Positions 1 through 64,000 are shown, counted from the first letter of the stretch. The stretch: DNA of 64,000 bases from Alphaproteobacteria bacterium (GCA_965243135.1 OZ251539.1:1248001-1312000), one strand, 5' to 3'. Notes: a model not told the origin generated them from the sequence alone. Made by a program: numbers and translations.

Positions 1-517
1 GTCCCAGGGTCGAGGCCGTCCGGAGATCGTAGTCGGCGACGTCGCGCGCGGCGAAGGTCGCGACGTCGGGACGCGAGCCGATCCTGACCAGGGGCACGCT
101 CGCGCAAAGCGCGGAAGGCAGCAGGCGGGCGACCTTCGCCAGTTTCACGCTCGCCGCCGCGGCGTCCGGGACCGGGTCGCGCCTGGCGTGAAACGGTCCC
201 CTCATGGGGTCGGCGAGGTCGAATTGCGGGTCGGCGAGCCGGCGGATTTGTTCGGCCGTCAGCCAGTCCGGGTAGGGAACGCGGACGACCTCGGGCGTGT
301 ACTGCCGGATCTTGAGGGTTTCCGCGCGGCGGACGGTCAGCACGACGTCGATTTCGTCCCCGAGCTTCCGCATCTCGTCCACGGCTTCCGCCGTCGCCAT
401 TTCCGTCGCGAGCGCGAGGACGGCGCGGTCGCTGTCGTCGAGCGCGAAGACGGGCCGTCCGCATCGCAACTCGAACGCCGCCCGTTCGACCTGCGCCATG
501 GGCGACGCGGGATTCAT
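1..517 (-). CDS. ribA: GTP cyclohydrolase II, alphaproteobacterial long form, N-terminal part (runs off window start)
   Basis: Manual translation, not in ORF track: MNPASPMAQVERAAFELRCGRPV...RRLADPQFDLADPMRGPF...AAASVKLAKVARLLPSA, resembling the N-terminal extension of alphaproteobacterial RibA. Catalytic domain lies outside the window. Confidence 0.6.
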   Translation of the reverse strand, partial: MNPASPMAQVERAAFELRCGRPVFALDDSDRAVLALATEMATAEAVDEMRKLGDEIDVVLTVRRAETLKIRQYTPEVVRVPYPDWLTAEQIRRLADPQFDLADPMRGPFHARRDPVPDAAAASVKLAKVARLLPSALCASVPLVRIGSRPDVATFAARDVADYDLRTASTLG

Positions 518-1962
518 CCCTGCGCCCACGGCCGGGCGAACGGGTCGACCGGCGTTCTGCCGGCGTGCCTGCGTTGGCTGAGGCGCTTCAAGATTCTTGC
601 CTGACGTTCGACCTGGAGCCGTCGCCCGCCCATTCGCCGAAGCTTTCCGGCGAAAGGGCGGGCGGCGGCAAGAATTACCACAGACCGCGCGGCCGAGAAA
701 CGGAGTCCGCGGTCCGGCGGCGGCCGGGCGTCGCGCTTCCCGCGGCGAGCCGCCGTCCTTTTTCCGGCCGACCGTTCGGCGCGTCCGGCGTCGCCGAGCG
801 AACCCGGCGACGCCGGGATTCCCGAATTCCATAAGGTAAAATGGCGGCCGGACGCCGCGGGCAGCGGCGTTCGCGCGCGAAGCGCGCGGGGGCGGGGAGG
901 GAAAAGACATGGAAATCTCTACGGAGACCAAGTTGGTCAGGCGCGCCGGGTCCGGTCGCAGCGTCGAGGCCGATTTCTGCATCCTCGGCGCGGGCATTTC
1001 CGGGGTCTCGGCGGCGCTGGAGGCCGCGGCTCTGGGCCGCCGCGTGGTTTTGGTGGACGGTTTCCCGGCGCTGGGAGGGCAGGCCGTGAATTCCATCATC
1101 GGGACGTTCTGCGGGCTCTACTCGAACGGCCGGGATTGCTACCGGTTCACCTACGGCGTCGCCGACAGGCTGCTGCGCGACCTCGGCGCGGAGAACGCCC
1201 TCTACTGGCACAGGGGACCGGTTACGACGTTCGTCTACTACGACGAGGTGGCGTTGTCGCGCTGGGTCGAAAAGGCCGTCGTCGGCGCCGGCGTCACCGT
1301 GGTCGTCGGCGCCGTGCTGCTCGGCGCGCATCGCGAGGGGCGGCGAATCGGCCGCCTCGAATTCGCCACGCGCTACGGAAACCTCTCCGTCTCGGCGACC
1401 GGTTACGTCGACGCCAGCGGCGACGCGGCCCTGACGTGGCAGGCGGGGCTCGAATGCCGGGAACCCGCGGAGGGACCGATCTACGGATCGCAGCAGATCG
1501 TGGTGGAGAACGTCCGCGAAGCGCATCAGCCGACAAGGAACGAGGTGATCGAGCGCCTGGAGGAGAAAGCGGAAGCCTACGGGCTGGTCCGGCGCAACGG
1601 ACTCGCATTCGTCTTTCCCGGCAGATCGACGGCGGTGGTCAACATGACGCACGTGGAGACGCCGCTCGATCCGATCGAAGCGTCGCGCAAGGGCATCGAG
1701 GGCAAGGATCAGGCGGACAGGGTGGCCGAATTCCTGCGGCGGGAGTTTCCCCGGGCCTTCGGCGACATCCGGATTCGCAGCTACGGATTTCCGGGCATTC
1801 GGCAGACCCGCTGGATCCGGGCGCGCCACGAACTTACCGTCGAAGAGGTGCGGAACGGCGTCCGTTTCGGGGACTCCATCGCCCGCACGTCGTGGCCGAT
1901 CGAGTTGCACAACAGCGCGGAGGGGGTGGTCTGGGAGGCGTTCGACGACGATCATGTGCACT

Positions 1963-3606
1963 CAGCAATTCCCGCTAAGGCTTGAAACCCTTGGAAAATA
2001 TGGGGTCCGAAAAAAAATTTTCGTAGACTTTTCGAGGCGATTCGGGGCTATTTGTCTTCGAGCGGAGAATTTTTCTCTGGAAAATGGTTCGAAGGCGAGG
2101 CGGGATCGTACCAAAATGGCTAGAATGCCAAGCATGCGCAAGACGCTCAGCGCTCCGGGATTGCTGAAGGCGCTCCGGGGGGTTTTTGACGGCATTGAGG
2201 ATCTGACGGCGAGTCGAGGCGTCGCTCTTTCGGATTGCCTGATGTCGGGGATTGCGGTATTTGGTTTGAAATACAAATCTCTTTTAAAGTTTGATCGCGA
2301 CGCACGTTTTGATGAAACGGTTCGCAATAATCTTGCGACGTTGTACGGGATAGAGAGAGCGCCTTCCGATACCAGGTTGCGCGAGCGTCTGGACGACGTG
2401 GACCCCCATAGTTTACGCCCCGCTTTCACGAAGATGTTCCAGTTGCTTCAGCGTGGAAAGGGTCTGGAAGGTTACACATGTCTAGGCGGGCATTATCTTT
2501 TATCCGTTGACGGAACGGGATATTTTTCATCTCACAAGGTGCACTGTAAAAGCTGCTGTGAAAAGCACCACAGGGACGGAACAATCACGTACTACCATCA
2601 GATGCTAGGGGCAGTTCTCGTACATCCGGAACAAAAGGAAGTTTTCCCTCTTGCGCCGGAGCCGATCACCAAGAAAGATGGAAAGAAGAAAAACGATTGC
2701 GAACGCAACGCGGCGACACGATTGTTGCGCGATGTGCGGCGGGAGCATCCGTTTTTGAAATTGATAGTGGTAGAGGACGGACTTGCCTCGAACGGCCCGC
2801 ATGTCAAGCATCTCAAGGAGTTGAACCTTCGCTTCATACTGGGAGCGAAGCCGGGAGACCATAAATTTTTGTTTGATTTAGTGAACAGGTCACGATCTGT
2901 GAAACGTGCCGAATTCTCCGATGAAGAAGGTATAATGCACGAATTCAGATATCTTAACAAGGCACCACTCAACGACGCGAATTTCGACCTTGAAGTCAAC
3001 TTTGTTGAATACTGGGAAAAGCGCCCCGACGGCAAAAAGCAACGCTTTTCCTGGGTTACAGACCTGCCAGTAGGAGATCACAACCTGATGGAGATAATGC
3101 GTGCCGGGCGTGCGCGTTGGCGTATCGAAAACGAGACCTTCAACACCCTGAAGAACCAAGGTTACAGCTTCGAACACAACTTCGGTCATGGTTACAAGCA
3201 TCTGTCGAATGTTTTTGCTAACTTGATGATGCTGGCTTTCCTGATCGACCAGATTCAGCAGAGATGTTGCAATCTGTTTCAAAGAGCACGGAAGAAAGCC
3301 GAGCGTTCCATCTACCTGTGGGAGAAGTTGAGAGCTATGTTCTTCAACTTTTCACTACCAGGCTGGGAAGCGCTTTATCGTGCTATAGCGTTCGGATACA
3401 AAAAACCGATTCTGGAACCTTACGATACTTCTTGATATAATAAATTTTCGAAGTGTGTAGCAGGTTCTTCAGGGGGAAACATAACCAACGAAAGCTTCGG
3501 TCATTAAGCCGAACGTTAGACGTTCGTCCTGACGGTCGTACCTTCTGCCGAGAAAGTCCTTTACATCTGATTTGGCACGACCACTACAAGTTAGCGGGAA
3601 TTTCTG
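1963..3606 (+). mobile_element. Complete IS (DDE, ISNCY/IS4-superfamily-like), 1644 bp
   Basis: IRs cagcaattcccgctaa (1963-1978) and ttagcgggaatttctg (3591-3606), 15/16 match. 9-bp TSD atgtgcact at 1954-1962 and 3607-3615. Lower GC than flanks. Confidence 0.92.
2116..3435 (+). CDS. DDE transposase
   Basis: SVDGTG, VEDGL and RARWRIENETFNTLK catalytic motifs; lies between the IRs. Confidence 0.9.
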   Translation: MARMPSMRKTLSAPGLLKALRGVFDGIEDLTASRGVALSDCLMSGIAVFGLKYKSLLKFDRDARFDETVRNNLATLYGIERAPSDTRLRERLDDVDPHSLRPAFTKMFQLLQRGKGLEGYTCLGGHYLLSVDGTGYFSSHKVHCKSCCEKHHRDGTITYYHQMLGAVLVHPEQKEVFPLAPEPITKKDGKKKNDCERNAATRLLRDVRREHPFLKLIVVEDGLASNGPHVKHLKELNLRFILGAKPGDHKFLFDLVNRSRSVKRAEFSDEEGIMHEFRYLNKAPLNDANFDLEVNFVEYWEKRPDGKKQRFSWVTDLPVGDHNLMEIMRAGRARWRIENETFNTLKNQGYSFEHNFGHGYKHLSNVFANLMMLAFLIDQIQQRCCNLFQRARKKAERSIYLWEKLRAMFFNFSLPGWEALYRAIAFGYKKPILEPYDTS

Positions 3607-4502
3607 ATGTGCACTATGTGCCGTTTTCGAGCATGGCGCCGCCGGAGATCGACAATCTGGTGGCCGCGGGACGCTGCATCGACGCGGATCCCGCGGCGTT
3701 GTCGAGCGTTCGCGTGATGGGGCCGTGCATCGCCATGGGCGCCGCCGCGTCGCACGCTCTCGATCTCGCCGGAAACGGCAGCGTTCATCAGATCGACATT
3801 GCGGCGTTGCAGCGGCGGATCGGGGACAACCTTGAACGAGCGGACCGCCTGGACGAGCGGTCGGAGGCCGTCGGAGAGTGGAATTGAGACTCCGGCGTTC
3901 GGACGCCGCAACCGCCGCCGCGAGAGCCGGCGCAGACGCGCCGCGGCCGCCCGCTCCTTTCGCTGCGCCGGGCGGCGGGTTCGGCTCTCGAGCGTATCGC
4001 TCGCGGGCGCAAGGCGAAATCCCGCGCCTTCGCGCTCGCCCCGAAGCGGGGCGTTCGTTCATCGGCGCGGAGACGCCGCAGGCGGCTCCGCCCGGCTGCG
4101 ACTCCTTGCCTCCGAGGCGCGGGCCCGGTCACGCAGCCGACGGGCCTTTCTTTCCGAAAGGCGCCGGCTTTCGGCGCAACCTCGAAGCGGGGAAACGTCA
4201 GCCGGTTGCGGCCGCCGTTTTCACGGAGTCGCTTCGAGCGGCGCGAATCAGCCGTTCCACGCGGGCCGGGCCGTGACGGCGGGATTGTCCGCGAGACCGC
4301 GGTCGCCGGGTTCGGGCCCGCCCGCCAGGACGAGCAAGGCGAAGGCGATCGCGAGCAGCGCCAACGCGCCCTTCAGGCGGCGAATTTGGTTGGGCGTCTT
4401 TTCCATGCTTCCCAGATGGGAAGCGAAAAGCGGTTTCGCAAGTGGGGGCGCTGCGAAGCGCGTGTTGCGGCCGGGCCGCCGTTGTGGCACCTTACCGCCG
4501 CA

Positions 4503-5525
4503 ATGCAGTTCGATGCGGATATCGTCAAGGAGAAGGCGAAGGCTCTCGGCGCCGATCTGGTCGGCATCGTCGACGCGGATACGCTGAACGCCTTTCCTCC
4601 GGACCCCAAGTGGCCGCAGACGCCGGAACGGATTTCTCCGTTCGTCAAGAGCGTCGTGGTGATCGCCAAGCGGATACCGGTGGGCGCCTTCCGGGCGAAG
4701 TCCAACATACCGGTTCAGTACATGGACATGCTCGTCCTGCGGGCTATGGACAGGGTCGCCTACCGCTTGTCGGAATGGATGGAGGACTGCGGATACCCTT
4801 CATTCGTGACCGCCGCGCAGGAGACCGACTGGTCCTACAAGAAGGCGAGCTACGGGCGACTCAGCACGCGGCATCTCGGGATCGAGGCGGGGCTCGGGAC
4901 GTTCGGGCTCGAAGTCAACATACTCACGCCCGAGTTCGGGCCGCGCATCTATCTCACGGGCATACTGACCGAAGCGAGCCTGGATCCCGACCGGCGGATC
5001 ACCGAACAGGTCTGCATAGGGGAATCCTGCAGCCGTTGCCTCTATTCCTGTCCGCCCGACGCCGTGCGTCACTTCGGCATCGACAAGCGCGCCTGCGCCA
5101 CCGAGGCGCAGGAGTTCGGTTTCTCGACCATTCTCAAGTTCTGGGCGCACTTCATTTCGCAGGACTCCGAAACGCGGCGGGAACTGCTGAAGGACCGGGA
5201 GATTTTCGGTTTCTGGCAGGGGCTTTTGCGGGTCGTCGGCTCGTTCGGCGACTGTCCGAGATGCCTCGCGGTCTGCCCCGTGGGCAACGACTATCACGCC
5301 TACCTCGCGGACATCCAGAAGAGGATTCCGGAGAAGACGGAGGAGAAGGCGGCGAAGGCCAAGGGCTTCAAGGAGGCCCGGAAGAACGGCGATCCGGTCG
5401 AAGGCCTGGACGACTGGAACGTGCGCTGGGTCGGACCCGAAGGATACAAGGGAATCGTCGCCCGCCAGCTCCAGGAATTCAAGAAGATCCAGAAGGAAAA
5501 GGCCGCCGCGGGCGGCGCGGAATAA
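4503..5525 (+). CDS. QueG/reductive-dehalogenase-like (cobalamin, 4Fe-4S) protein, paralogue 1
   Basis: GADLVGI, EAGLGTFG, FGPRIYLTGILT; Cys clusters CIGESCSRCLYSCP and CPRCLAVCP. Confidence 0.7.
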   Translation: MQFDADIVKEKAKALGADLVGIVDADTLNAFPPDPKWPQTPERISPFVKSVVVIAKRIPVGAFRAKSNIPVQYMDMLVLRAMDRVAYRLSEWMEDCGYPSFVTAAQETDWSYKKASYGRLSTRHLGIEAGLGTFGLEVNILTPEFGPRIYLTGILTEASLDPDRRITEQVCIGESCSRCLYSCPPDAVRHFGIDKRACATEAQEFGFSTILKFWAHFISQDSETRRELLKDREIFGFWQGLLRVVGSFGDCPRCLAVCPVGNDYHAYLADIQKRIPEKTEEKAAKAKGFKEARKNGDPVEGLDDWNVRWVGPEGYKGIVARQLQEFKKIQKEKAAAGGAE

Positions 5526-5527
5526 CG

Positions 5528-6520
5528 GTGGTTTCGGCATTTCAGACGCCGTTGTCGGCCGGCGACATCAAGCGGAAGGCGAAGGAGTTCGGCAGCGATC
5601 TCGTGGGGATCGCCGACGGCGAGACGCTGGAGCGGCATCGGCCGCCCGGTTTCCCGACCGGCCCGTCGGACGTCACGGAGCACGATTGCGGGAGGATAAT
5701 CGTGCTGGCCAAGCGCTACGGCAGCGGGACGACGCGCATTGCGCGCTGGGACGAACGTCACAAGTACTACAACGACGAACTCACGCTCACGATGCTCGAG
5801 GAGACGTCGCTGCAACTGGTCTACTGGCTGGAGGACAACGGATATCCGGCCATAATCGTTCCGCCTACGCACGTCGATCCGTGGGCTTACAGAAACGATC
5901 CCGGCGAACACCTGACGACGCTGCTCTCGCTCAACCACGCGGCCGTCGAGGCGGGCCTGGGGACGCTCGGCCTGAACCTGCAGTTGCTGACCAGCGAGTA
6001 CGGGCCGCGAGTCATGCTTTCGGCGGTCATGTGCAGCGTCGACTGCGAAACCGACCGACCGGCGGCCGGGGCGTTGTGCCGCGGGCCCGAATGCGGCCGT
6101 TGCCTCAGCGCATGTCCGGGAGACGTGGTCGGCCACTGGAATCGCGACTGGCCGGCTTGCGATCGCTACCGTTCGCCTCACGGTTTCGCGCAGCTGGCCG
6201 ACCATCTCCGCAACATTTTCGACGAACAGGATTCCGCGAGGAAACTCGAACTTCTGCGGTCGGAGGATTCTTTCAATCTCTGGCAGAGCATCCTGCGCGG
6301 CGCGGGCGTCGTCACCGGCTGCAGGCGTTGCCAGGACGTGTGTCCGGTCGGCGAAGACTACGCGCGCCTGCTGGAAGACGCCCTCGAAGCGATACCGGAA
6401 GACACGCCCGCCAAGGCGGCGCGGCTCGACGCGTTCCGGACGAGCGAAAAAGCCGGTTCGATGCCGGCGGCGTTCGAGGCGCAGCGCCGCTGGATCGGCG
6501 ACTACGCGCCCGACGAATGA
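5528..6520 (+). CDS. QueG/reductive-dehalogenase-like (cobalamin, 4Fe-4S) protein, paralogue 2
   Basis: GTG start just after the previous stop; GSDLVGIA, AAVEAGLGTLG, YGPRVML, CRGPECGRCLSACP, CRRCQDVCP. Confidence 0.7.
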   Translation: MVSAFQTPLSAGDIKRKAKEFGSDLVGIADGETLERHRPPGFPTGPSDVTEHDCGRIIVLAKRYGSGTTRIARWDERHKYYNDELTLTMLEETSLQLVYWLEDNGYPAIIVPPTHVDPWAYRNDPGEHLTTLLSLNHAAVEAGLGTLGLNLQLLTSEYGPRVMLSAVMCSVDCETDRPAAGALCRGPECGRCLSACPGDVVGHWNRDWPACDRYRSPHGFAQLADHLRNIFDEQDSARKLELLRSEDSFNLWQSILRGAGVVTGCRRCQDVCPVGEDYARLLEDALEAIPEDTPAKAARLDAFRTSEKAGSMPAAFEAQRRWIGDYAPDE

Positions 6521-7824
6521 CGCGCGAGCATCTGCCGTTGGGGCTGCCCGGCTCCCGCGAGGAGATCGAGCGGATCCAGCGCGTTCGCAAGGCGGCCGCT
6601 TTCGAGAATGCGAAGCGCGCGAAGTTCTGGAAGGGCAAGCTGGACGGCATCGATCCCCGCAAGCTCGACGATCCGGAGACGTGGAGGAAGATTCCGATCC
6701 TCGACAAGGAACAACTCCGCCAACTGACGACGCAGGCGTTCTACGAGGATTTCTGCATCGCCCGGCGCGAGGACATTTGCGAGTACTGGCGGTCGGGAGG
6801 AAGCACGGGGAAACCGCTCTTCTATCCCAAGACCTACGACGACATCCGGTACAACATGGTGGGCTTCACGCGGACCTTCGAATGCTCCGGGACGCTGCCG
6901 GGAAATCTCGCCCACGTATCGTTTCCGCTCGGAATTCATCCCGCCGGCCACATGTGGGCGCGCGCCGCGCGCATCATGGGCATCGGGACGGTCTGGAGCG
7001 GGGCCGGCGTTTCGCTGCCGTCCGCCGTTCAACTGGAATTGATCCGGAGCATGCGGCCGACCGTCTGGATGGGCATGTCCAGCTACGGGCTCCATCTCGC
7101 CAATCTCGCAGCCGCCGAAGGCGCCGGGCTTTCGGGCGGTTCGGTCGATCGCATTCTCTGCACCGCCGAACCCGTTTCGGCGGCCAAGCGCGCAAAACTC
7201 GAAAGGGACTGGGGCGCCCGCGTGTACGACAACTTCGGCCTGACCGAGTGCAGCATGATAGGGGCGGAGAGCGAGGCGCGAGACGGTTTCCACGTCTGGA
7301 CGGATCTCGCCTACATCGAGGTGCTGGACGAGGAGACCCTGAAGCCGGCGGAGGAGGGCGAACCCGGCCTATTGGTCGTGACGCCGCTCTTCAGCAACAA
7401 CGGCGCCGCGTTTCTGCGCTGGAACTCGGGCGACATCGTGACCTGGAAACGGGAAGGGGCGACCGGTTCGGACTTCGCGGTATTTCCCGTGATACGGCAT
7501 GCGCACAGGACGGCGGGCTTCTTCAAGATTCGCGGCGTGAACATAAACCATCAGGAGTTCGAGGACTTCATGTTCGGGATCTCGGAGGTCAACGACTTCA
7601 AGGCGGAACTCGTCACCGCGCCGGACGGAACCGACCGGTTCGCCCTGTCTCTCGAGGTTCGACCGGACGCGGGGGTCCAAGCCGCCGTCGCCGACCGGGT
7701 GACGCGGCGGATCAGGGAAACGTTCGAGGTGAGGCCCGACGTGGCCTTGCTCGAAGCGGGCGCGCTCGCGAGGGAATTCGAAGGCAGCATAAAGGCGCTG
7801 CGGTTTTCCGACAGGCGCGAGTGA
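6517..7824 (+). CDS. Phenylacetate-CoA ligase (PaaK)-family adenylate-forming enzyme
   Basis: ATGA overlap with the previous gene; SGGSTGKP, AEP, YDNFGLTE, LRWNSGD, KIRGVNI motifs. Confidence 0.8.
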   Translation: MTREHLPLGLPGSREEIERIQRVRKAAAFENAKRAKFWKGKLDGIDPRKLDDPETWRKIPILDKEQLRQLTTQAFYEDFCIARREDICEYWRSGGSTGKPLFYPKTYDDIRYNMVGFTRTFECSGTLPGNLAHVSFPLGIHPAGHMWARAARIMGIGTVWSGAGVSLPSAVQLELIRSMRPTVWMGMSSYGLHLANLAAAEGAGLSGGSVDRILCTAEPVSAAKRAKLERDWGARVYDNFGLTECSMIGAESEARDGFHVWTDLAYIEVLDEETLKPAEEGEPGLLVVTPLFSNNGAAFLRWNSGDIVTWKREGATGSDFAVFPVIRHAHRTAGFFKIRGVNINHQEFEDFMFGISEVNDFKAELVTAPDGTDRFALSLEVRPDAGVQAAVADRVTRRIRETFEVRPDVALLEAGALAREFEGSIKALRFSDRRE

Positions 7825-8338
7825 GGCGACGGGCGTGGCCTTCGAGCCGGAAGCCCGGCCTTCCATGGAAGGAACGGCCGCCCGGCGGCGACGCGGCCGG
7901 GAGGGGCTCCCGACGGGCGAGCGGCGCAACGCCGCCCGTCGGCATTCCGAATCGTTCACGGGAGCGAATCGATTCGGAAATTTGCGCGTCGCTCGGCCGT
8001 TATCCTGTAACCACTTGATACGGCACGCTTAATCTCCCCGAAAGCGATTCGGCGATTCTGTCCGCAATCGTAAAAAATGTTATATTCTCCTTGTAGGGCA
8101 CTACATGTGGTGTCCTATGCCGCTTTGCGGTTTTCTCCCTTGCCGCGAAGCAGGTTGCGCCGCAAAGGAAATTTTTTGGTTGTCCCATAAAGCCTCCTTG
8201 GTATTCCTTTGCGCTTGGCGGAGCCGTTAAAGTCGGCGCAGGCGTTGGCTCCGCCCTTTTCTTGCAGTCCGCGGACGATGGCGCCCCTCGCGGCGAACGA
8301 CCGCGATTTTCGGTTCGGGCGACAGCGTTGCGCCGCGA

Positions 8339-8767
8339 TCATGCGCCGAAATTCAGACCCGCCGCTTCGATGCCCGCCATGGCGGCCGCCTCGTCGTTGT
8401 CCGAGGTATCGCCGCTGATTCCGACGGCGCCGACGATTTCGTCGCCGTCCTTGATCAGCACGCCGCCGGGAACCGGCACCAACCGCCCGCCGGAAGCGCC
8501 GACAAGCGCCACGCCGAAGTGCGGCCTTTCGAGGACCCTTTCGTTGAGCGCCCTCGAAGAGAGTCCCATGCCGACCGCGCCGAACGCCTTGCCGATCGCG
8601 ATCTGGGGCCTGAGCGCGGCGCCCGGCCCGTCTTCCCGAGCGAAGGACTTCAGGTTGCCGCCATCGTCGAGAACGGCGACGGTCAACGGTTTGAGGTTCA
8701 TTTCGCGTCCCTTTTCGAGCGCTTTCGCGACTACGACATTGGCTTGTTCGAGCGTGAGCCTCGACAT
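8339..8767 (-). CDS. GlcG/HbpS-family heme-binding protein
   Basis: VAVLDDGG, IAIGKA, GGVLI...GAVGISG...D motifs; 142 aa. Confidence 0.85.
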   Translation of the reverse strand: MSRLTLEQANVVVAKALEKGREMNLKPLTVAVLDDGGNLKSFAREDGPGAALRPQIAIGKAFGAVGMGLSSRALNERVLERPHFGVALVGASGGRLVPVPGGVLIKDGDEIVGAVGISGDTSDNDEAAAMAGIEAAGLNFGA

Positions 8768-9019
8768 TCCTCTCTCCCCGGTTTGCGTTCGACAAGCTTA
8801 CGCGATTATCCGAACCGACGAAACCAGCGAAGCCTTCGGACGCCGAGCGCGGCGAAGCGGTTCTCCGCAGGCGCGGAAGGAGTTTCGACGCTACAGGAAA
8901 CGCGCAGATTCCTCGCCGCGCGCAAGGCGGCGCACCGGCGGCGGCCCTCGACGAGGCGCTTGCCGTCCCGAACCTGCGACGGCCTTTCGCGAAGACAGCT
9001 GCCCAAACGCCGTTCGGCT

Positions 9020-10509
9020 TCAGGCGGTCTCGAACCCGACGACGTTGCGCTCCTCGCGGCTGAACTCCACCAGGTGGACCGAACGTCCGAGGCGGCGGTA
9101 CTTGTCCGCATATCCCTTCTCCCGCAGCTGCGCGAGCGCGGTCCCCTCCCGTCCGCGCTCCACCACCTTGAACTCGAACAGGTAGACGCGCCCGCCGGCG
9201 CGGATCGCCATGTCGGCGCGCCCCCGGCTGCCGCTTCCTCGGCGACCGGCTCGAGGCCCTCCATCAGGAAGCAGCTGGACGCTCGCGTAGTGGGCCTCGT
9301 ACACCGGGCTGCTCGCGTACCACTGGTGCGGGATGGCGGCGAAGACGCCGCGGAACAGGGTTTCGAGACGCTCGAAGTCGTTCGCCTCCAGCAGTTCGCC
9401 CAGCCGCAGGTTCTCCGTCTCCTCGCGAGCCTCGTCCGGGAGCAGTTCTTCCAGCAGGGCCTCGCCCAGGCTCTGGCGCACCTCGAGGTTCGGGTAGCCC
9501 AGCCGGTAGCGCCCGTCCTCCTCGCCGACGATGGTGAGGTAGCCGGTCTGGAACAGAAGCGCCTCGACCGACATCCTGTCCACGTCGAAGGTCGAGAGCA
9601 GGCTCTCGCTGCCGATCATGCCGTCCAGGCGGGGAGTGGGCAGGTTGCGGCGCGCCAGCGTCTCGACCAGGAAGGTCGGCGTGCCGCTCTGGAACCAGTA
9701 GTTGCCGAACTTCCGTTTGTCGAACAGCAGCAGGAGGCCGAACGGGTTGTAGACCTTGTCCGCGCCGAGCCAGTTGTAGCCGTTGTACCAGCGGCGGATT
9801 TCGTCCCGGTCCAGGCCCTCGATCTCCGGGGCGAAGACCGCGTCCAGCTCCGCTTCGGTGTAACCGCAGATATCGCCGTAGCGTTCGTCCAGCGTGATGT
9901 CGTTCAGGTTGTTCAGGCCCGAGAACAGGCCCGATAACTTGCTCACCCCCGTCAGGAAAACGAAACGGAGCTGCTCGTCGCAGTCCTTGATCATCGCGTA
10001 GAAGCCGCGCAGGAAGTCGCGGTTGGCCAGCGCCAGTTCCCGATCGCCGAGCGCGTCCAGGATCGGCTTGTCGTATTCGTCCACCAGCACGACCGCCCGC
10101 TGCCCGGTGCGCTCGTGCAGCGTCAGGCGCCGGAAACGGACCGCCGCCCCGGCGGGGCCCGGTTCGAGGCCGGCCAGCCGCTCCGTCTCCTCCAACTGGT
10201 CTTCCACGTTTCCCCGAACGAGGTCCGGGGAGTCGAAATTGCCCCCGCCGAAGCTGATCCGCACGACGGCGCGTCGACCAGTCCCACTTGCCGTGCACGG
10301 CGAGGCCCTGGAACAACTCCTCGCTTCCCTCGAACAGCTTCTGCAGCGTGTCCACCAGCAGGGTCTTGCCGAACCGGCGCGGACGCGACAGGAAATAGTA
10401 CTTGCCCCTCTCGACGAAGGCGGCGCACATGGTCCGTCTTGTCGACGTAGTAGCAGTCCATCCCCCGGATCTCCCGGAGGGAGGAAAAGCCGAGCATGCG
10501 CTTCGTCAT
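9020..10509 (-). pseudogene. AAA-ATPase-like + PD-(D/E)XK nuclease, array copy 1 (multiple frameshifts)
   Basis: Homologous to the other copies but spread over three frames (indels near 10416, 10267, 9275, 9236), plus several 6-nt in-frame deletions. Confidence 0.85.
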
Positions 10510-11076
10510 TCCAAGAGAGTAGGCCGCCGCACCGGAGCCGTCAAGGATGAGGCGGGTTGCGAAGCGAAGCGCCACGGCGATTCCCGCCAGGGCGGCGGAC
10601 CTTCGCGGGAGGCCTGGCGCGCAGTCGGCGGCGGACAGGGCGTCACGGCGCATCTCCCGCGTCGAGGCCGGCCCGTGGCGCGTTCCTTTCGCCGCAGGGG
10701 CGGCGTCCGGGCACGGCCAAAGGCGGCGTCCGCGAAAACGGCGGTTCCGAAAGTTCGTAGTTCGCCGCGCCCGGGGCAATGGCTCGCGTTGCGCGAGCGC
10801 TGCCGACGGGCGAGAGGCCGTCGTTCCGCAGGAATCTTCCCCGCCGAAACGAATTTTCTCGTCCTCTCGAGCCTTACCTCTCGGGGCCGGCTTCGGCATC
10901 GTCGAACGGTCGCCAGCCCGCGAAGCCTGCCGGGAACGGCGCGCGAGCGCCTGCAGGGAGACGCCGCCGGCCCCGAGTTCCCGGCGGCCTCCGGGGCGTC
11001 CCGTCAAGCCGCAGGCGCGCGAGGCGACGAACCGGCTGCCGAAATGTCCGAACAGGACCTCGTCCGGCTTCAGGTT

Positions 11077-12612
11077 TCAGGCGGTCTCGAAATCGAACCC
11101 GACGACGTTGCGCTCCTCGCGGCTGAACTCCACCCCGATCAGGTGGACCGAACGCCCGAGGTGGCGGTATTTGTCCGCGTAACCCTTCTCCCGCAGCTGC
11201 GCGAGCGCGGTCCCCTCTCGCCCGCGCTCCACCACCTTGAACTCGAACAGGTAGACGCGCCCGCCCGCGCGGATCGCCATGTCGGCGCGCCCCCGGCTGC
11301 CGCTGTCCTCGGCCACCGGCTCGAAGCCCTCCATCAGGAAGCAGCTGTGGATGACGCTCGCGTAGTGGGCCTCGTACTTCGCGACGGGGCTGGTCGCGTA
11401 CCACTGGTGCGGGATGGCGGCGAAGACGCCGCGGAACAGGGTCCCGAGGCGCTCGAAGTCGTTCGCTTCCAGCAGTTCGCCCAGCCGCAGGCGCTGCGTC
11501 TTCTTGCGGGCCTCGACCGGGAGCAGTTCTCCCAGCAGGGCCTCGCCCAGGCTCCGGCGCACCTCGAGGTTCGGGTAGTCCAGCCGGTAGCGCCCGTCCT
11601 CCTCGCCAGCGATGGTCAGGTAGCCGGTCTGGAACAGAAGCGCCTCGACCGAGATATTGTCCACGTCGAAGGTCGAGAGCAGGCTCTCGCTGCCGATCAT
11701 GCCGTCCAGGTCGGGAGTGGGCAGGTCGCGGCGCGCCAGCGTCTCGACCAGGAAGGTCGGCGTGCCGCTATGGAACCAGTAGTTGCCGAACTTGCGTTTG
11801 TCGAACAGCAGCAGGAGGCCGAACGGGTTGTAGATCCTCTCCGGTCCGAGCCAGTTGTAGCCGTTGTACCAGCGGCGGACCTCGTCCCGGTCCAGGCCCT
11901 CGAGTTCCGGGGCGAAGACCGCATCCAGTTCGTCGTCCGTGTAACCGCAGATATCGCCGTAGCGCTCGTCCAGCGTGATGTCGTTCAGGTTGTTCAGGCC
12001 CGAGAACAGGCCTGCCTTCGAGAACTTGCTCACCCCCGTCAGGAAAACGAAACGGAGATGCTCGTCGCAGTCCTTGACCGCCCCGTACAGGCTGCGCAGG
12101 AAGTCGCGGTTGGCCCGCGCCAGTTCCCGGTCGCCGAGCGCGTCCAGGATCGGCTTGTCGTATTCGTCGACCAGCACGACCGCCCGCTGCCCGGTGCGCT
12201 CGTGCAGGGCTTCGATCAATTCCCCGAAACGGTTCGATGCCTCGACGGGATCCGGTTCGAGGCCGGCGCGCCTCTCCGCCGCCGCCAGCTGCCTTTCCAC
12301 GGTTATCCGAACCCCGTCCGGGACGACGAAATTGCCCCTGCCGAAGCTGAGCCGCACGACCGGATGGCGCGCCGACCAGTCCCACCTGCCGTGCACGGAG
12401 AGGCCCCGGAACAACTCTTCGCTTCCCTCGAACAGCTTCTGCAGCGTGTCCACCAGGAGGGTCTTGCCGAACCGGCGCGGACGCGACAGGAAGTAGTACT
12501 TGCCCCTCTCGACGAGGCGGCGCACATGGTCCGTCTTGTCGACGTAGTAGCAGTTCATCCCCCGGATCTCCCGGAGGGAGGAAAAGCCGATCGGAAGCAT
12601 GCGTTTCGTCAT
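11077..12612 (-). CDS. AAA-ATPase-like (PF09820-type) + PD-(D/E)XK_9 nuclease, array copy 2
   Basis: MTKRMLPIG start; Walker [10 protein letters not shown]; Walker B LVDEYDKP; C-terminal GRADM...FEFK...ALAQL..KGYA. Confidence 0.9.
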   Translation of the reverse strand: MTKRMLPIGFSSLREIRGMNCYYVDKTDHVRRLVERGKYYFLSRPRRFGKTLLVDTLQKLFEGSEELFRGLSVHGRWDWSARHPVVRLSFGRGNFVVPDGVRITVERQLAAAERRAGLEPDPVEASNRFGELIEALHERTGQRAVVLVDEYDKPILDALGDRELARANRDFLRSLYGAVKDCDEHLRFVFLTGVSKFSKAGLFSGLNNLNDITLDERYGDICGYTDDELDAVFAPELEGLDRDEVRRWYNGYNWLGPERIYNPFGLLLLFDKRKFGNYWFHSGTPTFLVETLARRDLPTPDLDGMIGSESLLSTFDVDNISVEALLFQTGYLTIAGEEDGRYRLDYPNLEVRRSLGEALLGELLPVEARKKTQRLRLGELLEANDFERLGTLFRGVFAAIPHQWYATSPVAKYEAHYASVIHSCFLMEGFEPVAEDSGSRGRADMAIRAGGRVYLFEFKVVERGREGTALAQLREKGYADKYRHLGRSVHLIGVEFSREERNVVGFDFETA

Positions 12613-12618
12613 TCGAAA

Positions 12619-12647
12619 AGAGTAGGCCGCCGCGCCGGAACCGTCAA
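12619..12647 (-). promoter_or_regulatory. sigma70-like promoter, leaderless; an equivalent element precedes all 11 AAA-nuclease copies
   Basis: TTGACG-17 nt-TACTCT-6 nt-ATG with no Shine-Dalgarno; same spacing in every copy. Confidence 0.7.
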
Positions 12648-12749
12648 GAAGTCGGCGGCCGCGAGGCGCCGCGGCGATTCCCGCCAGGGCGGCGTTCTTT
12701 CCGAAGGCGGCTGTCGAAAGTCCGAACAGGACGTCGACGGCTCCCGGCT

Positions 12750-14282
12750 TCAGACGGTCTCGAACCTGAAATCCACGATATTGCGTTCTTCCCGGCCGAA
12801 CTCCACCCCGATCAGGTGAATCTGCATGCCCGGACGCCGGTACTTGTCCGCGTAACCGCGTTCTCGAATCTGCGCCAGCGCCCGGCCTTCCGGCTTCCCG
12901 TCCGCGACCTTGAACTCGAACAGGTAGACGCCGCCGTCGTACAGGACCGTCAGGCGGCCGCGCGCCGTGCTCTCCTCCGCGCGGACGTCCATCCCCGCCG
13001 CCGCGATGTGCGAGTAGAACACGCTCGCATAGTGGTCCTCGTAGCCCGCCATGCCCGTGTTCGCGTACCACTCGTTCGGGATGCTCGCCAGGAACGCCCG
13101 GAATCGCCGCTCAAGGCCCGCGAAGTCGTTCGTCCGCATCAGGCGGCGCAGGCTCTCCGCCGCGACCGTAGCGTCCGGCGCCATCGCCTCCAGCAGGAGT
13201 GCGTTCAGGCTGCGCTTCACCTCATGGTTCGGGTAGTCCAGCCGGTAGAGGGGCGCGTCCTCGTCCGGCTCTTCGCCGACGATGGTCAGGTAGCCGGTCT
13301 GGAACAGCAGCGCCTCGACGGGGATGCGGTCGATGTCGATGGCCGACAGCAGGTCGTCGTCCGCGAACATGCCCTCCAGGGCCGGCGCCGAGACCCGGCA
13401 CCGCGCCAGAAGGTCGACGAGGAAAGTCGGCGTGCCGCTCTGGAACCAGTACGGGCGGAATCTGCGCTTGTCGAACAGCAGCAGGATGTCGTGCGGATTG
13501 TAGACCCTTTCCGGTCCGAGCCAGTTGTAGCCGTTGTACCAGCGGCGGACCTCGTCCCGGTCCAGGCCGTCGAGTTCCGGGGCGAACACCGCGTCCAGTT
13601 CATCGTCGGTGTAGCCGCATATGGCGCCGTAGCGCTCGTCCAGCGTGATGTCGTTCAGGTTGTTCAGGCCCGAGAAAATGCCCGCCTGCGAGAACTTGCT
13701 CACCCCCGTCAGGAAAACGAAGCGGAGATGCTCGTCGCAGTCCTTGATGACCCCGTACAGGTCCCGCAGGAAGCTGCGGTTGGCCAGCGCCAGTTCCCGG
13801 TCGCCGAGCGCGTCCAGGATCGGCTTGTCGTACTCGTCCACCAGCACGACCGCCTGCTGTCCGGTGCGCTCGTACAGCGTCCGTATCAAGCGCTGGAAAC
13901 GGATCGCCGCCCCGGCGGTGCCCGGTTCGAGGCCGGCCTGTATCTCCGTCTCTTCCAGCTGCGCTTCCACGGTTTCCCGAACGCGGTCGGGGACGACGAA
14001 ATTGCGCCCGCCGAAGCTGAGCCGCACGACCGGGTGGCGCGCCGACCAGTCCCACCTGCCGTGCACGGAGAGGCCCCGGAACAGCTCCTCGCTTCCCTCG
14101 AACAGCTTCTGCAGCGTGTCCACCAGCAAGGTCTTGCCGAACCTGCGCGGACGCGACAGGAAGTAGTACTTGCCCCTCTCGACGAGGCGGCGCGCATGGT
14201 CCGTCTTGTCGACGTAGTAGCAGTTCATCCCCCGGATCTCCCGGAGGGAGGAAAAGCCGATCGGAAGCATGCGTTGCGTCAT
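12750..14282 (-). CDS. AAA-ATPase-like + PD-(D/E)XK, array copy 3 (divergent C-terminal half)
   Basis: N-half nearly identical to other copies; sequence diverges from about YNPHDILL; nuclease motif reads GRLTV...FEFK. Confidence 0.88.
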   Translation of the reverse strand: MTQRMLPIGFSSLREIRGMNCYYVDKTDHARRLVERGKYYFLSRPRRFGKTLLVDTLQKLFEGSEELFRGLSVHGRWDWSARHPVVRLSFGGRNFVVPDRVRETVEAQLEETEIQAGLEPGTAGAAIRFQRLIRTLYERTGQQAVVLVDEYDKPILDALGDRELALANRSFLRDLYGVIKDCDEHLRFVFLTGVSKFSQAGIFSGLNNLNDITLDERYGAICGYTDDELDAVFAPELDGLDRDEVRRWYNGYNWLGPERVYNPHDILLLFDKRRFRPYWFQSGTPTFLVDLLARCRVSAPALEGMFADDDLLSAIDIDRIPVEALLFQTGYLTIVGEEPDEDAPLYRLDYPNHEVKRSLNALLLEAMAPDATVAAESLRRLMRTNDFAGLERRFRAFLASIPNEWYANTGMAGYEDHYASVFYSHIAAAGMDVRAEESTARGRLTVLYDGGVYLFEFKVADGKPEGRALAQIRERGYADKYRRPGMQIHLIGVEFGREERNIVDFRFETV

Positions 14283-15016
14283 TCGAAGAGGGTAGGCCGC
14301 CGCGCCGGAGCCGTCAAGAAGTCGGCGGTGGCAGGCCTGTCCCGCGCTGCGTCGCACGACAAGCAGCTGGCAGTTTCCACGGCGGTACAGGCGGCCGGCG
14401 AAGAGATGACGCTCTTGCCCGAACGCTTCGTGACTGGCACGCCTCCGCCGTCGGCGCAGGCGGCTCTCCGTCCCCAGTCGACGCCGACAGGCCATGCTTT
14501 GCCCCACGCCCGCGCTCGCTGAATCCTGTACCGGGCGGCGCGAACTACCCGCAGGGCGTCCGGCCACTGGGCACGGATTCTCCGCAGGCGTCCGAGGCGC
14601 AGGGGTTGCAAGGTTGGTCGATCCTCTTCGTCCACCGAGGACGAAGTTCCCGAATGTTGCAGTGAAACGGCGCTCTCCAGCTCTCCGCACTCCGGCCGAA
14701 TCAGGGGAGCGTCAGCCCGGAAAAATGGTGCTGAAATGACACGGGGGATGGCTGTCTGGGTCGGGCCTCGGCATCGTCGAACAATGCCGGCATGGCGGCT
14801 AAAACGATTTCCCGGCCCGTAAAGCCGTCGGGGGACGCCGCCCCGGGCCCGAGTTCCCGGCCGCCTCCTCGGCGGGGCGTCCCGTCAAGCCGCCGGCGTG
14901 CAAGGCGACGAACCGGCTCCCGCCCTCGACGAAGCGCTGGCCGACCCGAATCTGCGACAGCCTTTCGCGGAGTTGGCTGCCGAACTGTCCGAACGGGACG
15001 TCGCACTCGCCCGGCT

Positions 15017-16540
15017 TCAGGCGGCCTCGCAATCGAACCCGACGACGTTGCGCTCCTCGCGGCTGAACTCCACCCCGATCAGGTGGACCGAACGCCCGAG
15101 ATGGCGGTACTTGTCCGCATAGCCCTTCTCCCGCAACTGCGCGAGCGCGACCCCCTCCCGCCCGCGCTCCACCACCTTGAACTCGAACAGGTAGACGCGC
15201 CCGCCGGCGCGGATCGCCATGTCGGCGCGCCCCCGGCTGCCGCTGTCCTCGGCCACCGGCTCGAAGCCCTCCATCAGGAAGCAACTGTGGATGACGCTCG
15301 CGTAGTGGGCCTCGTACACCGGGCTGTTCATGTACCACTGGTGCGGGATGGCGGCGAAAATGCCGCGGAACAGGGTTTCGAGACGCTTGAAGTCGTTCGC
15401 CTCCAGCAATTCGCCCAGCCGCAGGTTCTCCGTTTCCTCGCGGGCCTCGGCCGGGAGCAGTTCTTCCAGCAGGGCCTCGCCCAGGCTCTGGCGCACCTCG
15501 AGGTTCGGGTAGTCCAGTCGGTAGCGCCCGTCCTCCTCGCCCGCGATGGTGAGGTAGCCGGTCTGGAACAGAAGCGCCTGGACCGACATCCTGTCCACGT
15601 CGAAGGCCGAGAGCAGGCTCTCGCTGCCGATCATGCCGTCCAGGCGGGGAGTGGGCAGGTTGCGGCGCGCCAGCGTTTCGATCAGGAAGGTCGGCGTGCC
15701 GCTCTCGAACCAGTAGTTGCCGAACCTGCGCTCGGCGAACAGCAGCAGGAGGCCGAACGGATTGTAGAGCTTCTCCGGCCCGCACCAGTTGTAGCCGTTG
15801 TACCAGCGGCGGACCTTCTCCCGGTCCAGGCCCTCCAGTTCCGGGGCGAACACCGCGTCCAGCTCCGCGTCCGTGCAGCCGCAGATGTCCGAGAACTCCG
15901 GCGCCAGCGTGATGTCGCGCAGGTTGTTCAGGCCAGAGAACAGGCCTGCCAACTTGCTCACCCCCGTCAGGAAAACGAAACGGAGATGCCTGTCGCAGTC
16001 CTTGATAACCCCGTACAGGTCGCGCAGGAAGCCGCGGTTGGCCAGCGCCAGTTCCCGGTCGCCGAGCGCGTCCAGGATCGGTTTGTCGTATTCGTCCACC
16101 AGCACGACCGCCTGCTGTCCGGTGCGCTCGTGCAGCGTCCGTATCATGCGCTGGAAACGGATCGCCGCCCCGGCGGTGCCCGGTTCGAGGCCAGCCTGTA
16201 TCTCCGTCTCTTCCAGCTGCGCTTCCACGGTTTCCCGAACGCGGTCGGGGACGACGAAATTGCGCCCGCCGAAGCTGAGCCGCACGACCGGGTGGCGCGC
16301 CGACCAGTCCCACCTGCCGTGCACGGCGAGGCCCCGGAACAGCTCCTCGCTTCCCTCGAACAGCTCCTGCAGCGTGTCCACCAGGAGGGTCTTGCCGAAC
16401 CGGCGCGGACGCGACAAGAAATAGTAATCGCCCCCTTCGACGAGGCGGCGCACATGGTCCGTCTTGTCGACGTAGTAGCAGTTCCTCGTCCGGATTTTCC
16501 AGAGGGAGGTCATGCCGATCGGAAGCATGCGTTTCGCCAT
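15017..16540 (-). CDS. AAA-ATPase-like + PD-(D/E)XK nuclease, array copy 4
   Basis: 507-aa ORF with the same Walker A/B and nuclease motifs. Confidence 0.9.
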   Translation of the reverse strand: MAKRMLPIGMTSLWKIRTRNCYYVDKTDHVRRLVEGGDYYFLSRPRRFGKTLLVDTLQELFEGSEELFRGLAVHGRWDWSARHPVVRLSFGGRNFVVPDRVRETVEAQLEETEIQAGLEPGTAGAAIRFQRMIRTLHERTGQQAVVLVDEYDKPILDALGDRELALANRGFLRDLYGVIKDCDRHLRFVFLTGVSKLAGLFSGLNNLRDITLAPEFSDICGCTDAELDAVFAPELEGLDREKVRRWYNGYNWCGPEKLYNPFGLLLLFAERRFGNYWFESGTPTFLIETLARRNLPTPRLDGMIGSESLLSAFDVDRMSVQALLFQTGYLTIAGEEDGRYRLDYPNLEVRQSLGEALLEELLPAEAREETENLRLGELLEANDFKRLETLFRGIFAAIPHQWYMNSPVYEAHYASVIHSCFLMEGFEPVAEDSGSRGRADMAIRAGGRVYLFEFKVVERGREGVALAQLREKGYADKYRHLGRSVHLIGVEFSREERNVVGFDCEAA

Positions 16541-16600
16541 TCCAAGAGAGTAGGCCGCCGCGCCGGAGCCGTCAAGGAAAGCGTCATTAACATGCGTTCG

Positions 16601-16725
16601 GTTCGTTCGTCGTCGGCGGGAGCGAGCGCCGATAGCGGTGAGGCGAACGGCTCTCGACGGTGAACGGAGAGCTTACGCAAACGGTTTTTCGCTTCTTGGC
16701 CGGGCGGTTGACGAGGAGGGTCGGC
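16601..16725 (-). repeat. Diverged partial copy of an internal mod segment (17578-17715)
   Basis: Aligns by eye, with mostly third-codon-position differences and one 13-nt gap. Confidence 0.75.
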
Positions 16726-16793
16726 ACCGATGATCGCGCGCGGCGACAACGAAGCAAGTCGGCAAGACAACGCTGACCGTTCGTCGAGTTGGC

Positions 16794-19344
16794 TCACTTC
16801 ACTTCGCGAATTGCCGTCATCTCGGTATGCGTCGTCGTAACTATCCGGACAGCGATGCGTCCTTTCTTCGGGCGGGAGAACGACGCCGAGCGGAGGGACA
16901 GCATGGCATCCCACAGGGACGGATCGATTCTCTTGCCGAGTCGACGCTTCAGCCTCTTTATCTGGCCGTCCCCGTTCTTGCCGGGAAAGTGGATACGACG
17001 GGCGAAAAACGACTTGCCGTCGTACTCGGTATCGATCATCCAGCAATCGACGTTTTCCGGGCCGCCGTTCCGAACCTGGCCTGTCGCCGGGTCGTAGGTG
17101 TCGTAACCGAGCACCTCGACCACGATTTCGTCGTTGGATTGCTCTTCTATCGCGATATCGGGTTCGCCGATCCGGACGAAGGCGTTATCCTCGCTTCCGT
17201 CCTGGAGGTTGCCTACTTGGAAATCCCGATTCGCCTGCACCTTGAGAATGCTCAGGCGGCCCCGGCGTTCGGTTTCGCGCAACCGCGCGTCCGCCTCGAA
17301 TTCGAAGCCGACGATCGCCAGCCGCCTCACGCTGGGAATGCCCGCCGCCTGCTCGGCCGCATGGTCGATGAGTTCCTTCGACACCGTACGGTCGTCCGGA
17401 GCGATCAGTATGGCCGCCTTGTCGGAGCCGACTCGGGCGAGATGCGTGATCAGCGCCGCATCGTCGGAGGGCGGCCAATCGACGATGTCCTCGACAGGGA
17501 TGCGGTCCCGTTCATCCCGGATGCCGGAGATTTCCAGAGCGTTCAAGATCGCCTTCCGGGCATTTGCGTTGTGTTCCGTTCGTTCGTCGTCGGCGGGAGC
17601 GAGCGCCGACATCGGATCGATATATCGGTGAGGCGAATGACTCTCGACGGTGAACGGCGAGCTCACGCGAACGGTGTTTCGCTTTTTGGCCGGACGGTTG
17701 ACGAGGAGGGTCGGCGGCGCATCCCGATCGTAAGCGAGAATGGCGGCGCTGACGTCAGGCACGCGCTCGTACACGAAACCCTTTGCCGGATCTTCGCCGT
17801 AGCTGTCCGAATCCCTGAAAGACCGGCCGGACAGTTCCGATTCCTTCATGGCGCCGTCCCGCGAGTCCTGCAGCATGAAATAGTCGAAGGTCCCGGTCGC
17901 GATGCGTTGCCGCGCGAGGCTGACAGCGACGGCGGAACAATCCGTAGTGATCCAGCGCCGCCCCCATTTTTCGGCGACGAAAGCGGTCGTTCCGGATCCG
18001 CAGGTGGGATCGAGGACGAGATCGCCCGGATCGGTCGCCATGAGAATGGAGCGTTCGATAACGGATTCGGCGGTCTCTACGACGTAATGCAGATCGTTCG
18101 GCGACATTTGCCGCTGCCACAGGTTGTTGATGCGACGGCCGGGAACTTCCTCTTCGTAACGCTTCCAACCGAGCAGACCCCCAGGGTTCGCCGCGTCTAA
18201 TCGTCCGAGTTCCGCAAGCCGGTCGAGGCCTTCGGGACTGACGCGCCACTGCTCGCCCGGCGGACACGGATAGGTCGTACCGTTCCATGCGTAGGGCTCG
18301 GATCTGCCCGTTGTCGACTCTCCAGGCGAAGCGAGACGCATGCGCCGATATATGCGAGCCCCATCGGGAAGATATCTGTCCGGATCGTCGCGCTCGTCCT
18401 TTGTCAATCCTTGTGACTTACCGTTTTTCAATTCTAGCATCGCATCAAAACTCATATGTTCGATTTTCTCTTTTCTCGTTAGCGGTTCATATAGTTGATG
18501 GTATTTTACATTTGGCTTGTTCTTGGCAAACCAAAGCAAGTAATCGGCAACGCTTGGCAAAGTGTTAGAGGACGTACCGCCGCTCTTGGCAAACGGCACC
18601 GTCGCCACGCGGTTTTCCGATCCGAATACTTCGTCGAGCAGAATCGCCAGCCGGTGGACGTTTTCGGATCCGATCTGGAGGAAGAAACTGCCGGTATCGT
18701 GCAGCAATTCCCGCGCATGGACGGCGATGCGGAAAACGTTGTCGAGATAGGAATGGATGCCGTTCTTGTAGGTGTCCCGGAATGCCTGGATGCTTCCTCT
18801 ATCGTTCGGAACGTCTTCGTTCTTCTCGCCTACCTTGCGGCTGCGGGTGTCCGCCTGCATGTTCGACTTGAAACTGATGCCGTAGGGCGGATCGAAATAG
18901 ATCATCTGCACCTTGCCGGCCATGCTCTCCTTTTGGAGCAACGATGCCATCACGTGGCGGGCTTCGCCCCTGACGATGCGGTTCTGCCAGTTGCCGCGAT
19001 GGGCGTACCATTCGAACGCCGCGTTCTCCGGAAGGTTGTTGAAGTCTTCGAAGAGCGTGGCTTCGGGGGCGCGGGTTCCGAGCGAATCGACGAACGCCGA
19101 CGGATGGATCTTCTCCTGGACGTATAGCGGCGTCGCCGGCGTGCTTACTTCGGTTTCATCGCGGTTCCAGGACAATATAGGAACGCGAATTTTCGGGGGG
19201 GGGGGGGGGGGGCGGTTGATAAGCAATCGGCGCCCGGTCGGCCTCCTCCATGTACCGGCTGGTCTGTTCGGTCGGCGGATTGGTCCGGTCGGCGCCGCCA
19301 TGTCGATAGTGCTTCGGCTTGCTGGGTTTGCGGGAAGACGGCAT
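16794..19344 (-). CDS. mod: Type III R-M adenine methyltransferase (Mod), out of frame at a C18 tract
   Basis: DPPY and DPTCGSGTT motifs; PLYVQEKIHP. ATG at 19344 has an AGGAG RBS just after the res stop but is in a different frame from the body; removing one C restores the frame. Confidence 0.85.
19195..19212 (-). repeat. Poly-C(18) tract (G18 on + strand) in the 5' part of mod
   Basis: Counted directly from the sequence. Confidence 0.9.
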
Positions 19345-19348
19345 GGCG

Positions 19349-22216
19349 TCACGCTCCTGCTGCTTCGTCGAGTTTCCGCGCGATGTCGGAGCGATCCTCG
19401 ATGAAAAGATATTCCCACCGCCCGGGGCAGGCCTCCGATCCGTTCACGGCAGGCAACCACCAGTTCAGAACCGCATCCCGTTTCCGTTCCGCGTCCTCGT
19501 CCGTCCGGCCCTTGAACTCGATGACGAGATGGCGGGGGCCGTCCGCCGTCCGCGCCACGAAATCCGGTTCGTAATGACGCCATGCCCCGGCGTTGCGGTC
19601 GAGCCACGGGATCCGCCATCCCAAACGAAAGTTTCGCGCCCAGGCCAGGATGCCGGGATGCCTGTCCAGTTCGACCGCGAGCAGTTGTTCCGGCTCGGAG
19701 TGGCATGCGGCCCGGTTGAGCTCCGAATTTCCTGCGACCTCTTCCGGAGCGACCGGGTAACGGAGCTTCAGGCTGGTTTCGAACGAAACCTCCGAGGTAT
19801 CGATCGCCCTCGGAAGATTCCGTTCCAGTTCGTCGGCGAAAACCGGCCTGATTCGCGGTTTCCCGTCATCCGTTTCCACGCAGGCGCGAGCGATTTCCAA
19901 AGGCACGTTCGCGATATGGGGGGGATGGACGAGCAGTTCGTGGTTCGTGCACGCGACCGAAGGATGATCGAGCCAATCCTCCACGGCCCGAAGCATGGAC
20001 GCGAACAGAACGCGGCGGCGGGCGTCCTTGCGGTTCTCGCAAAAATGGCGAACCGCCTGTCCGGCGATCCGGTAGACGATCGCCTGGCGGCGCTTCGGTA
20101 TCGTCCTGTCGATCGCCTCGCCGCCGACCAGTCCGGCGCTTACGGTTTCCGACGGGACGTGAGCCGCCGTCACTTCGTAAGGACCGACGCGGTCCGGATC
20201 GAGGGCGCACCGCAGATCCGGAGGGTCGAGCGCATAGGCCGCGACATTCGGAAACTCGATTCGGCACGGCTTTTTCCCCGGCACGGTTTCGACCTTCCAG
20301 GTCTGGGCGGGCGGCGCGGGCGGAGGATCTTCCGAACCGAGCATGAAATTGAACGGCACGCCGAAGATGCGGGCGTATTCGGGTTCGAGAAGCTCGTCGC
20401 CGGCGCCCGGAAATCCCGTTCGCCTGAGAGCGCGTCCGGCGACCTGCTCGCAGAGAAGCTGGCTCGTGAAGGCCCGGAACCCGAAGATGTGCGTGACGGT
20501 GCGGACGTCCCAACCCTCGGTCAGCATCGAGACCGAAACGACGCATTTGATGCGTTCGCCGGGACCGCCGGGCCTGCCCACGGTGTTGAACATTCGCCGG
20601 ATGTGGTGGTTCAGCTCCTGTTTCGAGGCGTTTTCGTCCGGCGAGTGAAAATCCTTCTGAATGCCCGCGACGCGATCGGCGCCCCCGCCGTCCTCCGGTT
20701 CTCCCAGACCGGAATGCGCCAGCATCGTCGGCGGATGCGCGACCGGGCCGCTCCCGTCCGGCTTCACGTTGCTGAAGGCGTCGTAGGCGCCCGGATGCCA
20801 GCGGCCCTGGCCGTCCCGGTATCCGGCGATATGCTTGAAGAGGGCGTTGGCGTTGCTGATGGTGTTGGCGACGACGATCATGACCGGCGTCGTCGTTCCC
20901 GGGACGGCCGCGTACGACGCCGCGAGCCGCTCGTAGTCGGCATGCATCGATTCGAGCAGGTTGACGACCTGCGGGTGCATGTCGTCGGACTTCAACGCGT
21001 TCGGCTTCGTGTGCTCGAACGTGTTGCGGTAAACGGGTTCCTCCTTGTCGGTGTCGTCGGAAACCGGAACCCGCGGAATCTTGGTAAGGCCCGCTTCCAC
21101 GGCGTCGATGAGCGGGTAGTCGGTGACCGTCCAGGGAAACAGTTCGTAATCGAGATCGACGGGCCTGCGGATGTACATCGGCGTCGCCGAAAGATCGAAG
21201 ACGCGGCCGAGACGCCCGGTATCCCTCAGCGTTCTCAACCCGTTGAACCAGAGCGCGGCGGCGCGTTCGAAATCCCGCGTGTCTTTGTCGACCTTCTTCC
21301 GCGGCTCGTCCGGGGCGTAGCAGTGATGCGCTTCGTCGTTGAGAACGACGATTTCCTTCGCGCCCCGGTGCGCGCGAAGCAGCCGATCGAGCATCGTCTC
21401 GGGGGTCTCGGTCCAGTGCTCGGGCTCCGCTTCTTGGTGGCCCTTCATCCATCGTTTCGCCGTTCCGCTCGGCAGGTCGTCGGAACCGTCGACGGCCAGG
21501 GCGCTGCGCCGCTGAAACGCCTGGAAATTCAGGACCGTCACATGCATGCGGCTGATCGGGGGCGTTCGGTGCGGGGGCATCAGGGACTTGTAGAGCGCGG
21601 CGCCGCGCGCGGGATCGAGTTCGGAGAGGCGATCTTTCACCGTCAGGTTGGGCACGACGACCAGAAAGTCCGCGCGGCCCTGTCGCCGCAACGTCAGCCA
21701 CAGGATGATCATCGCCATGACGCGGGTCTTGCCGGTGCCGGTCGCCATCTTGACCGCGAGGCGCTCGATGCCTTCGTTGCGTTTCCGATTGACGGCGGTC
21801 AGTTCGTCCCGAATCCTGCGAAAGCCGAGCGTTGCGGGGGCCGCCTCCAGCAGCCAGATCAACGTTTCCACGGCTTCGCGCTGGCAGAAGAACGGACGCG
21901 GCTCGTGGTTCGGGTCGGCCCAGTGTTCGAGCAGCTCCCGGGTGAGCCGCGCAACGCCCGGGTAACCGGCCGCGCGCCAACTTCCTACTTCGTCGCGGAT
22001 CAGGTTGATGCGCGGGTGGGCCCCCACGCCTTCCGCCGACGCGCTGCGAACCGCGCCTGATTTCGGCTTCGGCACGCTCATGTACGCTCCGCTGGGACGG
22101 CGGCCGTCCCGCAGGTCGTTGGTCGCGCGGAATCGTTCGTCCAGACCCCAATGCCGCGCGGGCGACTCGTAGGGCGTGTTCAGGATCGGGTGCCGTTCCG
22201 GGTCGACCGGCTGCAT
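19349..22216 (-). CDS. res: Type III restriction enzyme Res subunit (SF2 helicase + PD-(D/E)XK)
   Basis: MATGTGKT, DEAHH, MLTEGWD, EQVAGRALR, C-terminal YEPDFV...IEFKG; adjacent to mod. Confidence 0.88.
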   Translation of the reverse strand: MQPVDPERHPILNTPYESPARHWGLDERFRATNDLRDGRRPSGAYMSVPKPKSGAVRSASAEGVGAHPRINLIRDEVGSWRAAGYPGVARLTRELLEHWADPNHEPRPFFCQREAVETLIWLLEAAPATLGFRRIRDELTAVNRKRNEGIERLAVKMATGTGKTRVMAMIILWLTLRRQGRADFLVVVPNLTVKDRLSELDPARGAALYKSLMPPHRTPPISRMHVTVLNFQAFQRRSALAVDGSDDLPSGTAKRWMKGHQEAEPEHWTETPETMLDRLLRAHRGAKEIVVLNDEAHHCYAPDEPRKKVDKDTRDFERAAALWFNGLRTLRDTGRLGRVFDLSATPMYIRRPVDLDYELFPWTVTDYPLIDAVEAGLTKIPRVPVSDDTDKEEPVYRNTFEHTKPNALKSDDMHPQVVNLLESMHADYERLAASYAAVPGTTTPVMIVVANTISNANALFKHIAGYRDGQGRWHPGAYDAFSNVKPDGSGPVAHPPTMLAHSGLGEPEDGGGADRVAGIQKDFHSPDENASKQELNHHIRRMFNTVGRPGGPGERIKCVVSVSMLTEGWDVRTVTHIFGFRAFTSQLLCEQVAGRALRRTGFPGAGDELLEPEYARIFGVPFNFMLGSEDPPPAPPAQTWKVETVPGKKPCRIEFPNVAAYALDPPDLRCALDPDRVGPYEVTAAHVPSETVSAGLVGGEAIDRTIPKRRQAIVYRIAGQAVRHFCENRKDARRRVLFASMLRAVEDWLDHPSVACTNHELLVHPPHIANVPLEIARACVETDDGKPRIRPVFADELERNLPRAIDTSEVSFETSLKLRYPVAPEEVAGNSELNRAACHSEPEQLLAVELDRHPGILAWARNFRLGWRIPWLDRNAGAWRHYEPDFVARTADGPRHLVIEFKGRTDEDAERKRDAVLNWWLPAVNGSEACPGRWEYLFIEDRSDIARKLDEAAGA

Positions 22217-22473
22217 GGATTGAATTCCAGTGGGTTGGCGGAACCGCCGTTCGGCGGGACAATACCTTTTCGGACTCGAAGCGCAACAGGCCGGGCGCGG
22301 CGGTCGAACGCCGGCTCGCGCCGTCGCGGCGCTGCGAGGGGCGCCTGTCGGCGGAACGGCAGGTCAGGCGCGCCGCGAGGCCCGGCGGCTCCGCGCCGCC
22401 GCATTTGCGTTTGCAAACTATGCGTAAATCGGGCATTTTGCGCGCTGTAAACAGCGACCAAGGAGGCATTCAG

Positions 22474-23214
22474 GTGGAGTACAGGAATCCCAGCGAGGTA
22501 TCGGGCGACTACAGGAACATGCTCATTCGCCTCATGACGCGGCAGATTTACGCCGAGACGGCGACCGCGGAGGTGTTCGGGCGAGCGATTTCCGTGGCGC
22601 CCAACTGGCGCGAGAAGGAACTGGCGGCGGAATTCGCCGCCGAGGAGGCGCGCCACAGCCGCGGGCTTTACGATCTGTTGACCGATCTGGACGAGGATCC
22701 GGAAACGATCATCACGGGCCGTCCCGACGCGGCGCGCTTCTGGGGCGTAGATCTCGACAACTGGCTGGACATCGCGGTGTTCAATTTCACGGTCGACCGC
22801 GCGGGCAGCCATCAGATCATGGAGTACCGGCAGTCGAGCTACGTTCCGTGGGCCGAAAGCCAGGAAGAGGTGCTCGCCGACGAGGAGGACCACTACGACA
22901 ACGGCGTCGAGAATCTCAAGGAGTTCGCGAAGGATCCCGAGCGGCTCGCCGAGTTCCAGACCGTCTTCGACCGGGTGATGCCCAACTGCGTGAAGCGCGC
23001 CTTCGGGCGTCTCGAGGGGCCGGACAACGATTTCTGCCTCGAGCACGGCCTCAAGCGCAACAAGACGGCGGCCATCGTCGACCGCTATCTCGAAGAGATG
23101 CGGGGGCACATGGAAGGCACCGGCCTGAAGTTTCCCGTTCTTCCGGCTTTCGACGCGATCAAATGCGAACTCGCGGACAGCAGCAGGGGAATCCTGGCGT
23201 CGCTGCAACGCTGA
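22474..23214 (+). CDS. Ferritin-like diiron protein, PaaA/PaaC (phenylacetyl-CoA epoxidase)-like
   Basis: AGGAGG RBS then GTG; APNWREK...EEARH and DEEDH ExxH motifs. Confidence 0.65.
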   Translation: MEYRNPSEVSGDYRNMLIRLMTRQIYAETATAEVFGRAISVAPNWREKELAAEFAAEEARHSRGLYDLLTDLDEDPETIITGRPDAARFWGVDLDNWLDIAVFNFTVDRAGSHQIMEYRQSSYVPWAESQEEVLADEEDHYDNGVENLKEFAKDPERLAEFQTVFDRVMPNCVKRAFGRLEGPDNDFCLEHGLKRNKTAAIVDRYLEEMRGHMEGTGLKFPVLPAFDAIKCELADSSRGILASLQR

Positions 23215-23310
23215 CGCGTTCCGCAAGAAGCCGCAGCCGTTTCCTACCCAAGGCGCCGCGCCGCCCTTTCGTCCGGCGGCGCGGCGCCGCCTCATTCCGG
23301 AAATCCAGAC

Positions 23311-24162
23311 ATGATCACCGAATCCAGCGACGTCATTCTCGGCCACGCGTTCAAGGCCGTGAAGGTCGACATCTCCGACCGCATCCTCACGCTCACTCTC
23401 GCGCGCCCGGAGCGATTGAACACCTTCAACGAAGACATGAAGGAAGATTTCCGCTGGCTCGAGCGCCGCATCGAGGCCAACGACGAGATTCGCGTCGCGG
23501 TCGTCAACGCCGAGGGCGAGATTCGCGTCGCGGTCGTCAACGCCGAGGGCGAGAAGGCGTTCGGCGCGGGGGCCGACGTATCATGGTTCGAGCAGGACTT
23601 TTTGACCGAGCGCTTTCGCATCGAGTACCGCTGGATCCACGATTTTTTCGACCGTCTCGAACGCATCGAAATCCCGGTGATCGCCGCCATCCAGGGCATT
23701 TGCGCCTGCGGCGGGCTGGAACTCGCCATGTCCTGCGATTTCAGGATCGCCACGGAAGACGCGCGGTTCGGCTTCACCGAGGGCAACATCAACCTGATTC
23801 CCGGGTCCGGCGGCTGCTCGCGCCTGGTGCGCATGATCGGGCCGGGCTGGGCGAAGGAACTGGTGTTGGCGGGGGAGTTCATCGACGCGGAAAGGGCGCA
23901 GCAGATCGGCCTCGTCACGCGGGTAGTTCCGCGCGAGCGATTGCAGGCCGAGGCGCGCGCCCTCGCCGAGAAACTCGTCGCGAAGGCGCCTGCCGCGCTG
24001 GGCCTCGCCAAGGCGATCCTGAATACCTGTCAGAACATCGATACGGCGTCGGGGCGCGTGCTCGAGCGGATCGGCCAGTCCGTGCTGATAAGGTCCGAAG
24101 ACCACAAGGAGGGCGTCCGGGCGTTCCGCGAGAAGCGGAAGCCGCAATACTCGGGGCGCTGA
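23311..24162 (+). CDS. Enoyl-CoA hydratase/isomerase family protein
   Basis: AFGAGADV, GGGLELAMSCDFR, FGFTE..INLIPGSGG, EGVRAFREKRKP. Confidence 0.9.
   Translation: MITESSDVILGHAFKAVKVDISDRILTLTLARPERLNTFNEDMKEDFRWLERRIEANDEIRVAVVNAEGEIRVAVVNAEGEKAFGAGADVSWFEQDFLTERFRIEYRWIHDFFDRLERIEIPVIAAIQGICACGGLELAMSCDFRIATEDARFGFTEGNINLIPGSGGCSRLVRMIGPGWAKELVLAGEFIDAERAQQIGLVTRVVPRERLQAEARALAEKLVAKAPAALGLAKAILNTCQNIDTASGRVLERIGQSVLIRSEDHKEGVRAFREKRKPQYSGR
23485..23550 (+). repeat. Perfect 33-bp tandem duplication (EIRVAVVNAEG x2)
   Basis: Seen directly in DNA and protein. Confidence 0.9.
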
Positions 24163-24269
24163 GCCGCCGGTTCAGCGGTCGAGGTCGACCTGACCGGCCC
24201 GCAAGGCCCCTCCTGCCGTTTTTGCGGCGGCGCCCAGTTCGGGCAGCGACCACGCAGCTGCGCGCTGGG

Positions 24270-24400
24270 CGGGGATGCGCCCGAAAAGGGCGGGGCAGGG
24301 GTCTTTCAACTCCCCCATTGTCGGGTCTTTGAGCGTGTCGTCGTTCCGCAGGTAGAACGCAAGCCTTGGCCGTAGCCTTGCCGGATGGTCCCGGGCAACG
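24270..24400. repeat. Dispersed repeat shared with ~49245-49370; probable decayed IS4-like end
   Basis: aaagggcggggcaggggtcttt(c/t)aactcc...tgtcgtcgttccgcag at both loci. Confidence 0.55.
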
Positions 24401-24982
24401 GTCGGCGTTGAGATGGACAGGGCGAAGAGCGGCGCGATCATTGCCAGACGCTGCCCGCGAGGAGACGGCAGCGGCGATGCGAGAGGCGAAAGCTGCCGGC
24501 CGGAAGACCTCCGCGGTCAGTTTTCGAACGGCTTGCACGGCGCGAGCGCCGGCGAGCTTGCGGCGGGCAACGTCCGTGCGAACGAACGATGGAGGTTCCA
24601 GGTTCAGAAGCGCCCGGCCCACGCCGTCTTCCGCGGCTCCGGATGCCTCGCGCGTTAACGGGCCGACGGGTCTCCGCACCGCAACCCGGAAAGCCGCGCG
24701 ACCCGCCGGAGGCCCGAAGCGGTCATCGGCGCTTGGTCAGTTCAAAATATTCTCGGCACGCCTCGAAGGCGAACTGCCAAGACGAGTCCGAAGCGTTATG
24801 ATGCCGCGAGGCGAGCACTTGCCTGAAGGACATCCCGCCGAGGGCGCTCGTCTACCCCTTTCGAACTCAGGAGACAGGTCGTTGTTTGCCCGAAACCGGC
24901 AGATAGTCAGCGCCGTGCGTCTCCGGAAACGGCTTGCGCCGTTTGCGTTTCGCGAAGCCGCAGAGCCGACGGAGATTGCAGC

Positions 24983-26593
24983 ATGAGGATGCGTTCCCGC
25001 GGAATGCTGCGGCTGGTTGCGATCCTCGTCTCGACGGCAGCGGTCGCAGGGGCGGCGGATCGGCTTGCCGCCCAGAAACTTGGCGAACCCGCCGCGAAAC
25101 CCGAAACCGGGATTGCGCTGCTTGACCGCCGCCCGCCGCCGACAACCCAACAGGCACCGGACGATGCGGCAGTTGTCGAGATTGAACGCCGCCTCATCGA
25201 AATTGAACGCCGCTTCATCGAACTCCATAACGAAGACAACGAACTCAGGAAGGAGATTCTCCTGGGCCGCAGCAAATTGGTCGACCGGTGGCTTGACGCA
25301 GTCGCCGTTCTGCTGACCACGTTCGGCGTTATTCTCGCCATTGTCGGTATTATTGCCGGTACTGTCAGCTTCAGGAGATTTCGCGAAATCGAGAGGGAAG
25401 CGAAGGAGAGCGCGAGCGCGGCCCAGCTACAAGCAGAAAAGGCTGCGAGCCTCGCCGACGACATCAAGGCAACGAAACAAGAGACCGACTCCATTCTCGA
25501 TAGCATGGAAACCACTTCGGAATCCGTTGACGACGATCCGGAAAAGGCGGACAAAGCCGCAAGAAGCGTTCAGGAGAATCCGGCGGCGACTTTTGTGGAG
25601 CGGGCGATCGCAAATGCTATCTTGCTTCAGGGATCGGGAAATTTTGAGGCGGCAATCGAAAAATGGCGATCAATTGCCAACCTTTCGGAAGAAACCGATC
25701 AAGGCCTCGCGGCGCGGTCGTGGTTTTCCGTCGGATATCTACGTCAGGAAATGTCCGACACCGAAGCGGCGATAGTGGCCTATGACAAAGCCCTACAAAA
25801 GAACCCTGGTTTTGCCGAAGCCTACAACAACCGCGGCATCGCCATGAGCGATCTGGAACGGCACGAAAATGCCCTCGCGGATTACGGCGAGGCGATCCGA
25901 CTCAGACAGGACTATGCCGAAGCCTACAACAACCGCGGCGTCGCCAAGAACAAGCTGGGACGGCACGAAGATGCCGTGGCGGATTACGACGAGGCGATCC
26001 GGCTCCAGCCGGACGATGCCGCTGCCTACAACAACCGCGGCTACGTCAGGAGCGATCTGGAACAGTACGAAGAGGCCCTCGCGGATTACGGCAAGGCGAT
26101 CCGGCTCAAGCCGGACTATGCCGAAGCCTACAACAACCGCGGCATCGCCAAGAACAAGCTGGGACGGCACGAAGATGCCGTGGCGGATTACGACGAGGCG
26201 ATCCGGCTCAGCCCAGACTATGCCATTGCCTACAACAGCCGCGGCGTTGGCAAGAGCGATCTGGAACGGTACGAAGATGCCCTGACGGATTACGACGAGG
26301 CGATCCGGCTCAAGCCGGACTATGCCGAAGCCTACAACAACCGCGGCAACGCCAAGAGAAATCTGGAACGGTACGAAGATGCCGTGGCGGATTACGACGA
26401 GGCGATCCGGCTCCGGCCGGACTTTATCTTAACATATTACAATCGGGGGCGGACAAATATGAAATTGGGACATGTGAGCAAAGCATGCCAAGACTTCATG
26501 AGAACGCTTGCCATGGCTCAAGAAAAAGGCGACGAAAAACTTGCCAATGCCGCGAAAGAAGCCCTTGGAATATCGCTCGACGGAAACGAATGA
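24983..26593 (+). CDS. Membrane-anchored TPR-repeat protein
   Basis: Hydrophobic N-terminal and TM segments, coiled coil, and ~7 near-identical 34-aa TPRs (AEAYNNRG...A.ADY.EAIRL.PD) with 102-bp DNA periodicity at ~25810-26440. Confidence 0.88.
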   Translation: MRMRSRGMLRLVAILVSTAAVAGAADRLAAQKLGEPAAKPETGIALLDRRPPPTTQQAPDDAAVVEIERRLIEIERRFIELHNEDNELRKEILLGRSKLVDRWLDAVAVLLTTFGVILAIVGIIAGTVSFRRFREIEREAKESASAAQLQAEKAASLADDIKATKQETDSILDSMETTSESVDDDPEKADKAARSVQENPAATFVERAIANAILLQGSGNFEAAIEKWRSIANLSEETDQGLAARSWFSVGYLRQEMSDTEAAIVAYDKALQKNPGFAEAYNNRGIAMSDLERHENALADYGEAIRLRQDYAEAYNNRGVAKNKLGRHEDAVADYDEAIRLQPDDAAAYNNRGYVRSDLEQYEEALADYGKAIRLKPDYAEAYNNRGIAKNKLGRHEDAVADYDEAIRLSPDYAIAYNSRGVGKSDLERYEDALTDYDEAIRLKPDYAEAYNNRGNAKRNLERYEDAVADYDEAIRLRPDFILTYYNRGRTNMKLGHVSKACQDFMRTLAMAQEKGDEKLANAAKEALGISLDGNE

Positions 26594-26949
26594 TGCACAA
26601 GACCGGCGTTACGGCTCCGGGCGAAATTCGGCAGCGGACTCCGAAAACATCCTTCTCTTTCAACTCAGCAATGCGATGCAGGCGGTCGGAATCGCCCCCG
26701 CGAATGCGCGGTTGCCCGAACGGCTGAAGCGCCTGAACGGAAGGCGATGGCGTTTCGCCGAATGGAGCATGTTCGCTTGAAGAACGAGCGCGAAGCGGCA
26801 CCGGAAGTTTCGGACCGCGGAGACGCGGAGCGCCTCGGAGCTTGCCCGAGTGTCGCTGGCGAAGGAGCGCTTGCAGGTGAAAAAAGTCGGGACAGCTGCC
26901 CCGCAGCCGGATGGTCAATGCCGCAACGGAGCGGAAATCAGGCGCGCCG

Positions 26950-27430
26950 TCGAAGAGGCGGTCCACCGACGGATGACGGACCCGGAAACCACGTAGCGTG
27001 CTGCGCGCCGTGGGGCTTCTCGTCGGCGACACCCCGCGGCGCGCGGGCATCGTGCCGTTCGGGCGCGCCGAATGCACGAACATGCCGCAATGCTTGTGCG
27101 CTCCTACGCGGCCGGTCCGAGCGTTTGGACGACCGCGGTTCAACGGCAACATCTTCACGCTTCTTGCGCAGGGGAGCGCTTCCTGCACTCCGCCCGGCAG
27201 GTTCGAGGCCGGATGCGAGCCGCCGCCGCTCGCGACACGCGAGGCTCTCGTGAACGCCTTTTGGCCTACGCGATTCGCGGCGCCCTCGTGAACGCGACGG
27301 TCTACGACGACCGCCTGGAGATCGTGTCCTCCGACCTTCCGGCTTCCGGGTTGAGTTCGGAAAACCGTTCGCGCCGCACGATCGCCTGCAGCCGAACCCG
27401 CGGATCGCTGAGGATGATGGAATGGACTTC
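26950..27430 (+). pseudogene. Decayed ATP-binding/RecG-C-terminal-like (HATPase_c_4-type) gene fragment
   Basis: Fragments LATREALVNA, VYDDRLEIVS and PNPRIA in shifting frames. Confidence 0.4.
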
Positions 27431-27467
27431 CTCTGCGGGGTAGCCCGTCCGGAGGAAAGCCAAGGTA

Positions 27468-28325
27468 GGCGTTCGCTACCCGGGGGACGAAAAAATTTCG
27501 TCCGGGGACCGTACACGGGATCCTTCACCCCTCGTTTTTGCTTCGAAGCGACCGACGGACGAGGGGCTTTGCCGCCGGCAACGGCCCTCCGGCGGCGGGA
27601 CGAGGCGCGCCAGAAAGCGGAAGCGTCGCGCGGAAGCAAGTCAGCAGGCGACGTTCCGGAAAACGCGGCGGGCAACGAACTGAAACGCCTGAAGTCGGCC
27701 TCTTCGGCGAACGAGCGGGCCGCCCGCGGCGAAGCCGAGGGAGCGCGTCGACGAACGCGGCAACGCCCGCAGCGCGCAACTGCAAGCTTGACAAGTTCGA
27801 GAGCGAGCGCACCCGACGCGCGCAGGAGAGCGGCGCGGAACGAGAAGCCCGGCGGGGCGATAGCCCGGGTCGCCGTCGCGCGGACGCGCGCCGCGTTTGC
27901 CGGGTTCCTGGCCGCTGTCAGCGGCAAGCCTTGCGCGAGAAATGGAGAAAAGGCCACTCGTCGAGTTTCGCGCCGCGGCGTTGTCGCCGGCCCGGCACCG
28001 AGATGATCGCGCGTGCGGAAGCGGGAGGTGCGCCGGCGCCGCGGCCGGTCGCGAACGACGGCGTCGGTACCGGGACTTGCGCCCCGCGCGACCGCGACAG
28101 TCGCTCGACTTCGAGGTCTTGCCGACGGGGAACGGCGTCAGGCGCCCCTTGTTCGCGCCCCGTCCGCCGACATCGTTCGTTCGGCGACGGTTTCCGGCGC
28201 GGCGGTCCGGCGGCCGGCTGTCAGCGCCTTGAGCGCCATCATGTTCTCTTCCTGGCGGCGTTCTTCGGCTGCGCGCCGCTCCTGCGTGGCCGTGCGCTGT
28301 TCTTGCTCGCGTTCGTCGTTGGCGC
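27468..28325. repeat. Diverged dispersed cassette shared with ~57769-58365, including a small coiled-coil ORF end
   Basis: gcgttcgctaccc..gggacgaaaaaatttcg, tgaagtcggcctcttcggcgaacga and EERR.EENM.ALKAL.AGR.TAAPETVAERT.SADGARTRGA at both loci. Confidence 0.75.
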
Positions 28326-28534
28326 AAATGCCGTACGCCAACGGCCGCTACGACGGCCGCTGCGCGACGCTCTTCGCAGCCGCAGTACGCTGGCCCCGCG
28401 GACGCTTTCCCGCGACTTTTCAGGCGCTTACCGGTCGAGTGCCGCACGAGCGACGAGCGCTGCCGCCTTTGACGAAGCGCAGGCCGAACCCGCGGCGGCG
28501 TTCTTTCGCGGAGGCGGCCGTGACGGGAAGCCGT

Positions 28535-30068
28535 TCAGGCGGCCTCGCAGTCGAACCCGACGACGTTGCGCTCCTCGCGGCTGAACTCCACCCCGATCAG
28601 GTGGACCGAACGTCCGAGACGGCGGTACTTGTCCGCATATCCCTTCTCCCGCAACTGCGCGAGCGCGGTCCCCTCCCGCCCGCGCTCCACCACCTTGAAC
28701 TCGAACAGGTAGACGCGCCCGCCGACGCGGATCGCCATGTCGGCGCGCCCCCGGCTGCCGCTGTCCTCGGCGACCGGCTCAAGGCCCTCCATCAGGAAGC
28801 AACTGTGGATGACGCTCGCGTAGTGGGCCTCGTACTTCGCGACGGGGCTGTTCATGTACCACTGGTGCGGGATGGCGGCGAAGACGCCGCGGAACAGGGT
28901 TTCGAGACGCTTGAAGTCGTTCGCCTCCAGCAATTCGCCCAGCCGCAGGTTCTCCGTCTCCTCGCGGGCCTCGGCCGGGAGCAGTTCTTCCAGCAGGGCC
29001 TCGCCCAGGCTCTGGCGCACCTCGAGGTTCGGGTAGTCCAGCCTGTAGCGCCCGTCCTCCTCGCCGGCGATGGTGAGGTAGCCGGTCTGGAACAGAAGCG
29101 CCTGGACCGACATCCTGTCCACGTCGAAGGCCGAGAGCAGGCTCTCGCTGCCGATCATGCCGTCCAGGCGGGGAGTGGGCAGGTTGCGGCGCGCCAGCGT
29201 CTCGATCAGGAAGGTCGGCGTGCCGCTCTCGAACCAGTAGTTGCCGAACCTGCGCTCGGCGAACAGCAGCAGGAGGCCGAACGGATTGTAGAGCTTCTCC
29301 GGCCCGCGCCAGTTGTAGCCGTTGTACCAGCGGCGGATTTCGTCCCGGTCCAGGCCCTCCAGTTCCGGGGCGAAGACCGCGTCCAGTTCCGCGTCCGTGC
29401 AGCCGCAGATGTCCGAGAACTCCGGAGCCAGCGTGATGTCGCGCAGGTTGTTCAGGCCCGAGAACAGGCCTGCCTTCGAGAACTTGCTCACCCCCGTCAG
29501 GAAAACGAAACGGAGATGCTCGTCGCAGTCTTTGATCACCCCGTACAGGTCGCGCAGGAAGCCGCGGTTGGCCAGCGCCAGTTCCCGGTCTCCGAGCGCG
29601 TCCAGAATCGGCTTGTCGTACTCGTCCACCAGCACGACCACGCGCCGCCCGGCGCGCTCGTGCAGTTCGGAGATCAGATGGTGAAGGCGGTCGGAGGCGT
29701 CCGGGTAGCCGCATTGGACGCCGGCGCGCTTTTCGGCGGCGTCGAGCTGCATCATCGCGTTCCTGTGCAGCCGGTCGGGGACGACGAAATTGCGCCCGCC
29801 GAAGCTGAGCCGCACGACGGCGCGTCGACCAGTCCCACTTGTCGTGCACGGCGAGGCCCCGGAACAACTCCTCGCTTCCCTCGAACAGCTTCTGCAGCGT
29901 GTCCACCAGCAGCGTCTTGCCGAACCGGCGCGGACGCGACAGGAAATAATACTGACCACCCTCGACGAGGCGGCGGACATGGTCCGTCTTGTCGACGTAG
30001 TAGCAGTCCATCTCTCCCCGAATTTTCCGGAGGGAAGTCAAGCCGATCGGAAGCATGCGTTTCGTCAT
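28535..30068 (-). pseudogene. AAA-ATPase-like + PD-(D/E)XK nuclease, array copy 5 (single frameshift)
   Basis: 5-bp deletion at ~29818 splits the N-terminus from the rest of the gene. Confidence 0.85.
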
Positions 30069-30417
30069 CCGGAGAGGGTAAGCCGCCGCGCCGGAGTCGT
30101 CAAGAAGTCGGCAGTTTCCGCGGCGGTACGGGCGGCCGGCGGGGGAAAGCGCGGAGGCGAGCGAACCTGTCGCTCCGCGGAAGTCCTGCCCCGCTAAGGC
30201 GAGCGCGTTCGACACGCTCAACGCACGGCTTGGAGGCCGTTGCGCGACGCTCTTCGCAGCCGCAGTACGCCGGCCCGGACGCCTTCCCGCGACTTTTCAG
30301 GCGCTTACCGATCGAGCGCCGCGCGAGCGACGAGCGCTGCCGCCTTCGACGGAGCGCAGGCCGGACCCGCGTCGCGGACGGCGTTCTTTCGCGGAGGCGG
30401 CCGTGACGGGAAGCCGT

Positions 30418-31953
30418 TCAGGCGGGCTCGCAATCGAAGCCGACGACGTTGCGCTCTTCGCGGCTGAACTCTACCCCGATCAGGTGGACCGAACGTCCGA
30501 GACGGCGATACTTGTCAGCGTAGCCCTTCTCCCGCAACTGCGCGAGCGCGGTCCCCTCCCGCCCGCGCTCCACCACCTTGAACTCGAACAGGTAGACGCG
30601 CCCGCCGGCGCGGATCGCCATGTCGGCGCGCCCCCGGCTGCCGCTGTCCTCGGCCACCGGCTCGAGGCCCTCCATCAGGAAGCAGCTGTGGATGACGCTC
30701 GCGTAGTGGGCCTCGTATTTCGCGACCGGGCTGTTCATGTACCACTGGTGCGGGATGGCGGCGAAGACGCCGCGGAACAGGGTCTCGAGGCGCTCGAAAT
30801 CGTTCGCCTCCAGCAGTTCGCCCAGCTGCAGACGTTCCGTCTTCTTGCGGGCCTCGACCGGGAGCAGTTCTCCCAGCAGGGCCTCGCCCAGGCTCCGGCG
30901 CACCTCGAGGTTCGGGTAGTCCAGCCGGTAGCGCCCCTCCTCCTCGCCGGCGATGGTGAGGTAGCCGGTCTGGAACAGAAGCGCCTCGACCGAGATCCTG
31001 TCCACGTCGAAGGTCGAGAGCAGGCTCTCGCTGCCGGTCATGCCGTCCAGGTCGGGAGTGGGCAGGTCGCGGCGCGCCAGCGTCTCGACCAGGAAGGTCG
31101 GGGTGCCGCTCTGGAACCAGTACGGGCGGAACTCGCGCCGCCGAAACAGCAGCAGGAGGCCGAACGGGTTGTAGACCCTCTCCGGCCCGCGCCAGTTGTA
31201 GCCGTTATACCAGCACCGGACCTCGTCCCGGTCCAGGCCCTCGAGTTCCGGGGCGAAGACCGCGTCCAGTTCCGCGTCCGTATAGCCGCAAATGTCCGAG
31301 AACTCCGGCTCCAGCGTGACGTCGATCAGGTTGTTCAGGCCCGAGAACAGGCCTGCCTGCGAAAACTTGCTCACCCCCGTCAGGAAAACGAAGCGGAGAT
31401 GCCTGTCGCAGTCCTTGATCACCCCGTACAGGTCGCGCAGGAAGCCGCGGTTGGCCAGCGCCAGTTCCCGGTCGCCGAGCGCGTCCAGGATCGGCTTGTC
31501 GTACTCGTCCACCAGAACGACCGCCCGCTGCCCGGTGCGCTCGTGCAGTTCGGAGATCAGATGGTGCAGGCGGTCGGAGGCGTCCGGGTAGCCGCATTGG
31601 ACGCCGGCGCGCTTTTCGGCGGCGTCGAGCTGCATCATCGTGTTCCTGTGCAGCCGGTCGGGGACGACGAAATTGCGCCCGCCGAAACTGAGCCGCACAA
31701 CCGGATGGCGCGCCGACCAGTCCCACTTGCCGTGCACGGCGAGGCCCCGGAACAACTCCTCGCTCCCCTCGAACAACTCCTGCAGCGTGTCCACCAGGAG
31801 GGTCTTGCCGAACCGGCGCGGACGCGACAGGAAATAGTACTTGCCCATCTCGACGAGGCGGCGCACATGGTCCGTTTTGTCGACGTAGTAGCAATCCATC
31901 CCCTGGATCTCCCGGAGGGAGGAAAAGCCGATCGGAAGCATGCGTTTCGTCAT
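30418..31953 (-). CDS. AAA-ATPase-like + PD-(D/E)XK nuclease, array copy 6
   Basis: Intact ORF from MTKRMLPIG, same motifs. Confidence 0.9.
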   Translation of the reverse strand: MTKRMLPIGFSSLREIQGMDCYYVDKTDHVRRLVEMGKYYFLSRPRRFGKTLLVDTLQELFEGSEELFRGLAVHGKWDWSARHPVVRLSFGGRNFVVPDRLHRNTMMQLDAAEKRAGVQCGYPDASDRLHHLISELHERTGQRAVVLVDEYDKPILDALGDRELALANRGFLRDLYGVIKDCDRHLRFVFLTGVSKFSQAGLFSGLNNLIDVTLEPEFSDICGYTDAELDAVFAPELEGLDRDEVRCWYNGYNWRGPERVYNPFGLLLLFRRREFRPYWFQSGTPTFLVETLARRDLPTPDLDGMTGSESLLSTFDVDRISVEALLFQTGYLTIAGEEEGRYRLDYPNLEVRRSLGEALLGELLPVEARKKTERLQLGELLEANDFERLETLFRGVFAAIPHQWYMNSPVAKYEAHYASVIHSCFLMEGLEPVAEDSGSRGRADMAIRAGGRVYLFEFKVVERGREGTALAQLREKGYADKYRRLGRSVHLIGVEFSREERNVVGFDCEPA

Positions 31954-32766
31954 CCGAAGAGGGTAGGCCGCCATGCCGGAGCCGTCAAGAAGTCAGCGGT
32001 CGCGAGGCACGGCGGATCTTTTCTCCGGGTAAAAGCTCTCTCCCTGTCAATTCCGAGGCGCAACGCAGGCAGTCGGCAATCTCCGTCGCGAGGCGGTACG
32101 GGCTTCGCAGCGAGTCAAGCGTCCCGCCCCTCGTCCCCCCGAAGGCCGCCGCGCGACGCTCTTCGCAGCGGCAACGCGTTCCCGGAATCTCCACGCCGGT
32201 CCCGAAAGGCGCACTACGCACGCTTACCGGTCGGGCGAGCGCGGCCCACCAAAGTCCGTCTCGCGGTCAGAGATCCCCGAGCAAGCCCCCTGTCGCCGCG
32301 CCCAGGCAAGAAGTCCGCCGCGACACCGTACAGGCAGCGCCGGGCGTCTCTCCGGCCCCTGCAAGCGGCATGACGAGGACACCACCCGGAAAGCGAGGAC
32401 AGGACGTCACATTGCCCTTCCGTTCCTGAGCGGGTTCTCCCATGTCGGCGGTCGACCGAAGACGCGCTCCGGGGCCGCCGTTCCGCAGGAATCTTCTCCG
32501 CCGAAATGATCCTCCTGTCAATTCCGACGCGGCCGTCGACGAGAACGGCCGGCTCTCCCGCCCCGCAGCGCGGCGCAGAACCCGGAGACGCGCCCGGCCC
32601 GCGAAGCCTGCAAGGAGACGCCGCCGCGGCCCCGAGGCGGCCTCCTCGGCCGGGCGGCCCGTCAAGCCGCGCGACGAACCGGCGGAACCGGCTGCCGCCG
32701 CAGGCCGAACCACGGGCGGCGTTCTTTCGCAGAGGCGGCCGTGTCCGAACGGAACCTCGTCCGGCT

Positions 32767-34299
32767 TCAGGCGGCCTCGCAATCGAACCCGACGACGTTG
32801 CGCTCCGCCCGGCTGAACTCCACCCCGATCAGGTGGACCGAACGCCCGAGGCGGCGGTACTTGTCCGCGTAGCCCTTCTCCCGCAACTGCGCGATCGCGG
32901 TCCCCTCCCGTCCGCGCTCCACCACCTTGAACTCGAACAGGTAGACGCGCCCGCCGGCGCGGATCGCCATGTCGGCGCGCCCCCGGCTGCCGCTGTCCTC
33001 CGCGACCGGCTCGAGGCCCTCCATCAGGAAGCAGCTGTGGATGACGCTCGCGTAGTGGGCCTCGTACTTCGCGACGGGGCTGGTCGCGTACCACTGGTGC
33101 GGGATGGCAGCGAAAATGCCGCGGAACAGGGTTTCGAGACGCCTGAAGTCGTTCGCCTCCAGCAATTCGCCCAGCCGCAGGTTCTCCGTCTCCTCGCGGG
33201 CCTCGTCCGGGAGCAGTTCTTCCAGCAGGGCCTCGCCCAGGCTCTGGCGCACTTCGAGGTTCGGGTAGCCCAGCCTGTAGCGCCCGTTCTCCTCGCCGGC
33301 GATGGTGAGGTAGCCGGTCTGGAACAGAAGCGCCTCGACCGACATCCTGTCCACGTCGAAGGCCGAGAGCAGGCTCTCGCTGCCGATCATTCCGTCCAGG
33401 CGTGGAGTGGGCAGGTTGCGGCGCGCCAGCGTCTCGACCAGGAAGGTCGGGGTGCCGCTCTGGAACCAGTACGGGCGGAACTCGCGCCGCTGAAACAGCA
33501 GCAGCAGGCCGAACGGGTTGTAGACCCTCTCCGGCCCGCGCCAGTTGTAGCCGTTGTACCAGCGCCGGATCTCGTCCCGGTCCAGGCCCTCGAGTTCCGG
33601 GGCGAAGGCCGCGTCCAGCTCCGCGTCCGTGCAGCCGCAGATGTCCGAGAACTCCGGCGCCAGCGTGATGTCGTTCAAATTGTTCAGGCCCGAGAACAGG
33701 CCCGATAACTTGCTCACCCCCGTCAGGAAAACGAAACGCAGCTGCCTGTCGCATGCCTTGATCACCCCGTACAGGCTGCGCAGGAAGTCGCGGTTGGCCA
33801 GCGCCACTTCCCGGTCGCCGAGCGCGTCCAGGATCGGCTTGTCGTACTCGTCCACCAGAACGACCGCCCGCTGTCCGGCGCGCTCGTGCAGCGTCCTTAT
33901 CAGGCGCCGGAAACGGACCGCCGCCCCCGGGGGGCCCGGTTCGAGGCCGGCCTGCATCTCCGTCTCTTCCAACTGCGCTTCCACGGTTCCCCGAACCCCG
34001 TCCGGGGTGTCGAAACGGCCCACGCCGCTGAAATCCAGCCGCACGACCGGATGGCGCGCCGACCAGTCCCACTTGCCGTGCACGGCGAGGCCGCGGAACA
34101 ACTCCTCGCTTCCTTCGAACAACTCCTGCAGGGTGTCCACCAGCAGGGTCTTGCCGAACCGGCGCGGACGCGACAGGAAATAGTACTTGCCCCCTTCGAT
34201 GAGGCGGCGCGCATGGTCCGTCTTGTCGACGTAGTAGCAGTCCATCCCCCGGATCTCCCGGAGGGAGGAAAAGCCGATCGGAAGCATGCGTTTCGTCAT
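32767..34299 (-). CDS. AAA-ATPase-like + PD-(D/E)XK nuclease, array copy 7
   Basis: Intact ORF; unique RLDFSGVGRFDTPDG variant. Confidence 0.9.
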   Translation of the reverse strand: MTKRMLPIGFSSLREIRGMDCYYVDKTDHARRLIEGGKYYFLSRPRRFGKTLLVDTLQELFEGSEELFRGLAVHGKWDWSARHPVVRLDFSGVGRFDTPDGVRGTVEAQLEETEMQAGLEPGPPGAAVRFRRLIRTLHERAGQRAVVLVDEYDKPILDALGDREVALANRDFLRSLYGVIKACDRQLRFVFLTGVSKLSGLFSGLNNLNDITLAPEFSDICGCTDAELDAAFAPELEGLDRDEIRRWYNGYNWRGPERVYNPFGLLLLFQRREFRPYWFQSGTPTFLVETLARRNLPTPRLDGMIGSESLLSAFDVDRMSVEALLFQTGYLTIAGEENGRYRLGYPNLEVRQSLGEALLEELLPDEAREETENLRLGELLEANDFRRLETLFRGIFAAIPHQWYATSPVAKYEAHYASVIHSCFLMEGLEPVAEDSGSRGRADMAIRAGGRVYLFEFKVVERGREGTAIAQLREKGYADKYRRLGRSVHLIGVEFSRAERNVVGFDCEAA

Positions 34300-34956
34300 C
34301 CGAAGAGGGTAGGCCGCCATGCCGGAGCCGTCAAGAAGTCGGCGGTCGCGAGGCACGGCGGATCTTTTCTCCGGGTAAAAGCCTCTCTCCCTGTCAATTC
34401 CGAGGCGCAACGCAGGCAGTCGGCAATCTCCGTCGCGAGGCAGTACGGGCTTCGCGGGAGTCAAGCGTCCCGCCCTTCGTCCCCCCCGAAGGCCGCCGCG
34501 CGACGCTCTTCGCCGCGGCAACGCGTTCCCGGAATCTCCACGCGGGTCCCGAAAGGTGCACTACGCACGCTTACCGGTCGGGCGAGCAGCGAGGACAGGA
34601 CGTCACATTGCCCTTCCGTTCCTGAGCGGGTTCTCCCATGTCGGCGGTCGACCGAAGACGCGCTCCGGCGGCCGCGACAGCGCTCCGGGGCCGCCGTTCC
34701 GCAGGAATCTTCTCCGCGCGAAATGAATTTTCTCGCCCTCTCAAGCCTTGCCTCCCGGCTCCGGCATCGTCGAACGGGGCCGGCCCGCAAAGCCTGCCGG
34801 CGCGCGAGCGCCCGCAGGGAGACGCCGCCGGCCACGAGGCGGCCTCCTCGCCGGGCGGCCCGTCAAGCCGCGCGACGAACCGGCGGGACCGGCTGCCGCC
34901 GCAGGCCGAACTCGCGGCGGCGTTCTTTTGCGGAGGCGGCCGTGACGGGAAGCCGT

Positions 34957-36474
34957 TCAGGCGGGCTCGCAGTCGAACCCGACGACGTTGCGCTCCTCGC
35001 GGCTGAACTCCACCCCGATCAGGTGGACCGAACGACGGCGGTACTTGTCCGCATAGCCCTTCTCCCGCAGTTGCGCGAGCGCGGTCCCCTCCCGCCCGCG
35101 CTCCACCACCTTGAACTCGAACAGGTAGACGCGCCCGCCGGCGCGGACCGCCATGTCGGCGCGCCCCCGGCTGCCGCTGTCCTCGGCGACCGGCTCAAGG
35201 CCCTCCATCAGGAAGCAGCTGTGGATGACGCTCGCGTAGTGGGCCTCGTACACCGGGCTGTTCAAGTACCACTGGTGCGGGATGGCGGCGAAGACGCCGC
35301 GGAACAGGGTCCCGAGGCGCTCGAAGTCGTTCGCTTCCAGCAATTCGCCCAGCCGCAGGCGCTCCGTCTTCTTGCGCGCCGCGTTCGGGAGCAGTTCTTC
35401 CAGCAGGGCCTCGCCCAGGCTCCGGCGCACCTCGAGGTTCGGGTAGTCCAGCCTGTAGCGCCCGTCCTCCTCGCCCGCGATGGTGAGGTAGCCGGTCTGG
35501 AACAGAAGCGCCTCGACCGAGATATTGTCCACGTCGAAGGTCGAGAGCAGGCTCTCGCTGCCGATCATGCCGTCCAGGTCGGGAGTGGGCAGGTCGCGGC
35601 GCGTCAGCGTCTCGACCAGGAAGGTCGGCGTGCCGCTCTGGAACCAGTACGGGCGGAACACGCGCCGCCGAAACAGCAGCAGGAGGCCGAACGGGTTGTA
35701 GACCTTTTCCGGTCCGAGCCAGTTGTAGCCGTTGTACCAGCGGCGGACCTCGTCCCGGTCCAGACCCTCGAGTTCCGGGGCGAAGACCGCGTCCAGTTCG
35801 TCGTCCGTGCAGCCGCAGATGTCCGAGAACTCCGGCTCCAGCGTGACGTCGATCAGGTTGTTCAGGCCCGAGAACAGGCCCGCCAACTTGCTCACCCCCG
35901 TCAGGAAAACGAAACGGAGCTGCTCGTCGCAGTCCTTGATCATCGCGTAGAAGCCGCGCAGGAAGTCGCGGTTGGCCAGCGCCAGTTCCCGGTCGCCGAG
36001 CGCGTCCAGAATCGGCTTGTCGTACTCGTCCACCAGAACGACCGTTCGCTGCCCGGTGCGCTCGTGCAGCGTCCTTATCAGGCGCCGGAAACGGACCGAC
36101 GCCTCGGCGGGGCCCGGTTCGAGGCCGGCCAGCCGCTCCGTTTCCTCCAACTGGTCTTCCACGTTGCTCCGAATGAAGTCCGGGGAGTCGAAATTGCCCC
36201 CGCCGAAGCTGATCCGCACGACAGGATGGCGCGCCGACCAGTCCCACTTGCCGTGTATGGCGAGGCCCCGGAACAACTCCTCGCTTCCCTCGAACAGCTT
36301 CTGCAGCGTGTCCACCAGCAGCGTCTTGCCGAACCGGCGCGGACGCGACAGAAAATAATATTGACCACCCTCGATAAGGCGGCGGACATGGTCCGTCTTG
36401 TCGACGTAGTAGCAGTCCATCCCCCGGATTTTCCGGAGGGAGGTCATGCCGATCGGAAGCATGCGTTTTGCCAT
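34957..36474 (-). CDS. AAA-ATPase-like + PD-(D/E)XK nuclease, array copy 8
   Basis: Intact ORF from MAKRMLPIGMTS. Confidence 0.9.
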   Translation of the reverse strand: MAKRMLPIGMTSLRKIRGMDCYYVDKTDHVRRLIEGGQYYFLSRPRRFGKTLLVDTLQKLFEGSEELFRGLAIHGKWDWSARHPVVRISFGGGNFDSPDFIRSNVEDQLEETERLAGLEPGPAEASVRFRRLIRTLHERTGQRTVVLVDEYDKPILDALGDRELALANRDFLRGFYAMIKDCDEQLRFVFLTGVSKLAGLFSGLNNLIDVTLEPEFSDICGCTDDELDAVFAPELEGLDRDEVRRWYNGYNWLGPEKVYNPFGLLLLFRRRVFRPYWFQSGTPTFLVETLTRRDLPTPDLDGMIGSESLLSTFDVDNISVEALLFQTGYLTIAGEEDGRYRLDYPNLEVRRSLGEALLEELLPNAARKKTERLRLGELLEANDFERLGTLFRGVFAAIPHQWYLNSPVYEAHYASVIHSCFLMEGLEPVAEDSGSRGRADMAVRAGGRVYLFEFKVVERGREGTALAQLREKGYADKYRRRSVHLIGVEFSREERNVVGFDCEPA

Positions 36475-37177
36475 CCAAAGAGGGTAGGCCGCCGCGCCGG
36501 AGCCGTCAAGAAGTCGGCGGTCGCGAGGCACGGCGGACCTTTTCTCCGGTTAAAAGCTCTCTCCCTGTCAATTCTGAAGCGTAACGCAGGCAGTCGGCAA
36601 TCTCCGTCGCGAGGCAGTACGGGCTTCGCGGCGAGTCAAGCGTCCCGCCCTCGTCCCCCCGAAGGCCGCCGCGCGATCAGAGATCCCCGAGCAAGCCCCC
36701 TGTCGCCGCGCCCAAGCAAGAAGTCCGCCGCGACGCCGTACAGGCAGCGCCGGGCGTCTCTCCGGCACAGCCCCTGCAAGCGGCATGGCGAGGACACCAC
36801 CCGGAAAGCGAGGACAGGACATCGCATTGCCCTTTCGTTCCTGAGCGGGTTCTCCCATGTCGGCGGTCGACCGAAGACGCGCTCCGGCGGTCGCGACAGC
36901 GCTCCGGGGCCGCCGTTCCGCAGGAATCTTCTCCGCGCGAAATCAATTTTCTCGCCCTCTCAAGCCTTGCCTTCCGGCCCCGGCATCGTCGAACGGGCGC
37001 CGGTCCGCAAAGCCTGCCGACGCGCGAGCGCCTGCAAGGAGACGCCGCCGGCCACGAGGCGGCCTCCTCGGCCGGGCGGACCGTCAAGCCACGCGGCGAA
37101 CCGGCAGAACCGGCTGCCGCCGCAGGCCGAACCCGCGGCGGCGTTCTTTCGCGGAGGCGGCCGTGACGGAAAGCCGT

Positions 37178-38713
37178 TCAGGCGGTCTCGCAATCGAAGC
37201 CGACGACGTTGCGCTCCTCGCGGCTGAACTCCACCCCGATCAGGTGGACCGAACGTCCGAGACGGCGGTACTTGTCCGCATAGCCCTTCTCCCGCAGCTG
37301 CGCGAGCGCGGTCCCCTCCCGCCCGCGCTCCACCACCTTGAACTCGAACAGGTAGACGCGCCCGCCGGCGCGGATCGCCATGTCGGCGCGCCCCCGGCTG
37401 CCGCTGTCCTCGGCAATCGGCTCAAGGCCCTCCATCAGGAAGCAGCTGTGGATGACGCTCGCGTAGTGGGCCTCGTACTTCGCGACGGGGCTGTTCATGT
37501 ACCACTGGTGCGGGATGGCGGCGAAAATGCCGCGGAACAGGGTTTCGAGACGCTTGAAGTCGTTCGCCTCCAGCAATTCGCCCAGCCGCAGGTTCTCCGT
37601 CTCCTCGCGGGCCTCGTCCGGGAGCAATTCTCCCAGCAGGGCCTCGCCCAGGCTCCGGCGCACCTCGAGGTTCGGATAGTCCAGCCTGTAACGCCCGTCC
37701 TCCTCGCCGGCGATGGTGAGGTAGCCGGTCTGGAACAGAAGCGCCTCGACCGAGATCCTGTCCACGTCGAAGGTCGAGAGCAGGCTCTCGCTGCCGATCA
37801 TGCCGTCCAGGCGTGGAGTGGGCAGGTTGCGGCGCGCCAGCGTCTCGACCAGGAAGGTCGGCGTGCCGCTCTGGAACCAGTACGGGCGGAACTCGCGCCG
37901 CCGAAACAGCAGCAGGAGGCCGAACGGGTTGTAGACCCTCTCCGGCCCGCGCCAGTTGTAGCCGTTGTACCAGCACCGGACCTCGTCCCGGTCCAGGCCC
38001 TCGAGTTCCGGGGCGAACACCGCGTCCAGTTCCGCATCCGTATAGCCGCAAATGTCCGAGAACTCCGGCTCCAGCGTGACGTCGATCAGGTTGTTCAGGC
38101 CCGAGAACAGGCCCGCCTGCGAGAACTTGCTCACCCCCGTCAGAAAAACGAAACGGAGATGCCTGTCGCAGTCCTTGATCGCCCCGTACAGGCTGCGCAG
38201 GAAGTCGCGGTTGGCCCGCGCCAGTTCCCGGTCGCCGAGCGCGTCCAGGATCGGCTTGTCGTACTCGTCCACCAGAACGACCGCCCGCTGCCCGGTGCGC
38301 TCGTGCAAGGCCTCGATCAATTCCCCGAAACGGTTCGACGCCTCGACGGGATCCGGTTCGAGGCCGGCGCGCCTCTCCGCCGCCGCCAGCTGCCTTTCCA
38401 CGGTTATCCGAACCCCGTCCGGCGCACGGAAATTGCCCCTGCCGAAACTGAGCCGCACGACCGGATGGCGCGTCGACCAGTCCCACTTGCCGTGCACGGC
38501 GAGGCCCCGGAACAACTCCTCGCTTCCCTCGAACAGCTCCTGCAGCGTGTCCACCATGAGGGTCTTGCCGAACCGGCGCGGACGCGACAGGAAATAGTAC
38601 TTGCCCCTCTCGACGAGGCGGCGCACATGGTCCGTCTTGTCGACGTAGTAGCAGTCCATCCCCCGGATCTCCCGGAGGGAGGAAAAGCCGATCGGAAGCA
38701 TGCGTTTCGTCAT
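37178..38713 (-). CDS. AAA-ATPase-like + PD-(D/E)XK nuclease, array copy 9
   Basis: Intact ORF, same motifs. Confidence 0.9.
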   Translation of the reverse strand: MTKRMLPIGFSSLREIRGMDCYYVDKTDHVRRLVERGKYYFLSRPRRFGKTLMVDTLQELFEGSEELFRGLAVHGKWDWSTRHPVVRLSFGRGNFRAPDGVRITVERQLAAAERRAGLEPDPVEASNRFGELIEALHERTGQRAVVLVDEYDKPILDALGDRELARANRDFLRSLYGAIKDCDRHLRFVFLTGVSKFSQAGLFSGLNNLIDVTLEPEFSDICGYTDAELDAVFAPELEGLDRDEVRCWYNGYNWRGPERVYNPFGLLLLFRRREFRPYWFQSGTPTFLVETLARRNLPTPRLDGMIGSESLLSTFDVDRISVEALLFQTGYLTIAGEEDGRYRLDYPNLEVRRSLGEALLGELLPDEAREETENLRLGELLEANDFKRLETLFRGIFAAIPHQWYMNSPVAKYEAHYASVIHSCFLMEGLEPIAEDSGSRGRADMAIRAGGRVYLFEFKVVERGREGTALAQLREKGYADKYRRLGRSVHLIGVEFSREERNVVGFDCETA

Positions 38714-39430
38714 CCGAAGAGAGTAGGCCGCCGCGCCGGAGCCGTCAAGAAGTCGGCGGTCGCGAAGCACGGCGGATCTTTCTCCGGGCTCCCTGTCAGT
38801 TCTGAAGCGCAACGCAGGCAGTCGGCAATCTCCGTCGCGAGGCAGTACGGGCTTCGCGGCGAGTCAATCGTCCCGCTCCTCGTCCCCCCAAAGGCCGCCG
38901 CGCGACGCTCTTCTCAGCGGCAACGCGTTCCCGGAATCTCCACCCCGAAAGGCGCACTACGCACGCTTACCGGTCGGGCAAGCGCGATCCACCAAAGTCC
39001 GTCTCGCGATCAGAGATCCCCGAGCAAGCCCCCTGTCGCCGCGCCCAGGCAAGAAGAGTCCGGCGCGACGCCGTACAGGCAGCGCCGGGCGTCTCTCCGG
39101 CACAGCCCCTGCAAGCGGCATGACGAGGACACCACCCGAAAGCGAGGACAGGACATCGCATTGCCCTTCCGTTCCTGAGCGGGTTCGTCGGCGGTCGACC
39201 GAAGACGCGCTCCGGCGGCCGCGACAGCGCTCCGGGACCGCCGTTCCGCAGGAATCTTCTCCGCGCGAAATTAATTTTCTCGCTCTCTCAAGCCTTGCCT
39301 CCCGGCATCGTCGAACGGGCGCCGGCCCGCAAAGCCTGCCGGGAACGGCGTGCGAGCGCCTGCAAGGAGACGCCGCCGGCCACGAGGCGGCCTCCTCGGC
39401 CGGGCGGCCCGTCAAGCCGCGCGACGAACC
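38714..39430. repeat. Inter-copy spacer nearly identical to 41012-41730; related to spacers at 32.0-32.7, 34.3-34.9 and 36.5-37.1 kb
   Basis: Line-by-line comparison shows only a few differences over ~700 bp. Confidence 0.85.
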
Positions 39431-39475
39431 GGCGGAACCGGCTGCCGAAATGTCCGAACGGGACCTCGTCCGGCT

Positions 39476-41011
39476 TCAGGCGGCCTCGCAATCGAAGCCG
39501 ACGACGTTGCGCTCCTCGCGGCTGAACTCCACCCCGATCAGGTGGACCGAACGTCCGAGATGGCGGTACTTGTCCGCGTAGCCCTTCTCCCGCAACTGCG
39601 CGAGCGCAGTCCCCTCCCGCCCGCGCTCCACCACCTTGAACTCGAACAGGTAGACGCGCCCGCCGACGCGGATCGCCATGTCGGCGCGCCCCCGGCTGCC
39701 GCTGTCCTCGGCGACCGGCTCAAGGCCCTCCATCAGGAAGCAACTGTGGATGACGCTCGCGTAGTGGGCCTCGTACTTCGCGACGGGGCTGTTCATGTAC
39801 CACTGGTGCGGGATGGCGGCGAAGACGCCGCGGAACAGGGTTTCGAGACGCTTGAAGTCGTTCGCCTCCAGCAGTTCGCCCAGCCGCAGGTTCTCCGTCT
39901 CCTCGCGGGCCTCGGCCGGGAGCAGTTCTTCCAGCAGGGCCTCGCCCAGGCTCTGGCGCACCTCGAGGTTCGGGTAGTCCAGCCTGTAGCGCCCGTCCTC
40001 CTCGCCGGCGATGGTGAGGTAGCCGGTCTGGAACAGAAGCGCCTGGACCGACATCCTGTCCACGTCGAAGGCCGAGAGCAGGCTCTCGCTGCCGATCATG
40101 CCGTCCAGGCGGGGAGTGGGCAGGTCGCGGCGCGCCAGCGTCTCGACCAGGAAGGTCGGCGTGCCGCTCTCGAACCAGTAGTTGCCGAACCTGCGCTCGG
40201 CGAACAGCAGCAGGAGGCCGAACGGGTTGTAGAGCCTCTCCGGCCCGCGCCAGTTGTAGCCGTTGTACCAGCGCCGGATCTCGTCCCGGTCCAGGCCCTC
40301 GAGTTCCGGGGCGAAGACCGCGTCCAGTTCCGCGTCCGTGCAGCCGCAGATGTCCGAGAACTCCGGCGCCAGCGTGATGTCGCGCAGGTTGTTCAGGCCC
40401 GAGAACAGGCCAGCCTTCGAGAACTTGCTCACCCCCGTCAGGAAAACGAAACGGAGATGCCTGTCGCTGTCCTTGATCATCGCGTAGAAGCCGCGCAGGA
40501 AGTCGCGGTTGGCCCGCGCCAGTTCCCGGTCGCCGAGCGCGTCCAGGATCGGCTTGTCGTATTCGTCCACCAGAACGACCGCCCGCCGCCCGGTGCGCTC
40601 GTGCAGCGTCCGTATCAGGCGCCGGAAACGGATCGACGCCTCGGCAGGCCCCGGTTCGAGGCCCGCCAGCCGCTCCGTCTCCTCCAGCTGGTCTTCCACA
40701 TCTTTCCGAACGAAGTCCGGAGTGTCGAAATTGCCCCCGCCGAAGCTGATCCGCACGACCGGGTGACGCGTCGACCAGTCCCACTTGCCGTGCACGGCGA
40801 GGCCCCGGAACAGCTCCTCGCTTCCCTCGAACAACTCCTGCAGCGTGTCCACCAGCAGGGTTTTGCCGAACCGGCGCGGACGCGACAGGAAGTAGTACTT
40901 GCCCCTCTCGACGAGGCGGCGGGCATGGTCCGTCTTGTCGACGTAGTAGCAATCCATCCCCCGGATCTCCCGGAGGGAGGAAAAGCCGATCGGAAGCATG
41001 CGTTTCGCCAT
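39476..41011 (-). CDS. AAA-ATPase-like + PD-(D/E)XK nuclease, array copy 10
   Basis: Intact ORF, same motifs. Confidence 0.9.
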   Translation of the reverse strand: MAKRMLPIGFSSLREIRGMDCYYVDKTDHARRLVERGKYYFLSRPRRFGKTLLVDTLQELFEGSEELFRGLAVHGKWDWSTRHPVVRISFGGGNFDTPDFVRKDVEDQLEETERLAGLEPGPAEASIRFRRLIRTLHERTGRRAVVLVDEYDKPILDALGDRELARANRDFLRGFYAMIKDSDRHLRFVFLTGVSKFSKAGLFSGLNNLRDITLAPEFSDICGCTDAELDAVFAPELEGLDRDEIRRWYNGYNWRGPERLYNPFGLLLLFAERRFGNYWFESGTPTFLVETLARRDLPTPRLDGMIGSESLLSAFDVDRMSVQALLFQTGYLTIAGEEDGRYRLDYPNLEVRQSLGEALLEELLPAEAREETENLRLGELLEANDFKRLETLFRGVFAAIPHQWYMNSPVAKYEAHYASVIHSCFLMEGLEPVAEDSGSRGRADMAIRVGGRVYLFEFKVVERGREGTALAQLREKGYADKYRHLGRSVHLIGVEFSREERNVVGFDCEAA

Positions 41012-41798
41012 CGTAAGAGAGTAGGCCGCCGCGCCGGAGCCGTCAAGAAGTCGGCGGTCGCGAGGCACGGCGGATCTTTCTCCGGGCTCCCTGTCAGTTC
41101 TGAAGCGCAACGCAGGCAGTCGGCAATCTCCGTCGCGAGGCAGTACGGGCTTCGCGGCGAGTCAATCGTCCCGCTCCTCGTCCCCCCAAAGGCCGCCGCG
41201 CGACGCTCTTCTCAGCGGCAACGCGTTCCCGGAATCTCCACCCCGAAAGGCGCACTACGCACGCTTACCGGTCGGGCAAGCGCGATCCACCAAAGTCCGT
41301 CTCGCGATCAGAGATCCCCGAGCAAGCCCCCTGTCGCCGCGCCCAGGCAAGAAGAGTCCGGCGCGACGCCGTACAGGCAGCGCCGGGCGTCTCTCCGGCA
41401 CAGCCCCTGCAAGCGGCATGACGAGGACACCCACCCGAAAGCGAGGACAGGACATCGCATTGCCCTTCCGTTCCTGAGCGGGTTCGTCGGCGGTCGACCG
41501 AAGACGCGCTCCGGCGGCCGCGACAGCGCTCCGGGGCCGCCGTTCCGCAGGAATCTTCTCCGCGCGAAATTAATTTTCTCGCTCTCTCAAGCCTTGCCTC
41601 CCGGCATCGTCGAACGGGCGCCGGCCCGCAAAGCCTGCCGGGAACGGCGTGCGAGCGCCTGCAAGGAGACGCCGCCGGCCACGAGGCGGCCTCCTCGGCC
41701 GGGCGGCCCGTCAAGCCGCGCGACGAACCGGTGGCTGCCGCCGCAGGCCGAACCGCGGGCGGCGTTCTTTCGCGGAGGCGGCCGTGACAGAAAGCCGT

Positions 41799-43334
41799 TC
41801 AGGCGGTCTCGCAATCGAAACCGACGACGTTGCGCTCCTCGCGGCTGAACTCCACCCCGATCAGGTGGACCGAACGTCCGAGACGGCGGTACTTGTCCGC
41901 GTAGCCCTTCTCCCGCAGCTGCGCGAGCGCGACCCCCTCCCGCCCGCGCTCCACCACCTTGAACTCGAACAGGTAGACGCGCCCGCCGGCGCGGATCGCC
42001 ATGTCGGCGCGCCCCCGGCTGCCGCTGTCCTCGGCCACCGGCTCGACGCCCTCCATCAGGAAGCAGCTGTGGATGACGCTCGCGTAGTGGGCCTCGTACT
42101 TCGCAACCGGGCTGTTCATGTACCACTGGTGCGGGATGGCGGCGAAAACGCCGCGGAACAGGGTTTCGAGACGCCTGAAGTCGTTCGCCGCCAGCAATTC
42201 GCCCAGCCGCAGGTTCTCCGTCTCCTCGCGGGCCTCGACCGGGAGCAGTTCTTCCAGCAGGGCCTCGCCCAGGCTCTGGCGCACCTCGAGGTTCGGGTAG
42301 TCCAGCCGGTAGCGCCCGTCCTCCTCGCCGGCGATGGTGAGGTAGCCGGTCTGGAACAGAAGCGCCTGGACCGACATCCTGTCCACGTCGAAGGTCGAGA
42401 GCAGGCTCTCGCTGCCGATCATGCCGTCCAGGCGGGGAGTGGGCAGGTCGCGGCGCGCCAGCGTCTCGACCAGGAAGGTCGGCGTGCCGCTCTCGAACCA
42501 GTAGTTGCCGAACCTGCGCTCGGCGAACAGCAGCAGCAGGCCGAACGGGTTGTAGAGCCTCTCCGGCCCGCACCAGTTGTAGCCGTTGTACCAGCGCCGG
42601 ATTTCGTCCCGGTTCAGGCCCTCGAGTTCCGGGGCGAAGACCGTGTCCAGTTCCGCGTCCGTGCAGCCGCAGATGTCCGAGAACTCCGGCGCCAGCGTGA
42701 TGTCGCGCAGGTTGTTCAGGCCCGAGAACAGGCCTGCCTTCGAGAACTTGCTCACCCCCGTCAGGAAGACGAAGCGGAGATGCCTGTCGCAGTCCTTGAT
42801 AACCCCGTACAGGTCGCGCAGGAAGCCGCGGTTGGCCAGCGCCAGTTCCCGGTCGCCGAGCGCGTCCAGGATCGGCTTGTCGTATTCGTCCACCAGCACG
42901 ACCGCCCGCTGCCCGGTGCGCTCGTGCAGTTCGGAGATCAGATGGTGCAGGCGGTCGGAGGCGTCCGGGTAGCCGCATTGGACGCCGGCGCGCTTTTCGG
43001 CGGCGTCGAGCTGCATCATCGCGTTCCTGTGCAGCCGGTCGGGGACGACGAAATTGCGCCCGCCGAAACTGAGCCGCACGACCGGGTAGCGCACTGACCA
43101 GTCCCACTTGCCGTGCACGGCGAGGCCCCGGAACAGCTCCTCGCTTCCTTCGAACAGCTCTTGCAGCGTGTCCACCAGGAGGGTCTTGCCGAACCGGCGC
43201 GGACGCGAGAGGAAATAGTATTTGCCCCTCTCGACGAGGCGGCGCACATGGTCCGTCTTGTCGATGTAGTAGCAGTCCATCCCCCGGATCTCCCGGAGGG
43301 AGGAAAAGCCGATCGGAAGCATGCGTTTCGTCAT
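41799..43334 (-). CDS. AAA-ATPase-like + PD-(D/E)XK nuclease, array copy 11
   Basis: Intact ORF, same motifs. Confidence 0.9.
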   Translation of the reverse strand: MTKRMLPIGFSSLREIRGMDCYYIDKTDHVRRLVERGKYYFLSRPRRFGKTLLVDTLQELFEGSEELFRGLAVHGKWDWSVRYPVVRLSFGGRNFVVPDRLHRNAMMQLDAAEKRAGVQCGYPDASDRLHHLISELHERTGQRAVVLVDEYDKPILDALGDRELALANRGFLRDLYGVIKDCDRHLRFVFLTGVSKFSKAGLFSGLNNLRDITLAPEFSDICGCTDAELDTVFAPELEGLNRDEIRRWYNGYNWCGPERLYNPFGLLLLFAERRFGNYWFESGTPTFLVETLARRDLPTPRLDGMIGSESLLSTFDVDRMSVQALLFQTGYLTIAGEEDGRYRLDYPNLEVRQSLGEALLEELLPVEAREETENLRLGELLAANDFRRLETLFRGVFAAIPHQWYMNSPVAKYEAHYASVIHSCFLMEGVEPVAEDSGSRGRADMAIRAGGRVYLFEFKVVERGREGVALAQLREKGYADKYRRLGRSVHLIGVEFSREERNVVGFDCETA

Positions 43335-44099
43335 TCGAAGAGGGTAGGCCGCCGCGCCGGAACCGTCAAGAAGTCGGCGGCGGCCGGCTTGTCTTGCGCC
43401 GCGTCCCCTGGCGCGACAAGCAGCCGGCAGTTTCCGCGGCGGTACGGGCGACCGGCGGGGAAAAGCGCGGGGGCGAGCGAACCTGTCGCTCCGCGGAAAT
43501 CCCGCCCCGCCGAGGCGAGCGCGTTCGGCACGCGCAACGCGCGGCCTGGAGGCCGCGGGCGGAAGCGAACGCCGACGGAATGCGCTGCCGCCAAAGGCGA
43601 CGCACGTCGACAACGACGTCGACGCCGGATTCGCGAGTCTCGACGGCAAGGTCGACGCCCTCGCCGCGGAAACCGGGGCCGGCGCAACGCGACGGCAAGC
43701 GCCCTCGCCAGGGAAAGCCGCGCGCAACTAGGACGATTGTCGCGGCAGGCCTCGCCGCCCCTGCGTTGGTTCGCCCCGAAGATCCGCACGCGACGACGAC
43801 ATGCGCCTCAAGCGGCGAAACGCCTGAACGCCAGACAACGGTTCCGTCGAACGAGAGCGTCGTCCGGTCGGGCGAGGCGGACCTCCACCTCCTTGAGCGA
43901 AAAATCTTCCGGCGCGGAAATCTCAGCCGTGACCTGTGAGCAACCGAATCGGTTGGCGAAAGTCAGAGAAAAATGCAGCGCAGTGAAAAAATGTGGAATC
44001 ATGCCGCTACCTTGGCGTGAGATCGTCCTGGGTGGAAAGCGACGGCGTCTTGACGGCCCGGCTTCGGCGCCGCAGCTTGGACGATCACGCTGCGGAACA

Positions 44100-44427
44100 A
44101 GTGCAGGAATCCTGAAACCCGCCACCGCAACCTGCCGCTGATGGTCAACAACGCCAAAGTCCTGCCTTGGGCAGGAACCTTGCGTCCTATGCCCTCACCC
44201 TGGTCGAACGGCGGTTGCCGGACGACTGGGATCTCCGTTACGCGTCGCGTCCGGTCCCGCCCGAGACCTTCTGCGAAATGCCGCGCTTCGCGGGAACCTG
44301 CTACCGGGCCGCCAGCAAGGTCGGCGCGACCCAGGGCCGCGCGGCAACACCCGGCGCGAACGCGCTCACCCGGTCAAGGATGCTGAAGCCTCTGCGACGG
44401 GACAGGAGACGGATCCTCAAAAAATAG
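44100..44427 (+). pseudogene. DUF4338 (DruA-like) domain remnant
   Basis: VNNAK.LPW..NLASYALTLVERRLPDDW..RY...ETF...RFAGTCYRAA...VGATQGR parallels the N-terminal domain of the neighbouring transposase. Confidence 0.6.
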
Positions 44428-44927
44428 ACTGTCACTTGACGAACGAACGCTTACGGTTTGGGTTTCTCAAGAACGATTTATTTCCTGATCGGACGCCTTG
44501 TTATCGGCGTTCTTCAAGCCGAGAGCGCCTATAGCCTTCCGAATATCCTGACGAATACGAATTCCGTCGCGGATACGCGCCAAAAAGCCATAGTCCGGTC
44601 TCTTCGCCGGCACGTCGTCAGGGAACATGTGCACGCAAACAAAGGCATCCCAGAGAGTCTCGTCGCGAGAATCTTGGGGTTCGTCAAATTCCTTATGGAG
44701 TCCGAAGGTCATAACGGAAGGGCCTCCCTGAACGCCGCGCATTTCGCCGTGGCCGTGGAACCTCGAGGGCCGACCAGGGGGATCTCGCCGGAACCATTCT
44801 TCGCGAGCTTTCGGTGACCCTCTGCCGCTGCGCGACCGCGAAATCATCCGAGCACGAAAAGGCTTTCCTGCGTCGATCAATCATGACCAGTATTTACGTT
44901 ATTGACGAGCTGTCAACCAACCCCGGA

Positions 44928-46893
44928 CACGGCTAATTTGTTCTAATTCTGTCGTTGTCCGCCGGGTGCCTTCTGCGAGTGTTTTCGGTCATCCGCAAAT
45001 AGTCCAGAACCAGCCGCGGACTTCGCTGGAGGCGCCGGATGGTGGATGCGACGCAGGCGTTCTTGGCCTTGATCAAGCCGATGGCGAAGCGACGCAACCG
45101 CGTCGTGTTTTCGGGTCCGTAGCCGGTACGGATCCGCTGGCGATCCTCGTCCCAGTTCCAGTCGAGGATGTAGTGACTGCTGTTTTCGACCGTCCAGTGC
45201 CCGCGGTTGAACGCGAGTACCTGTGCCGGGCTGGCGGTGCCGGGAGTGTGGCTGGTATAGATCGTTTCCTTGCTGGTTTTTCCGGTTTTCTTGACGGTCA
45301 CATAACGCTCGATCGCGAAGACTTGGCCAACGTCGGGAAAATCGAGATAGTCGTTGAGATCAGTGGACACCCAGACGGCCCGTTCTTCGATTCGTCCGTG
45401 CCGAAGATCGACATCTTCCCGGAAGTCGGGTTCGCCCCTGTCTTTGAAGAGAAGTTCGATATCGGCCAACAGATTCGGCTGGTTTCCCTTGACGGTAAAG
45501 ACGTAGAAAGCTCCCCGCTCGCCGAGGTAGGCGGCGAGTTTCCGCTGGGTCAGCAGGGCATCGACGGTAAAGGTCTTGCCGGAAATATCCGACGTCATCT
45601 GCTCCAACATGGGGATGACCATGCCGATTTCGTTGGTCTGCTTGACTTCGTCCCCGGTCGGCAGTTTTCCGACCTTTTTCTGAACATGCGTGGCGGACGT
45701 TTGGTGGCCGACGGCGCTGATGACATGGACTTGGTTGCCTTCGTCATCGACGGCACCGCGCAGTGTCTTGCCGTCGATCGCGAAAGCGGAATCTTCGAAG
45801 CCGTAGTCGGCGTTGAAGCGTTGCAGGGCAGCGTCCAGCTTGTCGGGGTCGACCCGCACCAGCACAATAACGCTTGTGCTGGGCACATGATATTTTCCGT
45901 TGCGGTGCCTGCAGCAGAACCTTTCCCGCGCCTTCTCGCCAAGAGACTCCACCCACTCCCCCTTGGCCTTGAGGCTGCGCATGCCGCATAGCGCAGCGGC
46001 GGCGGAAAGCGCCAGTATGGTGGCAAGAGAATGACGCTGACCCTGGCGCCGCCGCGGGTCGGGGATATCCATGAAATATTCCGGCAAGGCGCGCATCATG
46101 CTGGCTTCAATCATGATCTTGGGACCTCCATGACGATAGACGGGGGCAAGTTCAACGGCACTCATCCTTGCTCTGGCGTCGGAGGCCAGAGGACGGACGA
46201 AAACGAGTTTGCGGGTGCTCGGGCTGTAGCCGTCGCGATGGCGGCGAAAGCCGCGCGTGCGCCCAAGGCACTGCCAGTTCGCCGCTTTGTAGACAGTGCC
46301 CGGGAAACGCGCCGGATCGACGAAAGTCTCCAGCAACAACAGCGGGTGGCCGAAGCGTTTGGACCAGTCCGACGCAAGCCGTTGTTCACAAAGCGAAAGC
46401 AGGCGCGACGCCAGGTTCCGGCGATGCCAGCCCGGCAGGATCAGGAACCGGCTGTTGTTGGTCACCAGGTGCAGCCGGTCGTACTGGATGCGGAAATCCC
46501 AACCGATCCAGGCATCCCGCGCACGGCACTTCAGGGCCGGAGAGGAAAAGCTCATCAGAGCGATCCACTCGTCACGCCAACGTGCCACGTACCACAGCGT
46601 TTCGCCGATCTTCGGCAATGCGCCCAGATAATGATGAGCCTGCATCAGGCGCTGAAAGCGTCCCTCGTCGTTCGCAGGCTCGACGACAACTTCATGCAGC
46701 ATGGCAACCTCCAAGAAGTTCCATACTGCCGAATCAGTCCGGGGAAGTCCAGTCCTTCGGGTAACCGCATGATTTAGTGGAATTTCTTCTCCAGCAAAGC
46801 CGGCGTGCGGTTTTCTGACCGGCAGGTAGACCGGATCTGGTACCTAAGATCATGTTAATAAAGAGCTTTTACTCGGAGAATAAATCCGCCGTG
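44928..46893 (-). mobile_element. Complete ISAs1-family element
   Basis: IRs cacggctaatttgttct / agaataaatccgccgtg (14/17 match). 10-bp TSD caaccccgga at 44918-44927 and 46894-46903. Confidence 0.88.
44933..46702 (-). CDS. ISAs1-family transposase with N-terminal DUF4338 domain
   Basis: HHYLG...NNSRFLILP...NLAS...LETFVD N-domain; DPRRRQG, AIDGKTLRG, VDALLTQ, VKGNQP, HGRIE, RGHWTVEN..H...D....ED. Confidence 0.88.
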   Translation of the reverse strand: MLHEVVVEPANDEGRFQRLMQAHHYLGALPKIGETLWYVARWRDEWIALMSFSSPALKCRARDAWIGWDFRIQYDRLHLVTNNSRFLILPGWHRRNLASRLLSLCEQRLASDWSKRFGHPLLLLETFVDPARFPGTVYKAANWQCLGRTRGFRRHRDGYSPSTRKLVFVRPLASDARARMSAVELAPVYRHGGPKIMIEASMMRALPEYFMDIPDPRRRQGQRHSLATILALSAAAALCGMRSLKAKGEWVESLGEKARERFCCRHRNGKYHVPSTSVIVLVRVDPDKLDAALQRFNADYGFEDSAFAIDGKTLRGAVDDEGNQVHVISAVGHQTSATHVQKKVGKLPTGDEVKQTNEIGMVIPMLEQMTSDISGKTFTVDALLTQRKLAAYLGERGAFYVFTVKGNQPNLLADIELLFKDRGEPDFREDVDLRHGRIEERAVWVSTDLNDYLDFPDVGQVFAIERYVTVKKTGKTSKETIYTSHTPGTASPAQVLAFNRGHWTVENSSHYILDWNWDEDRQRIRTGYGPENTTRLRRFAIGLIKAKNACVASTIRRLQRSPRLVLDYLRMTENTRRRHPADNDRIRTN

Positions 46894-47502
46894 CAACCCC
46901 GGACCGCCACACAGGCTGTCGGCAGCGCGCGGGCATTATCGGGGTGGGTTGGCCGACGAGTTATGACGCTACTGCGGAAAATTCTTCTCTTCCCCGGGTG
47001 GGTGCATCTCTATTTTTGCCAAACACTTGTTTTTATTTACGGAATCAGGAGTTCCGCCACCGCGACGGCGTTCAGCGTGTCGTTCGCGGCTCCAGTGGCC
47101 ATGCCGACTCGAAGCGACCCGACCAACGCTCTTCGGGATCCTCCCGTTCGGCCCCTTCGAAGGCCGCGAATTTCCCGCACGCCTCTTGCAGCGCGAGCAA
47201 GTGCAGGGCCTCGCGCAGTCGGCTGCCGTGCAGCGGGCGCACGACCGTTCCCAACCGGTACAGGCGCTTGCGCCGGTAGTCGGCGGCGCGCGGTCGTCAG
47301 GGTCGCCTGCAAATGTACGGCAGCTCCGTAGGGACGTTCCCGAGGGACCGGAAAGAAGAACTATCACCGGATTGCTCCCTCGTCGGCGCGACTTCCCGCC
47401 ATGCGGTTCGAATCGCTTGCGGCCCGACAGCCGCCAAGGGCATATTGAAACCGGACTGAAGCTGGCACGCGTTTAATCGGAGGGTCTTTCCTCCGCCGAC
47501 GC

Positions 47503-48606
47503 ATGAAAGGTAAGAAGACGATGCCTGACACGGGATCCCCCGCGATCGAAGACGACGATCTGATACAGGGCGAAGACGCGAGCGACGATGAAATCGCTGA
47601 CCCGGTTCGCTACATCATAACGAGTTACGGGGCGGACATGCCGGTCGACGGGCTCATAAAGCGCTTTGACAATGGAGACGTCTTCATCCCGGACTTTCAG
47701 AGGAACTTTGTCTGGACATTGGCGCAGGCTTCACGTTTCATCGAATCCCTTCTTCTGGGACTTCCGGTTCCCGGAATTTTCCTGTTCAAGGAACCGGATA
47801 CGCAAAAATTGATGGTCGTCGATGGGCAGCAGAGGCTGCAAAGCCTGAAAAAATTTTATGAAGGGAACTTTGCGGAAAAGAGATTCAAGTTGATCGGAGT
47901 CTCGCCGGAATTCGGCAACAAAACGTACCAGGATCTTTCCTCACCTGATCGGCTTCGTTTCGATGATTCAATTATGCACGCAACCATATTCCAGCAGGCA
48001 GATCCCAGTAATGATCGAAGCTCAATATATTCAGTTTTCGAACGTTTGAATACGGGCGGGACACCTCTCACTCCTCAAGAGATTCGGGCGTGCGTGTACA
48101 GAGGAAAGCTCGACAAGATGTTATCGGAATTTGCAGACAATCCCTCGTGGAGAGAGTTATACGGTAAGAGGAACATTCGGAAAAAGGGCGAAGAGATCAT
48201 TTTGCGCTTCTTTTCTCTCTATTTCGATCTCGAAAAATACGAGCGTCCGATGAAGCGATTTCTGAATCTGTTCATGGAAGAGAATCGCGAACCAGACAGG
48301 GATCGGGAGGACGAGCTCCGCAAACTGTTCACAAGGACAGTGGGTGTCGCTGCGGACGTTCTCACGAAGGAAGCGTTTCGTCCAGAAGGGGCTTTCAACG
48401 TTGCGGTCGCGGACGCTACATTGGTGGGCTTGGCGCACAGGTTGCAAAGTGGCGATGTCCGGGATCGCGTCTCCTTGAAATCTCGCCATGACGAGTTGTT
48501 GAGGCGATTGCGGCAGGAAAATCTGCATAAAGTGAGCACTGCCGACAAAGATCGCGTCTTGAGGCGCATTGAATACGCGCGTAAATGTTATGGGTCAGTT
48601 CAATGA
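47503..48606 (+). CDS. DUF262 (ParB/Srx-like, GmrS-type) protein
   Basis: PDFQRNFVW, FIESLLLGLPVP, VDGQQRL, FERLNTGG. Confidence 0.88.
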   Translation: MKGKKTMPDTGSPAIEDDDLIQGEDASDDEIADPVRYIITSYGADMPVDGLIKRFDNGDVFIPDFQRNFVWTLAQASRFIESLLLGLPVPGIFLFKEPDTQKLMVVDGQQRLQSLKKFYEGNFAEKRFKLIGVSPEFGNKTYQDLSSPDRLRFDDSIMHATIFQQADPSNDRSSIYSVFERLNTGGTPLTPQEIRACVYRGKLDKMLSEFADNPSWRELYGKRNIRKKGEEIILRFFSLYFDLEKYERPMKRFLNLFMEENREPDRDREDELRKLFTRTVGVAADVLTKEAFRPEGAFNVAVADATLVGLAHRLQSGDVRDRVSLKSRHDELLRRLRQENLHKVSTADKDRVLRRIEYARKCYGSVQ

Positions 48607-49062
48607 CCGTTCGAGACAGCCAAACCCTGAAAATCGCGATCAATTCCGCACATGAGGGGGCGAACGGTCTTTCGGACGAAAGCCAGACTTTCTCAACTAA
48701 CGACGGTCTTGATTTCCGGCTATCTCGAAGTCATTTGTAGAGACGTTCTGTTAACGTATGTTGAGAGAACATCCGACAAGGGCGTGGCGAGGTTCGTTGG
48801 CAAAAGACTTAAAAGAATTCGCAGTCCTGAGGCTAGCAACATTCTGGAATTGGTCAGATCATTCGATGAAGAACGCGCCGACGAATTGAAGAAATTTCTT
48901 GACGGAGAGATTAAAGAAAGTGTTGATAGCGTGGTTAATTTACGGCATCAAATAGCGCATGGGCGATCGACAGGTACGACCATCGAAACCACAAAGAAGC
49001 AATTTGACGACTCTCAAAAGCTTGAAGAAAAGTTGAGAGAATTGTTTGCTGTAGCGGCGTAA
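48603..49062 (+). CDS. HEPN-domain putative RNase (probable frameshift near 48680)
   Basis: ISGYLE and LRHQIAHG (Rx4H) motifs. The ATG overlapping the DUF262 stop (ATGA) is out of frame with the HEPN body, whose frame has an ATG at 48652. Confidence 0.7.
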
Positions 49063-49244
49063 CGCCTGGGTTACCGCCTCCATGAGGATCGCCGCCTCAT
49101 TGAAGCCGCGTTTCCGTTCAAGCGGGCGTCTCTGGATGCGTTGCATGAGAAGAACGTGCGGCACGGGCATGTTTCAATACCGCACGTCCGGCCGGCGCGG
49201 CGTCCGCTTCCGGCGGCGACCACGCAGTTGCGTACAGGGTAATG

Positions 49245-49642
49245 CGGAGATGCGGCCAAAAAGGGCGGGGCAGGGGTCTTTTAACTCCTCGTTGTTGGGT
49301 CCTTGAGCATGTCGTCGTTCCGCAGCCCCGGTAGATTTGAACGTAAGCCTTGATGTAGCCGTGGATGGTCCAGGGCAGCTGCTCGCGTTGGGATGAAGCC
49401 CGCGAGCCGCTTCACCACGAAGATCCTGGCGCCGAGGTTTGGGGCAGCGCCCTGCTCTTGCCTCGTTCGGCGAGGTCGAGCGCCGTGATTTCATCTTCGT
49501 TCGCGACTTCGGCGGCCGAAGCGTCGGGCCAGTCCCGCGCCAAGCGCTGGAGGTCGAACACCTTGCAGCCGGTGCAGGCGTCGAAGGCGATGCACTTTCG
49601 GGCGGCGTCGCCGAACGGTGGTCTTCGATGTCCGTGCCGGAC
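49245..49642 (-). pseudogene. IS4-family transposase C-terminal remnant, truncated by ISAzo13
   Basis: Minus-strand fragment RKCIAFDACTGCKVFDLQRLARDWPDASA resembles IS4-type C-termini (from memory); end repeated at 24.3 kb. Confidence 0.4.
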
Positions 49643-49645
49643 TTA

Positions 49646-50929
49646 GGGATCTCGCCAAAATAAGATATCTATTCAGGTTGGTTTATTCTATGCTATAATT
49701 TGTGTCATGGAGAACCCCGTGGCACAAATGGTTCGGGCCAAGTTCGTCGCGTTGAAGCCTTTATTCGACGAGCGAACGCGGCGGCGTTGGGCGGCGACGG
49801 AGGCGCGCGCGATCGGTCGCGGCGGCATCGCGCGTGTCGCCGAAGCGACGGGAATGTCGAGAACGACCATCAAGGCCGGGATCGAGGAACTCGACCAGCC
49901 GATGGAAGGCGGACGGATACGTGGTCCGGGCGGAGGCCGGAAGCCGCTCGTTGAGCACGACCCGGATCTTCTGGTTGCTCTTGAGAAGATGGTGGACCCG
50001 GCGACGCGCGGCGACCCGTCGGAACCGTTGCGCTGGACGTGCAGCAGCGCCTCTCGATTGGCGGAGGAGCTTCGGGCGGCCGGGCATCCGGTCAGCGAGC
50101 GGACGGTGAACCGGATGCTTCACCATGCGGGCTACAGCCTGCAGGCCAACCGGAAAACGCTGGAAGGCAACCAGCATCCTGACCGGGATGCGCAATTCAA
50201 GTACATCAACCGGCGTGTGAAGGCTTTTCAAAAGTTGGGTCAGCCGATCGTATCGGTTGATGCGAAAAAGAAGGAACTCGTTGGAAAATATAAGAATAAT
50301 GGCAAGGAGTGGAAGCGCAAGGGGCGGCCCGAAGCTGTCAACGTTCATGATTTTCCGGACAAGGATCTCGGGAAGGCGATCCCTTATGGCATTTACGATT
50401 TGACGAACGATACGGGGTGGGTGAGCGTCGGCGTCGATCATGACACGGCGACATTCGCGGTCGAGACGTTGCGCCGATGGTGGCGCAAGATGGGCAGCCA
50501 GGTCTATCCTGGGGCGCGCCGCTTGCTGATTACGGCCGATGGTGGCGGTTCGAACGGCAGCCGCAACCGCTTGTGGAAATGGGAGTTGCAAAAGCTCGCT
50601 GACGACACCAAGCTTCAGGTCTGCGTTTGTCACTTTCCGCCCGGCACAAGCAAGTGGAACAAAATCGAGCACCGAATGTTTTGCCACATCACCCAGAACT
50701 GGCGCGGTCGCCCGCTGACAAGTCACGAGGTGATTGTGAACCTCATCGGCCATACGACGACGAAAAGCGGCTTGGCGCTCCGGTCCGAGTTGGACGAAAA
50801 CAGCTACCCGACCGGGCAGCCGGTGACGGATGAACAGATGGCTTCCCTGTCTCTCGAGAGAGACAATTTTCACGGGGAATGGAATTACCGCTTCTCGCCA
50901 AAATAAACAATTTATTTTGGCGAGAGACC
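49646..50929 (+). mobile_element. Complete ISAzo13-family element
   Basis: IR core tctcgccaaaataa (49650-49663) / ttattttggcgaga (50912-50925); flanking 3-bp TTA duplication. Confidence 0.85.
49707..50906 (+). CDS. ISAzo13-family transposase
   Basis: TRGDP..PLRWT, HPDRDAQF, SVDAKKKE, ADGGGSNG, PPGTSKWNKIEHRMF, FHGEWNY. Confidence 0.93.
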   Translation: MENPVAQMVRAKFVALKPLFDERTRRRWAATEARAIGRGGIARVAEATGMSRTTIKAGIEELDQPMEGGRIRGPGGGRKPLVEHDPDLLVALEKMVDPATRGDPSEPLRWTCSSASRLAEELRAAGHPVSERTVNRMLHHAGYSLQANRKTLEGNQHPDRDAQFKYINRRVKAFQKLGQPIVSVDAKKKELVGKYKNNGKEWKRKGRPEAVNVHDFPDKDLGKAIPYGIYDLTNDTGWVSVGVDHDTATFAVETLRRWWRKMGSQVYPGARRLLITADGGGSNGSRNRLWKWELQKLADDTKLQVCVCHFPPGTSKWNKIEHRMFCHITQNWRGRPLTSHEVIVNLIGHTTTKSGLALRSELDENSYPTGQPVTDEQMASLSLERDNFHGEWNYRFSPK

Positions 50930-51266
50930 TTAAGCGCCTTGAAATACTCCGCGCCGTTCGTACTGCTTGCGCATCGCACTTTTCAACTCGCCCTCCGCAG
51001 CGAGCGGCAGCCAGTCGAGAGCCTCCGGTCCTGCGGGCGAGCGTGGAGAGAGGCGCGCCGCCGATCCCGTCGCCGGGCAGCGCCGGCCGGACGCGGGCTG
51101 CGCGGCACCCCACGAAGGGCCATCTTGATCCTTCGCCTCGCACCTGCGGCGGAAAACGGATCTCTCGTCGTGAACGCCCGGCTCTTCCCGCACCGCGCCG
51201 GCACCACGCTCAAAAGCGGAAATACCCCTCCTGGTCGGCGGATCGCTGGTCGATGGTCGGCGTCCT

Positions 51267-53264
51267 TCAGTCAGCCGCTTCCCACAGGACATCGCGAGCG
51301 TCCGCCGCCGCGCATGCCATCACTGCGCCAGCGAGCTCGTCTCGTTCGCGAGGGCTCGCGTCGACGAGTCGTTCCTGCGCTTCGCGCATAAAGGCGTCGA
51401 CGGCGCGTCCCGCGCCGTTACTCCCGTAGCCGATTGGGCCGGCGTCGCCGCCCGGTCTGGCGAGCGCACGAAGGAACTCCGTCTCCGGGGCGGCTTCGGG
51501 GAATTGCGTCGCCAAGCGTCGCCAATCATCGGGAGCGGCCGAGGCTTGCCAATATCGGCAAGCCTTCCACGCCCAAGCGTGCGGAGGGATCTCCGGGGTC
51601 TCTTCCGGCATCAACCACTGCGAATAGAAGCCGGCCAGCGGATCGCCTTTCAGACTTTCCCGTTTGATCAGATCCGTCGGGGCATCCAGCCCGCGCGCCA
51701 TGGCGATTCGGGCGCGACCGAATTCTCCTGCCAGCTTCCCGCGCCGGAGGAGTTCTTGCAGAGCGCCGGGAGGAGATATCGGCGAGTCCTGATGAGCGGC
51801 CCGCTCTTGAATCTCATCGTTCCAGGCAACGCCAAACGCGGCGGCCGCGGTGTAAGAGCGATCCTGCAATCGGTCGAGCGTTTCCTGCGCTGTCGCATCG
51901 TCGGGGCACCGCTCCATGAATTCGGCAAGCATCGCCTTGGCCTCCGTACTGCGGTGGCGCAAGGCCAGCAATCGGGCCATGACTACGCATGCGTGGCCGT
52001 CATCTCGATCCATCGCGTTCTGCAGGTGGTGCTCGGCCTCATCCCAACAGGCGTCTCCGCGAGAGATCAGGAGGAGCGCCAGTTCGACTCGCGCGTGCAA
52101 GTCATTTGGAAACAGACGCAACATCTCACGCAACGTCGCCTCGTGCGCGTCCCTCCGGTTCTGAACCTTGAACCATTCCGCCCAGAGCATCCAACAATAG
52201 GGATTCGCCGGTTCCCAGATCAAAGCACGTTCAATCATGATCCCGAAGCGAGACATGTCGGCCGAACCGAGCTCATGGCGTTCCAGCAGCGGGGTGCCGA
52301 GGTTGCTCAACGTACGGACGAAGAAGCAGCTCACGCCGGTGGCCATGGCGTAGTCGTGGTTGCGCTCCAGGAGTTCAAACAGACGCCGCGCAAGCGTTTC
52401 CGGCCGATGGTCCGAGCCGAGGATGTCTTGCTTCAATTCACCCCATTCTTCCTGTCTTGCGGGCATGGGAATCGACGCTTTGCCGAAAGAACGAGTCTTG
52501 GCCCGCATGTTGGTTTGCAAGGCGTCGGCCAATTCCTTCGCAATTGGTTCTCCAGCATGCTCCAGAAAACCATCCAGCGCCTCGTTCAAGACCCCGTTCC
52601 AATGTTGGGGGCTACGCGGAAAGAGACCGCGCTGCGCCGCAAAGCAGCGGTTGAAAAAGACGCTTGCTTCGTCGGCTTGGCGGTGGATCTTGACGGCGTG
52701 GCGCAACAGCGCCTGCAGCGTCAGCGCCTGATTCTTCCGCGCGTTGCCCTGGTTCGGCAACATGCGCAGCCCCGCCAGCGCCACGGTCAGATACTCCGGC
52801 CGGGGATCCGCGGCGAGGCGCAACCACAGGGCCGTGCGGCGGGCGTCAGGTTGGCCTCGGGTCATCAGCCTGAAACACTCCAGCCCGGGATCCCGCTCAG
52901 GAGCCAGCCTCAAGGGCGACAGCCAGCGCAGCCAAGCGCCCATGTCCGCATGGATCCGATCCTTGGTCCGCGGCAGATCCAGCAGTTGCAAAGCGACCAA
53001 TGCGTCCCCGACCCGCTTGCCATAGACGGAAAAACCGAGGCGCTCCACCTGAGAAGCATAACCCTCGCGCATGTCGGAAAGCCAGGACCCGAGCGCGTCG
53101 TCAAGCTGCGTGCGTTCGTTGACCATGTTCGCCGGGAATCGCCGATACAGCGATTCCGGCACGTCAAGGCGGAGGTCCGACCCCGGGTCCACACGTCCGC
53201 TGAAAAGGTCGGCGACGGCCCTGTGGGGATCGCAGCGGAAGGCTTCGAGCCATGGATCGCTCAT
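51267..53264 (-). CDS. Hypothetical alpha-helical/TPR-like protein
   Basis: 665-aa ORF from MSDPWLEAF; TPR-like helices (ALIWEPANPYCW, LRLFPNDLHARVELA). Confidence 0.65.
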   Translation of the reverse strand: MSDPWLEAFRCDPHRAVADLFSGRVDPGSDLRLDVPESLYRRFPANMVNERTQLDDALGSWLSDMREGYASQVERLGFSVYGKRVGDALVALQLLDLPRTKDRIHADMGAWLRWLSPLRLAPERDPGLECFRLMTRGQPDARRTALWLRLAADPRPEYLTVALAGLRMLPNQGNARKNQALTLQALLRHAVKIHRQADEASVFFNRCFAAQRGLFPRSPQHWNGVLNEALDGFLEHAGEPIAKELADALQTNMRAKTRSFGKASIPMPARQEEWGELKQDILGSDHRPETLARRLFELLERNHDYAMATGVSCFFVRTLSNLGTPLLERHELGSADMSRFGIMIERALIWEPANPYCWMLWAEWFKVQNRRDAHEATLREMLRLFPNDLHARVELALLLISRGDACWDEAEHHLQNAMDRDDGHACVVMARLLALRHRSTEAKAMLAEFMERCPDDATAQETLDRLQDRSYTAAAAFGVAWNDEIQERAAHQDSPISPPGALQELLRRGKLAGEFGRARIAMARGLDAPTDLIKRESLKGDPLAGFYSQWLMPEETPEIPPHAWAWKACRYWQASAAPDDWRRLATQFPEAAPETEFLRALARPGGDAGPIGYGSNGAGRAVDAFMREAQERLVDASPRERDELAGAVMACAAADARDVLWEAAD

Positions 53265-53486
53265 GTTCGTTCCTCGAAAATCTCGCCGAAATCCTTGCGC
53301 CCGCATGCCTCATGCAGCGCGAGCAGGCGCTGCGCATGATTTTCCCTTGGCGCTGCAACCGAACTGCAGGCATCGATATTGACGATATGGAACGGTCCCC
53401 TGCGTTTCAAATCCCTATAAGCCTCGCTGCCTGTGCAACAGAGCGCTCCCGCCTGTTTGTTCCTCGGTGCAGACGATGCGTGGCCA

Positions 53487-56400
53487 TTACCGACGTTCCA
53501 GTCTTTGGTCGATTTTCACTCGGTTGTCACGCCACTCTGCATCTTGGTCGTAGCATTTCGCAATGCCTTCAAGAACGCTGCTGACATACGGATAGTCGGC
53601 GAGATTTTCCGCTCGACTCCGGTACTTGGTAGCGAGCGCACGCTCTTTCTTTCCGCCTTCTCCGATCATCCTTACTGTTGCCCCCCGCCGGTCGAGGACA
53701 CCAAACTGAAACCCTTGGCCGATATTCTTGGAAGGAAACCTTTCCATCGCTTTGCAAATTGAAGGGCAAGGCCATGCGCCATGTTCTTCGTTCGGACCTC
53801 TGGACAGAATTCGGCCGATGTACCGGTCGCCGATTTCGCTCCGGCCATATTCGGCACATAGCTTCCGCACTTCAGCTATCCACCCGGACAGCTTTTCGAC
53901 TTTGATCTTGTTGTCTTCCCCTGTCCCCGGTACCCGGCGGATTTGACGAAGAAACTTGTAAGACGCAGAAGCCAGCGCCTGCCTTCGTCCCGGGTCGTGA
54001 ATCCGCCATTCAAGCGGATCCTCGCCATCGTCTTCGCGCTTGTACCTCAGAGCGAGCGCTTGAACGAACAGGATAGGCACCTCGAAAATCCATCGTTCCA
54101 GATTCGGAATACCGCGCTCGCTGTATTCGAGCGCCCCAATGTAAAGGAGTTCCAGCTGCGCCATTTCCTCGATGGTGACGCCGCTGCGGCCGCCGAGCTC
54201 GTTCAGGGCATCGAAGAGGGAATCGGCTTCCGGTCCGTGGTCATCGTTTGTCTCGGTGTCCACGGTGACGCATTCAAAGAGAAGGCGTTTCAGCCGCGAC
54301 GTTTCGACCTGTGACCAATCGAAATCCGCGGCTGCGAAGGCAGCCCGAGGGCGTTTCGCTTCGAGCAGGCGATCGATAAGTTCCAGCAACTCGTCTTCGC
54401 CATAGCGGTTCCAAGACGGACGAACCGTCTGCCAGTATTGATTGCCAACTACCTCATCGTACCGGTCGAGCAGGCGCCAAGTGCACCACCCGAACGGAGC
54501 GCCTCGGAAAAACCGAACAATGTCATCCACTTCCGCCCCGTCGGCGGCGGCACATAGAACTGCGCCGCAGGCGTCGTCACCGATGGCTGAGAGAAAACCT
54601 TTGATACAACCATCGACCTTGTTTGCCGGGCTTTCCGCCCGGAGGCATCGGCGCAAAAAGCATGCCTGTTCTTCCCCGTCGTTTATGACCTGTTCAAGGG
54701 AGTGGCCGACAACGTCCGGGGCGCCGCTCCCGGAAACGAGCGCCATCACGCCTTCAAATCCTTGATCCTTCCATATTTCCCTCACCGCTGATACGCGAAG
54801 CGACCGGACTCGTTCGTTGTGCTGGGTGATATCCAGAGGCTCTTCCTCGAATTCTGGTCTGCGGATCCAATGATTCGCGAATAGCCATGCGTGCCCAATC
54901 ACCAGATCGCCGGGTCGTAGTTTCTCGTACGCTGCGCGGGCTCGATCCCTCGACGCGACGTTCAAATCGCCTCTGCCTGCGCGTCGCGCGAGCGCCGTTC
55001 GGTGGATCCGTCTCCTGAGATCGGCTTTGGCCTCGTCATCGGTTGCGGTATCCGCCCACTCATCGACCCGATCCCAAACTTTCGTCTGGTCCTTGTCGTC
55101 CATCTCATGGAGACGTTCCACCAGATTGCCGAGAGTTCTCCGGTCATGGTTCGACCATGCAAATGCGATGTCGATTGCATAGCGTCGGAACTCGTCAATC
55201 TCTTCCTGTGCCGTCACAGGACTTTCAGCGCTGAACGCATCCCTGCGCCATCGCGGCCGGTAGGATGGAAACACCGCTGGATCGGAATCCAGCTGTTTGA
55301 TGCAGATCTGCCACCCGACATCAGGAAATTTCTGCGTCAGCGTTTCAAGAGCCTGCTTCCGATCCGGAAGCGGAGCGGCAGTTCGGGGAAACCGCGGCCG
55401 GAAGATCGCTTGGAGGCTGGCAACAGGTTTGTTCAACCAGTTATCGTCGATCACAGTTCTCGACAATTTCGCGAGAATCAGGCTGACTCGTGTGACGTAC
55501 TTCCATGCGAGGCACTCAAGCGCCCACAGGAAGCCGGAGCGCGGACATCCACCGCCAAGCGGTCCGCTTCCGGCGGACTGCAACAGGCCGAACACGACCG
55601 GCTCACTTTGACGCAAATCTTCTTCGACGATCTCCAAAAACACTTCCGGTGCCGCCTCTGCGTAGAGCGGAATTTCCCGGTCATGAGAACGCAGCAGGTC
55701 GAGGTCCAGCGGACTGAGCAACCTGCGTATCAATTCGGAAATTTCAGTCGCAAGATCGATGCCGAGCCGACGCCGGAACAGTTTGTTGCCGTACACCGAA
55801 AGGATGACGAGCGTTTCGCAGATCCCGTCGCGCAGCGCGGCGGAATGGGTGCGCACCTTGCCGTGCATTGCAGCGGCCCATCTCTCGTTTTCCGGAAGTT
55901 CAAGCGCCGGATCTCCTTCCGAGAGAACATGCTCTGCCAACTCCATAAATTTCGTGATGTCTTGTTCGATCACGTGACGGTGGATGGCGAACAGGGCATC
56001 GATCTTCGCAGCTGCACCGCGGTAATTGCCCACCGACCAGACCGGGCTGTCCTCGATATCGAGCAGACCCGTGACGTTCCTTTCAATCTCCTGAGGGAGC
56101 TCGGCAGCAAGGCGTACGATGATTTTCTGATCGGCATCGGATTTGGCATCCCAAGCCCCGAGCAAGGCGATCGGGATCAGCTTTCTTGCAGTTTCCTCGC
56201 TCTCGGCCCATTGGGGGTTCCTGATAGCTGGGATCTGCGAAAGCCGCCGTCGTAAAATCGTCGGGCTTCGTGCGGACTTCCGCGCAAGTCTGTCGATCTC
56301 GTCTTCCTCGATGTCCATCGCTGCGAGCGCTCTCCTGAACGCGCCGTCATCCAGGATTTCAAGCGCAATGTCGGGCTGCAATTCGAAGGTGCCGCAAAGC

Positions 56401-57533
56401 CGGACGGCAATGCAGCGGCGGCTGCTACGAAACCCTGCCAGTTCGCGCTCCGCTTCTTCGGTAGGAACGACCGGAATGAATGACGCCGACGATTCCGCCA
56501 GCCTCCGCAGCGTTTCGGTTGATCTGAACACCGCCGCCAGATCTGCCCAAGGCTCGCCGATCTTTCGGAACAGGCAATGAAGAAAAGCCAACGCTTCGTC
56601 CCTGGAATCGGCCGTGACCACGAACGGACGTTCGCTTGGTTTCGCGAGCCAGTTTTCGAATTCCTTGCGATGCGCGTCGACTGAAGATTTAAATATCTCG
56701 GGCTTCATCTCCGGCTGGGTCGCTTCGGCCCAACGCCGCCAGCAACTGTCTAGCGTCTCGAAGCCTTCTGTAGGGATGCCGAGCTTCTCGGCGAGCCACA
56801 TCCGTGGGGCAATCGATCCTTCAAGCCATTGCTCAAGGTCACTCGCATCCAGCGCACGGACCTCTTTCCAGCCGTCCCGTTTGCTATCGGCCCATTCCGT
56901 TTTGCCGGTCCAGTTGCGCGGCGTGACGAAGACGTATGTGCATTCGCTCCTCTCGTTCGGCGGGACGGAAGCGAGTCGTTTGCTGTAATCGCACTCCGCC
57001 TTGCGGCCTGGATTCTGACCGGTTCCCAATTCCCAGCAGGATTTGCCCTCCGGGATCCACGGCGTCGGTGCCCCGGCTTCCACGTAGCCATCCCAACCTC
57101 TGCGGGCGGCGTTGTCGTAACCATGAAAGTCGACCCGGCACAGATCGCGGCCGGTCGAATGCACGAGCATCCGGACAAGCACCGGCAGCAACTCCCGTGA
57201 TTCCGAATTGCCGCACGACCAGTTGTGCAGCTGCCCAGCCTTGATCGTAAGGAAGCCGGGGACGTAGGGGTGCACTGCGACCGCGTTCTCCGCCGCCGCT
57301 CGGGCATGCCGGTCGAACGCCGTCTGCCGATCAAGAAGCTCTTGGCGGTCGGCTCCGAACACCTTCTCCAATCTGCCGGCCATCTTGGGAGAGAGCGACG
57401 AGTTGCCGTTCAACATGTTTGATAGGGCGGGCCTGCCTACACCGAGTCTCCCAGCGGCTTCCGTCACCGACATGCCGACCGGGATGACGTGTTCTCGAAC
57501 GAACGTGCCGGGGTGTGCGGGGTGTCGCGACAT
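53487..57533 (-). CDS. Large HigA-type HTH fusion protein (1348 aa) with a putative restriction-endonuclease-like domain and helical C-terminus
   Basis: HPG..VRE...MSVTEAA..LGVGRPALSNMLNG..SLSP.MA.RLE HTH, then GWDGYV...SCWELG...KAECDYSKR; GGAGG RBS upstream. Confidence 0.75.
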   Translation of the reverse strand: MSRHPAHPGTFVREHVIPVGMSVTEAAGRLGVGRPALSNMLNGNSSLSPKMAGRLEKVFGADRQELLDRQTAFDRHARAAAENAVAVHPYVPGFLTIKAGQLHNWSCGNSESRELLPVLVRMLVHSTGRDLCRVDFHGYDNAARRGWDGYVEAGAPTPWIPEGKSCWELGTGQNPGRKAECDYSKRLASVPPNERSECTYVFVTPRNWTGKTEWADSKRDGWKEVRALDASDLEQWLEGSIAPRMWLAEKLGIPTEGFETLDSCWRRWAEATQPEMKPEIFKSSVDAHRKEFENWLAKPSERPFVVTADSRDEALAFLHCLFRKIGEPWADLAAVFRSTETLRRLAESSASFIPVVPTEEAERELAGFRSSRRCIAVRLCGTFELQPDIALEILDDGAFRRALAAMDIEEDEIDRLARKSARSPTILRRRLSQIPAIRNPQWAESEETARKLIPIALLGAWDAKSDADQKIIVRLAAELPQEIERNVTGLLDIEDSPVWSVGNYRGAAAKIDALFAIHRHVIEQDITKFMELAEHVLSEGDPALELPENERWAAAMHGKVRTHSAALRDGICETLVILSVYGNKLFRRRLGIDLATEISELIRRLLSPLDLDLLRSHDREIPLYAEAAPEVFLEIVEEDLRQSEPVVFGLLQSAGSGPLGGGCPRSGFLWALECLAWKYVTRVSLILAKLSRTVIDDNWLNKPVASLQAIFRPRFPRTAAPLPDRKQALETLTQKFPDVGWQICIKQLDSDPAVFPSYRPRWRRDAFSAESPVTAQEEIDEFRRYAIDIAFAWSNHDRRTLGNLVERLHEMDDKDQTKVWDRVDEWADTATDDEAKADLRRRIHRTALARRAGRGDLNVASRDRARAAYEKLRPGDLVIGHAWLFANHWIRRPEFEEEPLDITQHNERVRSLRVSAVREIWKDQGFEGVMALVSGSGAPDVVGHSLEQVINDGEEQACFLRRCLRAESPANKVDGCIKGFLSAIGDDACGAVLCAAADGAEVDDIVRFFRGAPFGWCTWRLLDRYDEVVGNQYWQTVRPSWNRYGEDELLELIDRLLEAKRPRAAFAAADFDWSQVETSRLKRLLFECVTVDTETNDDHGPEADSLFDALNELGGRSGVTIEEMAQLELLYIGALEYSERGIPNLERWIFEVPILFVQALALRYKREDDGEDPLEWRIHDPGRRQALASASYKFLRQIRRVPGTGEDNKIKVEKLSGWIAEVRKLCAEYGRSEIGDRYIGRILSRGPNEEHGAWPCPSICKAMERFPSKNIGQGFQFGVLDRRGATVRMIGEGGKKERALATKYRSRAENLADYPYVSSVLEGIAKCYDQDAEWRDNRVKIDQRLERR

Positions 57534-57559
57534 GAAACAGTCCTCCAAGTGCAAAATAT

Positions 57560-57588
57560 ATTGTAGCGTGTAGCGCAACGAGAGTCAA
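57560..57588 (-). promoter_or_regulatory. sigma70-like promoter of the HigA-fusion gene (duplicated at ~63222-63251)
   Basis: TTGACT-17 nt-TACAAT, followed by GGAGG and ATG at 57533. Confidence 0.65.
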
Positions 57589-58751
57589 CAAAAAGATCTC
57601 AAGCGTCAGGACTTGAGCTTTGGTTCGCAATGTAAGGCTTTTCCGCGTGTTGATGCTCGTGACCTGCCGCATCGAGCTCGCAAGCGAAGCGCTTCGGTGG
57701 CGAAAGGATCAATGCGTTTCCGTGGACAGGCGCGATGCCGCTGTCGTGCGCAGACGGTCGATGGTAAGCGTTCGCTACCCAAGGGACGAAAAAAATTTCG
57801 CCCGGGGACCGGACACGGGACCCTTGCGCACCGGATTTGCGACCGATGGACGGGGGCTTTGCTGTCGGCAACGCCCGCAGCGGGACGAAGCGCGTGCGTC
57901 GCGCGGAGGTAAGGGCAGCGTTCCGGAAAACGCAGCGCCGCCGAAGCGGCGCGCAACGAGTTGAAGCGCCTGAAGTCGGCCTCTTCGGCGAACGAACTTG
58001 AGCGGGAAGCGGGCCTCCACGGCGAAGTCGAGGAAGCGCCGCGACATTGTCGCCGGCTCCGTTCGACCTGCACATGCGCATCGAGGCGGGAGGCGCGCCA
58101 ACGCCGCGGTCGGTCGCGAACGACGGTGCCGGTACCGGGACTTGCGCCGTGCGACTGCGACAGTCGCTCGACTTCGAGGTCTTGTCGGCGGGGAACGGCG
58201 TCAGGCGCCCCTCGTTCGCGCCCCGTCCGCCGACGTCGTTCGTTCGGCGACGGTTTCCGGCGCGGCGGTCTGGCGGCCGGCTATCAGCGCCTTGAGCGCC
58301 GTCATGTTCTCCTCGTGGCGGCGTTCTTCGGCTTCGCACTGCTGTTGCCCGCGTTCGTCGTTGGCACGGACCATCGCACGGATGCCATACCAGATGCCGA
58401 CGGCCGCGAGGACAGCCACGATCACGGACACCTCGCTCAGATGTTTGCACGCAGAGTCGACCGCCCGTTCGTCGGACCCAGTAAAAGATCTGACCGTCTT
58501 GGTAGATTGGGCGGCCCTCCCGTCCCGTGCGTAGTTGTAGAGCGTGCAGCGGAAACCTGGCCAATACTTGAAAATCAACGCCTTACGGATTATCCAGTTT
58601 GGCAATGCCAGATTTGCACCCGCTGCAACGGTTTACAGTCTGTGGGGTTTCCCCTCGCAGATCGTGTAGCTGGAGCTGATTGATTTTTCTCCATATACTG
58701 CGAAGCGGAGGCCTCATGCAGTTAGTTGTGGTGAGATATCTGGGGTAGACG

Positions 58752-59138
58752 ATGAATTACGCTTTCGCATTCCGGTTGGTCGAACACGGATCGGGGACAA
58801 AGCTCATCCTTCATCACGGCAGGGCTGTAGAGGACATGACTACAGAGGAAATCGTCCTCAACAAGGAGGAAACGTCAGGGATGTTGGGAGCACTACACGA
58901 AGTGAGGACGAGTGTGGAAGGAAAAGGGGAATTCCCATATGGAACGCTCGTCTGCCCCAGAAAATGCAACAACGGAGCAAACCAGTACACGGTGCTCCAC
59001 CGGCCGGAACAAACCTTCGCGCTACTGCAGACACCGAATGGAGCTCAGCTGCCGCTCGAGCTCAGGGCAATACGAGATATGGAAAGTGCGTTTGAGAGAG
59101 CAAACGCCGCCTTGAACAGAAGAACGGAAATACGGTAA
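58752..59138 (+). CDS. Hypothetical protein (128 aa)
   Basis: ATG-started ORF in a lower-GC segment; no recognisable motif. Confidence 0.5.
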   Translation: MNYAFAFRLVEHGSGTKLILHHGRAVEDMTTEEIVLNKEETSGMLGALHEVRTSVEGKGEFPYGTLVCPRKCNNGANQYTVLHRPEQTFALLQTPNGAQLPLELRAIRDMESAFERANAALNRRTEIR

Positions 59139-59625
59139 AGCAGTAGAGGTCACCGTGGTCGAAGACAGAGGCCGGAACGCGCTGATAGCGTCCTAAGGGG
59201 CTATTGGAGGAACGCAGAAAAGAGATAGCAAAAGGGCGGTTTGGAAAACTGTTTTCATGTACCGAGCCAAACGCTCATGATCGGCGCCTGCTCACCCCGT
59301 AGCATGTAACTTTGGGTACGGTTCACCCGGCCTCGCGCCGCTCGCCGACGTATCCGTTCCGCGTTCGGGCGTCGCGGCGCGAAGACAGGGCGTTACGGGG
59401 CAGCCCTCAGCGTCACGCTCCCGAATTATCGAACGGCGACCGCCACAGCGAAAAAATCTTAGATTTGCGGAACGGTCTGGTGTGGCCGACAGCTCGGGGT
59501 TAGTTACACAACAACAAGTGGTCGGGACGATCTCGGCACCGAACCGAAAAGGGGAGGGTATGTCGTGACCCACCGTCTGCCGACAACGACGCTTCCTCGC
59601 CAAGTCTCCCGCAAAGGTCTGTTGC

Positions 59626-59642
59626 CTTAGCGGGAATTTCTG
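59626..59642. mobile_element. Orphan terminal inverted repeat of the IS family at 1963-3606
   Basis: ttagcgggaatttctg is identical to 3591-3606; no partner end or transposase seen nearby. Confidence 0.6.
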
Positions 59643-59680
59643 TTTAGGCTGTTGTTCCTCACTGTAACATGTTGATGCAT

Positions 59681-62600
59681 ATGGCGTTTACCCCCCCCCC
59701 CCCCGGACGAGGAGCTTGCGCTCCAAGCGGCGGGCGACCTTCTGTCGGCGAGCTCCCGGGTGCCTGAAGACCGAAACCGCCAGAACCTCGGACGTCTATT
59801 CGACGCGCTGAGGATCGAAAATCTTCTCACCTATCCGACGGAGGCGGGTCCGGCCGACCTTTATTTGCCGCGACGGCGAACCGTCATAGAAACCAAGAGG
59901 AGCGGTCTCGCGGCCGATCCCGACAGGCGGCAGGCGGGCGAAGGGTCGGAGACGCCCCGCGAACAGCTGGAGCGGTATCTGCGCGCGGAGATCGAGCGAG
60001 AAGCTAGCATTCCCGACCTGTTCGACACCGAGGAGGAACGAAGGCGGCCGTGGGTCGGTGTTCTGACCGACGGGCGTAATTGGCATGCCTGGCGTTACAA
60101 GCATCAGCCGGGTGCGGTCGGAATACCCGTCTTCAAAGACTTCCGGCCGACCAACCAGCGCCAGCTTCTGGATCGCGTGAAGGGTCTCGTGGGCGACGAG
60201 CCGCTGGGGAAACCTTGGATTCCACTTGAGTCGACGAAGATATTCGCGCCGCACAAGGAGTCTCTCGACGCGCTCCTCGGCGCTCTTACCGGCGGCCAGC
60301 GACAGCGCACCGAAACGAAGTTCCAGCTCTGGCTCGACATGCTCAGGACATCTTGCATGGCGCCCGAGACGGAGCGCGACCAATGGCGCATGTTCGTGGC
60401 GCACTCGTTTCTCGTCACTATCGCACGGGGTGTCATACATACCGTCAGTGAACCTCGTCAACGACCGGATTCCGGGCGAATTCTCGGCGACGGTTTCGTT
60501 GCTTGGATTCTCGAAAGCGACCGCGGCCGGAACTGGGCGCAGAACGTGCTGGACCAAATCCATGGATACGAATGGCGGCTTCCGCGAGGAGACATTCTCC
60601 GCACCGTCTACCAGAACTTCATCGATCAAGCCGATCGCAAGATCTTCGGTGAATATTACACGCCGGACTGGTTGGCGGCTCTGCTCGTTGACGATATACT
60701 CGACGACGAATGGTGCGAGCACGCCGTTAAGCGGGCGCTGTCCGCTGAGAGAAGAGCGATGCCGATCCGGAACGTCGGGGTTCTCGATCCAACCTGCGGT
60801 TCGGGAACATTTCTGTATCACGCCGCTGAGAAGCTGCTGAAAGCGAAGGCGCTCCGAAACAGGCCGCCGACGAAGAAAGCGGAGATCGTCACCCGCTTGG
60901 TGCACGGGCTGGACATCCATCCGGTCGCTGTCGAGATCGCGCGGGCGACCTTGCTTCGCGCCTTGCCTAAGGCACCTCCTGAAGAGGGAGATGCCATCCA
61001 GATCCACCAAGGCGATGCGCTCATTACCAGCAGCCGGGAACATCTCCGTCAGGGAAGCCTGTTCAGTTCGGAGGGCGGCGAGTTCCGCATCGAAACGCCG
61101 AAGGGGCGCGAAATATTCCTGCCGAAGAGTTTCGCCGAGAGCAGGTCTTTCATACCCGATATGCGGCGAATCGTTGCGGCCGCGAGTGGCGGCGAACCCT
61201 TGCCGGTAGATGTTCTTGAAGGGCTTTCCGACAGCAAGGATCGGTGCGCGCTCCAGACGGCGCACGAAACGATCAGGAAAGTCATCGAAACGGAAGGCAA
61301 TTCGATTTGGGCGTGGTACATCGGCAACATCACCGCTCCGATCTTGCTCTCGGAACGCAAGGTCGACCGCATCGTCGCCAATCCGCCATGGGTCGTTCTG
61401 AGCGATGTCCAGGTCAAGGTGCGCAAGCGGGCGCTAGAGGAACTCGCCGGAAAACCCTTGGACAAGGACGGTCCGGTTCCAGGCTCGCTCGAACTGTGGA
61501 CTGGCGGCAGGCAGGCGACAGGTTTCGATATCGCGCAGTTGTTCGTGAAGCGCTGCCGCGAGAAATATCTTTCCGACCCGAAGCGCGATCCCGCCGCCTG
61601 GCTGGTGAACGCGGCAGCCATGCGGGCAGGTAACTGGGAAGCTTTTCGGGCCTGGCACGAAGCGCATCTCGAACAGGTTCTGGACTTCAGCGAGCTCAAG
61701 CAACCTCCTTTCAGCGGCGCCGCTTCCTGTGCGCTATTCGAGCACCGCACCTGTCGACAGCCTTGTGACCGGCATGTCATGGTGCGGACCTCTGGGGAAA
61801 AGATCACGTCGGAGACGGTCCCCAAGGAGGCAAAGCGGCTGCTCGAATTCAGGAAGGCGCGGAAGAGAACGCGCCGCGCGCCATCGGACTACATCGGCCG
61901 GTTCCGCCAAGGCGCCACGGTAGTGCCGCATGTCTTGGTCCTGCTGGACCGGGTCGAGGTCGATGGCGACGAGGCCGTGGTAACGACGAAAACACCGGGA
62001 AAGGGAAGCAAGAAGCCTTGGAATGAACTCCGGCCCCGCAACGGGCGGATACCGCGGGAATGGATAGGACAGGTGCTTTTTTCCGAAGATCTCTTCCCGT
62101 TTTGCATCCGAAGCGTGCAGGTGCAGGCAATCATTCCAATCAACGAAGGCGGAGCGCTTCACCACGATCCACGCAGCGCGACGGAGTTTTGGAGGCAGCT
62201 TGACGACGACTACCGGGAGTATCGCGGAAAAGGCCGTGCGACGCCGAAAACGCTGCTCGGCAACATCGACTACTTGGGAAAGCTGTCCCGACAACTTCCG
62301 TTGTCGGATTCGAAGAAAAAGTGCGTGGTTTTGTATCCGAAATCAGGGAAGATCATGCGGGCGGCGCGTGCTCCTCTAGCGACGACGCTGGTCAACGACA
62401 GCGTTTATCGTTGGAACGCGGGCAGCCGCGACGAAGCAGCATACTTGGTCGCGTTACTCAATGCGCCGACATTGCGGACCGCGTTTGCCGACGCACGCGG
62501 CTCGGACCGTGATTTCCATCTCTCGCCGTGGATGAACGTTCCCATTCCGCGGTTCGATCCGGAAAATGCCGGCCACACGCGGCTGGCGGAACTTACCAGG

Positions 62601-62759
62601 GCAGCCGAGGATCTCGCGAAGCCGTGGCGATACGACGAAAAAAACAGACAGATTACGATCTCGAGGCGCATCGGCGAAACCCTCAAGAAGAAAAAAATCC
62701 TTCAAGACATCGATGAAATTACGCGTAGACTGCTGCCCGATCAATGCGAGGGCCGGTAA
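59681..62759 (+). CDS. Type IIG-like restriction-modification enzyme (REase + N6-MTase + TRD), C14 tract at 5' end
   Basis: PADL...IETK nuclease motif, GEYYTP, LDPTCGSGTFL, NPPW. ATG 59681 is out of frame with the body unless the tract is C13; alternative GTG start at 59760. Confidence 0.82.
59691..59704 (+). repeat. Poly-C(14) tract
   Basis: Counted directly from the sequence. Confidence 0.9.
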
Positions 62760-62876
62760 ACGGCGGTCGCGATGGCGTGCGGGTTTCACTCGCAAGACTC
62801 GAAGATTCGGAAATTTCGGGGTGGCGGCCGTTAGGAAAAAAGGAAACGGGAAATGGCTATCTTCAAGGCCGATTGT

Positions 62877-63413
62877 CCGAATTTCCGCACGACCAGTTGT
62901 GCGGCTGCCCGGCCTTGATCGTAAGGAAACCGGGGACGTGGGGGTGCACTGCGACCGCGTTCTCCGCCGCCCGGGCATGCCGGTCGGACACCGTCTTCCG
63001 ACCAAGAAGCTCTTGGCGGTTGGCTCCGAACACCTTCTCCAATTTGACGGCCATGTTGGGAGAGAGCGACGAGTGGCCGTTCAACATGTTCGACAGGGCG
63101 GGCCTGCCTACACCGAATTTCCTAGCGGCTTCCGTCACCGACATGCTGGACGCGTTTCCGAACGAACGTGCTAAGGTGTGCGGGGTGTTGCGACAAGAAA
63201 CAGTCCTCCAAGTGCGAAATATATTGTAGCGTGTAGCGCAACGAAAGTCAACGAAAAGATCTCAAGCGTCAGGACTTGAGTTTTGGTTTTCTATGTAGGG
63301 CTTTTCCGCGTGTTGATACTCGTGACCTGCCGCACCGAGCTCGCAAGCGAAACGTTTCGTTGGCGAAAGGATCAATGCGTTTCCGTGGACAGGCGCGACG
63401 CCGCTGTCGTGCG
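62877..63413 (-). pseudogene. Truncated, diverged duplicate of the HigA-fusion promoter and HTH region (57203-57751)
   Basis: High DNA similarity; MSVTEAARKFGVGRPALSNMLNG ORF ends after ~93 aa; original ATG lost. Confidence 0.85.
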
Positions 63414-63755
63414 CCGCCAGCACCGCGCAGAGGCTGCGAACCCCACCGCGTCAAGCCAGCTATGGGATGAACCCACGAGATAACGGCAACCAGCCAGCAC
63501 CGCCTTGGCGAGCGGGCGCATCGTGACCATCAACTCGTTCCGCGCTCTGTTCAGGGCTCTGCACCGGAACCAACTGCAACCCCGGCGACCGCGCCGCCTA
63601 GTGGGTCAGACATATTTAGTACAAGGACCGGTCATATCGTCTGTTAATGACACCTGCCGCCCCGGCACCTTGACTTACCGGCTGCCCATCCCATACTGCC
63701 TCGCGACAGGAATTGTCGACCGTCTGTGTCGCACTTCGAAGTTGATGGGGGAAAC

Positions 63756-64000
63756 ATGGAACAATATTTCCTTGAGATGCGCCAAACAATGCTGGCTCAT
63801 ACCGTGGTTATAGGACGGATTCTGACGGAATCCAATATAAACTTCAAGAATAAACTTGAGTGGTTAACCGGTTCCGGAACGCTTGTACGCAAAGAAGGGC
63901 AGGCTGGGATATTGACCGCGGGCCATGTGATTCGGGATTTGAGGGAAGGAGATCTCGTAAAAATGACAATTTTACAAAGTTCTAATAGAGACCTGATGAA
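63756..64000 (+). CDS. Trypsin-like serine protease, N-terminal part (runs off window end)
   Basis: Manual translation MEQYFLEMRQ...TGSGTLVRKEGQAGILTAGHVI; the GSG..V...ILTAxHV motif carries the catalytic His. Confidence 0.6.
   Translation, partial: MEQYFLEMRQTMLAHTVVIGRILTESNINFKNKLEWLTGSGTLVRKEGQAGILTAGHVIRDLREGDLVKMTILQSSNRDLM

Follow-up and report, generated by a model that had tools for sequence, protein, structure and literature searches.

Why does one stretch of alphaproteobacterial DNA (64,000 nt, hereafter the window) carry eleven copies of a single ATPase-nuclease gene, all on the minus strand, and what might these genes do? They belong to DUF1703, a family introduced by Knizewski et al. 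2007 (PMC1913061) and listed in the catalogue of Steczkiewicz et al. 2012 (PMC3424549). The copies are spread over positions 9020–43334 and consist of a PF09820 (AAA-ATPase_like) and a PF08011 (PDDEXK_9) domain (Table 1). A first-pass annotation of the window had described eleven such paralogues, nine intact and two frameshifted, with the same two Pfam families. Their positions were confirmed by the gene coordinates and by a repeat search, which found 11 copies in register across the window; their integrity was confirmed by a Pfam scan and a listing of indels. Sixteen candidate ORFs from the window were submitted to the Pfam scan and 13 matched. In each of the nine intact genes (505–511 aa), PF09820 was matched with E-values of 2.9e-54 to 4.9e-60 (184–203 bits; cut-off, 26.1) and PF08011 with E-values of 5.6e-14 to 1.7e-16 (52–60 bits; gathering cut-off, 25.5). 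In c1 and c5, the matches come in two pieces, each gene being split across two frames. Besides the deletion that it shares with c5 (–5 at 10259–10272), c1 carries frame-breaking lesions of +1 near 10418, –5 near 9278 and –1 near 9236, and also in-frame deletions; c5 is otherwise open on either side of its break, with 81 aa before and 427 aa after it.

The start-to-start spacings of the 11 copies are 2069, 1673, 2267, 13518, 1883, 2349, 2184, 2227, 2298 and 2323 nt. The duplication unit of c6–c10 is ∼2.2–2.3 kb in size, and the spacers of these units are 87–96% identical to one another. The mid-spacer sequence has just 5–8 occurrences in the genome; 137 of its 153 HSPs fall within 1 kb of a family locus.

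Table 1. Positions of the DUF1703 copies and associated features in the window
Feature	Position	Strand	Description
c1	9020–10509	–	DUF1703 pseudogene; four frame-breaking lesions, one being the shared 5-nt deletion
c2	11077–12612	–	Intact, 511 aa
c3	12750–14282	–	Intact, 510 aa; chimera
c4	15017–16540	–	Intact, 507 aa
c5	28535–30068	–	Broken solely by the shared 5-nt deletion at 29810–29823
c6	30418–31953	–	Intact, 511 aa
c7	32767–34299	–	Intact, 510 aa
c8	34957–36474	–	Intact, 505 aa
c9	37178–38713	–	Intact, 511 aa; reference for searches and structure model
c10	39476–41011	–	Intact, 511 aa
c11	41799–43334	–	Intact, 511 aa
Tandem units c6–c10	31954–41798	–	Five homologous noncoding spacers, 654–813 nt (alignment)
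Upstream element of c9	38720–38748	–	TTGACG, 17 nt, TACTCT; ends 6 nt before the ATG
HV1 of c9	38309–38452	–	Residues 88–135; 48-residue hypervariable cassette

Such repeats are difficult to assemble, and the array or the genome-wide copy number might be inflated or chimeric. No listed contig of the public DNA runs spans the whole array, and one public-run contig joins position 32325 to 41369, omitting 9043 nt, which corresponds to four units. However, exactly 31 letters are common to both sides of this joint, which we take to be the word length of the contig builder; the joint may therefore be a graph path through the homologous spacers. The 11 copies differ at 5–23% of bases, each with a distinct combination of segments, the genome is a single 6.1-Mb contig, and unique spacer pieces are found without any difference in contigs of four public runs from two studies. 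Since copies with 77–95% nucleotide identity can be distinguished from one another, it is unlikely that identical repeats were collapsed or inflated during assembly, and we consider an artefact of assembly extremely improbable.

The window contains only part of a much larger set. A tblastn search with c9 identified 160 loci in the same genome, 98 of which are full length in one piece, and 97 of these 98 were verified as open frames of 505–524 aa; a PF09820 search of the genome gave 152 matches. The 160 loci fall into 79 clusters, 45 of which consist of a single locus, and account for 3.67% of the genome; about 60 of them are fragmentary or broken. The array is thus no local feature: its 11 copies are real, but they are only 11 of ∼160 loci. 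In the tree, 49 of the 51 sampled copies fall into one clade (SH-aLRT 99). In congeners, the counts are 0, 1, ∼5 (broken) and ∼22, and the 14 genomes examined from other genera of the same bacterial family contain no copy.

The open frames have kept their catalytic residues. The Walker A GK[TS] is present in all 97 copies (T in 71, S in 26) with SRPRRFGK invariant; in Walker B, where LVDEYDKP is nearly invariant, all 97 copies have the D and 95 have the E. In PD-(D/E)XK motifs I–III, E435 and E457 are found in all 97 copies, K459 in 95 and D444 in 91. Like the DUF1703 proteins for which a deviant Walker A (RPRRFGK[ST]) and a DEYD Walker B were described (PMC1913061), the present copies have both ATPase motifs and all nuclease motifs. 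The dN/dS ratio is about 0.45–0.6 overall and 0.18–0.19 around the Walker motifs; it is 0.7 in the hypervariable cassette HV1 and 1.08 at residues 361–380. Together with the retained residues, we take these ratios to point to selection for function.

Profile search and structure prediction, which the first-pass annotation had proposed as checks, confirmed the Pfam domains and gave an AlphaFold2 model of c9 with a pLDDT of 89 and a pTM of 0.88. In the model, the NTPase part is composed of a nucleotide-binding domain, a helical lid and a winged-helix-like region. Residues 3–356 match the archaeal AAA+ ATPases 2fna (Z 15.6) and 2qen (Z 15.4); CED-4, the plant NLRs NRC4 and WRR4A, and Avs3 come next (Z 11.7–13.3), and Orc proteins and BrxC give Z-scores of 10–11.4. 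Residues 302–510 align with the CidB and CinB nuclease domains (Z 10–11). No solved structure is related by sequence, and no NCBIfam model was matched. The protein is thus predicted to be an Orc1/Cdc6- and STAND-like NTPase followed by one C-terminal restriction-type PD-(D/E)XK nuclease. The array had also been likened to NLR clusters. With residues 3–450 used for the fold comparison, this likeness has some structural basis, as STAND folds rank next; however, two archaeal ATPases of the PF01637 type score higher than the STAND proteins, and the Orc scores are similar to those of STAND.

CidB and CinB are cytoplasmic-incompatibility factors of Wolbachia, and the resemblance of the modelled nuclease to them favors a reading earlier suggested for the DUF1703 paralogues of Cardinium, namely that these are exported effector nucleases directed against host or neighbouring cells and diversified because their targets are. 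For Cardinium, signal peptides are predicted in 10 of the 25 paralogues and secreted nucleases are proposed (PMC6387759); ankyrin-repeat and sulfatase genes occur among the neighbours of relatives elsewhere. Different from what export would need, all copies of the present genome begin with M-x-K/R-R-M-L-P-I-G, a charged and conserved start that runs directly into the ATPase fold; because the first modelled strand lies at residue 4, a signal peptide would have no space. Among the 134 neighbours at 70 loci, no gene of a secretion system recurs as a conserved neighbour, and an ATP-gated Orc1/STAND-like switch fits an intracellular sensor better. In our view, an exported effector is very unlikely.

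As judged from alignment of the copies, the gene is a mosaic, in which a homogenised ATPase core, the HV1 cassette and a C-terminal module are reassorted. HV1 forms a loop and two helices in the model, located between the strand 84–88 and the Walker B strand 143–148; inter-copy identity falls to 47–73% in HV1 and remains at 90–100% in its flanks, and in block profiles stretches of 95–100% identity are broken by HV1. The 97 intact copies contain 13 HV1 types, three main C-terminal module types and 43 segment combinations, and the type of HV1 shows no coupling to any other segment (adjusted mutual information 0.06–0.09). PHI of the nine intact window copies is 0.397, compared to 0.522 ± 0.006 after permutation (0 of 1000 as low); for a 50-copy clade, the values are 0.560 and 0.698 (0 of 300 as low). 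The copies therefore recombine and are diversified, and the reading of the array as a repertoire stands. Synonymous divergence of the core does not differ by C-terminal type (0.186 between types, 0.155 and 0.199 within them), whereas that of the C-terminal half rises from 0.127 and 0.187 within types to 0.418 between them. In the window, c3 is a chimera; its N-terminal half is 84–100% (mostly 87–100%) identical to c4 per 60-nt window, whereas its C-terminal half is of another module type (57–83% identity per window). The tree of the C-terminal half alone is compatible with an origin of the two large module types either within this genome or outside it. Broken copies take part in the same pattern: 19 loci, the two broken copies of the window among them, carry an identical 5-nt deletion, on backbones that are 70–89% identical to c9, and four of the 19 loci are otherwise fully open.

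The same upstream element precedes every copy. Across the 97 copies, conservation extends from ∼–50 to the ATG; the majority-base fraction is 0.8–0.9 from –40 to the ATG and drops to background beyond about –55. The upstream stretch of c9 is repeated ∼82 times in the genome. We read these ∼50 nt as the putative own promoter of each gene, with little or no leader. A consensus promoter scan of 28000–44500 gave no promoter-like site, because the –10 hexamer TAC(C/T)CT fits at just 3 of the 6 positions.

Outside the element and the ORF, similarity ends abruptly. Copies that lie megabases apart and are 94–96% identical share only 36–54 nt of upstream and 1–57 nt of downstream flank; homology of dispersed copies is confined to ∼–50 to ∼+45 around the ORF. 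These edges might mark a selfish, self-propagating unit of ∼1.65 kb (upstream element, ORF and short tail), mobile or addictive in nature, whose ATPase-nuclease promotes its own copying or retention while the host gains nothing. The scatter of the loci, many of them singletons, and the birth-and-death pattern of the fragmentary and broken copies would agree with this, as would the distribution of the nearest relatives: they are 52–64% identical and found in genomes of at least 8 phyla, and all five relative-bearing genomes checked hold 8–26 copies. In other genomes the genes have no conserved neighbour, and 6 of the 134 neighbours are transposases. One singleton, L085, was compared with three congeners; it sits at a synteny break, its two flanks mapping to different places in all three. 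In two of three copies examined, the upstream element and the 3′ tail form one 17-nt inverted repeat, which is GC-rich, 82% complementary and has a 9-nt core. However, the 5′ arm of this repeat is located within the putative promoter, ∼18 nt from the homology edge, and the third copy lacks the repeat; sharp edges are also expected if conversion between copies is restricted to the homologous gene body. Near-identical copies are absent: over the gene, the closest non-overlapping pair has an identity of 97.5%, most pairs lie at 85–95%, and dispersed pairs reach at most 95.7%. Pfam gives just PF09820 and PF08011 for the copies; domains of a transposase, an integrase or a reverse transcriptase are absent. 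On plasmids the family is infrequent (65 of 72,556 records), and in the phage collection (50,697 records searched) it was found solely in 29 unannotated metagenomic ‘Bacteriophage sp.’ fragments. Finally, 97 copies have retained open frames and catalytic residues, and at the motifs dN/dS is far below 1. We regard the selfish unit as improbable, though as deserving some weight.

The first-pass annotation had argued for defence from the position of the array in a ‘defence region’. The neighbours that it named are indeed present, namely type III mod/res, one GmrSD_N (DUF262) gene adjoining a HEPN gene, and one MmeI-like gene; however, the argument fails, because the family lies in 79 clusters across the genome. 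R-M markers counted genome-wide (PF01555, PF02384 and PF04851) show no enrichment around the copies: of 38 such genes, 5 are found at a distance of up to 5 kb, compared to 18% expected by chance (P(X≥5) = 0.84). Among the 134 immediate neighbours at 70 loci in other genomes, only ∼14 are toxin-antitoxin-like, DNA methylase or AAA_14/DUF4143 genes; 36 have no family, and the remainder are mostly metabolic or transport genes. With c9 and c3 as queries, no PADLOC-DB v2.0.0 family was matched at E ≤ 0.01, and the accessible literature yielded no functional test of any DUF1703 protein. The R-M genes next to the array would not belong to the DUF1703 repertoire; a defence function of the copies themselves is putative.

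Recombining DUF1703 expansions have been published already. The Cardinium cCpun expansion, in which recombination was reported (Siozios et al. 2019, PMC6387759), comprises 25 copies and counts there among the largest; ten or more copies occur in just 9.8% of species. We read the present genome as an extreme case, with an inferred function. Like other DUF1703 proteins, those studied here are multi-copy, with intragenic recombination among paralogues, and the model suggests the same four-part architecture (AAA+ domains 1 and 2, helical region and nuclease). Different from Cardinium, the present genome has 97 intact copies among ∼160 loci, and its copies are young and similar (median amino acid identity 71%, versus a mean of 39% there; PMC6387759). 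The homogenised core with its 48-residue cassette and three C-terminal types, the upstream element conserved for each copy, and the frameshift allele common to 19 loci were not found in the available text of the Cardinium account (PMC6387759).

With Orc1/Cdc6 and the PF01637-type archaeal ATPases (2fna, 2qen, 2v1u, 2qby and 1w5s), the model has in common the arrangement of nucleotide-binding domain, lid and winged helix; the match to 2fna and 2qen extends over 279–281 residues. The helical insertion that separates strand 2 from the Walker B strand matches the position of the initiator-specific motif, which contacts DNA in Orc1/Cdc6, and the order of secondary-structure elements leads us to infer that HV1 is the counterpart of that motif. 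The archaeal proteins differ in sequence (12–14% identity), have neither a nuclease domain nor a hypervariable cassette, exist as one or few copies per genome and function in replication. STAND/NLR proteins (Avs3 8dgc, Avs5 9jap, CED-4 and plant NLR resistosomes) have a similar NTPase fold (Z 10.6–13.3); as there, an effector nuclease is part of the same polypeptide, and clustered NLR repertoires are also large, recombining and subject to birth and death. Different from STAND/Avs proteins, neither Pfam nor the model reveals any repeat-type sensor domain here, as ATPase, linker and nuclease fill the 510 aa; the nuclease is C-terminal, and no Avs family of PADLOC was matched.

Cassette-type variation by gene conversion is known from pilE/pilS, vlsE and the hsdS shufflons. 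Like in those systems, a variable segment within conserved bounds is exchanged among many paralogues, including defective ones. Those systems, however, combine one expression site with silent donors and concern surface antigens, whereas cytoplasmic enzymes are predicted here; since nearly every copy is equipped with an upstream element and an open frame of its own, they would form a repertoire expressed in parallel rather than from one single site. PF09820 is also among the domains listed for RdrA in the table of a review (PMC10952713). The model resembles the RADAR RdrA ring weakly (Foldseek rank 36, probability 0.72), and BrxC of BREX gives Z 11.3–11.4; PADLOC matched neither system, and RdrB-, PglZ- and BrxB-type partners, and any deaminase, are absent from the Pfam hits of the scanned window ORFs and of the 134 neighbours elsewhere.

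We give about even odds to the reading that DUF1703 has undergone a lineage-specific, genome-wide expansion into a recombining repertoire of ATP-gated sensor-effectors against foreign DNA. Each gene would be a self-contained unit of a ∼50-nt putative promoter and a ∼510-aa protein, and the evolution of the family would combine tandem duplication and birth and death with gene conversion that frequently takes place among the copies. Nearly all of them would retain a similar ATPase core, and the HV1 helical hairpin and the C-terminal linker-nuclease half would both be freely reassorted. Each variant may be an ATP-gated nuclease, HV1 and the C-terminal module determining the trigger to be recognised, a nucleic acid or something else; cleavage would then be licensed by nucleotide-dependent assembly. 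In this way, the genome would maintain a germline sensor-effector repertoire for conflict with foreign DNA. More tentatively, and with the balance of probability against it, the ∼100 ATP-gated nucleases may constitute a germline immune-receptor repertoire, in which the hairpin confers specificity, HV1 and nuclease modules are shuffled by gene conversion, and broken copies, such as the 19 loci with the 5-base deletion, serve as donors. If true, plant NLR clusters would have a prokaryotic counterpart, based on an Orc1/Cdc6-like switch, and this would provide the first function for the large orphan family DUF1703.

The eleven co-oriented minus-strand paralogues that the first-pass annotation had described as AAA-ATPase/nuclease genes, in two clusters with nine intact and two frameshifted copies, were confirmed by Pfam and by the register of a repeat search. 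Pfam returned matches for 13 of the 16 candidate window ORFs submitted, and each of the nine intact genes contains PF09820 (AAA-ATPase_like; E 2.9e-54 to 4.9e-60) and PF08011 (PDDEXK_9; E 5.6e-14 to 1.7e-16), the two domains of DUF1703. The family call was borne out, and all the defining DUF1703 features tested were found. The 11 copies (c1–c11, from low to high coordinate) are all in register, with a spacing of 1.67–2.35 kb within the clusters and 13.5 kb between them; the eleven-copy observation is valid as written and well beyond chance. The genes are 505–511 codons in length, have their true start at a conserved M-(T/A)-K-R-M-L-P-I-G and share 77–95% nucleotide identity; both arrays are GC-rich, with a G+C of 0.63–0.69. 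The two broken copies, c1 and c5, are each split across two frames; c5 contains one frame-breaking lesion only, a 5-nt deletion, and c1 contains four.

Positions of the DUF1703 clusters and of other genes and ORFs in the window
Feature	Position	Strand	Description
ORF, 493 aa	1954–3435		no Pfam family; G+C 0.53 vs surrounding 0.65–0.69
DUF1703 cluster 1	9020–16540	minus	four genes
Type III mod	16794–19706		PF01555; between the two clusters
Type III res	19349–22216		PF04851; between the two clusters
DUF1703 cluster 2	28535–43334	minus	seven genes
ORF, 593 aa	44933–46714		DruA-like N-terminal part (PF14236, E 2.9e-24), DDE_Tnp_1_assoc and DDE_Tnp_1
GmrSD_N (DUF262) gene	47503–48606		followed by the HEPN gene
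RiboL-PSP HEPN gene, small	48652–49062		after GmrSD_N
ORF, 679 aa	51267–53306		faint TPR match only; adjoins the 1363-aa ORF
ORF, 1363 aa	53487–57578		sole Pfam match N-terminal HTH_3
MmeI-like ORF, 999 aa	59760–62759		weak N6_Mtase and MmeI_Mtase matches

The genome is a single contig of 6,103,318 bases, and it contains at least 152 PF09820 matches (150 of 198 candidates scored). Searching it by tblastn with c9, the reference copy, gave 245 HSPs that merged into 160 loci, which together cover 223,949 bases, or 3.67% of the genome. Among them, 98 are full-length in one piece, and 97 of these were verified as open frames of 505–524 aa. The loci form 79 clusters: 45 singletons, 19 pairs, four triples, six clusters of four, two of five, and one each of seven (the second cluster of the window), nine and fifteen. 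The largest arrays outside the window are located at 1905893–1952695 and 2880355–2905513, with 15 and 9 loci, respectively; six copies of the latter carry the 5-nt deletion shared with c1 and c5, so it is mostly a pseudogene array. DUF1703 paralogue expansion and recombination are already in print, and the census of Siozios et al. (PMC6387759) gives 10 or more copies in only 9.8% of species. Compared to the Cardinium expansion, the present genome holds about four times as many intact copies; it is an extreme case of an already-known kind of expansion, mostly in place.

Among the 97 intact copies, all have the G-K of Walker A, with T as the next residue in 71 and S in 26; in Walker B, the aspartate is present in 97 and the glutamate in 95. 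In the nuclease, E435 and E457 are present in 97/97 copies, K459 in 95 and D444 in 91. The motifs by which Knizewski et al. 2007 (PMC1913061) define the family, among them the unusual RPRRFGK[ST] Walker A and the DEYD Walker B, are the same ones found in these copies. Pairwise dN/dS is ∼0.45–0.6 overall; it is 0.18–0.19 around both Walker motifs, 0.68–0.74 for residues 81–140 and 1.08 for residues 361–380. As judged from their sequences, the proteins are kept functional, with conserved catalytic sites, and we infer that they are ATP-gated nucleases.

No sequence-related solved structure was found, the two matches obtained (E 0.57–0.67) being due to chance. An AlphaFold2 model of c9, built from an alignment of 57 sequences (the nine intact copies of the window plus 48 relatives in other genomes), has a mean pLDDT of 89 and a pTM of 0.88. 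Foldseek placed DNA-bound archaeal Orc1/Cdc6 (2v1u, 2qby) first, then CED-4, Apaf-1 and Avs3. By VIA-align, residues 3–356 of the model matched the archaeal AAA+ ATPases 2fna and 2qen with Z of 15.6 and 15.4 (279–281 residues, rmsd 3.8–3.9); a plant TIR-NLR, CED-4, NRC4, Apaf-1 and Avs3 followed at Z 11.7–13.3, and Orc proteins, BrxC and TnsC at Z 10–11.4. Residues 302–510 matched the PD-(D/E)XK domains of Wolbachia CidB and CinB (Z 10–11). The hypervariable cassette HV1 (residues 88–135) is modelled as a loop and two helices (99–114 and 124–139), located between strand 84–88 and the Walker B strand 143–148. Judged by the order of the elements, HV1 would take the position of the initiator-specific motif of Orc1/Cdc6 and DnaA; in those proteins, the motif contacts DNA.

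Compared in steps of 60 nt, pairs of window copies are 95–100% identical along most of the gene; identity falls to 47–73% at nucleotides 300–420, with lesser dips near 660–720, 780–840 and 1140–1200. Between c3 and c4, the N-terminal half is 84–100% identical per step (mostly 87–100%) and the C-terminal half 57–83%. A PHI-type test gave 0.397 for the nine intact window copies vs 0.522 ± 0.006 after permutation of the sites (none of 1000 as low), and 0.560 vs 0.698 for a 50-copy clade (none of 300 as low). Each segment of the 97 intact copies was then typed by clustering at 85% identity. The ATPase core (residues 1–87 and 136–267) is essentially of one type, comprising 93–95 of the 97 copies; HV1 falls into 13 types, and the C-terminal half (linker and nuclease module) into three main ones, with 50, 33 and 12 copies. 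HV1 types are uncoupled from all other segments (adjusted mutual information 0.06–0.09); within the C-terminal half, coupling between the parts is tight (0.95–1.0). In all, 43 distinct segment combinations occur. Synonymous divergence of the C-terminal half is 0.418 between its types vs 0.127 and 0.187 within them; that of the core is 0.186 between vs 0.155 and 0.199 within. This equality indicates that the core has been homogenised by exchange, not by purifying selection alone. For HV1, pS is 0.33 and pN is 0.27, irrespective of the comparison. Trans-specific sharing of HV1 alleles was not seen, the median best identity to foreign HV1 being 0.49 vs 0.57 for pairs within the genome. On the alignments, the copies are a modular mosaic produced by recombination, with one discrete hypervariable hairpin.

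The same five bases are missing just upstream of HV1 in c1 (10259–10272) and c5 (29810–29823). When the site was searched for as a pattern, the genome yielded 143 occurrences. The intact 13-nt spacing accounts for 119 of them and the deletion-type 8-nt spacing for 20, of which 19 fall in family loci (17 besides c1 and c5); at the remaining 4, the anchors are differently spaced and enclose unrelated letters. Apart from the deletion, the frame is open on either side at four of the 19 loci (c5 and those at 2.897, 3.651 and 3.967 Mb); the others are further damaged. The closest intact relatives of these four are 87%, 73%, 89% and 70% identical to c9, and thus the same lesion is present on both main backbone types. 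The simplest account would be that one null allele was spread to the 19 loci by conversion within the homogenised core. The deletion could also mark a mutational hot spot, or the loci that carry it could form a store of silent donor copies.

We searched 30 relatives for family copies. Copy number in the four congeners is 0 (in a genome that is 93% complete), about 5 (all split), 1 and about 22. Of the 14 genomes that represent other genera of this taxonomic family, none gave a match; one genome of the order has 9 copies. Among the matches listed, the closest outside relatives are 52–64% identical. Species-representative genomes contain at least 623 close relatives of this subfamily (623 of 626 pattern matches confirmed). 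By record title, the best 80 of these belong to Latescibacterota (20), Gammaproteobacteria (19), Vicinamibacteria (19), Spirochaetia (6) and ten other class-level groups; five genomes checked among them each hold 8–26 full-length PF09820 matches. Several of the relatives' record titles carry bin names and taxa (Latescibacterota, Palauibacter) suggestive of sponge microbiomes, and such taxa are reported from sponges. Trees were built from 81 foreign proteins and a sample of 51 of the 97 intact copies; 49 of the sampled copies fall in a single clade (SH-aLRT 99); with the N-terminal 267 residues (core and HV1), 48 copies form one clade with a support of 100. With the C-terminal half, each of the two large module groups forms a clade (24 rows, support 100; 25 rows, support 98), and their union was not recovered; the module types may therefore be old lineages within this genome, or separate imports whose cores were homogenised later. 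One pair of adjacent genes, at 1565062–1568752, represents a separate second DUF1703 lineage; its members are 43–44% identical to c9 and 95% to each other, have a different upstream region and are placed with copies of Pseudomonadales and Binatia records.

To delimit the unit, the 97 intact copies were anchored at the start codon and the majority-base fraction was calculated per position. It reaches 0.8–0.9 between −40 and the ATG, drops to 0.6 at −50 and is at background (about 0.38–0.46) beyond −55; after the stop codon it is 0.5–0.6 over ∼50 nt, and then background. The conserved upstream stretch reads TTGACG, 17 nt, TAC(C/T)CT, 6 nt, ATG, with no purine-rich ribosome-binding motif between TAC(C/T)CT and the ATG. 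It is a putative sigma-70-type promoter, from which transcription would start at or next to the ATG. A consensus promoter scan of window positions 28000–44500 called no promoter site, because the −10 hexamer fits at only three of six positions. A search for RNA runs covering window positions 36400–41100 listed none.

Copies that are 94–96% identical and megabases apart have common sequence over only 36–54 nt upstream and 1–57 nt downstream of the gene; in subfamilies with other C-terminal modules, the homology extends ∼100 nt upstream. Each copy forms a self-contained unit headed by a conserved upstream element. Sharp homology edges at many dispersed loci might point to a mobile or selfish element; however, conversion confined to the gene body likewise yields sharp edges. 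Many copies are broken, the closest relatives (best 80 of at least 623) are scattered across phyla, and one singleton, L085, the one compared, coincides with a synteny break vs all three congeners compared, all of which would suit such an element. In two of the three copies examined, a 17-nt inverted repeat (82% complementary) connects the 3′ tail with the upstream element, but it lies inside the putative promoter and is missing from the third copy. Pfam detected no recombinase domain, the best copy pair is just 97.5% identical, and selection acts on the open frames and the catalytic residues. We consider a mobile element the less likely reading.

The spacers of c6–c10 are 654–813 nt in length, mutually homologous and 87–96% identical, and their middle part has just 5–8 occurrences in the genome; the second cluster has therefore grown by tandem duplication of a unit of ∼2.2–2.3 kb. 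That count, and the location of 137 of 153 HSPs within 1 kb of a family locus, led us to reject the spacers as an independent repeat. Minus-strand ORFs of 124–152 aa in the spacers were also rejected as genes; they are Arg/Pro/Gly-rich, and since indels between spacers are not multiples of three, the spacers were treated as noncoding. Among short contigs from four DNA runs, none spans the array. One contig of run X4 joins spacer positions 32325 and 41369, skipping 9043 nt (four units) with 31 letters common at the joint; possibly the array is shorter in that sample, or the joint is a path through homologous spacers.

The neighbours named by the first-pass annotation, type III mod/res, GmrSD_N (DUF262) with HEPN and an MmeI-like gene, are present in the Pfam scan of the window, which also detected two transposases. 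G+C is lower, 0.55–0.58, at the GmrSD_N/HEPN stretch (47503–49062). In the MmeI-like ORF, a possible type IIG enzyme, MmeI_Mtase scores under the Pfam cut-off; N6_Mtase exceeds the cut-off for the protein as a whole, with no individually significant stretch. The defence-island argument built on these neighbours found no support. Family loci with 5-kb margins cover 18% of the genome, and only 5 of 38 PF01555/PF02384/PF04851 matches fall that close to a copy (P(X≥5) = 0.84), i.e. no R-M enrichment; PF04851 includes helicases unrelated to defence as well. PADLOC gave no match for c9 and c3, and no NCBIfam model matches the protein. The 134 nearest ORFs, at 70 of the 80 loci from other genomes, contain no conserved partner gene: they comprise 12 further DUF1703 genes, 6 transposases/integrases, 6 toxin-antitoxin-like genes, 2 DNA methylases, 3 AAA_14/DUF4143 genes and 36 without a family, the remainder being metabolic, transport or structural genes. 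The AAA_14/DUF4143 genes, another multi-copy orphan ATPase family, adjoin DUF1703 copies at 3 of the 70 loci (L057, L059 and L062). Plasmids rarely carry the family (65 of 72,556 records), and in a phage collection of 50,697 records it occurs only in 29 unannotated metagenomic fragments. The comparison with NLR clusters is reasonable as an analogy of form. Adjoining R-M genes, persuasive in one window and meaningless genome-wide, are a warning against guilt by association.

In the literature searched, we found no tested function for DUF1703. We propose that the variable parts, HV1 and the C-terminal half, would set target choice, and that the repertoire would serve conflict with foreign nucleic acid. 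If this is true, diversified innate immunity in bacteria would gain a new form; if the unit is selfish, it would be a mobile gene lacking known transposition machinery. Among orphan families DUF1703 is very large, and this genome makes its function testable as a natural experiment, in which the ATPase and nuclease sites stay constant, a hairpin of 48 residues is hypervariable and the C-terminal half comes in three main types.
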